From Lytechinus pictus (Eukaryota): a stretch of DNA of 64,000 nucleotides. Positions within the stretch are counted from its first letter, which is position 1, and every line of letters begins with the position of its first letter. This document shows, one piece after another, positions 1 through 64,000 of this stretch. A model generated the notes under the pieces. The model did no database searches, was not told where the DNA came from, and worked only from the letters and a program-made list of their open reading frames with translations. Position numbers and translations under genes: made by a program. Location of the stretch: assembly GCF_037042905.1 (NCBI RefSeq), contig NC_087250.1, positions 27,096,001-27,160,000 on the forward strand, read 5' to 3'.

Positions 1-456
1 GGGCCCTAAACATACAAGACATCTTTTTGACGTTGTTTGTCGTTTTCTCTACGCACTATCATAATTTATTTCCAAAATTCTTTGCAATTTGAGCACTGAT
101 CCACGTTTATCATGAGCTAAAAATAAAAACCATACATCCTAATATGTTTATACACTGCACCTCTTTGTGTATCCGTGTTTAATAATACATTATACAAGGA
201 TCTCAATTCAACTAAAGAGAGAAAAAAGTATTATTACAATTAAGCGTTGTTTTATCGGTTCACAAAACAACGCAAGAAAAATTAAGATTAAATGTGAGAA
301 CACTTTCACTGTAAAGGTTTCTGAGAAAGCGAGAGAATGTTTAATATACCCTCGTAATTTTTTGTTCAAATGTTTTTTTAAATTCATTTTAACTTTTCTT
401 GCGGTTTTTTGTTGTTTTTGTTTTAGGTAGGCTACTGTCCCTATTTTCTCTTCATC

Positions 457-2118
457 ATGGCGTCTAAGTTCCCAACAAAGAAGGGTGGAGAGGTCGAGCT
501 TCGTACAAGGAAAGGTCATGACATGACCTGGTCATGTGACAAGCATGGTGAGCCAATCAAATTTTACTGTAAGAAACACAAAATTCCTATTTGTCATCCA
601 TGCGCTACCAAAGATCACAGTCAGAAACCATGTGAGCTAGACGACATCGAGGATGTCATCTTCGAAAGGAGAAGACAGCTAGATGAAAAACGGCCAAAAG
701 TTCAAGGACTTCACAAACAATTGGAAGCCCTCAGCACGAAAATAAAGACTGTGTCAACGTCTGGAAGTACTCATCTTCGGACAATTGACAACAACATTCA
801 AGATTCATATCACGACAAGATCGATTCTGTTGGAGAAAAGGAGAACAGGATGATTAGGGTTATTAACGAGGAGGCAGATGAGGAAATAAGACTAGTAAAT
901 GAGAAGAGAGAAAAACGGATCAAGGATTGCAACACCGAGAGAGAAAATGAGCGACAAATCATCAAACACAAAGAAGCAAAACTTCTAGCAGATGCAAAGA
1001 AAATCAGCGAAGTTGTTGCTAAGAAGATCAAGGATCTGACTGATAAGAATCAGCATGTAATAAACACTGTAGAGAACATTGAATCAACCATCACACGTAT
1101 TAACCAACATGATGAAACATTGGTGAATGAAGCTCCTCAAGTACTTGCATCTATTGATGAAAATTTAAGTTTGAATGTTCATCAAGATGTTAGCGACTGT
1201 CTTGACCGAATACAGAATGAAGTTGAGAGAATGAAGTTTGTAGAGAGGGAAGTAGGTGGAGAATACTATGGTAGAATTGGTGGGTATATCGGTAAATGGG
1301 AACTTGTCAAGTCAATTCACATTCCATCGGTTGTTAATAACCCGTGTGCGCGTGGTTTAGTCAGTGATGATGAGATATGTGTGCAAGTACGTAACAGTGA
1401 CATGTATATTACAAACATCAACACTCAACACACAGAGAAAGTCATTGATGAAGGTGTGCGTGTTACATCATGTGCGCCCATAGACAGTAACGTAATAGTA
1501 TGTGGTAAGGGGACAGGTGATCGCACGGGTGACAGGTTGAATGGATGCATCACTCTCTATGACAGACAATGGAAGGTGATTAGAGACATCAGCATACCAA
1601 GGAATGGATACGCCGTATATTATAGTGTGTATGTTGATGTTGACAGGGATGGGATGATCATCGCTGGTCAGTTCAATCAGTCTAATATCTACGTCATCAA
1701 TCCTGCTGATGATAAGATAGTAAACACTATTACGATGCAGGGTAAGAAGGTGTGGGATGGGATACAAGCCTTGTCATCAGGTGATATCGTTGTGAAGACA
1801 GATTATAATAAATACACTGTCATCTCACGATCAGGAGAACGGAAGGCTGTCATACACTGTGATGAGTGGGTCTGGTCAGAGTGTCTCGTTGACAAACTGA
1901 CAGACACACTCTACATCGCGTACTGGGATAGAGCGCGTAATACATACGCAGTTGATCAGGTGTCACGTGATGGTATCATCCAGGCAAGAAGGATCGTGGA
2001 ATACGTGAAATCAGATCGCCCTCACCCCAGCAGTCATTGTCTTGTTACTCCTTCTGGTAACCTCGTAGGATGTGATGGAGACAAACTTCATCTTTACAAG
2101 AAGACTTTAATCTTGTGA
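457..2118 (+). CDS. B-box / coiled-coil / beta-propeller (TRIM-NHL-like, no RING in window) protein, single large exon
   Basis: 553 aa ORF with a B-box-type Cys/His pattern (CDKH-x7-CKKH-x4-CHPC-x4-H), a long E/K-rich coiled coil and a beta-strand-rich repetitive C-terminus. It follows a pyrimidine tract and candidate acceptor AG at 429-430; upstream exons may lie outside the window. Confidence 0.85.
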   Translation: MASKFPTKKGGEVELRTRKGHDMTWSCDKHGEPIKFYCKKHKIPICHPCATKDHSQKPCELDDIEDVIFERRRQLDEKRPKVQGLHKQLEALSTKIKTVSTSGSTHLRTIDNNIQDSYHDKIDSVGEKENRMIRVINEEADEEIRLVNEKREKRIKDCNTERENERQIIKHKEAKLLADAKKISEVVAKKIKDLTDKNQHVINTVENIESTITRINQHDETLVNEAPQVLASIDENLSLNVHQDVSDCLDRIQNEVERMKFVEREVGGEYYGRIGGYIGKWELVKSIHIPSVVNNPCARGLVSDDEICVQVRNSDMYITNINTQHTEKVIDEGVRVTSCAPIDSNVIVCGKGTGDRTGDRLNGCITLYDRQWKVIRDISIPRNGYAVYYSVYVDVDRDGMIIAGQFNQSNIYVINPADDKIVNTITMQGKKVWDGIQALSSGDIVVKTDYNKYTVISRSGERKAVIHCDEWVWSECLVDKLTDTLYIAYWDRARNTYAVDQVSRDGIIQARRIVEYVKSDRPHPSSHCLVTPSGNLVGCDGDKLHLYKKTLIL

Positions 2119-2695
2119 ATCATCCACACTATAAATAATAACTTGTGACATTTTGTAAGAAAAAAAAAATAGATCACTGATTACATTGTTTGTGCTTGAT
2201 TTCATTGTGTTTCCAATCCACTCTTTGAGTTGATTTTATCTTGAGAAAAAAAGAAGAACATGTTGTAATTAAATGGAAACGAAGATTGATGGATATTACG
2301 AATGTTAAGTAACAAGAATTTAAACCTCATAAATATCGATGTTTGATATAAAATGATCCTTATTCATTCATATGATAATGGACTTGAGGAGAATAGACAT
2401 AATTTAACCCCCCCCCCCCGGCCTATAAATCCTCTCGAAATCAGTTTATTACGCTTCCTAATCATTTGTACACATTATGGTCAATCCTTATATATATATT
2501 CATTCAGAACTCTTTAAATTAGGTATTCTAATAACTTGTTAAACCGTCCTTATTTTCTTTCATTTGTACATGTCATATCACACCTGATCCACTAATGTTA
2601 CTTGTTGTCTATATCAGTAAATGAAGTTATCTTTATACCATCATCATACCACATTGTCTACATGATCAGGATATAAGTATCTAAAGAGTCGATTG

Positions 2696-3118
2696 ATTTG
2701 ATAACATTCGGTAGAAATGATAACAATTGGTATAAATGATAACATTCGGTGGAAATGATAACATTCGGTAGAAATGATAACAATTGGTAGAAATGATAAC
2801 ATTCGGTGGAAATGATAACAATTGGTAGAAATGATAACATTCGGTGGAAATGATAACAATTGGTAGAAATAACAACATTCGGTGGAAATGATAACATTCG
2901 TTAGAAATGATAACAATTGGTAGAAATGATAACAATTGGTAGAAATGATAGCATTTGGTAGAACTGACAACATTCCGTAGAAATGATTACATTCTGTAAA
3001 TATGATAACATTCTGTAGAAATGATGACATTGCGTAGAAATGTTTTAACATTCAAAGAAATGGCAGCATTCAGTAGAAATGACAGCAATATTCGCTAGAA
3101 ATTATAACATTCGGTAGC
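2696..3118. repeat. Minisatellite, 19-20 bp unit (GTAGAAATGATAACATTCG / ...ACAATTG)
   Basis: About 20 tandem units, degenerating towards the 3' end. Explains the repetitive minus-strand ORFs. Confidence 0.9.
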
Positions 3119-3361
3119 AAAATATGATGTTATTTTGCGCCCTCTACATTCATCATACATCACTAGTGAGGTAAATTTGATTACATCATCTTATTATTTT
3201 CCCTGTCGGCCAATGGTATAACAATTTAAGAACCTGCCTTAATGGATATTAAAATCATTAACATTCAGTAACACACACGATGTACATTGATAAGACATGT
3301 TCATATTTTCCTATTAGTCAGAATTCGACATGACGAATATTTTGCGTTTGTGATTCAATAA

Positions 3362-3403
3362 GCCCTGTGGCCCAATGGATAAGGCATCTGACTACGAATA
3401 AGA
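3362..3403 (+). pseudogene. 5' half of a tRNA-Arg(ACG)-like sequence
   Basis: GCCCTGTGGCCCAATGGATAAGGCATCTGACTACGAATAAGA: D-arm GCC/GGC, anticodon stem TCTGA/TAAGA, loop CTACGAA. No T-arm or 3' acceptor strand. Confidence 0.7.
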
Positions 3404-3618
3404 ATGTTTTATCATAATGTGTATTGTTAGCGATAGTGATGATATTAGATAATACACTATATTTAATTGTGTACATTCTAAACTCGTGTTTAAGCGAATG
3501 ACACATGTTATGCTGTTGATAGTTATATTCAATCTTTCTACAAGACTGATATCAGATAGAATTCAGTAAATTATTTGATACTTGTTTCTCTTTAATACAT
3601 TCATATCCCCTTCTCATA

Positions 3619-3895
3619 TAATAATAATAATAATATAGGGTATTTATATTGCGCACATATCCACCTTGTTAGGTGCTCAAGGCGCTCCTATAATACCCGG
3701 ATAAGCTAGGCGTTTATAGCGCACACAGCTTTTGAAGGAATTATTTCCTTCTGGTACCCATTTACCTCACCTGGGTTGAGTGCAGCTCACTGTGGATCAG
3801 GTTCTTGCTGAAGGAAATTACGCCATGGCTGGGATTCGAACCCACGACCCTCTGTTTCAAAGTCCAAAGACTAATCCACTGGGTCACAACGCTCC
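3619..3895 (-). mobile_element. tRNA-derived SINE
   Basis: Minus strand has an A-box-like head, B-box GGTTCGAATCC, core GCACTCAACCCAGGTGAGGTAAATGGGTACC and a (TTA)n tail. Confidence 0.85.
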
Positions 3896-4149
3896 ACAAC
3901 GTATATATTTATACCCAATCTCTTTTATATTCATATATCTCCTTTCTCTCTCATCAACGTATATATATATTTGCACGATCACCATTTTTTCTCTATATGA
4001 TTTTTATGGTTATAAAGTTTGGGGTTATATTTATTTTTGATAGTGATAATCATGTTGTCTAGATTCTAATCAGATTTATTGTAAAAATAATCAATATCGT
4101 GTAAATATCAGCTGTATTATTAATAATTGTGCAGATTGTTCTTTCAACT

Positions 4150-4960
4150 ATCGATCATTATGTAATGTACGAAAGAGCCTTTGCTAAAAATATAAAAAAA
4201 AGTTTGTATTATGTGTCGTAGTTCTTCAGTATTTCATGTGCAGATGATCAAAGTTTGTTTCATAAAAATGGACACTACACAAATATTAGGTGCGGTATAG
4301 CTCACAATCATTTCATAGTTCATAGAGTGATGTATGTAAGAAGCGCTTTTAGATTTTAATATGAATAGAAAAGGTATAAACTTTAATTCTAAAAATCTGT
4401 TTCGTTATCTCTTGTATAATCTCTGATTTTATATGTGGTACAAAGAATGCATTTTCTTGCTGGTAAATATACAGGTATAAAGGAAGTAGAGACCTTGTTG
4501 ATCAAAAAGAAGAGAATAGTCAAAACTTTGCCATGTTCACTTTTATGAAAAAGATGCTTATTAGAATGTCACCATGTAAAGTATTTGGAACTTTAGTGGA
4601 GATTTTCATTGAAGAAAAAAAGGGACTGTTTAGGATTGGTTATACAGCTTTTGGCAGTAGCGGTGAAACCGATGATGTGATGAAGGTGGGGGTGATTTCA
4701 GTACATGTGCTTAGAACAGTGAACATGTAAATATTACTTTGATTAGAAGAATAGAAAGTATATGTCTTACTTCTAATGAAATATATTTTCATATACACTT
4801 TATGTGAATTACGAACACTTCTTGAATAGAAAAAAAAAACAATGTTTGTGGATGTATCATGGACTTTAATCTATACGACATAATTCTAACCTACTTTGGA
4901 GCAGAAAATAGTCATGTGGAAATGGAAAGGAAATATCTTTATTATGGATAATAGTATTAA
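4150..4960 (+). mobile_element. Possible heavily decayed L1/Tx1-like LINE 3' fragment
   Basis: Broken peptide remnants (LECHHVK, LLLMKYIF) resemble the C-terminal region of L1-group ORF2. Many stops and frameshifts; boundaries approximate. Confidence 0.3.
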
Positions 4961-5289
4961 TAAGTACATTTCAAGAAAGGTTTGTCAATGCAATATATAG
5001 TTGTATACAGATTACTGATCCAATTATCAACCGTTCTGAATAAATATCTAAGATTTTAAATTGGTTGGAATCTTTGTAGGGTGTATTTTGAAGTCATCAT
5101 CATGGTTATGAGGAGGGTGTATTTTAATGCACATATGATTATGTCATTTTGTAATCAAGTAATTTTGTCAGCATAACCGAAATTAAATGTCAAACCCCCC
5201 AAAAAATCTACATCCAGTTCATATTTCTAATTTACAAATGAGTATATCTGACATGTAGGACTGATTAAAAATAATATATAGAACGATGG

Positions 5290-5710
5290 TGACAGACGAA
5301 GGATAAAAGGATGAGATATATAGAAAGAGGGAGGGGTTGGCAAAGTGGTTGGGAGTGAGAGAAAAAACAATGGAGAGACGAGGAAAGTAAGAACGGAGAG
5401 AGAGAAAAAAAGATACAAATAAAAGGATAAAGAGATGGAAATGAGAGGGATGGAAAAGATGAGAGAGAGGAAGAGAGAGAGAGAGAGGGGAAGGGAAAAT
5501 GGAAGAAGGGGAGAGAAAAAATGGAGAGACAGTGAAAAGAGAGACTGGGAAAGAGGGGGAGAGAGAGAATAGAAGTGGATGAGTGAGGGGGAGAAATTGA
5601 GAGACAAGGGGAAAAGGAGGAATAAGAGAGGGAGAGAGAGAGGGGGGGGGGGGCAATTTAAAGAACTACCGAGAGACAAGAAATGATAAAGAGAGATGGG
5701 GGATGGAGGT
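5290..5710. repeat. Purine-rich (GA) low-complexity tract
   Basis: Almost exclusively G/A on the + strand. Confidence 0.85.
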
Positions 5711-7450
5711 GAATTTGTAATTGAGTTTGTATTAGAATTTTCCTTTCTTATGAAACAAAGTATAAAATTACAAAGTTGGATATATCACAAACTATGTCAA
5801 TCATAGTAAGTCATAACAAAATTGAAGAAAGGGTGAATTTAATCTACGTAGATAGAATTGGCTTCGTCGAAATTAAGTAAAAGGAAACAACGCAGGGGCT
5901 TGCCAAGAAAGATTGAATTTAAGAGATAGGGAAAAGAAGGAATCGCAGAGAAAAATGAGTGAGAGTGAGAGAGAGAGAGAGAAAAGAAGAGGAAGAAAAC
6001 AATCCGAACGCTTCTTACTTTTTGTATAACCAGGAAATGTAGTACGATTATATAATATTGAATTATATTAAATGTGACCATTATGATACTTCAATTTTTT
6101 CAAAGAACTACACCATTGTCATATTGAATTCATGTACAATGCTTCAACAAAATAAAGCATCAAAACATGATATCACAATACAAGAAATACATTTGATTAT
6201 ATACATGTGGGGATGAGACATTTTCAGCTCACCTCTTGAATATTCATCAGGACATCCATAGAACTGCCTAGTAATGCAAATCTTTAAAATTCAATAACTT
6301 CGTAATTTGTTACCCGATTTTGATCAAATTTTCAAAATTTTGCTTTTTGAATTTTATTATTTTTATTGAGATATAAACATCTCCAGCCTGGACCATCCCT
6401 TTAAACATGACCATTATGTTACTTCAGTGTATGCAAAGAACTACACCACTGTCATGACTGTCATATTAAATTTATGTTCAATGCTTCACCAAAGTAATAT
6501 ATCAAAATATAATAACACAATAAAAGAAATACATTTAACTATAAAATTATACAGAATACAGAAGATTATGACAATGTCAATTAATGAAAGTGAAATATGT
6601 AAAATAACCTGCATAAAAAAACTGAGCTTGTTATGTCTGAAGGTTCCTAAATATAGTTGGGATGCTGTCTCTGTTTTCATGGTACTTCCTCAATGGGGAA
6701 GGGGGCTTCAAGTATATCTAACAAAATATAATATATGCATAGACAAACCTAGCAACTCACCTGGTATATTTAATCACCCAATGAAAGTGATTTTCTACTT
6801 CATTAGATATTAGAAGCCCCAGTATTTTTGGCCTCCGGAAAGTGGCAATGATCTGAAGTTGGATATCATCTATTGGGGGAAATCCCCTTCGTATGTTCTT
6901 CCATTCTATATCAAAAGATGGCGCTCTTTCAAGTCTTTATTACACTCACATTGAAGCACTTGATAAAGATGTGGTTTTGGGCATTAAATCAGTTAAAATC
7001 AGAAGCTATATGCAATCTACATTTGAATTGAAATGAAACGATTAATTTTAAAAGTAAAGACAGAGAGGGAGAGGGAGGGTGAGAGCTGGCATTTTTTTTT
7101 CTGAAAAGTTGTAAAATTATTGATCGAATAAGATATTCATTGATCATTGTAAGTGTAAATACACATGTAAAACACGCTACAATATATTTTCTATCTTTCC
7201 CAAACCATGCCAACCAGGCTTATAACAATAGTGCTGGGTATATTGTTTTCAATTTTGACAGAATGATTACCAAGATGTTTAGAGAAAAATGCAAGCCACT
7301 GAGGCTGGACTTGACTCTCTCTTTTTTTTTTACAACATTGCTTGCTATATGAACGTTGAGGTTAAGAACAGTTGTTTAAAAGTTCAAACACGTTTTTAAA
7401 GTCTTAAACAACAGAGTTCGATTTTTAAAAATAAATCTAATATGCAATAT

Positions 7451-7760
7451 AGGCGCATTGTGGTCTAGTGGTTCTGACTCTAAGGGTTCGAACCATAGCC
7501 ATTGCGTGTTTTTTTTCAGCAAGAAATGTATTCACACAGTGCCGCACTCAACCCAGGTGAGGTAAATGGGTACCCGGCAGGATTGATTCCTTAAATGCAC
7601 TGAGCGCTGAAAGGCACCTTAAGCTAAAGCCGGGGTAACATCGATAGCAATGCGCCTCGAAATAAATTGTTTCTAGATAGATGGCGCTTTATGACGGACT
7701 ATTTTTATTAATATTAATTTTATTATTATTATCATTATTATTATTATTATTGTTATCATT
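7451..7760 (+). mobile_element. tRNA-derived SINE (same core as 3619-3895, different 3' half)
   Basis: TGGTCTAGTGG A-box, GGTTCGAACC B-box, identical GCACTCAACCCAGGTGAGGTAAATGGGTACC core, (TTA)n tail. Confidence 0.8.
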
Positions 7761-9374
7761 ATTATTCAATAAATTAGACATGATGGTTGTTTGAACTGTA
7801 CTGTATAGACAAATAGTAAATATCGTTGCATAAAAACTAAACAGCGCTTTATTATGGTTATAAAATGTTTTTCTTGAGCAAGAAATATTAATTAGATCTG
7901 GAATATTCATTATGATTTAATTCCGAACGAGAGTTACATAAATCAAACAGAAATGATTACCGAAAGAGTTCATGATGCACGGTTTATACGCAAATAAATT
8001 TTATAAGAAAATATAGAAACGAGGAGAGGGGTTGGAGGGGAAAGTTCCACCCCTCTCTTTGACAAGAATGCTTAACTGTATGTTTTGTACGCTAGACAAA
8101 ACCATAAGTTTATTATTAGCGAAACTTCATAAATTGTCTTCTTTATGAATTTGCGATATATTCATTAGGAATTCACCCCGAACGAAAAATAAAATCTTAA
8201 CACAATTCGCCTGTATATTATGTTTATAATATTCCATTGCGTGTCAACAAACACCGTTCTATTAAGTTGATAATATTTTTCTGCGTGTCAACAGAGACGG
8301 TATGTGTTGATAATAATGTACCGGCATCCACTGGAACGGTAACAAAAAAGCAAAACAATAATAAAAGAGGGAAAATTCGATGTGGGTGTTTTATAAAGTT
8401 GTTCATAAGGTACGAATGACTTCATACGCAAGACTGGTACATGTTCTCATGTGATAAAGTCAGCTACATATTGGCATCCGTTAACCAAAGAAAAGTTCAC
8501 CAGTAGTATTACGTCATTCGTCATAACTCATGGGCAGCTTTATGAAAAACCCAGCAGAGAGATTTTCACATTGACTTCTAACAAAGCATTGCCAAAACCT
8601 GCGACTTCCATTATTTAAAGCTATTCGGTTTAAAGTATGTACGTTTACATGTACGGTTTGCGGGTGATAACATTCTAACCTCCGTTAATAGCCGCTATAG
8701 ATAATTATATCACGGCAATTATAGACGATAGTAGAAATAAATAAGTGACACTGATTATGCACTTTGAACACTCCACAAGTTATTTTGTGCTTTTTTTTTA
8801 AACATTAATTTTACTAATATTATTATCATCATGTATCTATATACGCTGAGAAAATGTAAATTTTCACATGTTTCTCAAATGTATGACAGACGTGAAATAG
8901 AGCAGAGGGGATTGGATATGACAGATAATGGTATTTTATTTATTACAAAACTACACGACTAAGACCAGGCTTTCTTTAAATCTTATTTAGCCGAGTACAT
9001 TAGGTATTGATCATTTTCAAGCAAACCATTACTCTTGTATTTGTGCTATTAAATGGATTTGATTTTTTACGCTTGCATATGGTCTTAGTAATCATTTTGG
9101 AAGAGAAGGCACCTGTAAAAAGTGAAAGGAACTTAATGTTGGATTCTCGACCAAACTTGTAAAGTGTTTTAGTTACTTAATGAATCTTATTTTATATGGT
9201 AGTTTTCATTCACATTTTATGTTGTACCGTAAAAGGCAACATGAAAAAGCTAGCCGCTATGTTCTATTAGGTTTCCAACCTTTGACACAATAAACACCAT
9301 CATGGAGCGACTAATACAGATTTCAACATTTTTTTAATACTCATTATTAATAATCAAGAACCATTACTTTACAT

Positions 9375-9905
9375 ATATTTAGAAGCCTACAGTAATTTCT
9401 ACAGCCTCTTCTATTACATGTAAGTCAGGTTCCCAACGTTTGTTACACACTCTAGTGTACCCTATAACATGTAGAATAAATACTTAATTTGATCTTAGAA
9501 TGCTATGTTTAAGAACATATTTCTGATATACCCATTGGCCATATCTTATTTATTGTAAAAGTGTAACAAATAAATTCTGATTTAATTCAATACAACCTGT
9601 AGTATTTCTTCCGTTCAGTTATTACTAAACCAACCATTACTGTATGTCATTACTATACTGTAAGCCACATTAAACTTGTAGTTGTATAAAATTGGATCGT
9701 AATGATATCTAACATTGGGTATTTTATTTGATTTGTGCACTGACTAAGGATGTGGAAAATCCCCAATATGTTTTAATACACATTGCAGGTCTACTCAGTT
9801 GTATATTGTATTCGCACAGTGTGAAGAGATTGTTAGCTGAAAGAGCGTGTATATATACTTGATATCGGTGAGTATGTAGCTTAATATTTTACTTGTGAGG
9901 ATAAG
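9375..9905 (+). promoter_or_regulatory. Putative promoter and short non-coding first exon, copy 1
   Basis: Homologous to 25410-25950. kB-like GGAAAATCCC at 9754, TCAGTT at 9795, donor ATCG/GTGAGT at 9868; all retained in both copies. Confidence 0.5.
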
Positions 9906-9937
9906 AAAGAAAAATATAAGAAAAAATATGATATTTA

Positions 9938-10570
9938 TGTAACAGGTCAGAAAATATATGTACAAAAGAGAGAGAGATATTTTCTATGTGTATGTAAAAC
10001 TGATCTGTTGAGAAGGTCCCTGAATGCATTGAAGCATATGTATTGTCACTGAGAGCATTGTATGGAAGTGATCCCTTTCAATCAGAAATACTTCTGAGGA
10101 GATCCCTTCAGGGAAGTTCTCCTTGACCTTGGGTCAGTGAGGGTGATCTTGGGACAGCTTTCTTGATAGCTTGCTTGACACATGACCAAATGAGAGGGAA
10201 AGAGACTGACCACCCTCTTGCTTTGGGGAGGTCAAGATTTGAGTTACATGTACATTCTTTGATGATCTATTTGAAGGTGGTTTGATTGATATATATATTT
10301 TTTTGTATTGTTGGACAATGCCCTAAGTATGTTGAATGATTATTATTATTTTGTGAACATGTTAAAACTAGGTGAGGTTTGAATTCTTTTAAGAGTACAA
10401 TGGTTCATTATTGTTTGTGCTGATGATGTAAAAAAATTATTTAAAAAATGATATACATGTACTCATCATTTTTTTTCTTTTTTTCTTTCAAGGGTTGATC
10501 TACCCTCAAAATAAATACCACATAAACTTTTAAATGACTGTGTCATGTGTCATTCATACCTGCCGTAACA
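9938..10570 (+). repeat. 5' LTR (633 bp)
   Basis: TGTAACAGG...CCGTAACA. Matches both ends of the 3' LTR but lacks its central ~620 bp. Confidence 0.95.
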
Positions 10571-10573
10571 AAA

Positions 10574-10592
10574 TGGCGTTGCGAGTAGGATT
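10574..10592 (+). promoter_or_regulatory. Primer binding site, tRNA-Ser-like
   Basis: TGGCGTTGCGAGTAGGATT, 3 nt after the LTR. Resembles the complement of tRNA-Ser 3' ends (from memory, imperfect match). Confidence 0.7.
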
Positions 10593-11000
10593 GTGGTTTT
10601 GAGAGTAGATGACCCGTTTTTGCATTAGGAACCCCCTCTTGAGGACGTAACTGCTATCTGATGGAACTTGGTTGATGCAGGACGTCATACTGGATGTAGA
10701 GTGGAAGGTTAGACTTACACACCCGCTGGATTTCAGATGCGCAAACTGGATTGATGCACATCTTCCTAGGAGTGATACAGTTATTGAGATATGAACTTTA
10801 AAGCATTTTTACAGATCCAAGCTTCCAAAGAACTTTAAATGAACTTTAATTTTTTTGGTAGTATTTTGAAGTATATTGTGATCTATTTTTACATGTATGT
10901 TTATATACACAGTTTGTATTAGTACATTTATATTGTTTCACAGTTTGCATTAGTGCATTTGTATCGTCTCATTTGTATCCTTGCAGCCAATTGCAAAATC

Positions 11001-11924
11001 ATGGCAGAGAAGAAAAGAAGTCCAAGTCCTGGTAGGGAATTGGTGGAGGAGGAACTTCGAAAACTTCAGGGAGAACTGCATCAGTTGAAATTACAGGGAG
11101 CAAGTCAAGCAAGTCATAATGAAAAAGTACCACCCGTTGTGTATGTATCTGCAGAGCGTCAGATAAGGAAATTTGGAGGTGACGAGGGGATTGATGAATG
11201 GATTTCAGATATTCAGAGTTTATTGGCAGACAAGGTCGCCTACCAAACCCCCAAGGAAAGGTTGCAGACTGTGATCAGACATACCCATGGTGCAGCTCGC
11301 ATGGAACTTGTCAGTCGGGAAGATATCGGTAGCGCAGAGGATGCATTCCAAGTTCTGAGGTCAGTTTTTGGAGAAGTAGGAAGTCAAGCGTCCCAGAAGC
11401 GAAAGTTTTTCAGTCGCCTGCAGAAGAGAGGAGAAACATTAATAGAATATTCCCATGAACTGATCCGATTGTTGCAGACTTGGAGAGGAGTGGGAAAGCA
11501 GGATCGAGAAGAGACCCTCATCTCACAATTCATTGAGGGAGTTTCTGATGCTGATCTTCGTCGGGAACTTCTTCGTCGATCTCAAGAAAACCCAGCACCC
11601 TTTGTGGCCCTCCGAGACTGGGCTGTACAGTGGGAACGGCAAGGCTCCAACAGCAGAAGGTCAGATAGAGGTCAACAATGGTTAGAGTCTCAAGAGCAGG
11701 GAGTCAGCTCGACTGATAACCAGAGCATCTCTCTCGTATTAGAAGCCCTTCAACAACAAAATAAACTGGTATCTGCCCTCCTTACCCAGCAGGAAGAGCA
11801 AAGCAGAGTACTGAATAGCCTTTTAGCTCAGAGTCGTCCACGTTGGCCTCAGGGTTGTTTCCAGTGCGGAGCCAAGGACCACATCAGACGTAATTGCCCT
11901 CGCACACGCAATTTAAACGAATAA
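11001..11924 (+). CDS. gag: Gag with CCHC zinc knuckle
   Basis: ATG at 11001; QKRGETLIEY capsid-like motif; CFQCGAKDHIRRNC knuckle. Confidence 0.92.
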   Translation: MAEKKRSPSPGRELVEEELRKLQGELHQLKLQGASQASHNEKVPPVVYVSAERQIRKFGGDEGIDEWISDIQSLLADKVAYQTPKERLQTVIRHTHGAARMELVSREDIGSAEDAFQVLRSVFGEVGSQASQKRKFFSRLQKRGETLIEYSHELIRLLQTWRGVGKQDREETLISQFIEGVSDADLRRELLRRSQENPAPFVALRDWAVQWERQGSNSRRSDRGQQWLESQEQGVSSTDNQSISLVLEALQQQNKLVSALLTQQEEQSRVLNSLLAQSRPRWPQGCFQCGAKDHIRRNCPRTRNLNE

Positions 11925-12985
11925 AGCCCGCTGCAGGACAGGAAGTAGCGGGCGTGATACCATCGTTCAGCCCCGAACGAATCCTGAAGAAGGCCATTGG
12001 AAAGTGTCCTTATAGTGAGGTTCAAGTGCAGGGGGTTGCAGTTTCCTGTCTAATGGATTCAGGTTCACAAGTTTCAACCATTACAGAGACATTCTTTCGA
12101 AAGAACTATGGTACTCTCAAGTGGCAAAATATTCATTTCCTGAAATTGACAGCAGCTAATGGACTCTCCATTCCATACTGTGGGTATGTTGAGTTGGATG
12201 TTGTTATAGGAGAACACTACTTACCAGAGATGGGCTGGCTTGTGGTGAAGGAGTCAGGTGATGAAGATACCCGTAGTAGGAAAGAGAAACATCCTGGAGT
12301 TATCGGAAGTAATATTATTGAGGTGCTGCGAGAGGCTGTCCAGTCAAGTGCAGTAGAGTCAGGACAGGTGGGACAGAATCCTTTATCGAGCCTGTCATTC
12401 TACACGGAGGCAAATATGTCAGATATCACAATGACTACATCCACTGTAACAGCAGAGAGCAATTTTCAAGGATGTACTAGGGTAATGGGGAAGCAGCCCA
12501 GTCTCATTCCTGCAGAGAGCACAAGGACTGTTACTTCTTCCGCTCGTGGGCATGATGAAGTCATGTTAATTGAAGAACTTGAAGGGAGTTCCCTTCCTCA
12601 TGGGCTATCGGTGCTGCCTTCATTAGTCTGTTCCAGGCATGGACAGATCCCAGTCACAGTTAGCAATTTCTCCCGAGAGGATCAGTACCTGTATCCACAC
12701 ACCCCGATAGCAAAGATTGACTTGCCTCAAGAGATTCAGAATTTTCCAAGGAATTCTGTAGAAACAATTTCAGTCGAAGAAGTGATGGTGCTCCAAGGCC
12801 ATACCCCAGATATTGTCAAGTCCGAGGAGTCTGAAATCAAAGATGTATTTTCCAAACTTGACATTGGTGACATAAGTGTAGAGGAGAGAAGTATAGGCTA
12901 CAATCACTTATCACACAGCATGATGAAGTGTTCAGCAGGGGAGATCATGACATGGGGTACTGTGATAAGATCAGACATTCAATAA
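11894..12985 (+). CDS. pol: Pol part 1: aspartic protease
   Basis: CLMDSGSQVSTI active site and VIGSN. Frameshift near 12900 before RT. Confidence 0.9.
   Translation: MPSHTQFKRIKPAAGQEVAGVIPSFSPERILKKAIGKCPYSEVQVQGVAVSCLMDSGSQVSTITETFFRKNYGTLKWQNIHFLKLTAANGLSIPYCGYVELDVVIGEHYLPEMGWLVVKESGDEDTRSRKEKHPGVIGSNIIEVLREAVQSSAVESGQVGQNPLSSLSFYTEANMSDITMTTSTVTAESNFQGCTRVMGKQPSLIPAESTRTVTSSARGHDEVMLIEELEGSSLPHGLSVLPSLVCSRHGQIPVTVSNFSREDQYLYPHTPIAKIDLPQEIQNFPRNSVETISVEEVMVLQGHTPDIVKSEESEIKDVFSKLDIGDISVEERSIGYNHLSHSMMKCSAGEIMTWGTVIRSDIQ
11912..11953 (+). promoter_or_regulatory. Programmed -1 ribosomal frameshift signal
   Basis: T TTA AAC in the gag frame, 7 nt spacer, 9 bp stem GCCCGCTGC/GTAGCGGGC. The protease ORF is in the -1 frame. 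Confidence 0.85.
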
Positions 12986-15900
12986 AGACAGTGGATGATA
13001 CTCCAATCAAGTTGCCTTACAGACGGGTTCCACCAAGCCAGTGGGAGGCAGTTAGAGATTTCTTGGAAACGCAGTGTTCCATTGGTGTCATCCGTCCAAG
13101 TACTTCACCGTACGCTGCTGCCATGGTTTTGGTAAAGAAGCCTAATGCAAAGATCAGAGTTTGTGGTGATTTCCGACTGTTGAATGCAAAGACTATCAAA
13201 GACGCACACCCACTCCCACGAGTTGATGAGTCATTAGAGGCATTGAAAGGAGCCAAGTACTTTGCATCCTTAGATCTGGCGCATGGCTTTTGGCAGTGTG
13301 CTATTGAGGAGACTGATGTACCCAAAACTGCATTTCGAGCTGGTCCTTGGGGTCTCTTTGAATACACTCGAATGCCCATGGGTTTGTGCAATGCCCCTGC
13401 CACATTTTCCAGGTTAATGCAAGCTTGTCTGGGAGATGTCAATCTACAGAGTGTAATAGTCTACCTGGATGACATTCTGGTCTTCGGCAGCACTTTTGAA
13501 GAAATCTTGGATAGACTAGATATGGTCTTGCATCGCCTTCATGCATTCGGACTCAAGATCAAGCCAGAAAAATGCCACTTAATGAAGAAGGAGGTTAAGT
13601 ACCTGGGCCATGTTGTGTCTGAAGCAGGAATTAGTACTGATCCAGAGAAGGTATCTGCTGTCAAGTCGTGGAAGATTCCTATGACGGAAAGTGAGCTGAG
13701 GTCATTTCTTGGGCTAGCCAGTTATTATCGCCGTTTCATACAGGGCTTTGCCTCGATAGCGAGACCTCTTCATGCTCTCCTGGGACCCACCAACAGGCGA
13801 TTGGCTAAGAAGAAAAAGAACAGACCTAGCAGTCATGACAGTCGGCCATTTCAAGACAAGTGGACGGATGAGTGCCCCCAAGCCTTTGAGGAAATGAAAA
13901 GATGCCTTACATCTAGTCCGCTGTTGGGATATCCGGACTTCAAATCTCCGTTCATTGTTGAAACGGATGCCAGTTTTAGTGGACTAGGTGCTGTTCTGTC
14001 ACAGAAACAGAACAGCAGGACGGTAGTCATAGCCTATGCCAGCCGCTCCCTACGTCCAGCAGAACGCAATGATGCCAATTACAGTGCTATGAAGTTAGAA
14101 CTGTTGGGACTGAAATGGGCGGTTACAGAGAAATTTCGGGATTATCTACTTGGAAACACTTTCACAGTACTTACCGACAATAATCCTCTTGCCTACTTAG
14201 ACACCGCCAAATTAGGAGCCACGGAAATGCGATGGGTTGCGCAGCTTGCTCAGTTCAACTTCAAGGTGCAATACCGTTCTGGACGAACCAATCGTCATGC
14301 CGATGCCCTGAGTCGCAACCCTTCCCCATCTATTGGCAATACCCTGGAACACGATGAGACAGATGTCTTGTCTCACTTGGTGACAAGCAGCGAACTACCT
14401 CAAGAGTTGAAGGTTAGGGTGGAGGAATTGATGATGGAAGCTACATCCACACAGATTCACTCAACTGTCACGATTGACGAAGTGAGAACCCGATCGAGCA
14501 ATATCAATCCGGTTGGATGCCAATCCACTCTTCCAGGTTTCACTCATACATATATCTGTCGGCTCCAGGAAACGGACCCAGACATTGGTCACCTTCTTCG
14601 ACTAAAGAAGTCACTGCAGAAACCTAGTGGAAACATTCTTCACTCACTGCCAAAGAATGTAAGACTCTATGTTCGAGAGTGGGACCGAATTGTCTGCATT
14701 GGCAAAGTGTGGGTCCGGGAAGTCCAGTTCCGAGATCAATTTGTTCAGCAACTTCTGCTCCCTACGTCTTTGAAAGGAAGAATCCTAGAAGAGTTGCATG
14801 ACAATCTTGGCCATCAGGGAGTAGACCGTACGTTGTCTCTATGCAGGAGCCGCTTCTTCTGGCCAGGCATGTCAACAGATGTAGAGAGATATTGCCAAAA
14901 CTGCCATCGCTGCCTGTTCGCCAAGGCCAAGCCGAAAGTCCGCCCAGCTATGGGTAGTATCATTGCCCAGAAGCCGCAAGAAGTAGTAGCAATTGACTTT
15001 ACTGTATTGGAGCGCTCAGCAAATGGCTTTGAGAATGTTCTAGTGATTACAGATGTCTTCACTAAGTTTACCCAAGCCATACCCACCAGAGATCAGAAGG
15101 CTAGGACAGTGGCTGAAGTCTTAGTAAAAGAATGGTTTGTGCGTTATGGTGTACCAAGAAGGCTCCATAGTGATCAAGGACTGGACGTTGTTTTGAGGCT
15201 GATATCATACAGGAACTTGGTCGTATGTATGGAATCAGAAAGAGTCGAACCACCCCATACCATCCAACTGGTAATGGACAAGCGGAGCGATTCAACAGGA
15301 CCATGCATAATCTTCTCAGAACCCTGGAAATTGATGAGAAACGGAGATGGAACCAACATATATCGCTGAAATTGTCTTCGCTTATAATGCAACACCACAT
15401 GCAAGCACAGGATATACTCCCTACTTCTTATTCTTTGGTAGAGAACCTCAACTTCCCATAGATCAGCTTTTCAGACCTCCAAGCCAAGGTGGTAAATCAG
15501 CTAACATAGATGAGTGGGTGTCTAAGCATCAGAGTCAGCTAAAGAATGCTTGGGAGAGAGCTGCCGGAAACTTGGAGAAGGAAGCACGACGACGTCAAAA
15601 GATCCAAAAGACTAGTGCAAAGGATGTCGAACTTGAGGTTGGCCAGAGAGTGTTGCTACGACAGCAAGCTTGGACAGGAAGGCACAAAATCCAAGACATT
15701 TGGCAAGGAAACCCATACCGCATCCGAAAGAGACTAAACCCAACTGGACATGTGTATGAAATTGAACCAGTCAATGGTTCTGAGAAAACCAAAGTGGTAA
15801 ACAGAGTTGACTTATTGATTATTCCAGAATCAATCCCAGAATCAATTGAATTGGTCCCCCATTCCAAGCCTAGGACTCTTCCTACTTCAATATCCATGCC

Positions 15901-16006
15901 GGATAAACCGGATGATATCACTAATGTGCAGTGGAATGTAAGTGACATTGCCCAGGCTCTCAACCACTCACAAGCCCCACCCTCATTTCCAGAAAATTAT
16001 CAGCCT
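12928..16006 (+). pseudogene. pol: Pol part 2: RT, RNase H, integrase (frameshifts near 15180 and 15355)
   Basis: RMPMGL, YLDD, TDAS, ELL, TDN, HHCC zinc finger, [22 protein letters not shown] and [14 protein letters not shown] continue in shifted frames. Confidence 0.93.
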
Positions 16007-19000
16007 TAGTCCGGGTTATAATTGAGCAAGGTGCCACAAGAAAAAGGAGAAATTTTCATATAGTGCTTCTAGACCAGTTTTTTACGCTGAATATGAATAT
16101 ATGAGGTAACCAGGCTGTATCCTGAAAATTAACCTGTGAGGGCGCTTTTTTCAAAATGGCCGCCAAATTTTCAGAACATTTGAATTTTCGTACATAGATT
16201 TTGACATAAATATTCCATTGCCACAAAATTAGTGTCATATGAAAGACAAATAAATTTTCTACAATTTGGTACTATTTATAGGGGATAAGTAGGTCATTTG
16301 GCTGAGATTTTAAGTAGAAAACTGCATTTTTTGTCATTTTTTCCCCAAAATTGAAAATTTTGCAAATACATGATTTTACATAATTCTGAGAAAAATGAAT
16401 GAATTACCTTGAAATGTTCCAGAAAACTTTATTGACATACTATTATCATGTGGATGAAATTCCAACTCTGTATCATTCTTCTTAGCAAATTTATAAGGTA
16501 TCAAACTTGAATACTTCAATTTCAGAAATGTCGCTTTTTGTATGCATTTCCATAGACTAATACGTATAACATGTACTGTACATGTATAATATGTATAATG
16601 AATAGTTTAATAAAATTTAAATGCAATTATCTCCGCTTTTTAACCACTTAGAGAGTTAAGAGTAGGCTTTTCTCTATCAGCTACATAAAACAAAATGTTG
16701 GCACATCGAGGCCTAACACTCTCATGGGGTGGGGGTGTCGAAGCCCCCCCCCCACCCCATTTGGCTATATCATGTTGTTGTATATTGCCTATTTATTGGA
16801 AAATCACTATTTGTTGAAGCACCCATTGAGGCAAAAGGCATTTCTGCTATACAGTACAGCCACTTTAATTACTTTGAAACCACTTGGAGAGGAAAAGAGT
16901 AAGCTTTGTCATGTTTGTTCTACCAGCTATATCAAAAGAAGTGGCACGTACATCGAAGCCAACCCCTCTCCGGGGGGGGGGGGGAGGGCGCTGGGGAAGT
17001 CACCCCTCCCCCTTTTGCTTATTGCCAATGTATTTGGAAATTCACCATTTTGGACCCAACATTAAGGCAAAAAAGCGTTTGTGCTTATTAGTATTTTATT
17101 AATTTGAGAGAGTAGAGTTTGTTCTACCAGCTACATAAATAAGCGCTAGCACATCGAACCCTAGCCCTCTCAGGGGCTGTCTAAGTCACCCCCTCCTCTA
17201 TATCATGTATGTTGCCTATTTATTGGAAATTTCACCATTTTGGATCACCCATTGAGGCATAAGGGCGTTTCTATATCATACAGCCAATTTTATTTTCTTG
17301 CAATTACTTTGAGAGAAAAGAGTAGGCTTTGCTCTATCAGCTACAAATTATTAAGAAGCGCTGGCACATCGAACCCTAGCCCTCTCAGGGGCTGTCTAAG
17401 TCACCCCCTCCTCTATATCATGTATGTTGCCTATTTATTGGAAATTTCACCATTTTGGATCACCCATTGAGGCATAAGGGCGTTTCTATATCATACAGCC
17501 AATTTTATTTTCTTGCAATTACTTTGAGAGAAAAGCGTAGGCTTTGCTCTATCAGCTGCATATAAACAAGTGCTGGCAAAGAAAAGCCTACCCCTTCCGG
17601 GATGCTGTAGAAATCACCCCATCCCTTTTGCATTATAGCATATTTATTGAAAAATTCACCATTTTGGAGCCCCCATTTAGGCAAAAAGGCATTTCTGATA
17701 TAGTTCTGCCACTATTACTGCCTTGAAACCACTTAGGGAGTAAAGAATAGGTTTTGCTTTATCATCTACATAAAAAGATGTGCTGGCAAATAAAAGCCTA
17801 CTCCCTTTAGGGGACTGTCGAAATTACCCCCCCCCCCCCTTGAAATTCACCATTTTGGAGCCTCCATTGAGGAAAAAAGGCGTTTCTGATATATAGTTCT
17901 GCCACTTTTAAATCCTTGAAACCATTTAGGGAGGAAAGAATAGGTTTTGCTTTATCAGCCACATATAAAGAAGTGCAGGCAAACAGCAGGAGGCTGTCGA
18001 AATCACCCATCCCTTTTGCATTATTGCCTATTTATTGAAAAAATCACCACTTTGGAGCCCCCATTGGGACAGATAGTCATTTCTGATTATGTTTCTGCTT
18101 TTTTTCACCCTTGAAAACTCTTGGAGAGAAAAAAATAGGCTTTGCTTTAACAGCTACATATAAAGACATGCTCGCAAATAAAAGCCTATCCCCATCAGAG
18201 GGCTGTTGAAATCACCCCACCCCTTTTTCATTATTGCTTATTTATTGGAAAATTCACCATTTTGGAGCCCCCATTGAGGCAAAAAGGCGGTTCTGATATA
18301 TAGTTCTACCACTATTACCGCCTTGAAACTACTTGGAGAGGAAATAGTAGGCTTTCCTCTAACAGCTACATATAAAGAAGTGGCTCTACTATATACATGT
18401 ACCAGAAACACTTTTTTGCCTCAATGGGGCTCCAAAATGGCGAGTTTTCCAATGAATTGGAAAAAAATCGTAAAAAAGGTGGGGTAACATCTATATAGTC
18501 CCCTGAAGTGGGTCAGGTTTCGATATGGCAGCAATTCGTTATATATAGCTGAAAGATGGGAACCTACTCTTTCCTCTCCAAGTGGTTTCAAGAAAATGAA
18601 ATTGGGTGTTTTATACAGCAGAAGTGCATATCGCCTCAATGGGGGCTCAAAAATTGTGAATTTTCAAATAATTAGGCAATAATGCAAGAGGGGTGGGGTG
18701 ATTTGACAGCCGCCAAGATAGGTAAGCTTCAATGTGCCAGCACTTCTTTGTAGAGCAAAGCATATTCTTTCCTCCTTAATTGGTTTCAAGGCAGTAAAAG
18801 TGGCAGAACTTTATATCAGAGATGTCTTTTTACCTCAATGGGGGCTCAAAAAAGGTGAATTTCCAATAAATAGGTAATAACGCAAAGGGGTGAGGGGGTG
18901 ATTTCGACAGCCCCCAGAAGGGGGTAGGCTTTTATTTGCCAGCACAAAATTATGTAGCTGATAGAGCAAAGCCTATTCTTTCCTCTCTAAGTGGTTTCAA

Positions 19001-20713
19001 GGCAATAACAGTGGCAGAACTATATATCAGAGACGCCTTTTTGCTTCAATGGGGGCTCCAAAATGGTGACTTTTCAACAAATAGCCAAAAACCGAAAATT
19101 AGTGGGGTAACTTCTATAGCCGCTTGAAGGAGATACGCTTTGATTTGCCAACACTTCTTTATATGTAGCTGACAGAGCAAAGCCTACTCTTTCCTCTCCA
19201 AGTCATTGCTAGAAAAGAAATTTGCTGTACTATATAGTAGAAACGCCCTTTGCCTCAATGGGTGATGCAAATTGTGACTGTCCAATAGATAGTCAATTAC
19301 CGAAAATTGGTGGGGTAAATTCTACAGCCCCCTAAACATTCTGAAGGGGATAGGCTTTGATTTGCCAACACTTCTTGATATGTAGCTGATAGAGCAAATC
19401 CTAATCTTTCCTCTCCAAGTCATTGCAAGAAAATACAATTGGCTGTACTATATAGTAGGAACGCGCTTTTGCCTGAATGGGTGATCCAAAATGGTGAAAT
19501 ATCCAATAAATTGGCAATATACATGATATAGAGGGGGGGGGGGGTGGTGACTTAGACAGCCCATGAGAGGGCTAGGGTTCAATGTGCCAGTGCTTATTTA
19601 TATGTAGCTGGTAGAACAAACGCTACTCTTTCCTCTCTAAGTGGTTTCGAATCAATAAAATGGGGTGTACAACAAAGCACAAACGATTTTTGGCCTCAAT
19701 GTTGGGTCCAAAATTGTGAATTTTGGCAATATTAAGGAACCCCCCCCCCCCCGAGAGGGGTAGGCTTCGATGTGCCACTTTGTATGTAGCTGGTAGAACA
19801 AAGCCTATATACTCTTTCCTCTCCAAGTGGTTTCAAAGCAATCAAAGTGACTGTACTGTATAGCAGAAATGCCTGTTTTTGCTTCAATGGGTGCTCCAAA
19901 AAACAGAGATTTTTCCAACAAATAGGCAATATACAACAACATGATATAGCCAAGGGCAAGAGGGGGGGGGGGGTGACTTCGACACCCCCACCCCATGAGA
20001 GGGTCAGGCCTTGATGTGCCAACATTTTGTTTTATGTAGCTGATAGAGAAAAGCCTACTCTTAACTCTCCAAGTGGTTAAAAAGCGGAGATAATTGCATT
20101 TAAATTTTATTAAACTATACATTATACATATTATACATGTACAGTACATGTTATACGTATTAGTCTATGGAAATGCATACAAAAAGCGACATTTCTGAAA
20201 TTGAAGTATTCAAGTTTGATACCTTATAAATTTGCTAAGAAGAATGATACAGAGTTGGAATTTCATCCACATGATAATAGTATATCAATAAAGTTTTCTA
20301 GAACATTTCAAGGTAATTCATTCATTTTTCTCAGAATTATGTAAAATCATGTATTTGCAAAATTTTCAATTTTTGGGAAAAAATGACAAAAAATGCAGTT
20401 TTCTACTTAAAATCTCAGCCAAATGACCTACTTGTCCCCTATAAATAGTACCAAATTGTAGAAAATTTATTTGTCTTTCATATGACACTAATTTTGTGGC
20501 AATGGAATATTTATGTCAAAATCTATGTACGAAAATTCAAATGTTCTGAAAATTTGGCGGCCATTTTGAAAAAAGCGCCCTCACAGGTTAATTTTCAGGA
20601 TACAGCCTGGTTACCTCATATATTCATATTCAGCGTAAAAAACTGGTCTAGAAGCACTATATGAAAATTTCTCCTTTTTCTTGTGGCACCTTGCTCAATT
20701 ATAACCCGGACTA
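16007..20713. mobile_element. Non-autonomous foldback DNA transposon with TAG...CTA ends (Academ-like, inferred)
   Basis: About 700 bp of near-perfect terminal inverted repeats (TAGTCCGGGTTATAATTGAGC...). Interior is ~210-230 bp subrepeats that flip orientation near 18400. No transposase ORF. Confidence 0.9.
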
Positions 20714-20715
20714 TA

Positions 20716-21024
20716 CCTGTAGAGGAGCCTGTTTTGGAAGATGGAAATGAGCAGTCGCAGACCAAACCATATGAGGCATTTCTGACTCCCGTTCATGACT
20801 CGTTATTAGATGAAGAAACCGTCAATGAGGAGGGATCCCTCCTTGTCAGTGAGAATGATGTGCCACAATCGGAACAAGAGAAGCCGATGTCTCCCTGTCT
20901 TCGAAGGTCAACTCGCTCCACGGCGGGTAGAAATAATAACCCATATAATCTTCCAAGATCTGTTTTGAGCGAAGGAATTGACCTTTCATCAAACATTTCA
21001 AATTTATTCAATGTATTCTGGTAA
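20716..21024 (+). pseudogene. pol: C-terminal tail of Gypsy Pol, resumed after the insertion
   Basis: PVEEPVLE...LRRSTR; joins in frame to ...NYQP at 16006 if CCT is the duplicated target. Confidence 0.7.
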
Positions 21025-21112
21025 CTATAGTAATGGATATTGGAATTTATAGAAATAATTCATACTTTGTAATTAATAGGTGTTTATTTATGTTGCTGGG
21101 ACAGCAACCATT

Positions 21113-21125
21113 TAGCAGGGGAGAA
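21113..21125 (+). promoter_or_regulatory. Polypurine tract
   Basis: Purine run (AGCAGGGGAGAA) directly before the 3' LTR. Confidence 0.85.
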
Positions 21126-22377
21126 TGTAACAGGTCAGAAAATATATGTACAAAAGAGAGAGAGATATTTTCTATGTGTATGTAAAACTGATCTGTTGAG
21201 AAGGTCCCTGAATGCATTGAAGCATATGTATTGTCACTGAAAGCATTGTATGGAAGTGATCCCTTTCAATCAGAAATACTTCTGAGGAGATCCCTTCAGG
21301 GAAGTTCTCCTTGACCTTGGGTCAGTGAGGGTGATCTTGGGACAGCTTTCTTGATAGCTTGCTTGACACATGACCAAATGAGAGGGAAAGAGACTGACCA
21401 CCCTCTTGCTTTGGGGAGGTCAAGATTTGAGTTACATGTACATTCTTTGATGATCTATTTGAAGGTGGTTTGATTGATCTTCACACTGTCAAAAAGCTGT
21501 ATATTGGGGTGAGTTTCTCATATGTTAATGATTCTCTTAAAACATTTATTTTGATGCATTTTGTGAGATTTTTAAAGAGAAAGTACTTGCATTGCATAAA
21601 TTATTTGATATTGCTGTGATATGTATATGCCATGAATGTAGCAAGAGGAATTTATAAAGGTATCCTCTCTGTGTTATGAATCGGATGGATAGGTATTTGG
21701 AATTATTTTTTTTTGGCAATTATGTACTATTTTTTTGTACATTGAACATGGATTGCACCTGTCAGGATTTATTTTTAGATAATGTACTGTAATCAGAATG
21801 ATTGTGTATAAATTACACATAAGTAGAAAATAATTTGTTTCATTGGTATGATTCAAGACTTTTATCAAAGATGTTATGAATATTTATATTTACAGTGGTT
21901 GAACCTTGGATTCGTCGACAACGCTATGTATGTGACTTTCAATCTGCATGTAGTTTTGTCCTCCTTCAGAACTCAAGAGGGGTGAGTTAATGTTATATGA
22001 TCACAGACAAATTATAACAAAATACATTGTATTGATATTTTGTGACAATTGATCGTGTTTATTTTCTTGTTTATGTAATCTATAAAATCAGATATTGTAT
22101 ATAATTTTTGTGTATTGTTGGACAGTGCCCTAAGTATGTTGAATGATTATTATTATTTTGTGAACATGTTAAAACTAGGTGAGGTTTGAATTCTTTTAAG
22201 AGTACAATGGTTTATTATTGTTTGTGCTGATGATGTAAAAAAATTATTAAAAAAATGATATACATGTACTCATCATTTTTTTTCTTTTTTTCTTTCAAGG
22301 GTTGATCTACCCTCAAAATAAATACCACATAAACTTTTAAATGACTGTGCCATGTGTCATTCATACCTGCCGTAACA
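21126..22377 (+). repeat. 3' LTR (1252 bp)
   Basis: Same termini as the 5' LTR, with an extra segment at ~21479-22098. Confidence 0.95.
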
Positions 22378-22535
22378 TTTAAAAATTCCCCCGATTTACT
22401 GGGAAGTAAATAAGCAATGAACTTAGATAGAGAAATTGTAAACTAGGCTGTATAAACATGATGAAAGAGACGCTCCGAGGTTTGTGCACCGCGTTGTGAC
22501 GTCAGAAGTCAGCTTGCCCGTTCAAATCAATCACT

Positions 22536-22957
22536 AGCGCGTTTTCGCCCAGCGTCGTACGACGTAGAACGTAAGGGTCGTGTGCAAAAATCGCCAACTT
22601 CCATGGAAACAGAGGCCCGAGCGTTCTTGAGCTCAAATCACGGACGGTTCTTCCGCAAATTAGCGGGCGTCCGCATTAGAACGTAGGATTTGTCAACAGC
22701 CGTCAACAGCCAATCAGATCGCTTGTAGAGCGAGCAAGCTGAGCTGAGCCGCGCCGACAGCCAGTTCATAGAGCGCGGGCGCGGGATTTTCCCTAGTAGT
22801 GGTGACGTCATGCAGTCTACGTACTTCCGGTCGATCCGGATCCGTTCAGCGATTTGCGAAACTGCTTACAAGCGAGAGTTGAGCGCGACGGACGCACGAA
22901 CCAAGAGATCGTTCTACGTCGTAGATAGCGTCGTACGACGCTGGGCGAAAACGCGCT
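22536..22957. mobile_element. MITE, PIF/Harbinger-like
   Basis: ~29 bp perfect TIR AGCGCGTTTTCGCCCAGCGTCGTACGACG; 3 bp duplication ACT on both sides. Confidence 0.85.
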
Positions 22958-23439
22958 ACTGACGCCTTTTCTCGGAATGGTCTAAATCGGATCTAATCCC
23001 TTTTGCAACCAAACTCTTCATTTTTAGTGTCATTATCCATAATATGAAGACTTTGTATTGGATTTTCTGTTTGGAAATAAAATCTAATACCGAGACCTCA
23101 AAATGAACACATGTAATTGACATGACTTGCTCATTGTTGATATAAAGTCTCTTTATTATGATAGAGTAAACTCTAAATTTCATTCTTATAGACCATAAGC
23201 ATGTATCTGGTCATTCAGTATGAAGTCTGTGTAATATCGACTATCATTTATACGACCTATTGATTTTGCTGGAAAGCTGAAACCTAGGATAATTTATGTA
23301 CATGTACCCTGGTTTTTAAGTTTGTATAGGTACTGATCATTTGTTGTAATCTTACAGAGAAACCAAAATTCATGGTCTTAGGGTGTAAACAAAAAACTTC
23401 ATATACATATAAATTATTGTATTCACATAAACCATAATG

Positions 23440-24335
23440 GTAACGAGATAAGTCAATGCTCTAGTATCAAATGTCTAGGTGTTATAATTGATAGACATCT
23501 TTTGTGGCATGATCAAGTAGATTCTGTTTGTAAAAAAATATTTGCTGGACTTGCTATGTTAAAAAGAATTCGTCCTTTTGTAGAAAATGATACTCTGAAA
23601 TCATTATATATGTGCCTTATTGAATCACAAATGAATTATTGTTGTGTGATATGGGGAGATCGTTTTCAGATTCATGTGGATCGAATTACCAAACTCCAAA
23701 AAAGAGCAGCCCGTTTGATCCTTAGAAGTCACATATATACCCCATCCAAAGAAATGTTTTCAAATCTAGATTGGACAACCTTCAAGTACAGAATCATTTA
23801 TTTTCGATATATATTTGTTTATAAATGTGTTCATGGACTCGCACCAGAATACTACTCAAATCATTTTCAGGATCTAAACAAAACCCATTCGAAAAATACG
23901 AGGCAGTCCGTCAGACACGATCTTGTTATTCCAAGGTGTCGTTCTGATTATTGCAAGCATTTCTTATTTTACGCCTGTCCAAAACTGTGGAATAGCTTGC
24001 CGGTCATCATACGGGAATCGTCATCTTTAAATTAATTTAAATATAATCTTAAAAAAACATCTCAGGTCGATTGACAATTAAGGTTTACGCTGGCACTTTA
24101 TGTATTTGAATGTTTGAATACCATTGAAATAATCTCTCTAATTTTGCAATGTTTATTATTGATGTCTTCGCAATTCAGCTTGTATTACATTTATTGCATA
24201 TGTTAAGCTATTTTGAATGTTTTTATCTGTAAATATTTTCTGTTATTATATTCTTGTGTATAGGGGCCCCATGGGAGATCAACTGATGTTGGATGGGTTA
24301 CCCCTTTATGAATAAACAATAAACAAACAAAAAAT
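23440..24335 (+). mobile_element. 5'-truncated L2/CR1-group LINE (post-RT region, 3' UTR, tail)
   Basis: KCLGVIID..WHDQVD..NYCCVIWG..LQKRAARLIL..KLWNSLP; terminal GC-rich hairpin region, AATAAA and (AAAC)n tail. Confidence 0.85.
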
Positions 24336-24400
24336 GTAAACATAATCTATCAAATTGTAGAGGATACTACCATAAACCCCTATGATGATACATCACAATA

Positions 24401-24803
24401 CAGGGGCCGGGGAAGTGTTTTCAAAGTGGGGGGGGGGGGGGTCTGACCATGCCAAAAAACACAATCGTATGGTCATTTTTACATTTTTGTACATGCTTTT
24501 TGAAAAAAGTTGGGGGACTGAAGCCCCCCCCCCAGTGGCGTACCTATGATTTTCCACTGGGGGGGGGGCAAAACCGCCCCCTGTTTGACAAGCAAGCAAC
24601 AACAAAAAAGTCTTCAAGCTCGTCAGGCGGGGGGGGGGGGGGCAATAGGGGACTTCGAGCTCGTCAGGGGGGGCGGCAAAAAAGGTCTTTCAAGCTCGTC
24701 AGGGGGAGGGGGGGGGCAGGGATACGTCTTTGCATGGGTGGTGGCTCGTCAGGTACGCTAGTAGGTACGCTAGTCCCCCCCCCCCCCCCGCTTCCGCGGC
24801 CTC
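24401..24803. mobile_element. Short G/C-tract interspersed element with a second one nested in its poly-C run
   Basis: Outer AGGGGCCG...CGGCCTCT flanked by ACAATAC on both sides; inner CAGTGGCGTACCT...AGGTACGCTAGT at ~24533-24774. Confidence 0.55.
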
Positions 24804-25409
24804 TACAATACATTGTGCTCACTCAACGATTTGATTTTATTTGATTTTATTTTATTTCAGCATTTTTCCAACAGAAATAATTAACAAACATAATGTACAA
24901 CATAAAGAAAAAAATAGTGATACATTTCTTTTTACAAAAAAAAATACAAATAATCATTCATTTGCAAAAATGTATATAGATAGTATTAGTTTGCAATATT
25001 ATAAGTTGTACTTTGTTGAGTAGACAAAAAAGAAATGCTGGAGACCGCTACCATAAGCAGTGCTTGACTAGGGTAGCGGCCTCAAAACGATGAACATACG
25101 ATATCAAAATTGTGTGTGGAGTGGCTAAATGATGGAAAGTAAAACAGCATAACACCATAAAATTCACCTAAAAACAACCTTTGCCCAACTTTGTATTTGC
25201 ACAATCTGAAAAACGACTCTTGTGACTTTCAAAAATTGTAATTTCTAATTCAATCTTTAATTACTCATGCATGACTCAACCGATCAATCTAATTTTTCTC
25301 CAGGAGTTGCTTAGTGAGTGTAAAAAATTAACCTACAAAATATCATATCTCAAAATAATTCCATTCAAAAGTAATTTTATTTAGGGGGGACTTACTTTTT
25401 TGTGTATAT

Positions 25410-25950
25410 ATATTTGGAAGCCTATCTTTCTACAACCTCTTTTTTTTTATTGTAAGGTCTCCACTGTTATCCATTTCGTAGTGAACCTTATGCTAAACCC
25501 TACTTAATTTGATCTTGGAAGGCTATGTTTGAGAATAACTAATAGGCTATATGCTATTTGTTGTAAAGTGTACCAAATACATTCGATTCGATTTAATACA
25601 CCCTGTACATATATGATCCATTCTGTTTCATTTGCCAATACAAGTGTTACTACGAATACACCAGCCATTACAATACGCCATTGCTATACTAAAAACCACA
25701 ATGAACTTGTACTTGCATAGTTGTGGAAAGATGACAATCGTAATAATATATAACATTTGACACTTTATTTGATTTATGCACTGATCCATGATGTGGAAAA
25801 TCCCAAATGTATTGAAACACAAACTGAACGGTTAACTCAGTTGCACATTGAATTCGCATTCAATCACACAGTGTGCAGAGATTGTTAGCTGAAATAGGGT
25901 GTATACTTGAACTTATCGGTAAGTATAAAGCTAGTTTTTCTGAGGATATA
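25410..25950 (+). promoter_or_regulatory. Putative promoter and short non-coding first exon, copy 2
   Basis: GGAAAATCCC at 25795, TCAGTT at 25837, donor ATCG/GTAAGT at 25919; homologous to 9375-9905. Confidence 0.5.
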
Positions 25951-28026
25951 GGGAAAAATAATGACTTTGAAAACTAACTCGATAAATACATTATAATGAG
26001 TGATCCACTTTAGTTTAATCATGGCTATTGTTTTGGACATGTGCTTAGAAATTATTGTCCTAACGAGTCTTTCTGATAAATTCCCTTTTAATGACGCCAT
26101 CTAGTACGTCTCATTTCAATGCTTTTTCAAGAAATAGGAGAAAAAATAAAGGACATTTTAATATTAGAAACGAAAATGTTATGTTCTTGTTTGTCTTTTT
26201 CCCTGTTTATATTTCATAATGATATAATGATGTTCATTTCAAGATTTCAAAAATCACATGTTCAGACACCCCCCCCCCCCCCCATGTCTAGGGTTGCACT
26301 TTGTGAATAAGATAATTCAACCTGGTCACACGTCGTTTTATTTTCGTTTTCAGATCCTTTAATTTTACTTCTCTCTCCCAATTTTCTTTCTTTAGTCATG
26401 TTCGTTGTGTTGTAGAACAATAGAGTGGACTCTTTGACGTCGAAATAAGGTTACCAGACTAACGAAGGGAGTGGGAAAGGTAGCGATAAATGGAAGCGAG
26501 GGGAGGGGGCACGCACTCCTAAATTTTTGATAAGTGGGGCAGTTACCCCCTTAAAAGGAAGAGGGAAAGAAAGAAAGAAAAAAAGAAAAGAAAAGAAAAA
26601 TTTGAAAATAAGAAAAAGATGAATATCACATGTTTACTAAAACTAATAATACCAAAATAGCAGTTTTGACAAAGGAAAATACTTAAAATTTAAAGCAAAA
26701 TAATCATACAATCAAAAATAAAAAGTTTGTTTTCCGCACCAAAATGAAGGTGTTTGGATCAAACATGTACATCACCCCCATATAAATTTTGGAGGTGATT
26801 TATAACCCCCGCTTACAAAGGACATGTGCATCGGTGTTTCCACAGATCCAAAACAAACTTCTCGAATTTATAGACATTTCCTAGAATTTTTAGTTTGATT
26901 TTAACAAAAATCGTACAAAAATGTAGCCAGCCGAAACTTGGTCAAAGTGACCAAAATTAAGGAATTAAAACCCTTTTATTCACGCCCTTTTTTTTAAAGA
27001 TTAACAAAATTACGAAATGCGAGCGCAGAGCGCGAGCAGACAATTTTCAGCAAACAATTTTAAAAATATAACATGAATGTTGATAGTAGCTATGTTTAAT
27101 TATTGTTTACTTGTAATCTTTGGATTTCCCGAAATTTCCTGCATGGATTTGTTTCATTCGGAACCTTTCCCGGAAAAGGTAAAATTTCCCGAAATTTTCG
27201 GAATTTCGGGAGGAGTGGAAACACTGATGTGCATCACGGGAATATCTATAATATGTAACCCTTCATAATGCAATGTTATAAGGGGTTATAAGTAATATCA
27301 CGAACATGCTATTGAAATGAAAATGAAGGATTTTAATATAAAATCGAGAAACTTTTCAAATTCAACTCTTTGCGTTTACTCGCATTTCTCTATTTTATTC
27401 CTAAACTTTATATGCCCTGTCGCCGAACCCTGCATGTGTCTTTCCACATTTTTTCAATCGGACTAAAGTGACATTTTTAGATTGGTGACTTCATTTTTTT
27501 TTTACAAAACACCATCTGGACGTCTCAGGATTCTGGAGTTTCTTGGGGCTTTGCTATCTATGCTTAGAGAAAGGTGAAATAGAGAGGAACGATAAGAAAG
27601 GATATAAGAAGAAGAAAAGTGAATGAAATAAGAAAAGAGGAACGATTTGAAAACAGAAAAAGTAGAAATCATTATACAAAAAAATCAATCGCGAATATAC
27701 TTTAAAAAAATTAGCTTGCGTTTTACATGCGCTCTTATCATTATTTAGGAAAATATGCAGCAATATTCCAAAACAGTTTATACAATGTTTCGTATTAAGA
27801 TCTTAATTTCAACAAATATCAGCTCGCTTGGCGTATATACTTTATATTTACCATAATACCGTATTTGATTAGAATGACCCGATTCAGCTCTTCATGTCAA
27901 AATATTAATAATTTTCAACTCGTGCTTCGTGCTCCGCGCTCGCACCATTCTGTTGTATAATCAATGCAATTAAATAAGTTTGAATTTCGGGTTTTCAGTC
28001 ATTTTTTCCAAGCAATGTGCTTATAA

Positions 28027-30711
28027 TAGTAGACCGGCCAAAAGTCAAAAAGTGCTCTAGATAAGGATTCGACGGCAAAATTTGTTAAAGCTTGGCGTCC
28101 CAGCTAAAAGTCTTGCAAAAATACCCAGGAATAGCGTACGCCCGGAAGCCAAGCGCAATTTTGCGTGAAAGTGTCATTTTAGCGTAAAAAATGAAAGAAT
28201 GTCGAAAATCACGCATTTTTTTATTTTGACGGATTATCATCATGTTTTTGATTATCTTTGATATGCAATTATTTTTATTCAGAGTTTCATTTTATAAGTC
28301 TCATAAATATGCATTTCAAATTTGAATCTTACACACACACATATGGCACAGGAAAACATAAAACTGCGATTTCCTCCAAATAAAAGTTTGTGAAAACTAT
28401 CAATAGTTCAAAGTTTCTTACGCAAATTAAATTCTTCGATTTAAAAGCGTTTCTCAATCGAATATATAGTAAATGTCCTAATGCCACAAAAATTAAAAGA
28501 ATTTTCAAGTAAGATGGAATATATCTCATTTTATGTTATCCGAAAGGAGACAATGTGCATTTTACCAGGCGCGCATTTTGAAAGAAAAATTGAAAATACC
28601 GTACATTATGTACATAATTACATGTATAAGTACATACTAAAGCGAGTTTTTAATTACATGTATAAGTACATACTAAAGCGAGTTTTTAATTACATGTATA
28701 AGTACATACTAAAGCGAGTTTTTAATTACATGTATAAGTACATACTAAAGCGAGTTTTTAATTGAATAGCACAATTTGTCAATTATTTGCATCCCAGCTC
28801 AAATTCTTGCGGAAATACTGAAAAATAACGTACGGGCGGATGCCAAGTGCACTTTTGCGTGAAAGCATCATTTTTTGCGTGAAATCTGAAAGACTGTCGA
28901 AAATCACGCATTTTGATATTTTGACGGATTATCATCATGTTTTTTTTATTATCTTTGATATGGAATTATTTTTATTCAGAGTTTTAAATTATAAATCTAC
29001 TAAATATGCATTTCAATTTGGAATATTACACACACATATATGGCAATATGACATGAAAAATCGTGATTTACTCAAAATAGAAGTTTGTGAACACTATCAA
29101 TAGTTCTAAGTTTTTTTACAAGTTATTTTCTTCGATTTAAACTGGTTCATCTATTGAATATCGATCGTTTCTAATGTCACAAATTTTAAAAGATTTTAAA
29201 GTAAGATGGAAGAAATATTTTGCGAAAGGGGGCATGCAAAATTTAGCGGGGGGGGGGGGGCATTTTGAATGTGAAATTGAAGATACTGTAAATTATTAAC
29301 ATAATTACATGAATAAGTACATACTTAAAACGAGTTACAAAATTTCTGGCCGCATCTGCCTCTTCCATCTGACGGTTTGCCCCCCCCCCCTTTGGAAAAT
29401 CCTAGGTACGCTACTTTTTCTATGATTTTGGATATAGATATTCCTACAAAATTAATATTACCATGGTAACGGCAAATTAAATATAAGACCTATTTATGAA
29501 TATCGCCACAGGTAGATTTACGTTAAGCACCAATTAATTCGCGAAAATAGCAAGAAGATCGAACTCTACAAAAGTAAACATAATCCTATATACTATCATG
29601 ACGAGTATCGCACTGATTAATATTAGTATGTGCAATATAGATGTAATATTGTGCGCTGTTTGTATTTTATCAGAAATGCGCATCCGATAAATGTACATTG
29701 TTATCTTTCGCATATATAACATAAAATTATATATCTTGCATCTTATTTCAACATTTGTTTTCACTATATGTGCCATGACAACAATTATTATGTATTTATT
29801 CGGTAAGCGCTAAAATTGACGAAATTGATATGCGGAACACAAACATTATACTATTGATAGTTTTCACAAACTATTATTTTTAGTAAATCACGATTTTATA
29901 TTTCATATTGCCATATATGTGTGTGTAATATTCCAAATTGAAATGCATATTTACTAGACTTATAATTTAAAACTCTGAATAAAAATAATTCTATATCAAA
30001 GATAATCAAAAATATGATGATAATCCGTCAAAATATCAAAATGCGTGATTTTCGACATTCTTTCAGATTTCACGCAAAAAATTATACTTTCACGCAAAAG
30101 TGCACTTGGCATCCGCCCGTACGTTATTCCTCAGTATTTCCGCAAGAATTTGAGCTGGGATGCAAATAATTGACAAATTGTGCTATTCAATTAAAAACTC
30201 GCTTTAGTATGTACTTATACATGTAATTAAAAACTCGCTTTAGTATGTACTTATACATGTAATTATGTACATAATGTACGGTATTTTCAATTTTTCTTTC
30301 AAAATGCGCGCCTGGTAAAATGCACATTGTCTCCTTTCGGATAACATAAAATGAGATATCTTTTATCTTACTTGAAAATTCTTTTAATATTTGTGGCATT
30401 AGGACATTTACTATACATTCGATTGAGAAACGCTTTTAAATCGAAGAATTTAAGTTGCGTAAGAAACTTTAAACTATTGATAGTTTTCACAAACTTTTAT
30501 TTGGATGAAATCGCGGTTTTATGTTTCCCTGTGCCATATGTGTGTGTGTGTAAGATTCAAATTTGAAATGCATATTTATGAGACTTATAAAATGAAACTC
30601 TGAATAAAAATAATTGCATATCAAAGATAATCAAAAACATGATGATAATCCGTCAAAATAAAAAAATGCGTGATTTTTCGACATTCTTTCAGATTTTACG
30701 CTAAAAATGAC
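28027..30711. mobile_element. Foldback element with TAGTAGA left end, right end truncated
   Basis: ~28165-29105 is the reverse complement of ~29850-30711. Arms are built of ~690 bp diverged units and a 36 bp tandem repeat. Confidence 0.75.
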
Positions 30712-31420
30712 GGTCTTGAATAAATGAAATGTTATAATCATGTTACTGCACAATTAAAAATGAATGTCCTGCATTATGTTCATTTTTCGAGCGATATAGG
30801 AAGAGTCTTACGTAATGCCAAGTAATTTGCATACCCACATAAACTATACGAAACGTTCACGCATGGGATAAAGCCATCCTTCCCTCAGCTAGCCATGGTC
30901 CATGCCTCAGCTCACGACACACGCAGAGCTCGAGAGACCACATGTTCTTATTCTATTCCCAAGTACATGTATGATGTTCTGGATCGCACATATTTTATTC
31001 TCGTGCTACACTTTCGCTTTATCTTCATGTAATATTAAAGTACATCGCCCCAAATTTGCCACGTTACTACCATCCCGGCGAGGAGTCAGTAAGTCTGCAT
31101 TTTTCTTATCTTAGATGGTCTGTACGTATCTTTCGTTGCGCTATCAGAATAGGTTTTTCTCCTTTCATACTACTTTCTCTGCTTCGACTAGAACCGTCAA
31201 GGCACTATAGAAACGAGCCAGCAGAGAACATGCGCTACATGTAATGTTTACAATTCTCAGTGCATGCCGGCCGGCGCGTTTCCGTTTTACACCCTGGCGA
31301 AGGCATTTTCCGCAAAAATAGCCACAAAGCGACTAGTGAAGAGTCTACACACGTCGCTGGTTGCAGCGTGCGACACAGGCGAGTCCCACACCACTGCATG
31401 CAATCAGCACAGTTACTGAT

Positions 31421-31557
31421 GGGGACCGTTTCACCAACATTTTTGTCTGACAAGTTGTCAGATCTGACATCTTTCCTTGATTCTGATTGGCTGAGAGGCA
31501 CTGTTACTATAGTAACTGTCGGATGAAACGTCCGACAAGTCCTTTCATGAAACGCTA
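31421..31557. mobile_element. Short MITE-like element
   Basis: CGTTTCA...TGAAACG ends and internal TTGTCTGAC/GTCCGACAA inverted match. Confidence 0.5.
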
Positions 31558-31784
31558 GAGCATAGAGTTCCTCGGCACTTCATGTACAGAGAGCAGTCAT
31601 ATGAGTGAAATCCGAACATGCTTTTGCAGTTACGTTTTTAATGAAAAGTACTGAAAAAAGTTTTTTTTTCTAAATATAAATCATTAACTAAATGAATAGA
31701 ATGACAGACAAAATAAAAATAAACAGATACATATAACAGAAAGAAAATTGAAGTTTGATGGATTGATACACTTAGATGCCAAAA

Positions 31785-31818
31785 GATAGATATAGAAGAC
31801 TGATAGATAGATAGAGAC

Positions 31819-31872
<54 letters not shown>

Positions 31873-32242
31873 CGAAGTAGAGAGAGAGAAAAAGACAGAG
31901 AGATGGATAGATAGATAGAGAGAGAGGGGGAGAGATAGAGAATTTGAGAGATAGATATATGTTAGATAGATAAAGAATGAGAGAGACAGAGAAGAGCGAC
32001 AAATTAACAGATAGATAGATACTGCAGTTACATATAGATAGATAGATAGAAGATAGATTGATAGAGAGAACTAGAGAAAGACTATGAATAGATAGAGAGA
32101 GAGAGATAATTTGAGAGGGAGAGAGAGAATTTGAGAGACAGACAGACAGATGGATATAGAGAATTCGAGGGATAGATAGACGGATAGAGAGAAATAGAGA
32201 GAGAGAGAAAAGGACAGACAGATGGATAGATAGAGAGAATTT

Positions 32243-32278
<36 letters not shown>
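31785..32278. repeat. (GATA)n / (GA)n / (TA)n microsatellite complex
   Basis: Direct reading. Confidence 0.9.
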
Positions 32279-32282
<4 letters not shown>

Positions 32283-32436
32283 CCTTTGTTACACATTTAC
32301 TTTGTTATTTCGACCTTATTTGTATGGTTTGTTCTGTTTGTTTCAATGCATTATAGGCCTGATGAAGGCCCCATTGGCCGAAAGCTTGTAATAAAGAGAT
32401 ACATGGAAGCTACGTCTTGCGTTGAATTATTTACAA

Positions 32437-32437
<1 letters not shown>
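32279..32437 (+). mobile_element. Probable Penelope-like terminal remnant carrying a hammerhead ribozyme-like core
   Basis: ~160 bp between two (TA)n runs; CTGATGA-A-GGCC-ccatt-GGCC-GAAA-GCTT at 32359-32387, then AATAAA. Confidence 0.6.
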
Positions 32438-32483
<46 letters not shown>

Positions 32484-35400
32484 TATTGCAATAAAAACTA
32501 TCAAAATACAATCACAAGCAGTCAAAGACTTAAATAAGTGAATGTTTACATACAAATAGAATCATAACCAAATATAAAGTAAAAATTATTAATAAATATC
32601 AAATACAATACAAATTCATACAGATGAAAAAAAAAGTACTACAAAGTGTCACCAAAGAAGAAAAAAGCGGTATGAAAGATTAAGAAGAAAGAGGAGAGAG
32701 AAGAGGAAAGAGGTGAGAGAATTAAGGGAAAAAAATCTGGATAAGACAAAGAGAAGGGAAAGCAAGAGGTGGAATTTGAAAGAGAATAGGATGCAATCTT
32801 CAGAAAAAAAACTCTTTATGCAATACAAGACATTTAACAATGGTCACAAGTAAATAAAGTAGTAATTGAATCGAATCGAGCACAAAAAAGGGAAAAGTAG
32901 AGCTGAGGAAATGTGTTGATATTGCACATGAGTAGATAAATAGATGGAGAGAAATAAAAGAGAGACAGATGGATAGATAGAGAATTTGAGAGACAGAGTA
33001 GATAGACAAATTGACAGATAGAAATATCATGTAGTTCCATAGATTGATTTATAACATAGATAGTGGATAGACAGATATGATAGATATAAGGATAGATATA
33101 ATATGAAAAAAAAGTAATTATGTGTTTTATTTTTCAATATTTTAGCTATTATTCGTTTTCATTCATATAAACGATCATGTGTGATAAAGTAAAACAAAAT
33201 CATGGAGCCAACGTAGTTCAGCGGAACAACCAAAATACAGAGACTGAAGCTTTTGGTCTATAAGCTCAGCTGCATTTGCACGTATGTTCTGCGGATATCT
33301 TCGGTGGGGACTTTTGGATCGCGCGCCCAGCTGATTATGTAAACAAACGTAGACGTAGACTCTTCACTAGTCGCTTTGTGGCAATTTTTCCGGAAAATGC
33401 CTTCGCCAGGGTGTAAAACGGAAACGCGCTATCGGCCGGAGCGGCCTTGCCCCCATTCACTGTTGGTTGATTGACAGTTCTCGCTTGCGTGTCCGTTACG
33501 ATCTCAACGCAGAGGGAGGCATACAATTTTATTTTCAAATCGGGAAGTCACAGTAATTTGGGAGATCGTCTAGTAGACGGGTTCCAATATAATCACATTT
33601 TCCCACCTACTAACAACTTTTCATTAAAAATATAGATGACTTCCAGGGTTTCTTAGAACAAATACATAAACTCAGAAACATAATTCATCTTAATTTGAGA
33701 TTTTTTTAAATCAGCTTCTCACAATGTTAAACGATCCCTTTAAGTACTTTCAAATTCCAATTGAGCAAGCCAGAAAGCGATCCCAACATTTGGAAATGGG
33801 GACTGGATAGTGCAATGCATGTGTGTAGTGGGATGCAACTAAGTGATGAGAAGGAGACAATGATATGGGAGAAAGAAATAAAAGAAATCATGACATGAAA
33901 TGAAAACATAAATAGAGCATGTTAGAGATAATCATGATAATAGAACAAAATTGTGAAATGACGATGGTTAACCCCTGCTTGTGTATAGATAATGCTATTT
34001 TAGAGATTCCCTTATATGGTATTTACGAATTTCCGCAAGATTTTGGTAGGAACCTTCTTAAACATAATAATTATATACAAAGAACCATAAATAGAGATTA
34101 GATAGGTATGATATAAAATTAAGTTTGGGGAAGCGTGATTTGAATCACAATGAAAATACACATTTGTTTGTATTTGGAAGGGGGGGGGGGGTTATTTACA
34201 AGAGCCTCTGTCATTAAACTATTCAAGGGTCAAATGATCGTACATATTTCATTCCATTAGATTCTAACTAGACATGCTGCCACTCAATGAGACGGAATAA
34301 ATTAATAATAATTAACGTTGTAGAAGCAGAGTAGAACATTTCTTTTAGATTATTCCTGAATATATTATGCAAAGTGTTCACAAGTGAATTCTTGACAAGC
34401 AAATGCAGTATTTTTATGGCTCAATTTGAGCCTGAGATAGATTTGTTATGGCTCAATGCAGTATTTGTTATGTATTAATCCATCCAAGCCATCAAGACAG
34501 ACACCTACTCCAGATAATCTTGGGTATTTCGTTAGAGTCTGTTGACTGGTCACCTATTTATAACAATAATGATGCAAACATGTGCTTCAATAACTTTCTG
34601 AATATTTTTATTAGGGAATTAGATAAGCATATTCCAAAAGTAAAAGATAGACAAACTAACTACAAAAAATCACCGAGATTTCCTTGGATATCTAAAGCAC
34701 TTTTGCGTTCAATTAATAACAACAAAAAAATTATATTATAATTCAAAATTTAAAGGCACTCTTCAGGCAAAAACTAAATACACCACACATACGAATACTT
34801 TAACTAAGGCAATACGTTTGGAAAAGAAAAGAAATTTCACTGGTCAAATAATTCTGTATAAGCACGACATTCAAAATACATGGCAAGTTCTCAAACAAGC
34901 CATGAATCTATCCTAATAAGTCCGATATAACTTCAATCATGGAGCTATTAGGTAAAAGCTCTATGCTTCAATTAGGTCTAACGGTGATATTATTGGAGAT
35001 CCTGAAAATATAGCTAATATTTGTAATGATTATTGTTCATCTATAGGAACGAACCTTGCGAGAGAAATCCCCCCTTCAACAAAACATTTTCATGTTTATC
35101 TAGGTACACCTAATTCTAGTTCAATATTTTTCACTCCCGTAGTCCAAAAAAGATATTACTGATTAAATTTAATTTTAATAATAAAAAAGTCCTGGTTATA
35201 ATGATGTCAATAACTTTATTTTAAAAGGTATAATATCTGAAATTGTCGATCCTTTGACATATTTTTAACATTTCTCTAACCTCCGGGCAAGTCCCTGATC
35301 GCATGAAAGTTGTCAAGGTCATTCCATTGTACAAAAAGGGTGACAAGTTAAGTATCAGTAACAATCGCCCTATTTCTTTTGAATCATTCTTGTCCAAAAT

Positions 35401-35879
35401 TTTAGAAAAAAAGTGGTTTATAGTAAAATAATTGATTTGTTAACATCTCACAATATTTTTTCTAACTTTCAGTTTGGATTTAGAGAAAAACATAACACAG
35501 AACATGCATTATTGAATTTCGTTGATAAAGTGGCCCACGCTTTTGATAATTGCTCACATCTAGTTGGCATTTTTCTGGACTTCTCCAAGGCCTTCGACAC
35601 CATTAACCATGATATCTTATTACATAAACTTTCTCATTATGGGGTGCGCGGGAAGGCCTTGGAGTGGTTCAGAAGCTACTTGTCCGACAGACGTCAATTT
35701 GTATATTTGAATGGTCATGCATCCAACATGCAATACATTAATTGTGGATTCCCGCAAGGCAGTTTGTTAGGCTCTTTATCATTTATCATTTATATTAATG
35801 ACTTTTGTAAATCATCTGATGTCCTTTCGTTCATACTTTTTGCAGACGATTCTGATATATTTTATTCCCATAAAAATCC

Positions 35880-36389
35880 GGTTACACTTCGTAATTCCGA
35901 AGGTTCTTTATTCCGAAGGTTCGTAATTCCGAAACACATAAATTGCCTATACCTCGATGTTCGTTAATCCGAAAACGAAAAAGGGTTCGTTAATCCGAAC
36001 ATTTGTGGCGTAATTCCGAAGGTTCGTTAATCCGAAAAGGAAATGAGAGTCGTAATTCCGAAGGTTCGTTAGTCCGAAAACGAAATGAGGTTCGTAATTC
36101 CGAAGGTTCGTTAATCCGAAAACAAAATGAGGCTCGTAATTCCGAAGGTTCGTTAGTCCGAAAACGAAATGAACAACGAACCTCATTTCGTTTTCGGATA
36201 AACGAACCTTCGGAACAACGAACTTTATATCGCTTTCGGATTAACGAACCTTCGGAACAACGAACCTCATTTCGTTTTCGGATTGTCGAACTTTCGGAAC
36301 AACGAACTTTATTTCGCTTTCGGATTAACGAACCTTCGGAATATCCGAACCTTTGGAATAACGAAGCTTCGGAATTACGAATGTATACG
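35880..36389. mobile_element. Palindromic MITE built of TTCCGAAGGTTCGTTAATCCGAA subrepeats
   Basis: Subrepeats flip orientation near 36170; AAAAATCC duplicated at 35872 and 36390; removal restores the LINE frame HKNP-YTLV. Confidence 0.88.
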
Positions 36390-36467
36390 AAAAATCCATA
36401 TACCTTAGTAAATACTGTTAATAATGAACTTTTAAAAATCACACAATGGATAAAATCCAACAAACTA

Positions 36468-36974
36468 CGAACGTACAATAAATGCTGCACATTATTCAAA
36501 ATCCATGTCATTTTCACCAAAATTTGCAGAGTTGTAGAGGAAGGTATACCTAAGAGGTACAAACATTAAAAAATAGGGGTTCATGTGCTTGTTTTTAAAC
36601 TATCAGCATTTTTATTAGAGCAAATGTGCTTTTTAAAACACCAAAAATGCGCCGAATGCTTTGTATCTATGTGAAGAAAAAATCAAAACCACTCTACCAT
36701 TTATTCGAACTCGGGGTAATATTCGTGATTCTTTGCAGCACTGCAGAGTAAAGTATTTTTAAATCGTAGAGAATTTGTTTTTGAATGGTCCATGGAATAA
36801 TGCCATTTTTAGCTTCATGAAATAACGCATCGGATATGCAGTTAAAGTGCAGGAGATGAGAAAAATCAGCTCATACCTGGAACTAATTAATCACCTGTTC
36901 ATCCATTGTGACGTCAGCGCGCAGAGTGTAAACTATGCGCAGATCATAATGCGCACAAACATAACTGTGCAACG
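36468..36974. mobile_element. Unclassified ~500 bp insertion in the LINE
   Basis: Interrupts the LINE between SNKL and (S)LNLL; only weak terminal inverted similarity. Confidence 0.5.
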
Positions 36975-36999
36975 TCCTTAATCTACTTACAACTAGATA

Positions 37000-39900
37000 T
37001 AGTAGAGCGGATTAGCTCCAAAAATCACAACAATTGTGCAAATTTTGACTAAAGCATAAAACTTTCACAAGTATTAGTATATGCCATAAGATTTATTTTA
37101 AAGATGGGAGGTAAATTTATAAATGCCATTTTCGGCCGTTGCCATGGCAACGGATTAATTTCTCCAAAACAACATACATTCCCATATAAATGGTAAAAAA
37201 ACATGATATAGATGACCACAATGATAATTTTCAGGCTCCCAATTGAATACATATGAAATTTAGAAAGATTCAAGATCATCAAGATAGTTCCAATTGGTCC
37301 GTTGCCATGGCGACGGCTTGTTTTTCCCCAGAAAAATAAACATTTTGATTAAAAAAAGTTGTAGAATATGATATATCTTTAATTTCCCCTAATTTTACAG
37401 TGCTTAACAAAGATATTTTGGTTGCTAAATGTGTAAATTACATCTCAAGCCATTGCCATGGCAACCAAATAACATCTAATTTACAAAAATAACATGGTTG
37501 TCAAGACAATGGATAGGTAAAAAAAAACAATTGGAATTGACTTAATCTGTATGCTTAAGTTTTGACCCCCTCATTTGAACAAAAAATACAAAATTGTTCT
37601 GCAGGAGTTCTTTATAAAGATAAAATATTATGTTGCTTTGGAAATGCTTGAATTGAATTTAAAAAGGAACAATTTTACAAAGGGCCCGTTGCCATGGCAA
37701 CACCTTATTTCCCTCTAGAAAGGTAAAAATATTGATAAAAATGTAAAATACATGTACGGTATGATCATCATTCCATTTTTCCTAATTTCAAGGTACTAAT
37801 CGAGATATGTTTGTGACTAAATTTATAAATATAACATCTTAAGCCATTGCCATGGCAACCAAATAAAATCTAATTTTTTAAAAAAGTGGATGATAAGGTT
37901 AAAAACAGGTGAAAGATACAATGAATATTAACTTAATGTGCATTCGTAAGGTCTGACCTACTCAATTAATTTAGGGGAAAATAATACAGTCAGTGTTCTG
38001 CATGAACTAATTAAAATAATAAACATTGATGTTGCCTTGGTAATACTTGAATTCAACGATAAATATCAATGTTCCAAATGGCCTGTTGCCATAGCAACGG
38101 ATCATTTACCCAAGAACAGTAGCAGTTTTGATTTTTAAAAAGGACTATATAATCTGATTTTTCTTTCATTTCCCTTAACTTTAGGGTAAGAATAGATATG
38201 TTTGCTGTTAACATGCAAATAACATATAAATCCATTGTCATGGCAACCAAGTAACATCTAATTTGAAAAAAATATATAACATGGTTGACATGATAATGGA
38301 CAGGTGGAAAATGCAATTTATAACAATCAACTCAAGGTTTGACCCAGTCATTTAATTTTGAACAAAGATTACAATGTTTCGCATTTATTTAGTTCATTAG
38401 AATGATGAAATTTGAGGTTGCCTTGGTAATGCTTGAAGTTAATGATAAATATCAATGTTGCAAATGGGCCGTTGCCATGGCAACGACTCTTTTTTCCCAA
38501 GAAAAGCACCAAATTTGATCGAAAAACAGTTTAAAATCTGCATTTTGTCATAAATTTCTCCTAATTTTAGGATGCAAAGCATAGATATGTTTGCTGTTGA
38601 TGTACAAATAACTTCAGCCATTGCCATGACAACCAAATAACATCTAATTTCAGTGGCTTAATTTGGTTTCTATGTTTTAAGGGTGAAGTAGTACATTGGG
38701 ACTAGTTACAAGGACAGCCAGTGGTCTGACGTGTCCAAAACCCTAAGACGGCTTCCAAAATTTGAGTTTGAAATGGCTGTTGATATATAAATGGACATAT
38801 AGGTCATTTCCTATCAATCTGAGATATATGATTTTGGTGTCTAGACCATGGTTTCAATGGTCAAATAATACACTATCACAAGTTGAATGGACAGTCAGTT
38901 GTCCATTATATAAAAAAATCCAAGATGGCTTCCAAAAATGGAGTCTAAAATTGCTGTTGCTGCATTAAAAAAGTAGTTTGCTTGATATCCTGGAATATGT
39001 TTATGTCATGGTTAAATGGGTCAAATAATACATTAGGACAAGTAACAAGGACAGTCAGTGGTCGAGTTTGTCCATAAATCCAAGGTAGCTTCCAAAAATG
39101 GAATAGCTCCTGTTACTAACAAATTGACATATTTCGTGTAATATATGTCAGTAAATACATCATGTACATTTGAACAAGTTACAAGGACAGTCCGTAATCC
39201 AGCGTGTCTAAACATCCAAGATGGCTTCCGACAATTGGAGTCTAATCGGAGTCTGTTACTTAAAAATTGACATAGTTCATTTAAAATCCACCAAGAAAAA
39301 ATTATTTTGGTGTTCACACTTTGGTTTCAAGGTTTTAAAAATATGTTTAGACGGGTTACAATGATATCCAGTTGTCCATTTTTTCCTAAAAATCCAAGAG
39401 GATTTTCAAAATGGCATCTAAAATGACTTATATCACTCAGAAATTATCTGAGTTCATACAACATCAACATGTGAGAAACATTTTTGGTGTCTACACTGTG
39501 GTATGAAGGGTCCACTATTACATTAGGACAAGTAACAAGGATGGTTAGTTATCAATTTTGTCCAAAATCCAAGGTAGATTCTAAAATTACATCAATGGGT
39601 GCTGTTGCCAACTCTTACCTGCTTGCATTTTGAATGTAGGCACCAAAATTATTTCTCACAAGTGGATATTACATCCACTTCAAAGTAACAGTTGTCATTT
39701 TAGAACCCATTTATGGAAGCCATCATGGATTTTCAGGCAAAATTGACAATTGTAACCAGTCCCAAAGTATAATTTGATCCTTGAAACCCTATAGTGTAGA
39801 CACCAAAATAATATAACCAGGTGTATTTTTGATGTACTATGTCCATTTTTTAGTAACATTAAAACCCCCATTTTTCAAGCCATCTTTGAATTTTTTGACA

Positions 39901-42900
39901 CAATAATGACACCTGACTGTCCTTTCAACTTGACCAAATGTACAGTATTACTTGACCCTTTAAATACTAGTGTAGACACCAAAATCATATCCCCATAGTA
40001 TATTATTAATGAACTATATTATGTCCATATTGAAGTACCAACAGTCAATTTAGACCCCCTTTTGGAGGCCATCTTGGATTTTTTAACATACCAGTCCACT
40101 GACTGTCCTCGTAACTTGTTCTAATGCATTAAACCATGGTTTTATGATTATGGTTTAGACATCAAAATCATATTCCCCAGACAGATATTGAACAAACTAT
40201 GTCCTAATTTATTATTTGACTCTTGAAAATATGGTTTAGACACCAGAATCACATCTCACAGGCGGATATAGAATGAGCTCTGCCAATTTTTAAGTAACAA
40301 CAGTCAATTTTAGACCCCATTTTGTAAGCCATCTTGCGTTTTTTAACATACCAAACCACCGACTGTCCTTGTAACTTGTCCTAATGCATTACTTGACCCT
40401 TTAAAATATGGTTTAGACACCAAAATCATATTCCCCAGACAGATATTGAACAAACTATGTTTATTTGTAAGCAACATTAGACATTGTTTTATATCTTTTT
40501 TGGAAGCCATCTTGGAATTTTGGACATACAAGACCACCGACTGTCCGTGTAGCTTGTCCTAATGTATTATTCGCCTTTGAAATCATAGTTTAAACACCAA
40601 AATCATATATCACAGGTGAATATAAAATGAGCTATTCCACTTTTAAGTATCAGCAGCCATTTTATAATTATTTTCGGAAGCCATATTGGATTTTCGGACA
40701 TACTTGACTGTCGTTGTAACTTGTCCTAATATTATTAGACTCTTGAAACCAATGATTTAAAGTCAAAATCACTTCCCCTAGGCCAATATGAAATGAGCTA
40801 CGTCCGCTTTAGGTATCAGCAACCATTTTAGATTCAATTTTTTGAAGCCAACTTATGTTTTTGGACATTCCAGACCACTGGCTGTCCCTGTAACTTGGCC
40901 CTATATGTACTATTGATCCTTAATAACCAATGAATAAAAAACAAATTAAAGCCATTTTATCAAGTAATGGATGCGTTTTGGATTTTTAGCCTACGGCAGC
41001 CAGGGAGGGCACCATCTTGGATTTTTCTGTTACCCTGGAGTACTTAATTTTTCTTTTCAACCTTTCAACCAGTAAGGGTATTTTTAAAAATTTAAATATT
41101 TTAATAAGTCTACTTATCATGTAAAATTAGCAGTGAATAGATTATACTTCATGTTGATTAGATTCATAATTATGTTAATTTAAAGAATTATCACAGTATT
41201 TCAAAATCTTCTTCGTCAAAATCTGTAGCGTAATTTTGAGGGGTCCAGATATGATGTATTGAGTAAAATTTATTTTTAAAAGTTGTCAGCTAGCCCAGCG
41301 AAAGAGTAAAACTTTCGAGATTTTTCATTTTTTTTACAAAAATAAAATTTTGTAAAAGATTTTGGGTATAGTATTCGTAAAATAATCATATTTTATCCAT
41401 CTCTCTTTCAGGTTCTCTTTATTTTTTTCTTGGTAATGATTTTTTTTGGGGGGAGTAGGGTTGCAGAATTTCCGGGAATTTTCTTGATGGAATCTTTTCA
41501 TGGGAATAAACGGGAATTTGGTGGGAATTTTTTGAATTTTCGGCAATTTTCAAGAAATGATGGGAATTTTCAAAAAGTAACAATTTTCTGATATATGCAG
41601 AAATTAAAATGCGTACTAGCAGATGATACTTGATAATTCTTTGTCATCAAATTTCGAGCCAAGTATTATGCTAAAACAGTCAGACAAAGCAAAATTTTAA
41701 TGATTTCCATGTAAAAGTTGATTTACTGTATTTACATTGATTAGGAGCTCAAGACCATGTCAACTCCTCAGATAGACTTTTGATTTTGATTTATCAACGC
41801 CTATTATCCCCTTATATATTGATATGATGAACGGCCTTAAAGCACAAATCACACCAAGACGCTTTCTTCAAAATGGCAGCCTGCGAATACTTTGAACGAA
41901 ATTGACCAGCCTCGAAATTAGAGTTTCGGGAATTTATTTGAGCCCAAAAAAGTCTGATATGATTTTTGTAGGTCTTATTCCGATGCCATGTATAATGAAA
42001 TAAGATGGTGCTTATCATTTAGCATGTTTATGTTCAGCACCCTCAAATAAGGGACAAGGAAATAAAATAAACATATTATTTTTTTCAAAATTTGTACTTT
42101 TAAGGGACCATTGGCAACATTGATATTTATCATTATGTTCAAGCATTACCAAATCAACATATCGTAAGAAATCATGCATAACACTTAATGTGATTTTAAA
42201 ATTAAAAGAGTAGGTCAAACCTTACGCATATTAAGTTAATTTTATTGTATTTTCCACCTGTCCATTATCTTGTCAGCCATGTTATTTTTTGGTAAATTAA
42301 ATGTTATTTTATTGCCATGGTAATGCCTTAAGATGTTATTTATACATTAAACAACAGAGATGTACGTGTATGTTTGGCACCCTAAATTTAGTAGAATTGA
42401 ATGAAAAATAAGATTCTACAAGGTATTTTTTTTATCAAAGATGGTATTTTAGGGGGAATAAAATGACCCGTTGCCATGGGAACAGAACATACATTTGTAA
42501 ACATTGATATCAATAGATTCAAGCATATTAAGTTAATTTTATTGTATTTTCCACCTGTCCATTATCTTGTCAGCCATGTTATTTTTTGGGTAAATTATAT
42601 GTTATTTTATTGCCATGGTAATGCCTTAAGATGTTATTTATACATTAACCAACAGAGATGTACGTGTATGTTTGGCACCCTAAACTTAGTAGAATTGAAT
42701 GAAAAATAAGATTCTACAAGGTATTTTTTATCAAAGATGGTATTTTAGGGGGAATAAAATGACCCGTTGCCATGGGAACAGAACACACATTTGTAAACAT
42801 TGATATCAATAAATTCAAGCATTACCAAGGCAACATCAGTTTTTATCATGCTAATGAACTCATGCGGAACACTTACTGTATTTTTTGTTCAAAACTTAAT

Positions 42901-44621
42901 GACTGGTCAAAGTCAAACCTTATGTAGATTAAGTAAATCTTTACGTTACATTCCACCTGTCCATTATCATTACAACTGTGTTAGTTTGTTTTAAAAATTA
43001 TATCTTAATTGGTTGCCATGGCAATGGCTGAAGATGTTATTTATTTATTAACAGCAAGCATATATATGCTTAGCTCCCTAAAATTGGGGCAAATGAAATA
43101 AAAATCAGATTTTACAATTTTTTTGTTTATCAAACATGATACTTTTCTGGGGGGAATGAGCTGTTGCCATGGCAACGGGACATTTGAAACACTAATATTT
43201 ATCATTAAATTCAAGTATTACCAAGGCAACATAATTATCTACTCATACAGAACTCTTACTGAAATTTTTGTTCGAAATTAAATGACCGGCCAAACCTTTC
43301 GCATATTGAGTTATTTGTATTTGTATTTTCCACCTGTCCAAAATCTTGTCATCCAAATCATTATTTTTTAGTATTAGATATTATCTGGTTGCCATGGCAA
43401 TAGCTTCAGATGTTATTTATACATTTTGCATCAAACATATCGATGTTTAGCACACAAAGATTAGGGGAAATGCAAGAAAAATCAGATTCTATAGTCCCTT
43501 TTTTAATCAAAACTGATACTAAATGATCTGTTGCTATGGCAACAGGCCATTTTGAATATTGATATTTATTGTTGAATTCAAGTATTACCAAGGCAACATC
43601 AATGTTTATCATTCTAATTTAGTTCATGCAGAACACTGACTGTATTATTTTCCCCTAAATTAATTGAGTAGGTCAGACCTTACGAATGCACATTAAGTTA
43701 ATATTCATTGTATCTTTCACCTGTTTTTAACCTTATCATCCACTTAAAAAAAAAAATTAGATGTTATTTGGTTGCCATGGCAATGGCTTAAGATGTTATA
43801 TCTATAAAATTTAGTCACAAACATATCTCGATTAGTACCTTGAAATTAGGGAAAATGGAATGATGATCTTACTGTACATGTATTTTACATTTTTATCAAT
43901 ATTTTTACTTTTCTAGAGGGAGATAAGATGTTGCCATGGCAACGGGTCCTTTGCAAAACTGTTTATTTTTAAATTTAATTCAAGCTTTACCAAGGCAACA
44001 TTAATTTTTATCTTTATAAAGAACTCCTGCAGAACACTTTCTGTATTTTTTGCTTCAAATGAGGGGGTCAAATCTTAAGCATACAGATTAAGTTAATTCC
44101 ACTTGTATTTTCCACCTGTCCATTGTCTTGTCAAACATGTTATTTTTGTAAATTAGATGTTATTTGGTTGCCATGGCAATGGCTTGAGATGTAATTTACA
44201 CATTTAGCAACCAAAATATCTTCGATAAGCACTGTAACGTTAGGGGAAATTAAAGATGAATCATATTCTACAACGTTTTTTAATCAAAATTTTTACTTTT
44301 CTGGTGAAAAACAAGCCGTTGCCATGGCAACTGACCAATTGGAACTATCTTGATGATCTTGAATATTTCTAAATTTCATATGTATTCAATTGGGAGCCTG
44401 AAAATTATCATTGTGGTCATCTATATCATGTTTTTTACCATTTATATGGGAATGTATGTTGTTTTGGAGAAATTAATCCGTTGCCATGGCAACGGCCGAA
44501 AATGGCATTTATAAATTTACCTCCCATCTTTAAAATAAATCTTACGGCATATACTAACACTTGTGAAAGTTTCATGCTTTAGTCATAATTTGCACAATTG
44601 TTCGGCTAATCCGCTCTACTA
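37000..44621. mobile_element. 7.6 kb non-autonomous foldback DNA transposon with TAG...CTA ends (Academ-like, inferred)
   Basis: TAGTAGAGCGGATTAGC...GCTAATCCGCTCTACTA, 3 bp duplication ATA, inverted arms over 1 kb, many GTTGCCATGGCAAC copies, no long ORF. Confidence 0.9.
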
Positions 44622-45789
44622 ATATATGCTATTTAGCAATTCCATTGATACACTTCCCATGGACATTGTTTTAGATGACACTAATTTAGAAAGTGTCACA
44701 TTCAATAAATTTCTCGGTGTTACCGTTGATAATAAGCTTCCCTGGAAATACCATATAGATTGTATATGTAAGATTATTTAGCGAAATGTTGGCATTATCA
44801 ATAAACTGAAATATCATTTTTCGTCGTCATCACTTTTAATGCTATATTCTTCCCTGATCTTACCTTACTTGAATTATGGGATACTTGCCTGGGGCAGCAC
44901 CCACCTAACCATTTTAGATATTTATTACTGCAAAAGAAGCCCCTTCGTGTTATTCATAATTCAGCATTTCGTTCACACACTGACCCGCTATTTTTTATAG
45001 CAAATTGCTGAAGATAAGCGACCTATACTTATTTCATTTAGGACAATCATGTTTAAATTTGACAAAAACACCCTTCCACGTGTATTTGATTCTATGTTTC
45101 CTCTTATTTAATCTTGTCATAATTACCCAACTAGGCAATCTAACGAATTTCATTTACCCCGTTTTAGAACTTTATTGGCAAAGAGTACATTTATGTTCGA
45201 TGGCCCTAGATTTTGGATATCCCTCGACAATACAATAACATAAAAAACAGCCCTTCCATACATTCTTAAAAAAAAAAAAAAACGTCTTACCTAAATCCTA
45301 CCGAGGTCTCCATTACTAATTCCCACTCATTATCGTCTCCTCTCAGACTTCAAGTTATTTTTGTTAGTCTTTATCATTTTGTTTTATCCTTTCTTTTCTG
45401 TCGCAATTCGTCCTGATTCTATTTGTTTATTCTCCTTTTGTCGTCCTGTGTTTTTTCCGTTTTATTTTATTCTTGTTTTTGTTTCGTCTTGTTCTGTGGG
45501 TTATCCTGTTCTTTTTAATCTATTCAGTAAATATCCGTAGGCAAATAGCAACCATTGCGTCTCTCTCTTTCTCTCTCTCTCTCCTCTCTTCTCTTCCTTG
45601 AGGGGGGTTCACATTTATACAAGCTATGCTTTTCAGTGAATCTCCCATTTCCACAGATACCTTTCTTCTATCTAAACTACATAATCATAATTTTGTCTAC
45701 AATAACGTTTTGTATTGTATTTATATGTTAATCATCATTAATGTTTTATATCGTAAATATTTGTTATTCTGTTGGAAATCTGAATGTGA

Positions 45790-46895
45790 ATTCTGACACA
45801 ATTGTTAACAAGGCAAAAAGAAAACATAGTAGTACAATCAAAGTTCAAACTTTTCAAACAGTTCATATAGAAATGTAGAAGTCAAATCTATGTGTAAAAT
45901 TTAGGGCCTATATATCATCTTCTTGGAAGGGTTATAACGTATAAGCTCACATTTTAATGAGTCGCCTGAAATTTGAGGCTGCGTAATTTTTTTAACGATT
46001 TTGAATTATTGTCTTGTTGCCTTTCAATCTGCATGTTCATTCAAAGTTTCAAACGTAATAGCTATATATCCTACCTGTGTAACTTCTGTTAAATTAATGA
46101 GAACGTATAAAATGCATTTTGCTTAAAACAACCTCGCTTTTATGCACCATCGAAATTAGAAAGGGCCTAAACATATGCATTTATTAATGGCTCACGAAAT
46201 TACCCGTTATATGCAAATTCACCTATGACATACAGATGAGTGAGATGACATGCTTTCAAAACAAACTTGTTAACTTTAGAAAAATAGGATTAACCGATTT
46301 GGAGAATTATGACGAAAGAAATTTGTCAAATTAAAGTTGATGCGTTACTCAGTTATGTAGAATAGAAATCCCAAGAATATTTGTCTGTGGTATAACTGAC
46401 CTTTGAACTTCTGTTACTTTTTTTTCAGAAAAACTCTGCATAACAATATCAAATGTAGCATTCTGAAATAATTGTTCACTTGGCAAAAAGAAAATATAGT
46501 ACCATCAAAGTTCAATTTTTTTAAACAGTTTTATAACATTCGCTTACATTTTAATGAGTCGCCTGAAATTTGAGGCTGCGTAATTTTTTTTTATACGATT
46601 TTGAATTATTGTGTTGTTAGCCTTCAATCCGCATGTTCATTCAAATTTTTAAATGTACAAGCTGTATATCCAACCTGTTTAACTTCTGTTAAATTAATAA
46701 GAACAGGTATAAAAAAAAACATTGCTTTTATGCTCTATAAAAATTAGAGAGGCCTGAACATATGCATTTATTCATGGCTCATAAAATCACCCGATATATG
46801 CATATTCACCTATCACATACAGATGAGTGAGTTAACTGCTTTCAAAACAGACTTGTCAACTTTAGAAAAAAAGGATTAACTGATTTTGAGAATTG
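45790..46895. repeat. Diverged tandem duplication (~600-670 bp period)
   Basis: ~45790-46310 matches ~46460-46895 with one indel of about 80 bp. Confidence 0.85.
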
Positions 46896-47187
46896 TTTTA
46901 TTTATTTTTTTTTGTTGTTAATCTGTGTTGTCATTTTTTATTGATAATGTATTTGAATAAATGTATCGATTATTTTCTGGAGATATACCGTTTCTTTTGT
47001 CCATGCCCTTATTTAGGGGAGGGGGGGGGGGGGTGACTGTAAAGGTCATCCCCACTTGATTTTTTTTTAAAGGATTTATCCCCCCTCCCCCATCCGCTCA
47101 GGATCGACACCCATGATTATTACTAATGGCATTAAGTTTGATTTTTAATTGTTCCTTCTACAGGTAACCCCAAAGTAGGCAGAAGCC

Positions 47188-47464
47188 ATGACGGAATTTG
47201 ATAATCTCCTGATCAAAGTGGCTAAACAAGTCTTCCTAAACTCGGAAATCGACACATTGGGAAGAGAGCTTGGATTTACTCCTACCGATGTTCAACGTCA
47301 TATAGCAACTAATCTCAAAACACAGAACGTTACTTGGGATGGAACTCTTAACATGCTCCGGGATTGGCGTAAAAGTCAAGAAATTGCAACAGAGAGAGAA
47401 GGTCTGAAGACTGCTCTGAAGAAAGCAGGTCAAATTCGTCTGGCTGATGAACTCTTTCCTCTAA
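47188..47464 (+). CDS. Death-domain exon of a DD-coiled-coil-beta-propeller gene
   Basis: LGRELGF..DVQRH..MLRDWR..LKTALKKAGQIRLADEL death-fold pattern; acceptor TTCTACAG at 47163; in-frame stop before GCCATG; phase-1 donor GTAAGA at 47465. Confidence 0.82.
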
Positions 47465-48037
47465 GTAAGAAAAAAAAATAAAGTGTACAAATCTTATTTA
47501 TTCTGATAAAAAGTTTCAGGCCGCTTTTAAAAATTCATTTCCTGGTATTTTGGTATTAGTACACCGTGCTAATTTATTGTTCTTCTTCTTCTTCTTCCTC
47601 CTTCTCTTCTTCTTCTTCTCAGTCCCTTCTTTTCTTCACCCTTTTTTCTCTTCGTTCCCCTTTTCTTTGCTCCGCCAACGACGGGCCTCTTCTACTATTG
47701 ATCCTTGAAGAAAGAAAATAATTTATTTTCCTAACTTCCCTTCGTAATTCTGTTTAATTCTCAATAAAAATTATCATTTTCTAACTTTTTGTAATGATTT
47801 AATCTTAAGACATCCGGTTAGAGAGGTGTAGTTGTCGAGCACCCGCCTTAGACTGTTAGAAGTTAAAATAGATTGAGTGTTTAAAAAAAAATGGCCCTTC
47901 TTTCTTCTTATCAAGAGAGTAACGTCTTTGAGAAGATAAAAGCACATCCCCTAATTGGCGACCGCTGGGAAATCAGAGGCTAAAACATTCACATTTAAGT
48001 ATTAAATTTAATATTCTTGTTATTTTTTCCGATGTAG

Positions 48038-49617
48038 GTTACTCTGTATCTCAGACTGAAATACATGACAGAGATGTCAAAGCAAAGCGACGCAAAGTCG
48101 AAATTCCTTCTCCGAGTGTCAAAGAAGACGACCAAAAACAACGTGACCGAGACGACACTGGAGACGACATGAGGAAGCAAGTCGATGAGAACATGGACCA
48201 TGATGAGAAACGGGCCATGTTAGAGAAAATTAAACAACCGCGCAAGATAGTTGAATCGAAACTTACGGACCTTTCGAATTCATCAAGTAAGCATCTCGAT
48301 ACAATTAAGGGTGATATACAAGAGACATTGGAAGATATTAAAGGTAATTTTAATGATATAAAACGGAAAAAAAATAAATTGATTAGGGATATTGACAAGG
48401 AGGCAGATAAGGAAATACGAGCAATAAAAGAAAGGCGACAAAAACAGATCGAAGCCTATAAAGGTGAGATAGCACGGGAACAAAAAATAAGCGAAGACAA
48501 ACAAGCTAAATTGTTACCATGCTTGTCAGACACAGATAAAATCAGCGAAATAGTTTCCGACAAGATAATGGATCTTACTGGTAAGATTCCGGATGCTATA
48601 AAGGATAACCAACATGATGAAACATTGGTGAATGAAGCTCCTCAAGTACTTGCATCCATTGATGAAAATTTAAGTTTGAATGTTCATCAAGATGTTAGCA
48701 ACTGCCTTGACCGAATAAAGAGTGAAGTTGAGAGAGTGAAGTTTGTAGAGGGGGAAGTAGGTGGAGAATACTATGGTAGAGTTGATGGGTATATCGGTAA
48801 ATGGGAAATTGCCAAGTCAATCCACATTTCATCGGTTGTTAATAGGCCGCGGGTGCTTGATCTGGTCAGTGATGAAGAAATATGTGTGCAAGACGTACGT
48901 AACAAAGACATGTATATTACAAACATCAACACTCAACACACAGAGAAAGTCATTGATGGAGGTGTGTCGATTACATCTTGTGCGCCCATAGACAGTAACG
49001 TTAAAGTATGTGGTAAGGTGAGAGATTATCGCACGGAAGACAGGTCGGATGTATTCATCACTCTCTATGACAGACAATGGAAGGTGATTAGAGACATCAG
49101 CATACCAAGGGATGGGAAGGGTAATAATGTGTATGTTGGTGTTGACAGGGATGGGATGATCCTCGCTGCTCAGTACAATCGGTCTAATATCTACGTCATC
49201 AATCCTGCTGATGATAAGATAGTAAACGCTATTACGATGCAGGGTAAGGAGGTGATGGGTGGGATACAAGCCTTGTCATCAGGTGATATCGTTGTGAAGA
49301 CAGATAATGATAAATACACTGTCATCTCACGATCAGGAGAAGAGAAGGCTGTCATGCACTGTGATGAGTGGGACTGGTCAGAGTGTCGCGTTGACAAACT
49401 GACAGACACACTCTACATCGCGTACAGGGATGGGGATGAAGCGAGTAATACATACGCAGTTGATCAGGTGTCACGTGATGGTTTCATCCAGGCAAAGAAG
49501 ATCATGAAATACGTGAAATCAGATCGCTCTGACTGGGTCAGCCCTTGTCTTGTTACTCCTTCTGGTAACCTCGTAGGATGTGATGGAGACCAGCTCCTTG
49601 TTTACAAGAAAGTGTAA
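48038..49617 (+). CDS. Linker / coiled-coil / beta-propeller exon (paralogue of 457-2118, no B-box)
   Basis: Acceptor GATGTAG at 48037, phase 1, open to the stop at 49617; spliced product 618 aa. Confidence 0.85.
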
Positions 49618-50073
49618 GTTCCTACCGAATCGTTTTCAGTAACTCATGATATTTCATTCCGCACCAGGCCCGCACTAAAATAGTCATCACCACAAGCATT
49701 CGGTGTGAAGCGCGATTAAAATCTACACATTTGTTCTAGTTTCAAAAAAAAGATATTAGGAAGGGGGCAACGATCCTGTCTGGCAATAAAATCCCCAGTG
49801 CCTCCTACATACTAATGCATGCAAGTGGGAGGGGGGGGGGGGTGGGGGATTCATTTTGACAGAAGGTATAAGTATATGTTAGCTTTCTTATTGCAACAAG
49901 ATTCGTTACTTCCTACATGTAGTAGATCGTTAATGCATCGCGCGATGAAATCTATTGAAAACTTACCCTTAAAATCGGCAATTTGAGCGCTCCTGACGGT
50001 TTTTTAGGGTTATTCCCGTTTAATACCCTCTTTTCAAAGTTTCATTTCCCCAATGTTTTTGTATGTTCTCTAC

Positions 50074-50960
50074 TAGTGGCTTACCGTAGGTCACGGCATT
50101 GTGGGGGGACACCATCAACAATTTTGAGTCACTTGGTGTGCGCGCGAAGCGCACTCAGTTGCCAGGTAAACTGACCGAATAGAAACATTTTAAGGACAGT
50201 GCCATAAAACGGATACAATGTATGTATCTCACTGATCAAATAATGCGACCGCATAGTGTGAGCTAATATTTTTTGTATTCAGACCTAAAAGGGGATTTTG
50301 TAAAAAAAAATGTAATCATGATGCGTACCTGTGTCGCTAAACAATGCAAGCGTGAAGCGCGAGCTGAATTTTTTTTATATATTGACCCCAAACGGAGATT
50401 TTGAGGACTATATCTTACGAATACATAAAGAGTAAACATATATCTCACAATCGTCATCTAATGCAAGTGCCAAGCTTGCTGATTTTGTTAGAATCAAATC
50501 TAAACACATGAAGCACTTGTATTCATTGTAATCATGAATAACATACACATCTCACTAATCAAATATTGCGAGCGCGAAGCGCGAGCTGAAAATTTAGGAA
50601 ATTCAGACCTGAAGAGGGGCATTCTAAGGCTTGTTTGTAGGAATTTACTAGGACAATACATATTTTACTAACCAACTGATATACTTGGTATATATTGACT
50701 TGAAAACTTGAGGTTTTAACACAACATGATTATATATCCTGTTAAACAGACAGTGCGAGCACCAGGAACGATGAAGATATAGGCCCTGAGCAAATTATGT
50801 TTCATAAAGTTATCATAACAGTGTTTCTTCTGTAATATAACATAACATAATTATAATATAATATTATAATTAATAATAATTTCCTCTTTCCCATTACGTT
50901 TCTCTATGGGGGGGGGGGGGGCACGTGCCCCCATGCCCCCCCCCCGTAATTACACCACTG
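50074..50960. mobile_element. Non-autonomous hAT-like element
   Basis: TAGTGGC...CACCACTG ends, 8 bp duplication TTCTCTAC, internal GCGAGCGCGAAGCGCGAGC motifs. Confidence 0.8.
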
Positions 50961-52432
50961 TTCTCTACATACCACAGTTGTGTGGATGTACATGTTTAAT
51001 GTTATGCGCATTAACGTCACAAAGGATAAAAAGGCTGGTCACGGTGATTAATCAATTGTAGGCTTCAGCTGATATTTTTTTTATATGATGTGCCTTCCAA
51101 CTACAGATCCGATATTTTATTTCATAAAGCTAATTACAATAGCTGAAAATAATTCATGGACCAATATAAATTTTAAAGGCCACTACACTTTATGAATACT
51201 TCACCTTGAAGTGCTGCAAAGAATGACAAATATTAAGAATTAATGGTATAGTGGTTTGCAATTTTTCCTCACATTGATACAAAGACTCTGGCGTGTTTTT
51301 TTAGCGTTAAATAGCATACTTGCTCCAACAAAAGTACTGATAGCTTGAAAAAAAAAACATATTACCCCGTATTTTGCTTAATGTTTACACCGTTTTAATT
51401 ACATCTTCCTACAAGCATGCATTTTTGTTAAAATAGTATGGATTTTGAATGTACATCATTTAACTTTTCAGATTTGTTAAAGAAATTTCAATCTTTGATG
51501 AAGTATTTTTGTCATCTTTTTTTACCGTTTGAAAGAAATAAAGGCGCCGCTACCCTAAAAGAGCAAACGAATAGAAAATAAATTATCCTTCTTCAGTAGG
51601 CCTAATATAACTATAGTGTACAATTTGATGAAATTTACATGCATCTGGACTCAGAATTAAAGGTTTAAACTTAACATCGTTATTTCTTCGATTCTAAAAA
51701 TGGCAAATCCTGATGTGCAATTCTCGAGAACTTCCAACTGGGTGAACTTTAAAGCAAGTGTAAAATCAAGCACATAAACCAATGCTATATTTTGGATATT
51801 TGAGATATTCAGGTGCTAAAAGTAAGCCGAGATAAACAAAACACACAAAATGAAGTGACGTTCAAAGGGGTGGTAAAGTAATCGGGGCAAACTCCATGCG
51901 CTTGGTTGCGTGGAGGTGTAAGTATTAAAAAGATAATGTCATGCCTATACCATCCTGTTATTTTTTTATTTCACTATCTTGTTTTATAGCAATATCTGAA
52001 AGGTATGGTTTTATGGTTTTATCAGAATATTAGTCTGTAGACTTTGCGAGGGGCCATAGGCCATGTTCACTAGAGGCATGACAGGGAAAATTGTAATTTG
52101 TCTCAGATGTAGTTTATTACATTACTTTAAAATATAAGATAGATGTCTCCAATCTTAATATTGGATATTTTAGACATATCTCAACTCTTTAACCTTTTGT
52201 ATGTCAAAGTTTAAATAAGGCATCGCCGTTCAATTTATAATAAAAATGATAATATATAAACAATGTTTCTTAAAAAACAAATTTATCTCTTACCAAAAAA
52301 AAAATATATCTTTAAAGTATTACTTTGTGAGCACTTTCTTCCCATTTTTTAAATCATATTCTCCACTTTAGCTTCATGGGTTATAGAGAGAGTCTCCAAG
52401 GAATGGGTATGTATTCCTTTTTTTTGCAAAGC

Positions 52433-52468
<36 letters not shown>

Positions 52469-53232
52469 GTTAAATGCACATTTTTTTCATTATTATTATT
52501 ATTATTATAAATATTATTATTATTATTATCATTATTATTGTATATTTAGTGGACTCAGATTGAGGCAAGAATTTCTTTATCAAGTGGCAACTATCGTAAA
52601 GTATGTCCTGACAATAATCCATAATGAATAATCTTCAGATTCAACTTTGGGGCGCCATTTTGATGACATCATTTGGGGATGGGTTTTTCTGGGTAAATCT
52701 TATGTGGAATATTGTAAGGACATACTTTCAAGAAAGTCGAAATTTGCTTGCTATATGAAAGTTGCCAGTTAGTATTATTGTAATTATCAATTTTAAGGTC
52801 ACTTTTTAGCTATTGTATTCCCTTGCTGGCTTATTTACAGTGCACATTACATCTGAGCAAGAAGGGCTCCCTTTTTCTTGTCTGAGTAACTCAGCATGTG
52901 AAATGCCTGATTTAGCTGAGGGCTTAGGTAAGCACCATCAAAGCCTTACATGTGCACGCTTGAGATTGAGCGGGTTTTGGGTGCGTAGTTATGGAACTAC
53001 ACATGTCCGTTTCATTTCACGTGTGAGGAATCATTTCAGGTATCGAGTCCTGACATTTTAAAATGGAAAATCGCCAGCAGTCTGAATATTAAATTTATAA
53101 AAGAGATCCGATCAGGTTGGTGTTATCTCGAAAACTATTGGTTTAGGCAAAAAATGAAATTTGATAAGAAATCGGCCTAAGCACTTTAAGGAAACAAGCT
53201 CACCATCTATAAATATTCTTATTTTGGCAGAT

Positions 53233-53596
53233 ATGGCAGAAATCGGTGGCAGTAGTGTTTCTTCAGCAAAAGCCCATCAGAAAGAAGTTCACACCCTTGA
53301 AAGCAGAGAGGATTCAGGTGATATTCCTGAAATGATTCGAATCACGAAATATGGCATAGAAGTACAAATACCACCAAACAAAGCTTACAGTGCAAAGGAT
53401 ATTACGGTCGAAGTGATTGACGAGGTTCCACCTGAGTTGAAGATCAAGGAAACAGAAGCAATCATTACCTATGGTTTGAAGATGAAGGCGCCTTCTAATG
53501 CAATCTTTGAACATCCAGTTCAAGTGACGATGCCTCACTCTGCTGTATTCAAACAACCAAAGAATGCGGAAATCATATCATACTGTAGGAAAAGTG
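53233..53596 (+). CDS. ZU5-UPA gene, coding exon 1 (ZU5 domain)
   Basis: YGIEVQIPP...FEHPVQVTMPHSA ZU5-like signature; acceptor at 53230, phase-1 donor at 53597; candidate upstream non-coding exon ending 52927 (GTAAGC). Confidence 0.8.
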
Positions 53597-53993
53597 GTAA
53601 ATTGTTTTACATTTTAAAATTCACATTACTCTTTTAAAACGAGTACTGAATTAACACGACATACACGGTAATCCTATCAAATATATGAATAAGGTATTCA
53701 AGTTTTGTATAAAAAACATGAAGGAGAAAAAAATAAATCAAATGATATAAACATATCAATCTTTGTATATTTATTGGCAAATGAACCCCGTCCACATTAT
53801 ATATAAAATGAAATAGAAATAAAGATATGAAATAAAAATGACTGAAAGAGAACGCTGAAAAAACAACTGTCATATCAAAATGTAACAGTTGTTCATTTCC
53901 CCCCACATAATTTCGATATGAACCATCCTGATAAACTAAACAAAGCAGGCAATTAAGGAAAGATGTATTTTGGTGTGTCAATTTCATTTTCAG

Positions 53994-54262
53994 CTTCTGC
54001 AGACTTTGTTGCAATACCTTCTACAAAAGACATCAGTCCTAGGTGTGTGGTAAGAAAAGGGGACCTCGATATCTACTTCCATCACTTCTGCGAATATTGG
54101 TTCGTTGCTGTCCGTGCTGTCTACGACCTGTATAACAAATTCAAGGGAATATTCATTGGAAAGCGCCTTGTCTGTACGCCCTATGTTCCGATACCACCTT
54201 TTCTGAGCAAGATACACATCTTGTTTGTCCATATAAGAGATGCACACAAGGAAGAGGGGGAG
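53994..54262 (+). CDS. ZU5-UPA gene, coding exon 2 (HFC motif, start of UPA-like region)
   Basis: TTTTCAG acceptor, phase 1 to phase 0; DIYFHHFCEYW. Confidence 0.78.
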
Positions 54263-54499
54263 GTTTGTTTCTTTACTTTAAATGATACGATGACACTTGC
54301 ATGAATTTTGGCTTTAACTAGTTTTTGAAGTGGTACAAACTAATGCCTGTAATCAGGCGTGTCGTTGTGCCTTTACCAGTAGGAGGGTGTGGATGCCCTG
54401 ATTACCAACAAATATCGATAGCGATTTCCGGCGTCCAGCTACCATGAATCTTTTACATTCTCCTTGATCACATTTTCTTTCCTCATACCCATGATCAGT

Positions 54500-55370
54500 T
54501 TCAGCTTTTATTGATGGAGGGGGGGGGGGTGGTATTTTCATCAATATTTTTCTGTCGCAGCCGCCGAAAATTGATTTTAATTTTTTGATTTAAGGGGACA
54601 GTCCTAAATAAATTTTCATTGTTAGAAGCATCATAATGCATTTCATGTGATCTGGATATAAATTACCACGTGAGCGCGAAGTGCGAACTCAAAGTTTTAA
54701 ATATTAGCACAAGCTGAAAATTTTGGATATTTTGACTAAAATGCTAATGGTTTTTTATTTGTCTATCTTAAAGCAAACTCAGTTTCTGCATCTGTAATAG
54801 AACAAGCTGTGTATCTCAATAAACATAATGCCAGCGCGAAGCGCGAGTTGAAATTGATGGGATATTTTGACTTGTAAAAAAGTAAACTTTTTTTCATGTT
54901 TTTACATTAAAACAAACTCATATCCTGCATCTGTAATTGCACAATCTGAGTATCTAAATAAGCATAATGCGAGCGCGAAGTGCAAGCTTTTTTTTGTAAA
55001 TAGTTAGACTTGAAAACATAACTTTTTTACATTTTTTTTTTTTTACATTAAAACACATTCAGTTTATGCATCTGTAATTTAATAACCTATTTATCTCGAT
55101 AAACAATGCAAGCGCAAAGAGCAAGATGAAATTTTGATTAACTGACCCGAAAGGGAACAATTTAAGCACAGTCCAACGTGAAGGAAAATGGTTCACTGTC
55201 GGTACAGAAGTACGAGCTCACAAATCTTGATACTTTGATTGAACTATGTGGGCATCTCAATGCGAGCGCGAAGCGCAAGCGGAAATTCTTGATATTTTGA
55301 GGGAAATGTAGGCAACATTTTCACATAATATATGATGCTAGCGCGTAGTGCGAGCTGATTTTTCTTTTGA
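54500..55370. repeat. Interspersed repeat with recurring GCGAGCGCGAAGCGCGAG motif
   Basis: Motif recurs every ~60-170 bp; also seen at ~27020, ~27930 and 50074-50960. Confidence 0.65.
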
Positions 55371-55433
55371 AATTTATACCTACGATCGCTTTAAAAAAAG
55401 TAATTTCACGATGATAGTATGCTAACGATAATA

Positions 55434-58400
55434 CAGTGCGTCCCCCCAAAAAACTATACACTTTTGAAATGGCTGCCAAATAAAAAAATGTTCCACTTTG
55501 GGGGAAAAGTCTTATAGATATGGAAAGCCAATAAAGTCAACTTTCAAATGACACCAAAAAGTTGAAAAACTATTCATGTTTGAGCGAGCACTGCCCACTA
55601 AAACAAAGGGTATGAAAATTAGGGTGGGCTGGAATTGGCCTTCCAATTTCTTTCAGGTTTCTTTGTTTGGTACTTACAAAGTTGAGGGTTATTTGGTGAA
55701 TTAAAGATCAGTTGTGATCAGTTTGTTGTTTGTGACGATTTAATGCGTTATTAAATTGAAATAATTGCAATTTTTAGTGCAGCATTTTGTCTTTATCATG
55801 TGGATCTCAACAATGTGTTCATGAGAGTCAGGAGAAGAGGGGGTAATATGACCTGGGTAGGTGAAGTACGTTGATGGGATAACGGTCAACAGAACATTTA
55901 GCAACCCCTCTCTCCATCTCACCCCCACCCCCCACTTCTCTCCTCCTGAGAGATTAAGCTCGGCTAGGCTGGGCAGGAATTAGCCTTACAGTTTTTGTCT
56001 CACCTGCATAGCAGAGTGAGACTATAGGCGCCGCTTTTCCGACGGCGACGGCGACGGCGGCGGCGGCGTCAACACCAAATCTTAACCTGAGGTTAAGTTT
56101 TTGAAATGACAGCATAACTTAGAAAGTATATGGTCCTAGTTCATGAAACTTGGCCATAAGGTCAATCAAGTATTACTGAACATCCTGCCTGAGTTTCATG
56201 TCACATGACCATGGTCAATGGTCATTTATGGTCAATGAACTTAGACCATGTTGGGGGAATCAACATCAAAATCTTAACCTAAGGTTAAGTTTTTGAAATG
56301 TCATCATAACTTAGAAAATATATGGACCTAGTTCATAAAACTTATACATAAGGTTAATCAAGTATCACTGAACATCCTGCATGAGTTTCACGTCACATGG
56401 CCAAGGCCAATGGTCATTTAGGGTCAATGAACTTTGGCCGAATTGGGGGTATCTGTAGATTTACCATCATAACTTTAAAAGTTTATGGATCTGATTCATG
56501 AAACTTGGCCATAAGGTCAATCAAGTATTACTGAACATCCTGCCTGAGTTTCATGTCACATGACCATGGTCAATGGTCATTTATGGTCAATGAACTTTGG
56601 CCGAATTGGGTGTATCTGTTGAATTACCATCATAACTTTAAAAGTTTATGGATCTGATTCATGAAACTTGGACATAATAGTAATCAAGTATTACTGAACA
56701 TCCTGCCTGAGTTTCATGTCACATGACCATGGTCAATGGTCATTTATGGTCAATGAACTTTGGCCGAATTGGGTGTATCTGTTGAATTACCATCATAACT
56801 TTAAAAGTTTATGGATCTGATTCATGAAACTTGGACATAATAGTAATCAAGTATTACTGAACATCCTGCATGAGTTTCACGTCACATGACCAAGGTCAAA
56901 GGTCATTTAGGGTCAATGAACTTTGGCTGAATTGGGGTATTTGTTGAATTACCGCCATAACTTTGAAAGTGTGTTGGTCTAATTCATAAAACTTGGACAT
57001 AAGAGTAATCAAGTATCACTGAACATTTTGTGCGCATTTTAGGTCACATGACCAAGGTCAAAGGTCAATGAACTTTGGCCATAATGGGGGTATCTGTTTA
57101 ATTACCATTATAACTTGGAAAGTTGTTAGATCTTACTCTTGAAACTTGGACATACAGTAAGAGTAATCAAGTATCACCGAACATCCTGTGTGAGTTTCAG
57201 GTCACATGATCAAGGTCAAAGGTCATGTAAGGTCAATGAACTTTGGCCACGTTGGGGGTATTTGTTGAATTACCATCATATCTCTATAAGTGTATTGGTC
57301 TAGTTTATAAAACGTGGAAAAAGAGTAACCAAGTATCACTGAACATCTTGTGCGAGTTATAGTGCTGCTATATGCTGCTATATTGAATCGCGTGATGCAG
57401 GTGAGACGGCCAGAGGCATTCATCTTGTTTGGAGTGGTCAGTCATTTAGAACTTGCAAAGCTAAGGGTGTTAAGCTAAATTAATGAGTGAGATAAGTTTT
57501 GGTTTCTTAGGCAAATTTCACGAGTTACTAAATTGAAATTTAACGCATGAGTAACCAGGAGTTGTAATTTTAGTGGAGCATATTCATCTTGTGGACCTCA
57601 GAAGTGTGTTCGTGAGAGTCAGAGTAATGTGATGGTGCCTGTTACAAGCAAGAGGGCGAGATACGCTTAGAAGGCTTGGGTTAAAATGGAATTCCTCTTT
57701 GTTTTGTCGTTTTACAAATTAAAAGTCATATGGACCCTCCCTTCGCCACCTCCATTTCCTAGCCCCCTCCTTCTCTTTGTCTCACTTCCTGGATTGTAGC
57801 CTATTCAAAACTAAACTGCCAAGTTACCGGTGGCTGATGGTCAGATTTTTTTATTGAATCATTACCAAGAAATTTAATGATTATGATGATTAAGGAAATC
57901 ATTTATTGAAAAAAACCCTGAATGTTTGATTGATCACATTGCACATTGAATGAGTTGATTTGCTAATAAATTGTTGATTAAATGATTGATAGGAAAAAGT
58001 TGATGCCCTAATTCAGAATTTATCATTAAATCAACATTCTTCTCTGGACTTCACGCGTACATGACAATAGCCACCAGTCTCTCAACAGGAGGGGAGGGTG
58101 GGAAAGAGGGAGGGGGTGTGTGCTAAATGTTCTGTTGACCCTTATTCCATCACCCTGCTTCTCCCACTTAAGTCCTATCTCACCCCCATATTCTCCAGAC
58201 TCCCATGAACACATTGCTGAGATCCATATGATAATGTTGAAATGCTGCCCAAAAAGGGATCCAAATGATAAAGTTGAAATGCTGCCCCAATAGTATAATA
58301 TGTCTTCCCTCATGCATTAAAGTTCAATTTAATAATTTATAAAATTTGCTTAAGCAACCAAAACTGGTCATGGTTGATCATTAATTCATCACAACGCCCT

Positions 58401-58656
58401 TAACTTTGCAAGTTTAAAAGGAATTGCCTCTCAAAAACTGACACAAATTGAAAGGCTAATTCCAGCCCACCCTAATTTTCATACCCTTTGTTTCAGTGGG
58501 CAGGGCTCGCTCAAGCATGAATAGTTTTCCAACTTTTTGGTGTCATTTGAAAGTTGACTTTATTGGCTTTCCATATCTATAAGTCTTTTCCCCCAAAATG
58601 CTACATTTTTTATTTGGCAGCCATTTCAAAAGTGTATAGTTTTTTTGGACGCACAG
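55434..58656. mobile_element. Non-autonomous Tc1/mariner-like element
   Basis: TA|CAGTGCGTCC...GGACGCACAG|TA with ~210 bp TIRs. Confidence 0.85.
55992..57430 (+). mobile_element. Helentron-associated (HINE/DINE-1-like) element with internal tandem array
   Basis: T-run start, subterminal IR GTCTCACCTGCAT / ATGCAGGTGAGAC, (GAC/GGC)n microsatellite, ~8 units of ~163 bp, short 3' palindrome, TTT end. Confidence 0.8.
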
Positions 58657-59840
58657 TAGTTAAGCATTACACATATTCTTTAGTCAGTCCGGCATGGGTA
58701 TTCAAATTATTTCCAATATTTCTTTTATATTGCCTGGCGTTACTTACTTGTTGATAATGCTTGTTGAGTGTGTTTTATTTGGATTTTGATAATGTGTAAT
58801 TTTATATAACCGAATGTAAAATACTCTCTCAGTGTTTTTTTTTCCATGAGGGCTCGCATGCCTCTGGGCGATAGTACTGAATTTTACTTTTGCAAGCCCT
58901 GTCCCATAGAAGAAAACATTTTCTTAGTTTGTTATTATCTTCTTTTATTTTCTAATTATCCATATTTAGTTATTGAATTTCAAATTGTATTTTTGTAATT
59001 ACGTTGTACAATTTTGTACGTTTCTTTATGGCCAAATAAATAATAATAATAATAATAAATTGACTTTATGTTACCGACAAAGATAATGGAACTCAATAAG
59101 ACGATGTAATAGCAAGGGACATGAAACGGTTGGAACAGCCATGCATGACCCGACAGTTTATCATTTTCCTGACAAGCGTCAGTCCAACAGCCCTGCGCTT
59201 GCGTAACAATTTATTATTTTACCTACATCTCAGACTCTGCGTTTTTACACCGACAAAGGTTTAATTAATCATAACCTTATATACCCATTTCCTTCTTTGT
59301 GTCTTCCTCTCCCTCTTTGTCCCTTTCTTTTTTTATTTGTCTTTCTAAGGAAGAATCTTCCTTTCTTTCTTTTTTCTCTTTTTCCTTTCTTTCTTCCTTC
59401 CTTCCTTTTTCTTTCCTCTTTTATCTATTTTTTCCTACTCACTCCTTTTTTGTTTATTTTTCCCGACGGCAGCGATCATTTACCGACGATTACCGACGAA
59501 ATTAGGGGGGGGGGTGTCGCACCCCATATCCCCCTTTAGCGACGGCCCTGCTTGTAGTGTGCCCCCCCCTCCGAAAAACAAGATTTTGCATGACAAAATT
59601 CGAGGACGATAGTCGAGAATTATTAGATAAGTGTGGGCGATTCGTTTTGTCAAGACGGGCCTATGATGGTCAATGCACACCTGGCAAGCCTTTTACGACT
59701 AGTTCAAGACCGGTTCACATAACTTCTCGCGATTCTCTACAATTTTCACTCCCCCCCCAAAAAAAAAATGCACAGTTAGGCTAAAATATAAACAAGGCAA
59801 TTTACAAACCATCATCCGATATTATACCAGGTTTACATGT

Positions 59841-60887
59841 ACACCAAAACTGAATTCTCCCGAATAAATTCGGACAGATTTTGCCCGAATATGGCCTAAT
59901 TTTGATGGATTCGGAATCTATTCGTTTCTGATTTGGGAAGCTCCCTGAATCAATTCGGGAGAATTCTGGAGTATTCTGAAAGATTTGGGGAACATTTGTG
60001 AAGGAATTCGGCTCATTTTGAAATATTCAAAACCAGCCGAATTCCTTCCAAAATACTCGCGAATTCTGCCACAAAGAATTTAATTTGGGCCACATTCTGG
60101 ATAAAATAAGGATTGATTCTGGGAGGCATTTTTGGAATTCTGGGAAGTAATCTTTCGCAATAATTGTGCTCCGATTAGGGACCTATATTGGACTGGTTTG
60201 CCTCTAATCATGCTAATTCGGTCCAAAATTATTCGGGATAATTCGGATTGAATATAAACCTTGATTTAGTGCCTGGGTTAATCCCGTGTTACACCAATTT
60301 TAGCCAAATTCAGCCTATAAATTCGGAATGTTTCGGTGGATTAGAGAATGTTTCAAATCCTTCCTGACCTTTCTCCCAATCGCTAAGAGAGAACGAATAC
60401 TCCCGAATTAACCAGATTACATGTATTCAGATCCGGTGTCACCCAGCCTGTACACATGATCCTAATCAGATGCGAATCCATCCGAATTCCACATGCTTGG
60501 GATCATAAGTTAGTATGTTGTTCTCTCTCCCTGAAAGCGAAAAATGCAGAAGGGAATTAGGAACGTTTTTGGACGAGTTCGGCTCGTTTTGAAATCTTAA
60601 AAATCACCCAAATACCCTAAAAAATGCTCGCAAATGTGATTAGGACAAATTTCATTAGGACCAAAATCGAAATGTTGTCTGATGTAATTCGGTTGGATTC
60701 GAGGCATTCGAGGTTATTTGGGCTGTCTTTTTTACTAATTCAGCTCTGAATCGGATCCTATTCCAGACCTATTCGTCTTTGATTCGCGTGTGAATGAATA
60801 GTGTTCAAATTCACCGAATCCATCCGAATCAGGCCATATTCGGGCAGAATCAGATCGAATTTATTTGGGAGAATTCGGTTTTGGTGT
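59841..60887. mobile_element. TIR element with CACC...GGTG ends, GAATTC-rich
   Basis: ~75 bp imperfect TIR ACACCAAAACTGAATTCTCCC; superfamily unresolved. Confidence 0.7.
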
Positions 60888-61004
60888 TTTCTTGGCTTTC
60901 ATGAACTTTCACACATTCACACCTTCATCACGTTCATATTCTCCATGAATATAGATATATGATGTACATGTAACTGAAACTTTTTCACTTGTCTCACCCA
61001 CCAG

Positions 61005-61115
61005 GTCCCGACTGGATATAAAGCTCCATTCAAAGGAGATGAATTCCTATTTGAGTGGGGATCTGGCCCACTGATGATTAGCTGTCCAGATAGCACCATG
61101 GCTGATTCTCCAACG
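61005..61115 (+). CDS. ZU5-UPA gene, putative coding exon 3
   Basis: CCACCAG acceptor, 111 nt phase 0-0, VPTGYKAPFKGDEFLFEWGSGPLMISCPDSTMADSPT, donor GTAACA. Confidence 0.65.
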
Positions 61116-61548
61116 GTAACACTCACATGGATATAAATTGATAGGGAGTGTAAAGTATGTAATGTTTTTAATAGTTTCTTTGTAGCGGAATTTGAGCAAT
61201 TAAGGTTAATTTTACCCTTCTTGTATTTTTTTATATTTTTGTGTTAAATTTATTTTGTCTTTCAATATCATCGATGATGAAAATTATTTGCTGAATTGTT
61301 TATCTTTGTTATGAGTTTATCGTGATTAAAATAAAATTTCATTTAGACCTAAAAATAACAGTTCACCTCATTAAAATCCCCCAATCTGTCAGCGGTTAAA
61401 TCTTCCTGACTTCTGCCAATTTGTGCTCAATTTATCATCTTTATGATTAAGCGCAAAATTGGCAGAAGGAAGGAAATCGATTTGAAAATTCAAATTAAAA
61501 TAACAAATTATGGGTTTCCTTTTATTTTGTGATAGAAGTATTCAGTAA

Positions 61549-61708
61549 TATCACGGTCACATTTGTCTACGGCGGTCGTACCGCGAGTCGAAAACAGCCG
61601 TTTAACATATCTTTGTAATTCTACATATACGTGGTCTGAATAAAAATGGATGATACGGCTGTTTTCGACTCGCCGTACGGCCGCCGTAGAGCAAATATGA
61701 CCGATGTA
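61549..61708. mobile_element. Small palindromic MITE
   Basis: ~55 bp arms CGGTCACATTTG..GCGAGTCGAAAACAGCCGT with the reverse complement downstream. Confidence 0.8.
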
Positions 61709-62021
61709 TAACGGTGTGGGGAAACGTACCCTCGTTAAAGGTTTTGCATGCAAGTGGAGCTTGACGTGGGAGAGCCAATCACGTCTCTCGTACACATATG
61801 CACGTTATCAAATTCGAGTCAATTCAGAGACCGATGCGAGGCATATTTCGGAGAGGCATTTTAGCGCTTTTTAATATGCGATTTCCTTCTGATGTATGAT
61901 TCTAATTATTTGTTAATGACCAAAGGAAAATCCCCACATCATTACCTTTCCACTGATATATATATAACAAGGCCATATTTATAATCAATATAATTATCCT
62001 TTAACTGTGGAACGCCCTTAA

Positions 62022-62654
62022 AGTGATTGTTTAACATTGATTTGAATTTTTAAAAATCTGAGCTAGAAGGTCAAACTTGTCACCTGTGTCTGTGATATGT
62101 TACAAAAATGAAGCCCAGAAAAAATTGCGTTCGAAAATAATTATTAAGTGCTTCAAAAATTGAAATATAAAGTGACCGGAAACACCACCTTAATTTCATC
62201 CCATACACTTATGTGTACTATTTAGGCGTCTATTAGACGCCTATTTACAAAATCAGGGTTTGCCTTGTAGTTTTAGCTTTTCATTCTCAATAATGGTTGT
62301 TTTCAGGGTTCATTAGTTCTAATACATGCACTTGTACACATGTTTCATCTTGGTTTAAGAATTTTTTAAATCAGCTGCTCACAAAGTAAAATAATTATTA
62401 AGTGCTTCAAAAATTGAAATATAAAGTGACCGGAAACACCACCTTAATTTTATCCCATACACTTATGTGTACTATTTAGGCGTCTATTAGACGCCTATTT
62501 ACAAAATCAGGGTTTGCCTTGTAGTTTTAGCTTTTCATTCTCAATAATGGTTGTTTTCAGGGTTTATTAGTTCTAATACATGCAATTGTACACATGTTTC
62601 ATCTTGGTTTAAGAATTTTTTTATATCAGCTGCTCACAAAGTTAAACAATGCCT
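62022..62654. mobile_element. TTAA-flanked (Kolobok-like) non-autonomous element with an internal ~250 bp tandem duplication
   Basis: TTAA|AGTGATTGTTTAAC...GTTAAACAATGCCT|TTAA; ~62135-62386 repeated at ~62388-62641. A related end occurs at ~33710-33743. Confidence 0.75.
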
Positions 62655-62816
62655 TTAACTCATTGAATTCATTTTTGTAACATAATTTTTCGTAGTAAGT
62701 AAAAAGCAAACAATCTAGTAATGATGACGATGTCCCCAAATTAATATGAACACGGAATACCTTCTGTAAATTATAATTTGCTGAGTTTACACTCTACATT
62801 GATTCATGTAATAAAG

Positions 62817-62967
62817 ATTCTCGAGGAAAGAAAGATACGCTACCTGACAGACCTGAACCCCAAATTCAAGGTGGACACGACGAATATCCCAGATGCTGAG
62901 ATGATAGTTACTTTTTTATTGAAACAGAGCACAACAAGTGAACTCCCGGTTAAAATGCAGTTAATTG
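62817..62967 (+). CDS. ZU5-UPA gene, putative coding exon 4
   Basis: Phase 0 to phase 1; ILEERKIRYLTDLNPKFKVD..VTFLLKQSTTSELPVKMQLI; donor GTAGGT; acceptor is weak. Confidence 0.6.
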
Positions 62968-63585
62968 GTAGGTCTTCACTTTGTTTAATCGAATAAACCG
63001 TCTATGGCATCGCATCATTCTATCCCCTTAAGCAGCCATGAATTTGAATATCAATAGTCATTTATACTCGTTGCTATGCTTTCATTCATTTCCAATGTTT
63101 TCTATTCAAGTCTGTGGTATATTGATTGAATATTATTTTGTACATTCTGGCATTCTTGGGAGAGCTGTCCATTCGAAACATTCTGCTCTTGCACGTAAGC
63201 ATTTCAACAACGGAGTAAATTTTGCTGAAATATATATTTGAACAAAATCACAAGTATTCATGACGATATTGCGTGATTATGAAAAAATATGCCATACATT
63301 GAAAGAATAAAGATAACGGGGGTAGCAGGAGTACCGGAACTGATTTTGAAAGTTTTTGTGAGGGGGATGCTGACTATTCAAAAAACAGAAGCTAATGGTA
63401 ATCGTAAAGCCTTTGTACGCGTTTTTTTTTAAGGGGGGGGGGGGTATTTATTGGCGATGCCGAAACATAAAAAAACTCTCACCAAAATATTAGCCGCAGT
63501 GGCTTCACATGAATTCAAAATACTTATCATCATTAAAAATATCATTTTTTTCTTACAAATCAACTTGTTTGTTTCACACAATTAG

Positions 63586-63742
63586 AGACTCCTAGTACAT
63601 CAACAAGATACCGTGATTCTAGAACCGATAGTTCATCATCAACTCCAGACTTAGATATACTCCAAGCAGAACAATGGAACACTGCTCCTGTGTCAGTAGG
63701 TGCTCAACCTAGAGTTGATTTATCAGCCGGCGCGACAAAAAT
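63586..63742 (+). CDS. ZU5-UPA gene, putative coding exon 5 (S/T-rich linker)
   Basis: Phase 1 to phase 2, open frame ETPSTSTRYRDS..AGATK; followed by a 72 nt intron with an ACTAAC branch site. Confidence 0.55.
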
Positions 63743-64000
63743 GTTAGTTGACAATTGCAATTCATATTCTTTTTCACAAATATTACTAATAACTAACCAC
63801 CATTTTTGTTTTAGCATGAGGAAGAAGTAAGATGTCTGTCAGCGCTTAGGGAGGAGTTTCGTGAAAGCTGAAAGCACTGACCAAATTATCAGCGCTAAAC
63901 TGCTAAAGACAATTTCTATGAAATCTTAGTTTTGATACTCTCAGAAGGTCAATCATCTGACCGTTGTTGTGGTAACTTTCGGCGAAAGACGACTTGTCAT

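Follow-up and report, generated by a model that had tools for sequence, protein, structure and literature searches.

TRIM-NHL proteins (Brat, Mei-P26, Thin/TRIM32, TRIM2/3, LIN-41/TRIM71 and NHL-2) run from a B-box through a coiled coil to a C-terminal six-bladed NHL propeller, an order that recurs in the sea urchin family considered here. The known members are conserved RNA-binding developmental regulators and are not known as immune sensors, which counts against an immune reading of proteins built like them. The family also resembles the vertebrate B30.2/SPRY TRIM-like genes, which have expanded in tandem and recombine among copies, and in which positive selection is concentrated in surface loops of the recognition domain at the C-terminus, the rest being conserved (PMC2657112). 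The NACHT-WD40 proteins of Podospora anserina (HNWD; HET-E/D/R) are similar in that their variable recognition module is a beta-propeller joined to a cell-death/signalling head, and they show positive selection at the propeller interaction surface, a homogenised scaffold and inter-locus exchange (PMC2873952). Large lineage-specific multigene families are also familiar in echinoids, among them the sea urchin TLR, NLR and SRCR families and the S. purpuratus 'TRIM-like' genes, and the present family is likewise of this kind.

Two genes and the cassette they share

The two genes examined lie in a 64,000-nucleotide stretch of Lytechinus pictus DNA (the window), and their parts are as follows.

457..2118, + strand: gene A, a single-ORF CDS of 553 aa (B-box, helical/coiled-coil region, conserved linker, NHL propeller)
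529..621, + strand: B-box zinc finger of gene A (Pfam PF00643, E=1.5e-5, 25.5 bits against a cut-off of 24.1; P0001 residues 35-65)
634..1100, + strand: putative helical/coiled-coil region of gene A, charged and heptad-like, between B-box and linker
1101..2102, + strand: shared cassette, copy A, linker (~1101-1287) and NHL propeller, delimited by the identity edges against copy B
1288..2115, + strand: six-bladed NHL-type beta-propeller of gene A (AF2 model and structural alignment)
47188..47464, + strand: gene B exon 1, Death domain, start ATG at 47188, phase 1 at the exon end
47465..48037, + strand: gene B intron, GT...AG, read from the sequence
48038..49617, + strand: gene B exon 2, an ORF with coiled-coil region, linker, NHL propeller and stop
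48606..49610, + strand: shared cassette, copy B, linker and NHL propeller, the latter from ~48790
49614..49619, + strand: GTAAGT, a splice-donor-like hexamer overlapping the gene B stop codon, likewise read from the letters

The gene A protein is identical (100%) to one database protein in a homology search, and its paralogues at 87% identity carry the name 'uncharacterized protein LOC... [Lytechinus pictus]'. Only 24 residues lie upstream of the B-box, and a Pfam search matched no RING family to gene A at E<=1. The coiled-coil label for gene A follows from position and composition.

In gene B, exon 1 has 98% identity (tblastn) with the N-terminus of the L. pictus protein P0101 and ends at a GT donor at 47465. 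Splicing the two exons gives a protein reading ...ELFPLSYSVSQTE..., which matches P0101, and the joined translation is 618 aa long. The Pfam Death model matches exon 1 at E=0.0019, below its curated cut-off; the AF2 model of the exon (pLDDT 92.2) has six helices, and its structural matches are the FADD DD (Z 12.0), PIDD/RAIDD (11.8), RIPK1-DD (11.3) and the ankyrin-G DD (11.2). Exons resembling it number more than 100 in the L. pictus genome. Both this exon and the lack of a RING in gene A had escaped the initial annotation. The GTAAGT hexamer is a putative donor which may give gene B an alternative 3' extension; in the L. variegatus gene model P0015, the shared ...LLVYKKV end is followed by ZU5 exons.

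The initial annotation had placed near-identical DNA at 1101-2102 and 48606-49610, and this observation is confirmed. The two copies are ~90% identical with abrupt edges: in 60-nt windows identity rises from 0.30-0.72 upstream to 0.77-0.98 across ~1102-2100 and falls to 0.25-0.45 past both stop codons, and blastn, aligning 851-2102 with 48380-49610, returns 83.6% identity. The earlier counts of about 65 amino-acid against about 10 synonymous differences are close to our recount, which over 337 codons (1090-2115 against 48595-49614) gives 71 amino-acid differences, 11 synonymous-only codons and 8 gap columns. Every variable patch that had been named appears in this alignment, and the differences are indeed clustered, with a variance per 8-codon bin of 2.39 against 1.27 when permuted (a value attained in 1 of 5000 permutations). 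Whilst these counts hold, the pair by itself does not carry significant evidence of selection, a limit that the initial annotation had also missed: the raw contrast of 71 with 11 overstates it because non-synonymous sites are ~3.7 times as numerous as synonymous ones, and Nei-Gojobori estimates for genes A and B alone are dN=0.117 and dS=0.098 (omega=1.2, binomial p=0.30). It is the family as a whole, and not this pair, that provides evidence of selection.

A large family with selection on one propeller face

A genome search returned 121 matches to the family in L. pictus, bearing out the suggestion of a multigene family. Some 21 loci occupy the + strand of C6:27.02-27.95 Mb, other arrays are found on C6, C13, C16, C8 and C9, and homology search recovered homologues in L. 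variegatus and S. purpuratus. Most members carry the name 'uncharacterized protein', and in the literature we found no description of a B-box/Death/TIR-NHL family or of its hypervariable propeller face. Retroelements are interspersed in the array: Ty3/gypsy-like ORFs lie at 10923-16009, and a fragment of an RT is found at 35383-35964. In most genes, gene A among them, the head is a B-box without RING; gene B has a Death domain, and some paralogues have a TIR-like domain or Death plus TIR-like. The B-box motif C-x2-H...C-x2-C...H is present in 18 of 30 loci. The TIR-like domain of paralogue P0089 scores E=0.001 with Pfam TIR_2, below the curated cut-off, and its named matches in the ESM Atlas are TIR in 10 of 10 cases (structural TM 0.64-0.76). 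A hydrophobicity scan in 19-residue windows revealed neither a membrane segment nor a signal peptide (maximum Kyte-Doolittle 0.68 and 0.76), and the proteins are likely cytosolic. Several copies are broken; three of the 28 sequences used below (L002, L003 and L024) have frames truncated N-terminally and may be pseudogenes. In the coelomocyte RNA-seq tables among the supplements of PMC13043383, coelomocytes being the one tissue covered here, S. purpuratus homologues have low counts (0-22 raw reads per sample), and four are listed in a single-cell cluster marker table.

That the propeller is of NHL type, as had been proposed, holds by fold, with six blades, whilst the Pfam NHL model gives no match to it. 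The AF2 model of window positions 1240-2115 (pLDDT 86.4, pTM 0.85) has 24 strands, and its best six matches in VIA-align are all TRIM-NHL: the Mei-P26 NHL domain (Z 24.0), Brat (23.8), TRIM2 (22.8), Lin41 (22.4), TRIM71 (22.1) and NHL-2 (21.7), with rmsd 3.0-3.4 over 243-264 residues at 11-16% sequence identity. The Thin NHL domain aligns with the gene A propeller at TM 0.68.

Site models were fitted to 28 close paralogues in our own codon-model implementation (not codeml/HyPhy), for which the branch lengths of a nucleotide tree were rescaled. M0 gives omega 1.54 and M2a is preferred over M1a by 2dlnL=796, its three classes holding 35% (omega 0.17), 53% (omega 1) and 11% (omega 8.3) of the sites. 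The sites with posterior P>0.95 are located in gene A as follows.

1339..2031, + strand: 33 positively selected codons in 12 patches (M2a posterior >0.95)
1339-1353, 1387-1392, 1459-1461, 1510-1527, 1546-1548, 1609-1626, + strand: patches 1-6
1672-1677, 1747-1761, 1795-1806, 1870-1878, 1918-1947, 2020-2031, + strand: patches 7-12

All 33 sites lie in or adjoining odd-numbered loops of the model, and all 22 that are strictly inside loops are in odd-numbered ones (binomial p=3.7e-6). The variable residues thus sit on one face, an assignment derived from strand alternation in the model, and a check for scattered or buried sites came out negative. Judging from the periodicity of loop lengths and from an NHL motif, it is probably the 'top' side, which the D-A and B-C loops form. 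Residues over-represented at the selected sites are W (7x), F (4.6x), C (2.3x), Y (2.2x) and R (1.8x). Pairwise identity among the paralogues falls to 26% there, the figure for the remaining positions being 83%, and each of the 28 genes has a distinct combination of residues at them; the linker is almost unchanged across the same 28. The differences between genes A and B are also concentrated on these sites (22 of 68 in the 334 columns of the family alignment, Fisher p=1e-9).

Recombination among paralogues can inflate the likelihood ratios of site models, and it is present here: a PHI-like test found 0 of 1000 permutations as low as observed, and the cassette edges are abrupt between genes with unlike heads. 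The signal remains when columns within 2 positions of a gap are dropped (264 columns kept, 2dlnL=600) and in four alignment segments each given its own tree (2dlnL 93-185). A pairwise test robust to recombination took 42 sites defined from S. purpuratus proteins alone, applied them to L. pictus genes in 14 disjoint pairs, and gave an ML omega of 3.92 (LRT against 1, p=3.5e-11) and a Nei-Gojobori pN/pS of 1.49 (p=0.0012). The positions that vary among the L. pictus paralogues are hypervariable in the other two species as well, as seen in 18 proteins of L. variegatus (Spearman 0.44) and 21 of S. purpuratus (0.45; p~1e-17). The N-terminal half, with B-box and coiled coil, served as internal control in 17 of the genes and is under purifying selection: omega is 0.35, M2a fits no better than M1a, and 0 sites are selected. 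Outside the 42 sites pairwise omega is 1.09 which, with 53% of sites at omega 1, indicates that much of the propeller is only weakly constrained among young copies. Two further arrays behave alike, the distant C13 array (12 genes; 2dlnL=217, omega 11 on 5.9% of sites) and that at C6 1.2-1.7 Mb (8 genes; 2dlnL=124, omega 10.9 on 7% of sites), with 11 of 11 mappable sites in the same loops in each when mapped by hand onto the propeller model. By substitutions alone a 1659-nt frame would stay open with a chance of 0.05 at d=0.05, and the median terminal branch is 0.058; open frames in the family are maintained, far more often than under neutrality. The proposal of diversifying selection, and with it the computable parts of the initial interpretation, is therefore supported.

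What the variable face may recognise

Both genes are thus members of a large sea urchin family of modular proteins, lineage-expanded and arranged in tandem, with a diversifying NHL face. The extremely fast evolution of that face is what an intracellular innate immune sensor would be expected to show. That the products are cytosolic non-self sensors is the likeliest reading and, we think, fairly probable; the label 'pattern-recognition receptor' is one we infer. Each protein consists of a variable N-terminal head, a helical/coiled-coil stalk, a near-invariant 65-residue linker and the propeller, with ~33 loop residues on one face differing among all paralogues and the scaffold and N-terminal half kept. 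The variable face would bind a range of ligands that mark non-self or danger, the stalk may form a dimer or multimer in TRIM-like fashion, and the head could pass binding on to signalling or to cell death, either by way of Death-domain or TIR assemblies or by higher-order assembly that the B-box drives. Three processes would create new specificities: tandem duplication, positive selection on the propeller loops, and exchange between paralogues by recombination or gene conversion, which may also shift the propeller cassette between heads.

It is possible, though we think it rather unlikely, that the NHL face instead serves intragenomic conflict or endogenous regulation, binding RNAs or proteins of retroelements and other selfish elements, or cellular mRNAs as Brat/LIN-41 do, in which case the arms race would be with the genome's own elements. 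The nearest folds are RNA-binding TRIM-NHL domains, the Ty3/gypsy-like ORFs and RT fragment lie within the array, and enrichment of Arg and aromatic residues at the selected sites would also suit nucleic-acid binding; the Death and TIR-like heads, however, are signalling/cell-death modules that RNA regulators are not known to carry. As sources of selection, pathogens and transposable elements are fitted by the same evidence, and mechanistically this reading overlaps with that of cytosolic non-self sensors.

Allorecognition or self-incompatibility, with cell death on meeting conspecific non-self as in the fungal HET-E/D/R NACHT-WD40 proteins, where diversifying selection acts on the top face of the propeller, appears improbable. 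A cytosolic location would suit cell-fusion systems, of which none is known in sea urchins; the diversity seen here is between paralogues. Speaking for it are the Death-domain heads in the family and a signature that matches the one described for Podospora hnwd: homogenised scaffold, inter-locus recombination and a selected propeller interaction surface (PMC2873952). A non-adaptive origin, in which relaxed constraint in decaying duplicates, framework-homogenising gene conversion and misaligned indel-rich loops combine, is largely refuted and very improbable: omega near 1 for genes A and B and for 'framework' sites, recombination, broken copies and an NG86 and ML synonymous divergence 2.5-3 times higher at hypervariable sites would fit it, but that synonymous excess is unconfirmed at amino-acid-preserving codons (5.9% against 4.1%, p=0.18), and the pairwise omega at sites defined in another species, the persistence of the signal without near-gap columns and with segment-specific trees, the constrained N-terminal half, the open frames and the identical loops affected in three arrays and three species all stand against it.

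Comparison with known systems

Set beside the expanded sea urchin families, this one is distinguished by a literature in which we found no account that singles out a B-box/Death/TIR-NHL family. From the TRIM-NHL proteins, which are few conserved genes, it differs in having more than 100 genomic matches in tandem arrays, a single B-box without RING, one hypervariable propeller face and, in some members, a Death or TIR-like head replacing the B-box. Relative to the vertebrate B30.2/SPRY family (PMC2657112), this echinoderm one recognises through an NHL propeller instead, lacks a RING E3 module and includes Death and TIR-like domains among its heads. The HNWD proteins have a WD40 propeller of near-identical repeats whose number varies, whereas the propeller here is of NHL type with six unlike blades, and in place of a NACHT NTPase the central module is a coiled coil (PMC2873952).

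Two genes and the propeller cassette they share

The coding frames on which the comparison rests are as follows.

457-2118, + strand: coding sequence of gene A, one uninterrupted open reading frame of 553 residues
join(47188..47464, 48038..49617), + strand: coding sequence of gene B, 618 residues, from a tblastn exon match and splice signals

The initial annotation had reported near-identical DNA at 1101-2102 in gene A and 48606-49610 in gene B, and comparison in 60-nt windows establishes these stretches as real and sharply bounded. Identity is 0.77-0.98 across ~1102-2100, falls to 0.30-0.72 upstream, and similarity is gone past the stop codons. Since heads and stalks diverge across genes, the sharp 5' border at 1101/48606 marks the junction with a shared linker-plus-propeller unit. 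A hand count of about 65 amino-acid against about 10 synonymous differences agrees well with our recount over 337 aligned codons (71 amino-acid differences against 11 codons with synonymous change only, plus 8 gap columns). Every variable patch that had been named was found again, and the differences do cluster, the observed variance being reached in only 1 of 5000 permutations. As a sign of selection the excess of amino-acid changes needs more careful interpretation: the count is right but the raw contrast misleads, given that the pair offers 794 non-synonymous and 217 synonymous sites and yields dN 0.117, dS 0.098 and an omega of 1.2 (p=0.30). Taken alone, the A-B pair does not tell neutrality apart from constraint mixed with positive selection.

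Proteins in the window matched database entries at either 100% or ~87% identity, the latter carrying names of the form 'uncharacterized protein LOC... [Lytechinus pictus]'. Gene A carries a B-box zinc finger at residues 25-55 (PF00643, 25.5 bits vs a cut-off of 24.1). RING families found no match in gene A in a Pfam scan at E<=1, and the 24 residues ahead of the B-box leave no room for a RING. Beyond the B-box, Pfam returned no further domain in gene A, and PF01436 (NHL) went unmatched in both genes at E<=1. The charged, heptad-like composition that follows the B-box suggests a coiled coil. Both proteins lack a hydrophobic segment and a cytosolic location is therefore predicted for each.

Gene B is built differently at its 5' end. 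Its long frame, 47932-49617 (+), has neither a start codon at any sensible place nor a B-box, and NCBI models of paralogues have N-termini that differ from that of gene A. tblastn placed an exon at 47188-47464 that shares 98% identity with the N-terminal end of one such model. A GT donor follows at 47465 and the AG acceptor stands ahead of 48038, and gene B is therefore a two-exon join. The best Pfam match of exon 1 was to Death (PF00531; E=0.0019, profile positions 15-82 of 86), although at 18.7 bits it falls below the cut-off of 22.6. An AlphaFold2 model of the exon (pLDDT 92.2) is a six-helix bundle with helices at 3-14, 18-27, 32-42, 51-62, 69-79 and 83-89. Its structural matches were led by the FADD Death domain (Z 12.0, rmsd 2.2, 87 aligned), followed by PIDD/RAIDD (11.8), RIPK1 (11.3) and ankyrin-G (11.2), with CARD, PYD and DED rows lower at 7-8.7; for helical bundles, a Z under ~13 has to be read with caution. 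A profile search of PDB sequences reached the ankyrin-1 and Fas Death domains at E 0.3-0.5 only, and single-sequence PDB searches with this exon and with the TIR-like stretch of a paralogue gave matches at chance level only. The Pfam match, the model and its structural matches together point to a Death domain in exon 1 of gene B.

The heads vary across the family. Paralogue model P0089 (locus L013) carries the same Death domain followed by a TIR-like domain, for which Pfam TIR_2 gave E=0.001, under its cut-off, while TIR was named in 10 of 10 named feature hits in the ESM Atlas and structural TM to TIR models was 0.64-0.76. A second model, P0088, has the TIR-like part without the Death domain. 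Neither NACHT nor NB-ARC was matched by Pfam in gene A, gene B, P0088, P0089 or a further paralogue model, P0101. Among 30 loci surveyed, 18 have a canonical B-box motif and 2 a variant one; in 5 the long exon begins at a splice acceptor without a B-box, and another 5 are truncated or broken. At one locus (L017/L035, C6:27947498-27950539, on the contig that holds the window) a Death exon lies ~2 kb upstream of a long exon with a variant B-box, and the architecture there seems to be Death + B-box + NHL. The Death exon of gene B has 106 genomic matches, many of them clustered on contig C8. The clusters on C8 are dense, with 49-52% identity, and loci L036-L060 lie at C8:23.5-42.3 Mb and on C19, C26 and C37; the genes that these exons head may be Death-domain NLRs, which is a guess on our part.

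The 3' end of gene B also departs from the family pattern, terminating in ...KKV-stop rather than the usual ...KKTFIL, and its TAA sits within a perfect GTAAGT donor hexamer at 49614-49619 (+). An L. variegatus model, P0015, continues past an identical ...LLVYKKV end, and its C-terminal extension is 77-88% identical to exons that lie downstream of gene B.

53230-53598, + strand: exon matching the P0015 extension
53990-54265, + strand: exon matching the P0015 extension
61002-61118, + strand: exon matching the P0015 extension
62793-62987, + strand: exon matching the P0015 extension
63582-63740, + strand: exon matching the P0015 extension

A ZU5 domain is encoded among these exons (E=2.2e-5). In the first of them the acceptor is at 53228-53230, and an ATG stands in good context at 53233. 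A direct splice from the terminal donor of gene B to this exon at 53231 was considered and rejected, the phases being incompatible. These exons may form a separate ZU5 gene, or may be alternative 3' exons of gene B joined to it by a further exon in between, which is the arrangement of the L. variegatus model.

Other elements were noted in the window. Between the two genes, at 10923-16009 (+), lies a Ty3/gypsy-like LTR retroelement with PNMA/gag-like, RVT_1, RNase H and integrase domains in four successive frames; as these are separate frames, no single intact polyprotein is encoded. Its GC content is 0.42-0.46 against ~0.33 in the surroundings. A reverse-transcriptase fragment occupies 35383-35964 (+; RVT_1, E=1e-24), and beside it, at 35990-36569, overlapping 191-aa frames on opposite strands had no Pfam match. 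Two stretches, 4001-6000 and 32001-34000, have a GC skew of 0.44 and 0.25 and an AT skew of 0.15 and 0.19 respectively, whereas the AT-rich intergenic surroundings are unskewed, and these are probably strand-asymmetric simple repeats.

Family size and selection on the propeller

The proposal that the cassette belongs to a multigene family was borne out by a six-frame search of the 812 Mb L. pictus genome, in which it found 121 genomic matches. The interval C6:27.02-27.95 Mb (0.93 Mb) holds ~21 loci, every one on the + strand, with 16 full-length and without stops and 5 broken or fragmentary. Nearer relatives occur elsewhere at C6:22.9 Mb, C6:26.1-26.3 Mb, C16:5.2 Mb and on C9 and C8, and distant arrays with 35-39% identity are found on C13 (6.3-6.7 Mb) and C6 (1.2-1.8 Mb). 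L. variegatus and S. purpuratus also have homologues, and the names given to nearly all of these are 'uncharacterized', 'B box-type domain-containing' or 'TRIM5-like'. When 28 paralogues are aligned (the 30 loci minus L023 and L029, which are broken), an almost invariant scaffold is seen, broken by ~12 hypervariable patches.

Codon models were fitted to this alignment with our own GY94-F3x4 likelihood code, with the topology fixed and relative branch lengths scaled from an IQ-TREE nucleotide tree. Under M0, omega was 1.54 (338 codons, 28 genes). We compared M1a with M2a, a more conservative test than M7/M8, and lnL rose from -9135.0 to -8736.9 (2dlnL=796); the site classes under M2a have omega 0.17 (35% of sites), 1 (53%) and 8.3 (11%). 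Diversifying selection, which had been suspected from the A-B comparison, is thus favoured by the site-wise test, and 33 sites have a posterior >0.95 under M2a.

Recombination among the paralogues is evident: in a PHI-like test, incompatibility between neighbouring informative sites was lower than all 1000 permutations gave, and 30% of site pairs did not pass the four-gamete test. Because recombination can inflate site-model tests, four controls were added. When columns within two positions of a gap were removed, leaving 264, 2dlnL was 600, and when the alignment was divided into four segments, each with a separate tree, the values were 93.5, 153.8, 185.4 and 166.4. For the third control, variable positions were defined across species, as the 42 sites in the top 12% of entropy among 21 S. 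purpuratus proteins with L. pictus left out; variable positions coincide across the three species (Spearman 0.44-0.45). Pairwise maximum likelihood on 14 disjoint L. pictus pairs gave an omega of 3.92 at these 42 sites (likelihood ratio test against 1, 2dlnL=43.9, p=3.5e-11) and 1.09, not significant, at the other 295, and Nei-Gojobori pN/pS was 1.49 (p=0.0012) at the 42 sites vs 0.86 elsewhere. The fourth control was internal: in 17 of these genes, the half with the B-box and coiled coil had an omega of 0.35, M1a equalled M2a and there were zero selected sites; this null result indicates that our code does not manufacture positive selection. Codons with omega>1 are confined to the putative recognition domain.

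Half of the propeller sites have an omega near 1. Open frames are maintained: the probability that a 1659-nt frame is still open, by substitutions alone, is 0.14 at d=0.03 and falls to 0.05 at d=0.05, and with a median terminal branch of 0.058 most close copies are nonetheless intact. Selection is also apparent in the distant arrays, with 2dlnL=217 and an omega of 11.1 on 5.9% of sites for the 12 genes of the C13 array, and 2dlnL=124 and an omega of 10.9 on 7% of sites for the 8 genes at C6 1.2-1.7 Mb.

By first counts, synonymous divergence was 2.5-3 times higher in the variable patches than elsewhere. Where the amino acid is unchanged, synonymous change was seen at 14 of 236 codons in patches vs 145 of 3524 (p=0.18), and targeted hypermutation of the patches was rejected on the grounds that the excess is not significant at these codons. 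We tentatively put most of the excess down to a multiple-hit artefact, or to patch exchange.

Fold of the propeller and position of the selected sites

An AlphaFold2 model of window 1240-2115, made from an alignment of 47 sequences (pLDDT 86.4, pTM 0.85), has 24 strands arranged as six four-stranded blades. In an exhaustive structural comparison (VIA-align) the top six matches were all TRIM-NHL domains, namely Mei-P26 (Z 24.0), Brat (23.8), TRIM2 (22.8), Lin41 (22.4), TRIM71 (22.1) and NHL-2 (21.7), and the top TM in Foldseek (0.68) was to the NHL domain of Thin. The NHL-type fold that had been assigned to the propeller is therefore supported by the model. Seven-bladed G-beta chains came first in Foldseek by E-value and were rejected, the model being six-bladed and NHL chains having the higher TM and Z.

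The variable residues had also been expected to lie on a single loop face. All 33 selected sites fall in or adjoining odd-numbered inter-strand loops, and the 22 strictly loop-located sites are all in odd loops, which hold 66 of 117 loop residues (p=3.7e-6), the face check here being based on the secondary-structure string rather than on coordinates. An antiparallel meander puts loops of the same parity on one face, so the variable residues would cover a single face of the model, as proposed. Every fourth loop is long among the odd-numbered loops. We take the propeller sequence to parse onto the NHL repeat pattern, in which case the selected loops would be D-A and B-C. These loops conventionally form the 'top', ligand-binding face of such propellers, and on this parse the variable face would be the top one. 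Hand mapping of the two distant arrays put every mappable selected site (11 of 11 in each array) into these loops, and in the C6 1.2-1.7 Mb array each odd loop has a single such site.

Trp (7x), Phe (4.6x), Cys (2.3x), Tyr (2.2x) and Arg (1.8x) are over-represented at the selected positions, which carry a mean of 7.5 different residues vs 2.45 at other propeller positions. Identity between paralogues is 26% at these positions vs 83% elsewhere, and the 28 genes have 28 different combinations of residues across them.

A candidate receptor family and its known counterparts

The best-supported reading is that the family comprises cytosolic, modular, receptor-like proteins that are putative sensors. 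The diversified propeller face would recognise ligands, the stalk may multimerise the protein, and the head would couple recognition to assembly, signalling or death, the candidate signalling or effector heads being Death in gene B, TIR-like in P0089 and the B-box in gene A. Diversity may arise through tandem duplication together with recombination or gene conversion and positive selection. A stronger version, that this is an unrecognised echinoid class of cytosolic innate receptors of independent origin, with more than 100 genes per genome, a diversified NHL propeller and heads swapped by recombination, we hold tentatively, at a little short of an even chance. Were it true, the recognition module would be an NHL propeller, not LRR, B30.2 or WD40, and recombination within tandem arrays would pair one cassette with B-box, Death, TIR or Death + TIR. 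The result would be a combinatorial sensor-to-pathway repertoire, comparable in principle to NLRs and TRIM5/finTRIMs.

The same diversification could instead reflect conflict with endogenous retroelements or RNA targets, which we think unlikely, and allorecognition appears less probable again. Neutral decay with gene conversion is largely excluded.

A 2026 paper on S. purpuratus coelomocytes reports 140 'tripartite motif-containing' annotations for that species and TRIM-like genes that are induced in coelomocytes (PMC13043383). Its supplementary tables give 0-22 raw reads per sample for five homologues, four of which are in the single-cell cluster marker table (PMC13043383); this shows low-level transcription in a relative's immune cells and nothing more. 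The full-text literature, in a search whose coverage leaves most subscription journals outside, yielded no description of this NHL family or of a hypervariable NHL face. What would be new is a family for innate recognition, TRIM-like and diversified, whose recognition domain is unusual and whose heads are interchangeable. Sea urchins are the textbook case in which innate receptors (TLR, NLR, SRCR) expanded where adaptive immunity did not evolve. A further expanded family would be an added structural solution to recognition, an NHL surface wired to Death, TIR-like or B-box heads, and would illustrate domain shuffling as a builder of receptor-to-pathway combinations, whilst giving NHL domains a role outside developmental RNA regulation. 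The hypothesis is directly testable: we have defined 33 sites, the face on which they lie and the heads, and three species kept in laboratories have the family, among them L. pictus, which is open to genetic work.

The family is not canonical TRIM, since it has no RING and no sequence-level NHL match in the searches described, and it is not NLR, since NACHT was unmatched. It resembles TRIM5alpha and the finTRIMs in having a diversified recognition domain, which in those proteins has variable B30.2 loops (PMC2657112). A second likeness is to the fungal HNWD genes, in which the top surface of a WD40 propeller is under selection and loci exchange sequence with one another (PMC2873952). In its mode of working, the NHL family is like the TLR and NLR expansions of sea urchins.

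Follow-up and report, generated by a model that had tools for sequence, protein, structure and literature searches.

Background

Sea urchins are a classic case of huge expansions of innate receptors (TLR, NLR, and SRCR). According to an earlier comparison, the urchin expansions, unlike those of amphioxus, bring few new domain combinations (PMC2575513). Does an urchin nonetheless build new combinations and, if so, how does a gene come by a new signaling head? This question is raised by a locus of Lytechinus pictus (contig NC_087250.1, assembly GCF_037042905.1). In the window, i.e., the whole stretch of 64,000 nucleotides analyzed here (positions 27,096,001 to 27,160,000, forward strand), a first-pass annotation made from the letters alone had described a gene with a Death domain, a coiled coil, and a beta-propeller, and had read it as an N-terminal module swap on a TRIM-like scaffold that wires one variable sensor to different outputs. 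Here we ask whether this gene is real and transcribed, where its head came from, how its parts evolved, and how it might work.

Gene structure and transcription

The Death/propeller gene (47188-49617, + strand) comprises a Death-domain exon and one big exon, with the following features (window coordinates):

47163..47464, + strand: predicted Death-domain exon (AG at 47161-62, ATG at 47188; 92 codons plus 1 nt, phase 1; donor GT at 47465)
47465..48037, + strand: intron of 573 nt, GT..AG, with a CTT-rich simple repeat inside
48038..48160, + strand: charged linker with the basic cluster KAKRRKVE, at the B-box position of the family
48229..48591, + strand: predicted coiled coil (residues 64-184 of the big-exon product)
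48578..48757, + strand: hinge, near-identical family-wide; apparent transition from the old 5' half to the homogenized 3' half, and conversion breakpoint
48736..49614, + strand: six-bladed NHL-like beta-propeller of 293 aa, from a structure model
49614..49619, + strand: alternative donor GTAAGT over the stop codon TAA (49615-17), whose use bypasses the stop

The frame of the Death exon starts at ATG 47188, which is the first in frame downstream of TAG 47176-78, and the exon ends at 47464, followed by GTAAG; AG at 48036-37 precedes the start of the big exon at 48038. A codon split as A|GT over the junction 47464/48038 encodes Ser, and the frame is then open to TAA at 49615-17. The 618-aa frame of the first-pass annotation was recovered in full (92 + 1 + 525 aa, phase 1 to phase 1), and so were its charged linker with KAKRRKVE and its reading that the gene lacks a B-box, as one of the nine Cys/His positions of the family B-box is kept. 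The acceptor of the big exon had been likened to that of another gene in the window (gene 1, at 430); this homology holds, and three further paralogues use the same acceptor.

The junction, for which a check by RNA reads had been proposed, was recovered in assembled contigs: the joint 47464/48038, which skips 573 nt, was found in two of the four public runs searched (X1 and X12, from two studies). It is shared by P0210, an NCBI model identical to the window at 100%, and by P0001, the NCBI model of the paralogue. Neither run is recorded as RNA, and their RNA nature was judged from the depth of exons and intron, which in X12 was ~12-22 on exons vs 2.1 in the intron 47465..48037; the joint contig itself had a depth of 20.9, flanking contigs with the window's own letters 20.1 and 21.9, and the intron contig 2.1. 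The shorter side of the X12 junction contig measures only 28 nt. The long X1 junction contig has the letters of the paralogue at C6:26.15 Mb at positions 47315 and 48367 and therefore documents the splice of that paralogue; the sites that tell the two copies apart include 47438 and 48058 as well. Expression was low in two raw RNA runs (X16 and X17, of each of which ~6 in 100 were read), with two reads each and none across the junction, too few to judge the splice. Overall, the Death/propeller gene is a real transcribed sea-urchin gene.

Read-through into a downstream ZU5-type gene

A donor that lies over the stop codon was overlooked in the first-pass annotation. It is used in an NCBI model and in one contig, and it joins the gene to a downstream ZU5-type gene by way of the following features:

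52372..52406, + strand: 35-nt linking exon (AG at 52370-71, GT at 52407), from the propeller exon to the downstream gene
53230..63743, + strand: exons of the downstream ZU5-bearing gene (53230-53613, with ZU5; 53990-54265; 61002-61118; 62793-62966; 63582-63743), placed by tblastn of P0210, the last part lying beyond the window

The ZU5 domain was detected by Pfam in the open reading frame 53158-53637 (E 2.2e-5, 25.1 bits, cut-off 21) and scored 21.0 bits on the whole of P0210, in which the Pfam search at E ≤ 0.05 gave no UPA and no second Death match. P0210 ends in a death-like segment, its last ~100 residues being outside the window. The main product might be a 1081-aa read-through fusion that runs from Death, coiled coil, and propeller through ZU5 to a C-terminal death-like domain, with death-fold modules at both ends. 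P0210, which is 1081 aa long, fits the window exon by exon at 95-100% identity; the donor GTAAGT overlaps the stop codon, and the linking exon has a proper acceptor and donor. Moreover, one X12 contig runs 218 letters past 49613, the first 29 of which match 52373-52401 exactly, and the depth in X12 directly past the stop is 4.4 vs ~22 in the exon. However, this junction comes from one contig of one run, the depth at 49519-49615 is inflated by paralogues, and P0001 and all B-box members of the family stop at their own stop codon. In addition, the downstream gene has its own in-frame ATGs at 52376 and ~53233 and may also be transcribed alone, and read-through chimeras of neighboring genes are common and often minor. 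We judge the fusion to be almost, but not quite, an even call as the main product. The 618-aa frame is intact but may not be what the gene mainly makes, given the 1081-aa model and the contig spliced from 49613. If the read-through form is the main product, the N-terminal swap would be only part of the story, and the unit would be a composite adaptor.

The 92-codon exon encodes a predicted death domain

The product of the Death exon was modeled by AlphaFold2 as six helices (pLDDT 93.7). In Foldseek, the top matches of this model were the death domains of FADD, ankyrin, Fas, and RAIDD (TM 0.66-0.78, all with E ≥ 0.087). Fifteen of the 16 matches at ranks 1-16 were death domains (FADD, ankyrin-G/-1, p84, Fas, PIDD/RAIDD, RIPK1, Pelle/Tube, and TNFR1; mostly TM 0.66-0.73), ankyrin 2yvi stood at rank 19 (TM 0.76-0.78), and CARDs appeared from rank 26 on. 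At the sequence level, a profile built from 28 paralogous exons matched the Fas death domain (E 4.5e-4), and Pfam Death (PF00531) scored 18.7 bits on the window copy (E 0.0019; curated cut-off 22.6) and matched 23 of the 28 paralogous exons at E ≤ 0.01 (best 5.4e-8). The predicted fold is closest to a death domain and not to CARD, DED, or PYD. The earlier death-fold assignment, for which a Foldseek or HMMER comparison had been suggested, agrees with both the six-helix Death fold and the Death-like matches.

A family with alternative heads

To place the gene in its family, we compared it with its relatives, among them gene 1:

430..2118, + strand: gene 1, RING-less B-box/coiled-coil/propeller member (ATG at 457; acceptor 429/430 homologous to 48037/48038)

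Its B-box is above the Pfam cut-off (zf-B_box, E 1.5e-5). Its product P0012 has 553 aa, is complete within the window, and begins 26 residues before the B-box; the first-pass annotation had pointed to gene 1 exons upstream of the window, but no upstream coding exon is needed for this complete, RING-less protein. Pfam found no RING in gene 1 or in either exon product of the Death/propeller gene. The family comprises 113 proteins at E ≤ 0.001, every named one of which comes from three sea-urchin species, and its matching pieces in the window's own genome number 84, with 72 free of internal stops. The B-box is the rule: 93 of the 99 aligned family proteins of at least 500 aa keep 8-9 of the nine Cys/His positions, while five forms with Death or TIR heads keep one and a further protein (P0109) keeps four. 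The aligned B-box forms begin just upstream of the B-box with no RING found, and RING families of Pfam gave three matches (one each) in the 50 rows scanned, all of them in distant relatives. The gene is a head-modified member of an echinoid RING-less B-box/coiled-coil/propeller expansion.

The five B-box-less members are headed by Death, Death plus TIR-like, or TIR-like exons, and Death, TIR-like, and big exons join in phase 1 at homologous sites. The acceptor to which the head exons splice is the one that ends a 5'UTR intron in B-box members, where it lies 27 nt before the ATG and the frame is open in phase 1 from it onward. At least four loci show a big exon with this acceptor preceded by a Death exon at a distance of 0.6-7 kb. 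At locus L011, a Death exon complete with donor stands beside a big exon that has a B-box; P0004 is built from a Death exon, then a TIR-like exon, then coiled coil and propeller; and in front of the TIR-like form P0005 lies a Death exon that has decayed. For these sister genes, the TIR assignment is based on a sub-threshold Pfam TIR_2 match (E 0.005) together with Atlas look-alikes (TM 0.62-0.70) that are leads only; when PDB sequences were searched with a profile built from the TIR-like exons, the one match was to an unrelated protein (E 0.64). In a tblastn search of 46000-50000 with the TIR-like exon of P0004, no match had an E below 0.83.

These loci bear on how the head was changed. Because the B-box persists beside a Death exon at L011, exon capture followed by decay of the B-box in place appears more apt than a clean swap. 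The N-terminal module swap seen by the first-pass annotation is therefore right in that alternative heads are real, but not as a cassette swap: the Death exon was apparently added upstream, and the B-box decayed within the big exon. Similarly, its idea of one variable sensor with different outputs stands in so far as the same propeller type is found behind B-box, Death, Death plus TIR-like, and TIR-like heads by way of phase-1 exons at a homologous acceptor, the roles of "sensor" and "outputs" being putative. Since the Death-head forms are found only among L. pictus records, they are young, and some copies are already decaying.

The two halves of the gene have separate histories

Having placed the gene in its family, we compared the rates at which its parts change. 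The linker and coiled coil had dS of 0.22-1.69 and omega (dN/dS) of 0.31-0.74, and the propeller had dS of 0.05-0.17 and omega of 1.15-1.85 in all 15 pairs of six genes. On these values, the coiled coils are old, the propellers have been homogenized, and the two halves evolve separately. The excess of propeller omega over 1 is not significant pair by pair (Fisher p of 0.04-0.12 in the five pairs tested), the pairs being non-independent, and propeller variability is concentrated in short patches. The trees tell the halves apart as well. On the coiled coil, the five forms with Death or TIR heads make one clade (SH-aLRT 99.6); on the propeller, five changes are needed to account for these forms, and P0004 groups with a B-box form with a support of 99. 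An AU test of a single clade of head-modified forms on the propeller gave p = 0.064, i.e., no formal rejection, and the propellers of the Death/TIR forms are nearest those of B-box forms. Along the gene, identity to gene 1 climbs from 0.65 to 0.98 at the hinge (48578..48757).

A recent exchange is visible in the 5' half:

46915..48699, + strand: tract of recent gene conversion with the opposite-strand paralogue at C6:26.15 Mb, ~1 Mb off

Over its 1785 nt the tract differs from the paralogue by nine substitutions and three indels, and its flanks are ~88% (left) and ~79% (right) identical; after 48367, the next mismatch is at 48700. A recent fusion of a copied 5' half to a local propeller was considered and dropped because homology to the paralogue extends into the flanks of this 99.5% tract; the pattern is better explained by conversion between two older paralogues that both had Death heads.

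In such a tandem cluster, the Death-headed gene could also be a young by-product of birth-and-death evolution and conversion, transcribed at a low level, without a specific Death-headed function, and decaying. The occurrence of Death-head forms in L. pictus records only, the decayed exon upstream of P0005, and the low raw RNA read counts would suit such a by-product, as would the broken state of at least three sister loci (C6:26.32 Mb, whose big exon has six stops, 26.14 Mb, and 27.04 Mb), and relaxed constraint, too, would give a whole-domain omega around or above 1. However, both exons of the Death/propeller gene are intact. The Death exon has an omega of 0.43-0.65 among intact copies (four pairs with usable dS, the pairing of the window copy with the pseudogene being excluded) vs 1.22 for the window copy against the pseudogene copy, and the coiled coil is constrained too (0.3-0.7). 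Furthermore, the propeller scaffold is conserved (pLDDT 95), with its variability in short patches, and most family pieces (72/84) are stop-free. We consider a functionless by-product unlikely.

Linker, coiled coil, and propeller

The linker 48038..48160 is probably a decayed B-box. Against the B-box protein it has a local score of 41, compared with 23.8 ± 4.1 for shuffles, five of 2000 of which reach that score; at the DNA level, its comparison with the B-box region of gene 1 gave no signal (717 of 1000 shuffles reach the score), and the evidence for a B-box relic is weak.

The coiled coil is predicted to form a TRIM-type antiparallel homodimer. The homodimer model has an ipSAE of 0.53, vs 0.00 for the best of three controls, with runs agreeing in at least 52% of contacts and a partner pLDDT of at least 64. 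The chains are antiparallel in the model (contacts 104-151 and 126-126), with the dyad near residue 126 and an a/d-type spacing of the interface. The mark used for calling dimers was reached by 21 of 30 solved one-chain pairs and by none of 23 single chains in a microbial calibration set, and by 17 of 29 (7 of 16 in animals) and none of 30, respectively, in a eukaryotic one, where it fell to one of seven among those without an older solved relative; the pass of the coiled coil may reflect memory of, or likeness to, solved TRIM dimers.

For the C-terminal 293 aa, the model is a six-bladed propeller with 25 strands (pLDDT 95.2, pTM 0.92). Compared with 48,161 chains, it was closest to Mei-P26 (Z 24.0), Brat (23.1), TRIM2 (23.0), Lin41 (22.1), TRIM71 (21.9), and NHL-2 (21.8), these top six TRIM-NHL matches having rmsd of 3.0-3.4 over 246-264 aligned residues at 12-17% identity. 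The margin is small, with the next non-TRIM propeller at Z 21.2 and other six-bladed propellers at Z 20-21. The NHL family of Pfam (PF01436) had no match at E ≤ 1 in the big-exon product and was absent among the 25 listed of the 29 Pfam families matched in the 50 relatives scanned. Taken together, the B-box of gene 1, the antiparallel dimer model, and a propeller closest to TRIM-NHL bear out the TRIM-like scaffold of the first-pass annotation.

This kinship invites a different functional reading, in which the propeller binds RNA and regulates mRNAs in the classical manner of Brat, Lin41, and Mei-P26, and the Death domain is an oligomerization or localization module only, with no immune sensor involved. 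The nearest solved folds are indeed the RNA-binding NHL domains of the six proteins named above, and the KAKRRKVE cluster of the linker presumably resembles a nuclear or RNA-contact motif, which would count in its favor. Yet identity to these domains is only 12-17%, Pfam detects no NHL, and other six-bladed propellers score almost as well (Z 20-21); moreover, classical TRIM-NHL genes are few and conserved, whereas the present family is large, lineage-specific, and tandemly clustered, with propeller dN/dS above 1. We regard a role of this kind as quite improbable. An annotation or assembly artefact, in which the Death exon would be part of another transcript, is close to refuted: although the sole long junction contig (X1) bears the letters of the paralogue and the runs are not recorded as RNA, the junction recurs in two runs of two studies with canonical GT..AG and matching phase, the same exon arrangement and acceptor are found at four or more loci, and the intron and both exons were co-converted as one 1.8-kb tract.

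A model of origin and mechanism

The explanation that we favor, and hold to be fairly probable as a whole, is that of a transcribed gene with a Death domain, a dead B-box linker, a TRIM-type coiled coil, and an NHL-like propeller, whose head was modified by exon capture, whose halves were converted separately, and whose signaling depends on clustering. Within it, we infer the order of events, the clustering-dependent signaling, and an immune role; the ancestry of the Death head would follow from the comparative anatomy of the family loci.

A phase-1 Death exon, of the type used in urchin multi-Death adaptors, would have been captured upstream, a stage that L011 resembles, and the B-box, then redundant, would have lost its zinc ligands. 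In sister genes, a TIR-like exon of phase 1-1 may have been inserted between the two, and in one of them the Death exon would have decayed later. The 5' half would recently have been converted against the Death paralogue 1 Mb off, and the propeller may have been drawn from a pool common to neighboring B-box and TIR-like forms, with changes mostly at the protein level. Mechanistically, pairing through the coiled coil would give a rod-shaped dimer, its two ends each bearing a Death domain and its propellers offering variable surfaces for binding. Two Death domains held apart in this way would be unable to nucleate a helical death-domain assembly, so several dimers would have to cluster on a multivalent target for signaling, a need that would parallel that of TRIM RING and B-box heads. 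The clustered Death (or Death plus TIR-like) heads might then recruit death-fold or TIR partners, and in this copy the donor overlapping the stop also allows the transcript to run into the ZU5-bearing gene that ends in another death-like domain. The gene would in this case serve as a putative immune sensor-adaptor.

Going further, and only tentatively as we find it rather doubtful, the family may consist of undescribed echinoid cytosolic receptors, i.e., TRIM-like antiparallel dimers whose hypervariable NHL-like propellers recognize non-self. One lineage would have been rewired from B-box to Death, MyD88-like Death plus TIR, or TIR, and propeller cassettes would pass between output classes by conversion at the conserved hinge. 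If this receptor reading is true, the cluster would be a natural experiment in which one recognition repertoire feeds alternative signaling pathways, and it would show the stepwise rise of a sensor-adaptor fusion from a 5'UTR intron.

The locus itself shows that new domain combinations do exist in an urchin. Domain scans miss them, since Pfam cut-offs are not reached by any of the Death, TIR-like, or propeller parts. Intermediates have been kept, namely a B-box with a 5'UTR intron, a Death exon with a B-box, Death with a dead B-box, Death plus TIR-like, and TIR-like with a decayed Death exon, and through them the cluster appears to document phase-1 exon capture, loss of the old head, and separate regimes for the signaling and recognition halves. 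As a laboratory species, L. pictus is tractable and has genetic tools, which would make the hypothesis of one repertoire with different heads directly testable.

Comparison with known systems

A full-text literature search, outside of which most subscription journals lie, returned no description of the family or of Death/TIR heads combined with a coiled coil and an NHL-like propeller. The closest counterparts in architecture are the TRIM-NHL proteins (Brat, Mei-P26, TRIM2/3, TRIM71/Lin41, and NHL-2), which likewise run from a zinc-finger region through an antiparallel coiled-coil dimer to a C-terminal six-bladed propeller; their NHL domains are the six best structural matches of the propeller, and gene 1 and most family members have the B-box. 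In contrast, no RING was found in gene 1 or the aligned urchin B-box forms, the Death/propeller gene has no functional B-box and carries Death in front, and the urchin family is large, echinoid-specific, and fast-evolving, with no Pfam NHL repeat.

Fish finTRIM and NLR genes reportedly share B30.2 sensor exons. Fast-diversifying B30.2 sensors stand there behind different scaffolds and have been shaped by duplication, exon shuffling, conversion, and positive selection (PMC2657112, PMC4852459). These genes are alike in placing one variable sensor domain on different signaling scaffolds, and they differ in that B30.2/SPRY sits on RING-B-box-coiled coil or NACHT, whereas the urchin propeller follows B-box, Death, or TIR-like heads on one coiled coil and belongs to another phylum.

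The DED-TRADD-N-WD40 proteins of amphioxus and oysters are described as lineage-specific proteins with a Death-like adaptor and a variable propeller, whose high variability was taken as recombination and for which direct recognition of invader molecules was proposed (Kaur, Iyer, Burroughs and Aravind 2021, PMC8195603). They share with the urchin gene a constant death-superfamily head, a variable propeller, and lineage-specific expansion. They have DED and TRADD-N heads, a low-complexity linker, and a WD40 propeller, unlike the urchin gene with its Death (or Death plus TIR-like) head, TRIM-type coiled coil with a probable B-box relic, and NHL-like propeller. A term search of that paper gave "NHL" zero times and "B-box" twice, neither B-box mention being about a Death/coiled coil/propeller architecture.

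With MyD88, the sister gene P0004 shares the order of Death then TIR-like, but P0004 goes on into a coiled coil and propeller, and the Death/propeller gene has no TIR exon. Likewise, the downstream exons encode ZU5 and P0210 ends death-like, as in ZU5-UPA-Death proteins (ankyrins, UNC5, and PIDD1), of which a fusion to an N-terminal half of Death, coiled coil, and propeller is not a known feature.

Boundaries of the gene

The first-pass annotation had overlooked an acceptor at 47162/47163, before the Death exon, which is in use according to an X1 contig with a loose end there. X12 contigs continue unspliced upstream of 47163. The 95-letter loose end in X1, whose contigs carry the letters of the paralogue, had no match in the window, and the upstream exon seen in X1 is not located in this window; a search of 41000-47200 was swamped by a high-copy repeat and was uninformative for the gene. 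At the 3' side, we had considered a special breakpoint at 49610 and rejected it: in a comparison where family loci included only 300-850 nt of 3' flank, the flank of gene 1 likewise matches none of the other family loci, so the stop codon is generally where homology stops.

Gene structure and splicing of the Death-headed gene

In its 618-aa form, the coding part of gene 2, the Death-headed gene of the window, lies in two exons, which were annotated as follows:

47188 (ATG) to 47464, + strand: Death exon, 92 codons plus one base, with an in-frame TAG before the ATG and GTAAG after 47464
48038 to 49617 (TAA at 49615-49617), + strand: big exon, coding for a linker, coiled coil and propeller, with AG at 48036-48037, a split codon for Ser and a frame open throughout

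The first-pass annotation had described a 618-aa frame joined in phase 1 from these exons, and that frame is present in the sequence, with both the end of the Death exon and the start of the big exon in phase 1. For splice evidence, two raw RNA runs and the contig sets of two public runs (X1 and X12) were mapped; no run recorded as RNA covers the stretch, and the raw RNA runs gave an uninformative 2 reads each. Both X1 and X12, runs from two different studies, have contigs with the joint from 47464 to 48038 (GT..AG, 573 letters skipped). X1 contains exons only, with zero intron depth. At 47315 and 48367 its junction contig of 795 letters reads A and G, as does a paralogue at 26.15 Mb of the window's own contig (C6), so that it documents the splice of this paralogue, not of gene 2. 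X12 contigs with gene 2's own letters at 47438, 48058 and 48367 have depths of 20.1 at the end of exon 1 and 21.9 at the start of exon 2; the X12 junction contig has a depth of 20.9 (its shorter side is only 28 letters), and a contig with gene 2's letters spanning the whole intron has a depth of 2.1. We read these depths as spliced mRNA with a little precursor. The proposed junction is thus borne out in public runs, and the same junction is used in the NCBI models of both gene 2 and the 26.15-Mb paralogue. Overall, we are highly confident of the architecture and splice of gene 2.

Predicted folds of the three parts

Structure prediction from an alignment of 28 paralogous exons gave the 92-aa Death-exon product six helices (pLDDT 93.7), and death domains made up 15 of the 16 top-ranked Foldseek matches (FADD, ankyrin, Fas, RAIDD/PIDD, RIPK1, TNFR1 and others; mostly TM 0.66-0.73), in agreement with the death fold previously assigned to it. 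Ankyrin 2yvi stood at rank 19 (TM 0.76-0.78), and the Foldseek E-values were weak (at least 0.087), which is common for helical domains of 90 residues. The exon profile matched the Fas death domain (E 4.5e-4), and Pfam Death was found at E <= 0.01 in 23 of the 28 paralogous exons; the gene 2 copy scored under the curated Pfam cut-off (18.7 vs 22.6 bits).

The C-terminal 293 residues were predicted to form 25 strands (pLDDT 95.2). Among 48,161 chains compared exhaustively with this model, the six best were NHL domains (Mei-P26, Brat, TRIM2, Lin41, TRIM71 and NHL-2; Z 24.0-21.8), with other six-bladed propellers close behind (Z 21.2 and lower); Pfam detected no NHL repeat in the gene 2 propeller. 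For the middle segment the model is an antiparallel coiled-coil homodimer (score 0.53, best of three controls 0.00; contact agreement between runs at least 52%; partner pLDDT at least 64), whose dyad would lie close to residue 126 of the big-exon product, given contacts such as 104-151 and 126-126. Of 30 proteins solved as one-chain pairs, 21 passed the same dimer mark, and of 23 solved as single chains none did; among eukaryotes 17 of 29 passed, including only 1 of the 7 that have no older solved relative. Because TRIM coiled-coil dimers have already been solved structurally, the pass indicates likeness rather than proof.

A sea urchin family with B-box, Death and TIR-like heads

A search with the big-exon product returned 113 protein matches at E <= 0.001, and the named relatives were all from Lytechinus pictus, L. 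variegatus and Strongylocentrotus purpuratus; the propeller alone matched no more than 104 cluster representatives in a set of 1.84 billion. The window's own genome holds 84 matching pieces, 72 of them without internal stop, mostly on C6 (22.9, 26.1-26.3 and 27.0-27.95 Mb), C13, C16 and C8. Family genes carry only the database label "uncharacterized protein", and the proteins of gene 1, the B-box member at 430-2118 of the + strand (P0012), and gene 2 (P0210) are letter-for-letter database entries under Lytechinus pictus names. A typical member has about 550 aa with a B-box right at the start, and no RING was found in the members examined (gene 1 product, exon products and a Pfam scan of relatives).

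Nine B-box Cys/His positions were compared in 99 proteins of at least 500 aa, namely P0210 cut to 618 residues and the big-exon matches, with tandem model P0002 omitted. Eight or nine positions are kept in 93 of the 99, four in one protein and a single one in five, among them gene 2, consistent with the earlier view that it has a charged linker and no B-box.

Heads of the five proteins that keep one of nine B-box ligands
P0210 (NCBI model of gene 2): Death head
P0001 (26.15-Mb paralogue): Death head
P0004 (795 aa): Death plus TIR-like head
P0005 (699 aa): TIR-like head
P0003: partial model

The TIR-like assignment in P0004 and P0005 is weak: Pfam TIR_2 was matched under its cut-off (E 0.005), the exon profile was negative against the PDB, and Atlas look-alikes, which serve as leads only, were TIR clusters (feature scores 0.90-0.93, TM 0.62-0.70). 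The Death exon belongs to a large exon family with at least 150 scored matches in its own genome, and its nearest named relatives are urchin TIR-Death-Death and ZU5-Death-Death proteins. Dense arrays of these matches were observed on C8 (~23-42 Mb), C26 and C19.

How the heads were joined

Death exons have a phase-1 end, P0004's single 525-nt TIR-like exon is of phase 1-1, and big exons all have a phase-1 start with a homologous acceptor. This homology had been noticed between gene 2 (48037/38) and gene 1 (429/430), and it holds likewise at L010 (C6:27202800-27212700) and L013 (C6:27857000-27866000), sister loci with a TIR-like exon, and at L011 (C6:27946800-27951000). In gene 1 the acceptor ends a 5'UTR intron, and from there to the ATG (457) the phase-1 reading stays open and in frame, so that an upstream phase-1 exon would fuse in frame immediately.

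The first-pass annotation had explained the Death head as a module swap. L011 keeps both an intact Death exon (27947498-27947774, phase 1, donor GTAAGA) and, about 1.1 kb past it, a big exon of 548 codons that begins at L011:2095 and whose B-box has most ligands; it looks like a candidate intermediate of the order Death / B-box / coiled coil / propeller. No match to L011 at 95% identity or more was found among the 220 proteins compared. In P0004 the TIR-like exon follows the Death exon and precedes the big exon, a MyD88-like order, and in P0005 it supplies the ATG while an upstream Death remnant carries stops. All five head-modified forms have a charged linker at the B-box position, with a modest protein local score against the B-box (41 vs 23.8 +/- 4.1 shuffled, reached by 5 of 2000 shuffles) and no similarity found at the DNA level; the basic cluster in gene 2's linker resembles a classical nuclear-localisation motif. 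The coexistence of Death exon and B-box in L011, the linker at the B-box position and the P0005 remnant argue that the new heads probably arose as exons were added and the old head decayed in situ, rather than through a cassette swap.

Three more loci with Death exon and big exon carry stops or truncations (C6:26320330-26321855, 26140322-26147191 and 27027230-27039957), and one of them is annotated as the 200-aa P0213. Such loci point to probable birth-and-death turnover in the head-modified subfamily.

Two evolutionary regimes within one gene

Nei-Gojobori dS and omega were calculated among six genes (gene 2, gene 1, the 26.15-Mb paralogue and the loci of P0004, P0005 and L011). With the converted pair (dS 0) excluded, linker plus coiled coil gave a dS of 0.22-1.69 at an omega of 0.31-0.74; in the propeller, dS was just 0.05-0.17 and omega 1.15-1.85 in 15 of 15 pairs. 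Gene 2 and gene 1 differ by a dS of 0.08 in the propeller and 1.44 in the coiled coil. Single-pair Fisher tests for dN > dS on the propeller gave p 0.04-0.12, from pairs that are not independent. Propeller variability falls in short patches between conserved strands. Omega of the Death exon was 1.22 between the gene 2 copy and a pseudogene copy and 0.43-0.65 in the four other pairs with usable dS.

In a coiled-coil tree of 40 rows (the five head-modified forms and the first 35 B-box forms of the alignment), the five form a single clade (SH-aLRT 99.6). The propeller tree scatters them, needs five changes and pairs P0004 with a B-box form (support 99); constraining them together costs 35.5 log-likelihood units (AU p 0.064). 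By identity the gene 2 propeller is nearest to B-box forms (81% aa with P0007), with 87-90% nt to about 20 loci at 27.0-27.95 and 22.9 Mb of C6 and only 79% nt to the Death paralogue.

From 46915 to 48699 (flank, Death exon, intron and coiled coil), gene 2 and the 26.15-Mb paralogue differ by 9 substitutions and 3 indels, with 48368-48699 free of mismatch; outside, identity is ~88% on the left and ~79% on the right. This segment is a recent gene-conversion tract, ending in a hinge (48578-48757) that hardly differs across all members and keeps 90-98% DNA identity among genes whose flanking coiled coils share only ~50-65%. The family-wide dS switch falls here too, and the hinge would be a recombination hotspot or else an element under strong constraint. 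The picture suggested by these comparisons is one of old signalling halves kept apart and recognition halves exchanged and diversified.

Read-through into a ZU5 gene

A GTAAGT hexamer at 49614-49619, absent from the earlier annotation, overlaps the stop codon of gene 2. In P0210 (1081 aa), position 49613 is spliced to a 35-nt exon, followed by further exons of this NCBI model:

52372-52406, + strand: 35-nt exon
53230-53613, + strand: ZU5 (Pfam 25.1 bits vs cut-off 21)
53990-54265, + strand
61002-61118, + strand
62793-62966, + strand
63582-63743, + strand, then beyond the window

An X12 contig leaving at 49613 continues for 218 letters, of which the first 29 match 52373-52401 exactly, and X12 depth directly after the stop is 4.4. 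Given this contig, the low depth and the P0210 model, the 618-aa frame may be a minor product; we put the read-through form as the main product of this gene copy at just short of an even chance. P0001, the 622-aa model of the paralogue, ends at its own stop, as do all B-box members, so that Death domain, coiled coil and propeller alone constitute a genuine family architecture.

The downstream gene (52372-64000 and on) encodes ZU5 and, past the end of the window, a death-like C-terminus according to the NCBI model. Since in-frame ATGs occur within its 35-nt exon, this gene may be expressed alone as well.

A possible sensor-adaptor role

TRIM-type antiparallel dimers place two N-terminal heads at opposite ends of a rod, and Death domains signal through helical multi-copy oligomers such as the Myddosome, PIDDosome and Fas-FADD assemblies, some of which were among the Foldseek matches of the gene 2 Death model. 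A gene 2 dimer would hold two Death domains apart, unable to nucleate a helical assembly alone, and several dimers lined up on a repetitive target could do so; binding would fall to the variable propeller, and the choice of pathway to the head. We propose only tentatively, with somewhat less than even confidence, that gene 2 serves as a sensor-adaptor in immunity or cell death.

B30.2 exons are reportedly common to fish TRIM and NLR genes. These fish genes (PMC2657112 and PMC4852459) are another analogue. The nearest described theme (PMC8195603) is that of lineage-specific proteins of amphioxus and oysters, which like gene 2 combine a death-like head with a variable propeller. Urchin expansions yield few new domain combinations according to a 2008 comparison (PMC2575513), and a full-text literature search found no description of the gene 2 family.

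Genomic surroundings

The window (C6:27,096,001-27,160,000 of an assembly of 812 Mb in 368 contigs) covers a sea urchin gene cluster interspersed with retroelements. Just upstream of gene 2 lies a ~3.6-kb high-copy repeat (41000-44623). Many contigs carry it, in dozens of copies that are 94-99% identical; it is evidently a young transposable element. Successive long ORFs at 10923-16009 appear by eye to be gag-like, protease, reverse-transcriptase and integrase-like, of LTR-retrotransposon type, and ORFs at 23382-24035 and 35383-35967 resemble non-LTR reverse-transcriptase fragments. A tandem peptide-repeat ORF at 35990-36569 is open on both strands. Similar long G-runs at 46990-47035 and 49825-49850, in related-looking sequence on either side of gene 2, may be parts of a repeat family.

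Follow-up and report, generated by a model that had tools for sequence, protein, structure and literature searches.

Probable repeated exchange of a linker–propeller cassette among separate head lineages in a Lytechinus gene cluster

A 64,000-nucleotide stretch of Lytechinus pictus DNA (the window) holds two genes, here gene 1 and gene 2, whose coiled coils have diverged markedly while the linker and propeller that follow in the same exon remain closely alike. Both belong to a tandem array of RING-less, TRIM/NHL-like genes in Lytechinus, a cluster whose heads are of B-box, Death, Death-TIR or TIR type. The explanation that we favour, with a probability of roughly 0.7, is that a younger pool of linker–propeller sequences has been exchanged repeatedly among old, separate head lineages by non-allelic homologous recombination, accompanied by diversifying selection.

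Architecture of the two genes and of the propeller

The features needed below are as follows, in window positions; X1 and X2 are public runs, and P numbers denote protein models.

457..2118 (+), gene 1 coding sequence: open reading frame of 553 aa in a single coding exon; P0001
529..621 (+), gene 1 B-box: residues 25–55; PF00643, 25.6 bits against a cut-off of 24.1
646..1100 (+), gene 1 long coiled coil, on the non-shared head side: helices 64–140 and 146–215 (DSSP on the model)
1065..1100 (+), gene 1 segment facing the gene 2 deletion: 36 nt against 3 nt, from DNA and family alignments
1101..2103 (+), gene 1 shared cassette: linker residues 216–279, propeller 280–549
47164..47464 (+), gene 2 Death-domain exon: ATG at 47188; 5' boundary from the sequence
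48038..48605 (+), gene 2 exon 2, head part: B-box remnant, then divergent coiled coil, from alignments
48603..48606 (+), breakpoint: probable 3' edge of an in-frame deletion and onset of similarity to the cassettes of the cluster; end of the long coiled-coil helix
48606..49613 (+), gene 2 shared cassette: linker and propeller, ending at the splice donor GTAAGT (from 49614)
52372..52406 (+), gene 2 exon 3: 35 nt, AG/GT ends; joint 49613–52372 in an X1 contig, depth 16
53231..53596 (+), gene 2 exon 4: ZU5, Pfam E = 2.2e-5; matches P0121, splice predicted
53994..54262 (+), gene 2 exon 5: match to P0121
61005..61115 (+), gene 2 exon 6: match to P0121
62817..62967 (+), gene 2 exon 7: match to P0121
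63582..63743 (+), gene 2 exon 8: tblastn range, ends approximate

The open reading frame, Pfam and an AlphaFold model (mean pLDDT 86.8, alignment of 82 rows) together give gene 1 a layout of B-box (zf-B_box, Pfam E = 1.4e-5), coiled coil, linker and six-bladed propeller; in the model a long coiled coil (helices 64–215) follows the B-box. A protein search with gene 1 returned 138 relatives at E ≤ 0.001, 120 of which were listed. Among the matches listed, many lie on gene 1's own contig, and those with a named source come from L. pictus, L. variegatus and Strongylocentrotus purpuratus. The family profile matched the B-box/coiled-coil regions of TRIM5 and TRIM25 (E = 5.6e-5 and 2.3e-4 respectively). 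Gene 1, gene 2 (P0121) and seven relatives all lacked a Pfam RING match at E ≤ 0.1, and neither NACHT nor B30.2 was found by Pfam among the 13 proteins or frames scanned.

The propeller model superimposes on the NHL domain of Mei-P26 (Z 23.8, rmsd 3.3, 255 aligned), and the top ten hits of a structural search with it are all NHL domains of TRIM-NHL proteins (Z 22.4–23.8). NHL-bearing clusters were likewise nearest in a feature search (score 0.94); a profile search reached TRIM2/3 NHL chains weakly (E 0.037–0.3), and the same Pfam scans gave no NHL match at E ≤ 0.1. Loops were classed from the strands of the AlphaFold model, one blade 6 strand being placed by hand. Mean entropy across 17 paralogues was 1.01 for top-face loops versus 0.14 for bottom loops; between genes 1 and 2, 30 of 70 positions on the top and 2 of 51 on the bottom are different. 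The point estimate of pairwise dN/dS was 1.27 for the propeller and about 1.2 for the whole cassette. By a crude residue count, the net charge of the top-face loops runs from 0 to -16 in 17 of 18 paralogues and is +2 in one. The propeller is probably a ligand-binding domain, one face of which changes fast.

Gene 2 corresponds to the L. pictus RefSeq model P0121 (1081 aa), which comprises a Death exon, a coiled-coil/propeller exon and ZU5 exons. Seven gene 2 exons with AG/GT ends encode the first 928 residues of this model without a stop, and its last 100 residues lie outside the window. The Death domain scores E = 0.0019 in Pfam, under the cut-off; its joint to exon 2 (47464–48038, GT..AG) is present in contigs of X1 and X2. 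The sequence-only reading had gene 2 end shortly after the propeller and found its 3' UTR unrelated to that of gene 1, a comparison that falls away: the TAA sits within a GT donor (GTAAGT, 49614), and an X1 contig joins 49613 to 52372. An end at YKKV is ruled out by this splice to the ZU5 exons (X1 contig, P0121).

The B-box region of gene 2 is a remnant only, its Cys/His ligands gone, and gene 2 is not counted as having a B-box; the remnant is still recognisable at window positions 48090–48165. This argues that the Death exon was added ahead of a decaying B-box gene. In P0122 (L. pictus, 370 aa) a region like the last 90 residues of gene 2, as judged by eye, precedes a Death domain that has 60% identity to the first exon of gene 2. 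Its layout suggests that a single neighbouring type of gene supplied both the Death exon and the tail. As to longer fusions with the cassette, only gene 2's own model and one metaclust record were found. P0125 (1434 aa), possibly a fused gene model, joins a propeller cassette (63%) to alpha-2-macroglobulin-type Pfam domains.

Repetitive elements also occur in the window. An LTR retrotransposon-like element at 9937–22377 has gag-, protease- and RT/RNase H/integrase-like ORFs at 10923–16009, read by eye, and near-identical terminal repeats at 9937–10570 and 21125–22377 (99.7% and 97.6%), of which the second is interrupted by about 615 nt; a tandem/inverted repeat array lies inside it at about 16640–20080. 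Shorter tandem units make up a 1.65-kb inverted repeat (86.6%) at 37000–44621, which has more arrays between its arms, and fragments resembling non-LTR reverse transcriptase, again by eye, were seen at 23382–24035 and 35383–35967.

The intra-exon edge at 1101/48606

The sharp breakpoint within the exon that had been proposed from the sequence is real: over the aligned bases of gene 1 positions 700–1330 a single change-point falls at 1101, and none of 500 permutations gave one as good. At the gap, identical bases number 45 of 60 just before and 61 of 62 just after. Gene 2 is indeed about 11 aa shorter at the junction (net 33 nt), with 1065–1100 of gene 1 facing 48603–48605 of gene 2. To describe the coiled coils upstream as only distantly similar understated their likeness, given 69% DNA identity over gene 1 positions 850–1100 (dS 0.74, dN 0.34; 73 codons) and a BLASTN alignment that is continuous from 851/48380; a second identity step lies near 851. 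Across the cassette (1101–2103) DNA identity is 90.6%, with dS 0.087 and dN 0.105 (332 codons). In this one gene pair, silent divergence thus differs about eight-fold across the edge. Silent changes at unchanged residues number 11 of 34 upstream versus 11 of 259 downstream (p = 3e-6), so protein constraint alone is not the source of the step.

The cassettes themselves fall well short of the near-100% identity first reported for them, having 907 matches, 90 mismatches and 15 gap columns in 1012, with a longest identical run of 55 nt; the encoded proteins are 80% identical, and most differences are replacements. Similarity does stop at YKK, as described, and the flanks past it do not align. Synonymous changes do tend to sit next to variable patches: 7 of 11 purely synonymous codons have a replacement or gap no more than one codon away, versus 73 of 259 candidates (p = 0.013), although the signal is weak, resting on 11 events, with p = 0.084 within two codons and 0.030 within three.

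Edges recur in the wider family. Change-points fall at residues 202–217 in 53 of the 74 pairs whose coiled coils are less than 70% alike (the pairs are not independent), and in the gene 1 model the long helix finishes at this edge, at residue 215, so that the exchanged unit would be the fold-back linker plus the propeller. In the Death/TIR relatives P0086, P0087 and P0088 similarity begins about 8 residues earlier, directly after a 3-residue gap. The 11-aa net gap of gene 2 is accordingly made up of about 3 aa absent from all Death-type relatives and 8 aa absent only from gene 2 and its twin, P0099. From these alignments, 48606 probably marks the 3' limit of an in-frame deletion that came later, not a crossover site. 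In pairs with near-identical heads, differences begin later, at about residues 250–290, which fits crossovers anywhere in the linker.

Head and cassette histories, and rival explanations

For the family comparison we used proteins from predicted gene models, among them the 18 close ones from the contig of gene 1. A further four on that contig, distant at 33–34% identity, were left out, except P0116, which served as outgroup; models from the older L. pictus assembly were also left out, except P0088. Mean identities for coiled coil, linker and propeller were 0.39, 0.89 and 0.80 between Death-type and B-box paralogues; 0.79, 0.90 and 0.81 among B-box genes; 0.55, 0.82 and 0.72 between B-box genes and copies on another contig; and 0.48, 0.73 and 0.68 between B-box genes and S. 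purpuratus. Death coiled coils are therefore further from those of their B-box paralogues (0.39) than the latter are from S. purpuratus (0.48), yet in linker and propeller Death and B-box genes match as closely as B-box genes match one another, and more closely than they match the copies on another contig. Over 153 pairs, propeller identity averages 0.76–0.81 whether the coiled coils are less than 50% or more than 90% alike.

Separate trees for the two halves, which the sequence-only reading had suggested as a check, proved incongruent. The coiled-coil tree (54 rows) resolves subfamilies that span both Lytechinus species, the Death type with support of 100; the cassette tree is star-like and the coiled-coil subfamilies dissolve in it, while the copies on another contig form a clade in both. 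AU tests were applied to groups chosen after the trees were seen, the final run using 20 rows. P0007 and P0008, with coiled coils 99% alike, were rejected as cassette sisters (p = 0.00045); reciprocally, the cassette sisters P0008+P0037 and P0012+P0086 failed as sisters by coiled coil (p = 1.5e-5 and 9e-62). In an earlier run, one B-box subfamily was rejected as a cassette clade (p = 0.029). The pairings gene 2+P0099 (p = 0.26) and P0011+P0016 (p = 0.19) were not rejected as cassette sisters.

The protein PHI test on 17 paralogues (P0099 omitted for its long branch) gave p = 0.0002 for the cassette and p = 0.14–0.40 for the coiled coil. The cassette value (z = -4.8) was matched by none of 200 no-recombination simulations in which site rates and profiles were kept, in agreement with the patchwork micro-recombination that had been suspected inside the cassette. 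In 13 L. variegatus rows the cassette gave p = 0.0016, and was not significant with two-state columns only. Within-species homogenisation was not detected: framework identity came to 0.864 between subfamilies of one species and 0.868 between species within one subfamily (p = 0.74). A correlation persists between coiled-coil and propeller identity (rho 0.37, Mantel p = 0.017), and 16 residues of the gene 2 cassette are found in none of the 33 other rows. Taken together, the sequences indicate that turnover is not fast for every copy.

The locus of gene 2 bears on the heads. P0013 of L. variegatus has a B-box head, but the last 30 residues of its propeller are 97% identical to those of gene 2, with one residue in common that none of 33 other rows has, and its ZU5 exons are 81–88% identical to those of gene 2. 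The head of gene 2 with its Death exon, by comparison, differs from that of P0099 at only 4 of 282 residues, and the propellers of these two are among the most different pairs. A common propeller end and ZU5 tail under different heads means that the head ahead of the tail was replaced in one species; going by predicted gene models, the swap would have occurred in either the L. pictus or the L. variegatus line.

Could a single event account for these patterns? A Death-headed ancestor might have taken its cassette from a B-box gene once, to be followed by duplications, a rapidly drifting coiled coil once the B-box was lost, and positive selection on the propeller, the gene 2 lineage receiving nothing more by exchange. 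Consistent with this, AU tests in two runs allowed the Death-type cassettes to form one clade (p = 0.47 and 0.155), all Death types have the edge at 202–217 and the 3-residue gap, and the gene 2 cassette is rich in private residues. Death-type coiled coils also evolve faster (0.35 to S. purpuratus versus 0.48 for B-box types), and part of the identity contrast is therefore a matter of rate. However, Death genes compared with one another are 0.57 identical in the coiled coil and 0.89/0.80 in linker and propeller, the latter the same as for Death versus B-box, so the coiled coil would need to have changed far faster than a propeller under selection. Further, the cassette of P0086 groups with that of B-box gene P0012 (support 83–92), exchange is shown between B-box subfamilies, and in L. 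variegatus the gene 2 tail stands behind a B-box head. A one-off origin is thus unlikely.

An explanation without any recombination, in which strong purifying selection on the linker and propeller framework and a relaxed coiled coil produce a step at a structural boundary, has in its favour that the edge is the end of the long helix and that the linker exceeds the coiled coil also against S. purpuratus (0.73 versus 0.48) and the copies on another contig (0.82 versus 0.55). Silent sites step as well, though, and the cassette dN/dS of about 1.2 is not low; pure constraint is rejected on the silent-site step, PHI and the reciprocal AU tests, and we give this account very little credence.

Conversion of a cassette of about 1 kb, as the sequence-only reading proposed, holds as regards exchange between paralogues but not as a recent transfer between genes 1 and 2. 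A recent whole-cassette conversion with its tract end at 48606 would explain the sharp edge, the low dS downstream and the difference of both flanks, and genes 1 and 2 were not rejected as cassette sisters (p = 0.12). Against this, the proteins are only 80% identical; in order of likeness the cassette of gene 1 is 6th for gene 2, and that of gene 2 comes 16th of 17 for gene 1, ranks on which gene 1 is rejected as donor or partner of the gene 2 cassette. The same junction is found in P0099 and an earlier edge in P0086, P0087 and P0088; the last residues of gene 2 match P0013 and not gene 1; and the 16 private residues argue against recent overwriting. We consider such an event highly improbable. 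With two copies compared as DNA, the exchange may have been by non-reciprocal conversion or by unequal crossover.

An assembly mis-join at about 48606 might be feared in a cluster of copies 80–99% similar, which is hard to assemble. The junction was examined in four of the 23 listed runs, over 47100–52425: two contig sets and two raw-read runs. A 598-nt X1 contig covers 48038–48635 with zero differences, passing the edge by 30 letters, one under the 31-letter rule. An X2 contig, from a separate study, is spliced from the Death exon through to 48636, 31 letters past the edge; its two differences are two of the four that distinguish the P0099 head from that of gene 2. Raw RNA reads of X21 and X22 (about 6/100 of each run) reached a depth of at most about 1 over the exons of gene 2. 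With the junction carried by contigs of two public runs, present in a second model on the same contig (P0099) and in frame throughout, a mis-join at 48606 is very unlikely. A mis-join deeper in the linker, placing one Death gene's head on another's propeller, is possible, the contigs being too short to reach it. X1 has no contig at 95% likeness over 48880–49057, with a depth of about 21 on the head and 16 at the tail splice; the gap alone proves nothing, and may reflect another propeller allele on the gene 2 head or filtered records.

Proposed mechanism and comparison with known systems

Under repeated exchange, the heads (B-box, Death, Death-TIR and TIR, each with its own coiled coil) would be the old, separate lineages, and the linker and propeller pool would have moved between copies again and again by gene conversion, unequal crossover or both. 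Purifying selection may keep the linker and the propeller framework alike and so maintain a substrate for pairing. Heterology and indels halt conversion tracts. Extension of a tract in the 5' direction would be blocked by coiled coils that are 25–35% diverged and bear indels, giving the family-wide edge at residues 202–217. In gene 2 and its twin, a later deletion of 8 residues would have removed the start of the shared tract and left the edge knife-sharp at NQHDETL. Diversifying selection on the top-face loops would make variants, which recombination would reassort. The head at the gene 2 locus would itself have been swapped, the same propeller end and ZU5 exons standing under a B-box head in L. 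variegatus.

A likely use of such a family would be as a repertoire of cytosolic recognition surfaces on different signalling heads. More speculatively, the cluster could be a germline combinatorial receptor system in which the conserved intra-exon linker serves as a standing switch region, hypervariable NHL propellers are reassorted, inside genes as well as between them, onto B-box, Death, TIR and Death-TIR heads and a ZU5 tail, exchange is ongoing, and animals differ in the propeller on the gene 2 head. We hold this larger proposal only tentatively; were it true, one recognition repertoire would feed several signalling outputs. As a practical matter, whole-protein trees and orthology calls are misleading for genes of this cluster.

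The closest parallel is with the zebrafish NLR-B30.2 genes (PMC4852459), which likewise have discrete N-terminal groups and a C-terminal domain that crosses groups. Silent divergence between those groups is described there as low only in the C-terminal domain, which is under diversifying selection, and its authors invoke gene conversion with tracts shorter than the domain (PMC4852459). The cluster differs in that NACHT, LRR and B30.2 are absent and the variable module is an NHL-like propeller; moreover B30.2 occupies its own exon, whereas the edge in the cluster lies within one exon, under heads of B-box, Death or TIR type. Fish btr/finTRIM genes (PMC3137616) are also expanded B-box/coiled-coil genes with a hypervariable, positively selected C-terminal domain, in which GARD placed internal recombination breakpoints for btr; they carry RING and B30.2, in contrast to the cluster, which has neither and swaps in Death/TIR heads.

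TRIM-NHL proteins (Brat, Mei-P26 and TRIM2/3/71; PMC4015489) resemble the cluster in their B-box, coiled coil and six-bladed NHL-type propeller with the top face as binding surface. Those top faces are described as positively charged RNA binders, whereas the cluster has no RING and no Pfam NHL match, and its top-face loops are hypervariable and, in 17 of 18 paralogues, neutral or acidic in net charge. SpTransformer (185/333; PMC8634487) is another clustered sea-urchin family for which duplication, unequal crossover, conversion and pairwise dN/dS >1 are discussed, but its proteins are unrelated to those of the cluster and have no domains in common with them by Pfam. The cluster is a member of neither the NLR-B30.2 nor the btr family, nor, lacking RING and a basic top face, is it canonical TRIM-NHL.

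In the mostly open-access literature searched, no description of the gene family was found. Fish NLR-B30.2 and TRIM genes provide precedents for the mechanism, partial concerted evolution with diversifying selection in a clustered family. New by comparison are the NHL-type propeller as the module, the intra-exon edge, the interchangeable B-box/Death/TIR heads, and a sea-urchin family for which no description was found; if its members are sensors, they constitute a further diversified cytosolic receptor family in sea urchins, here in a laboratory species.
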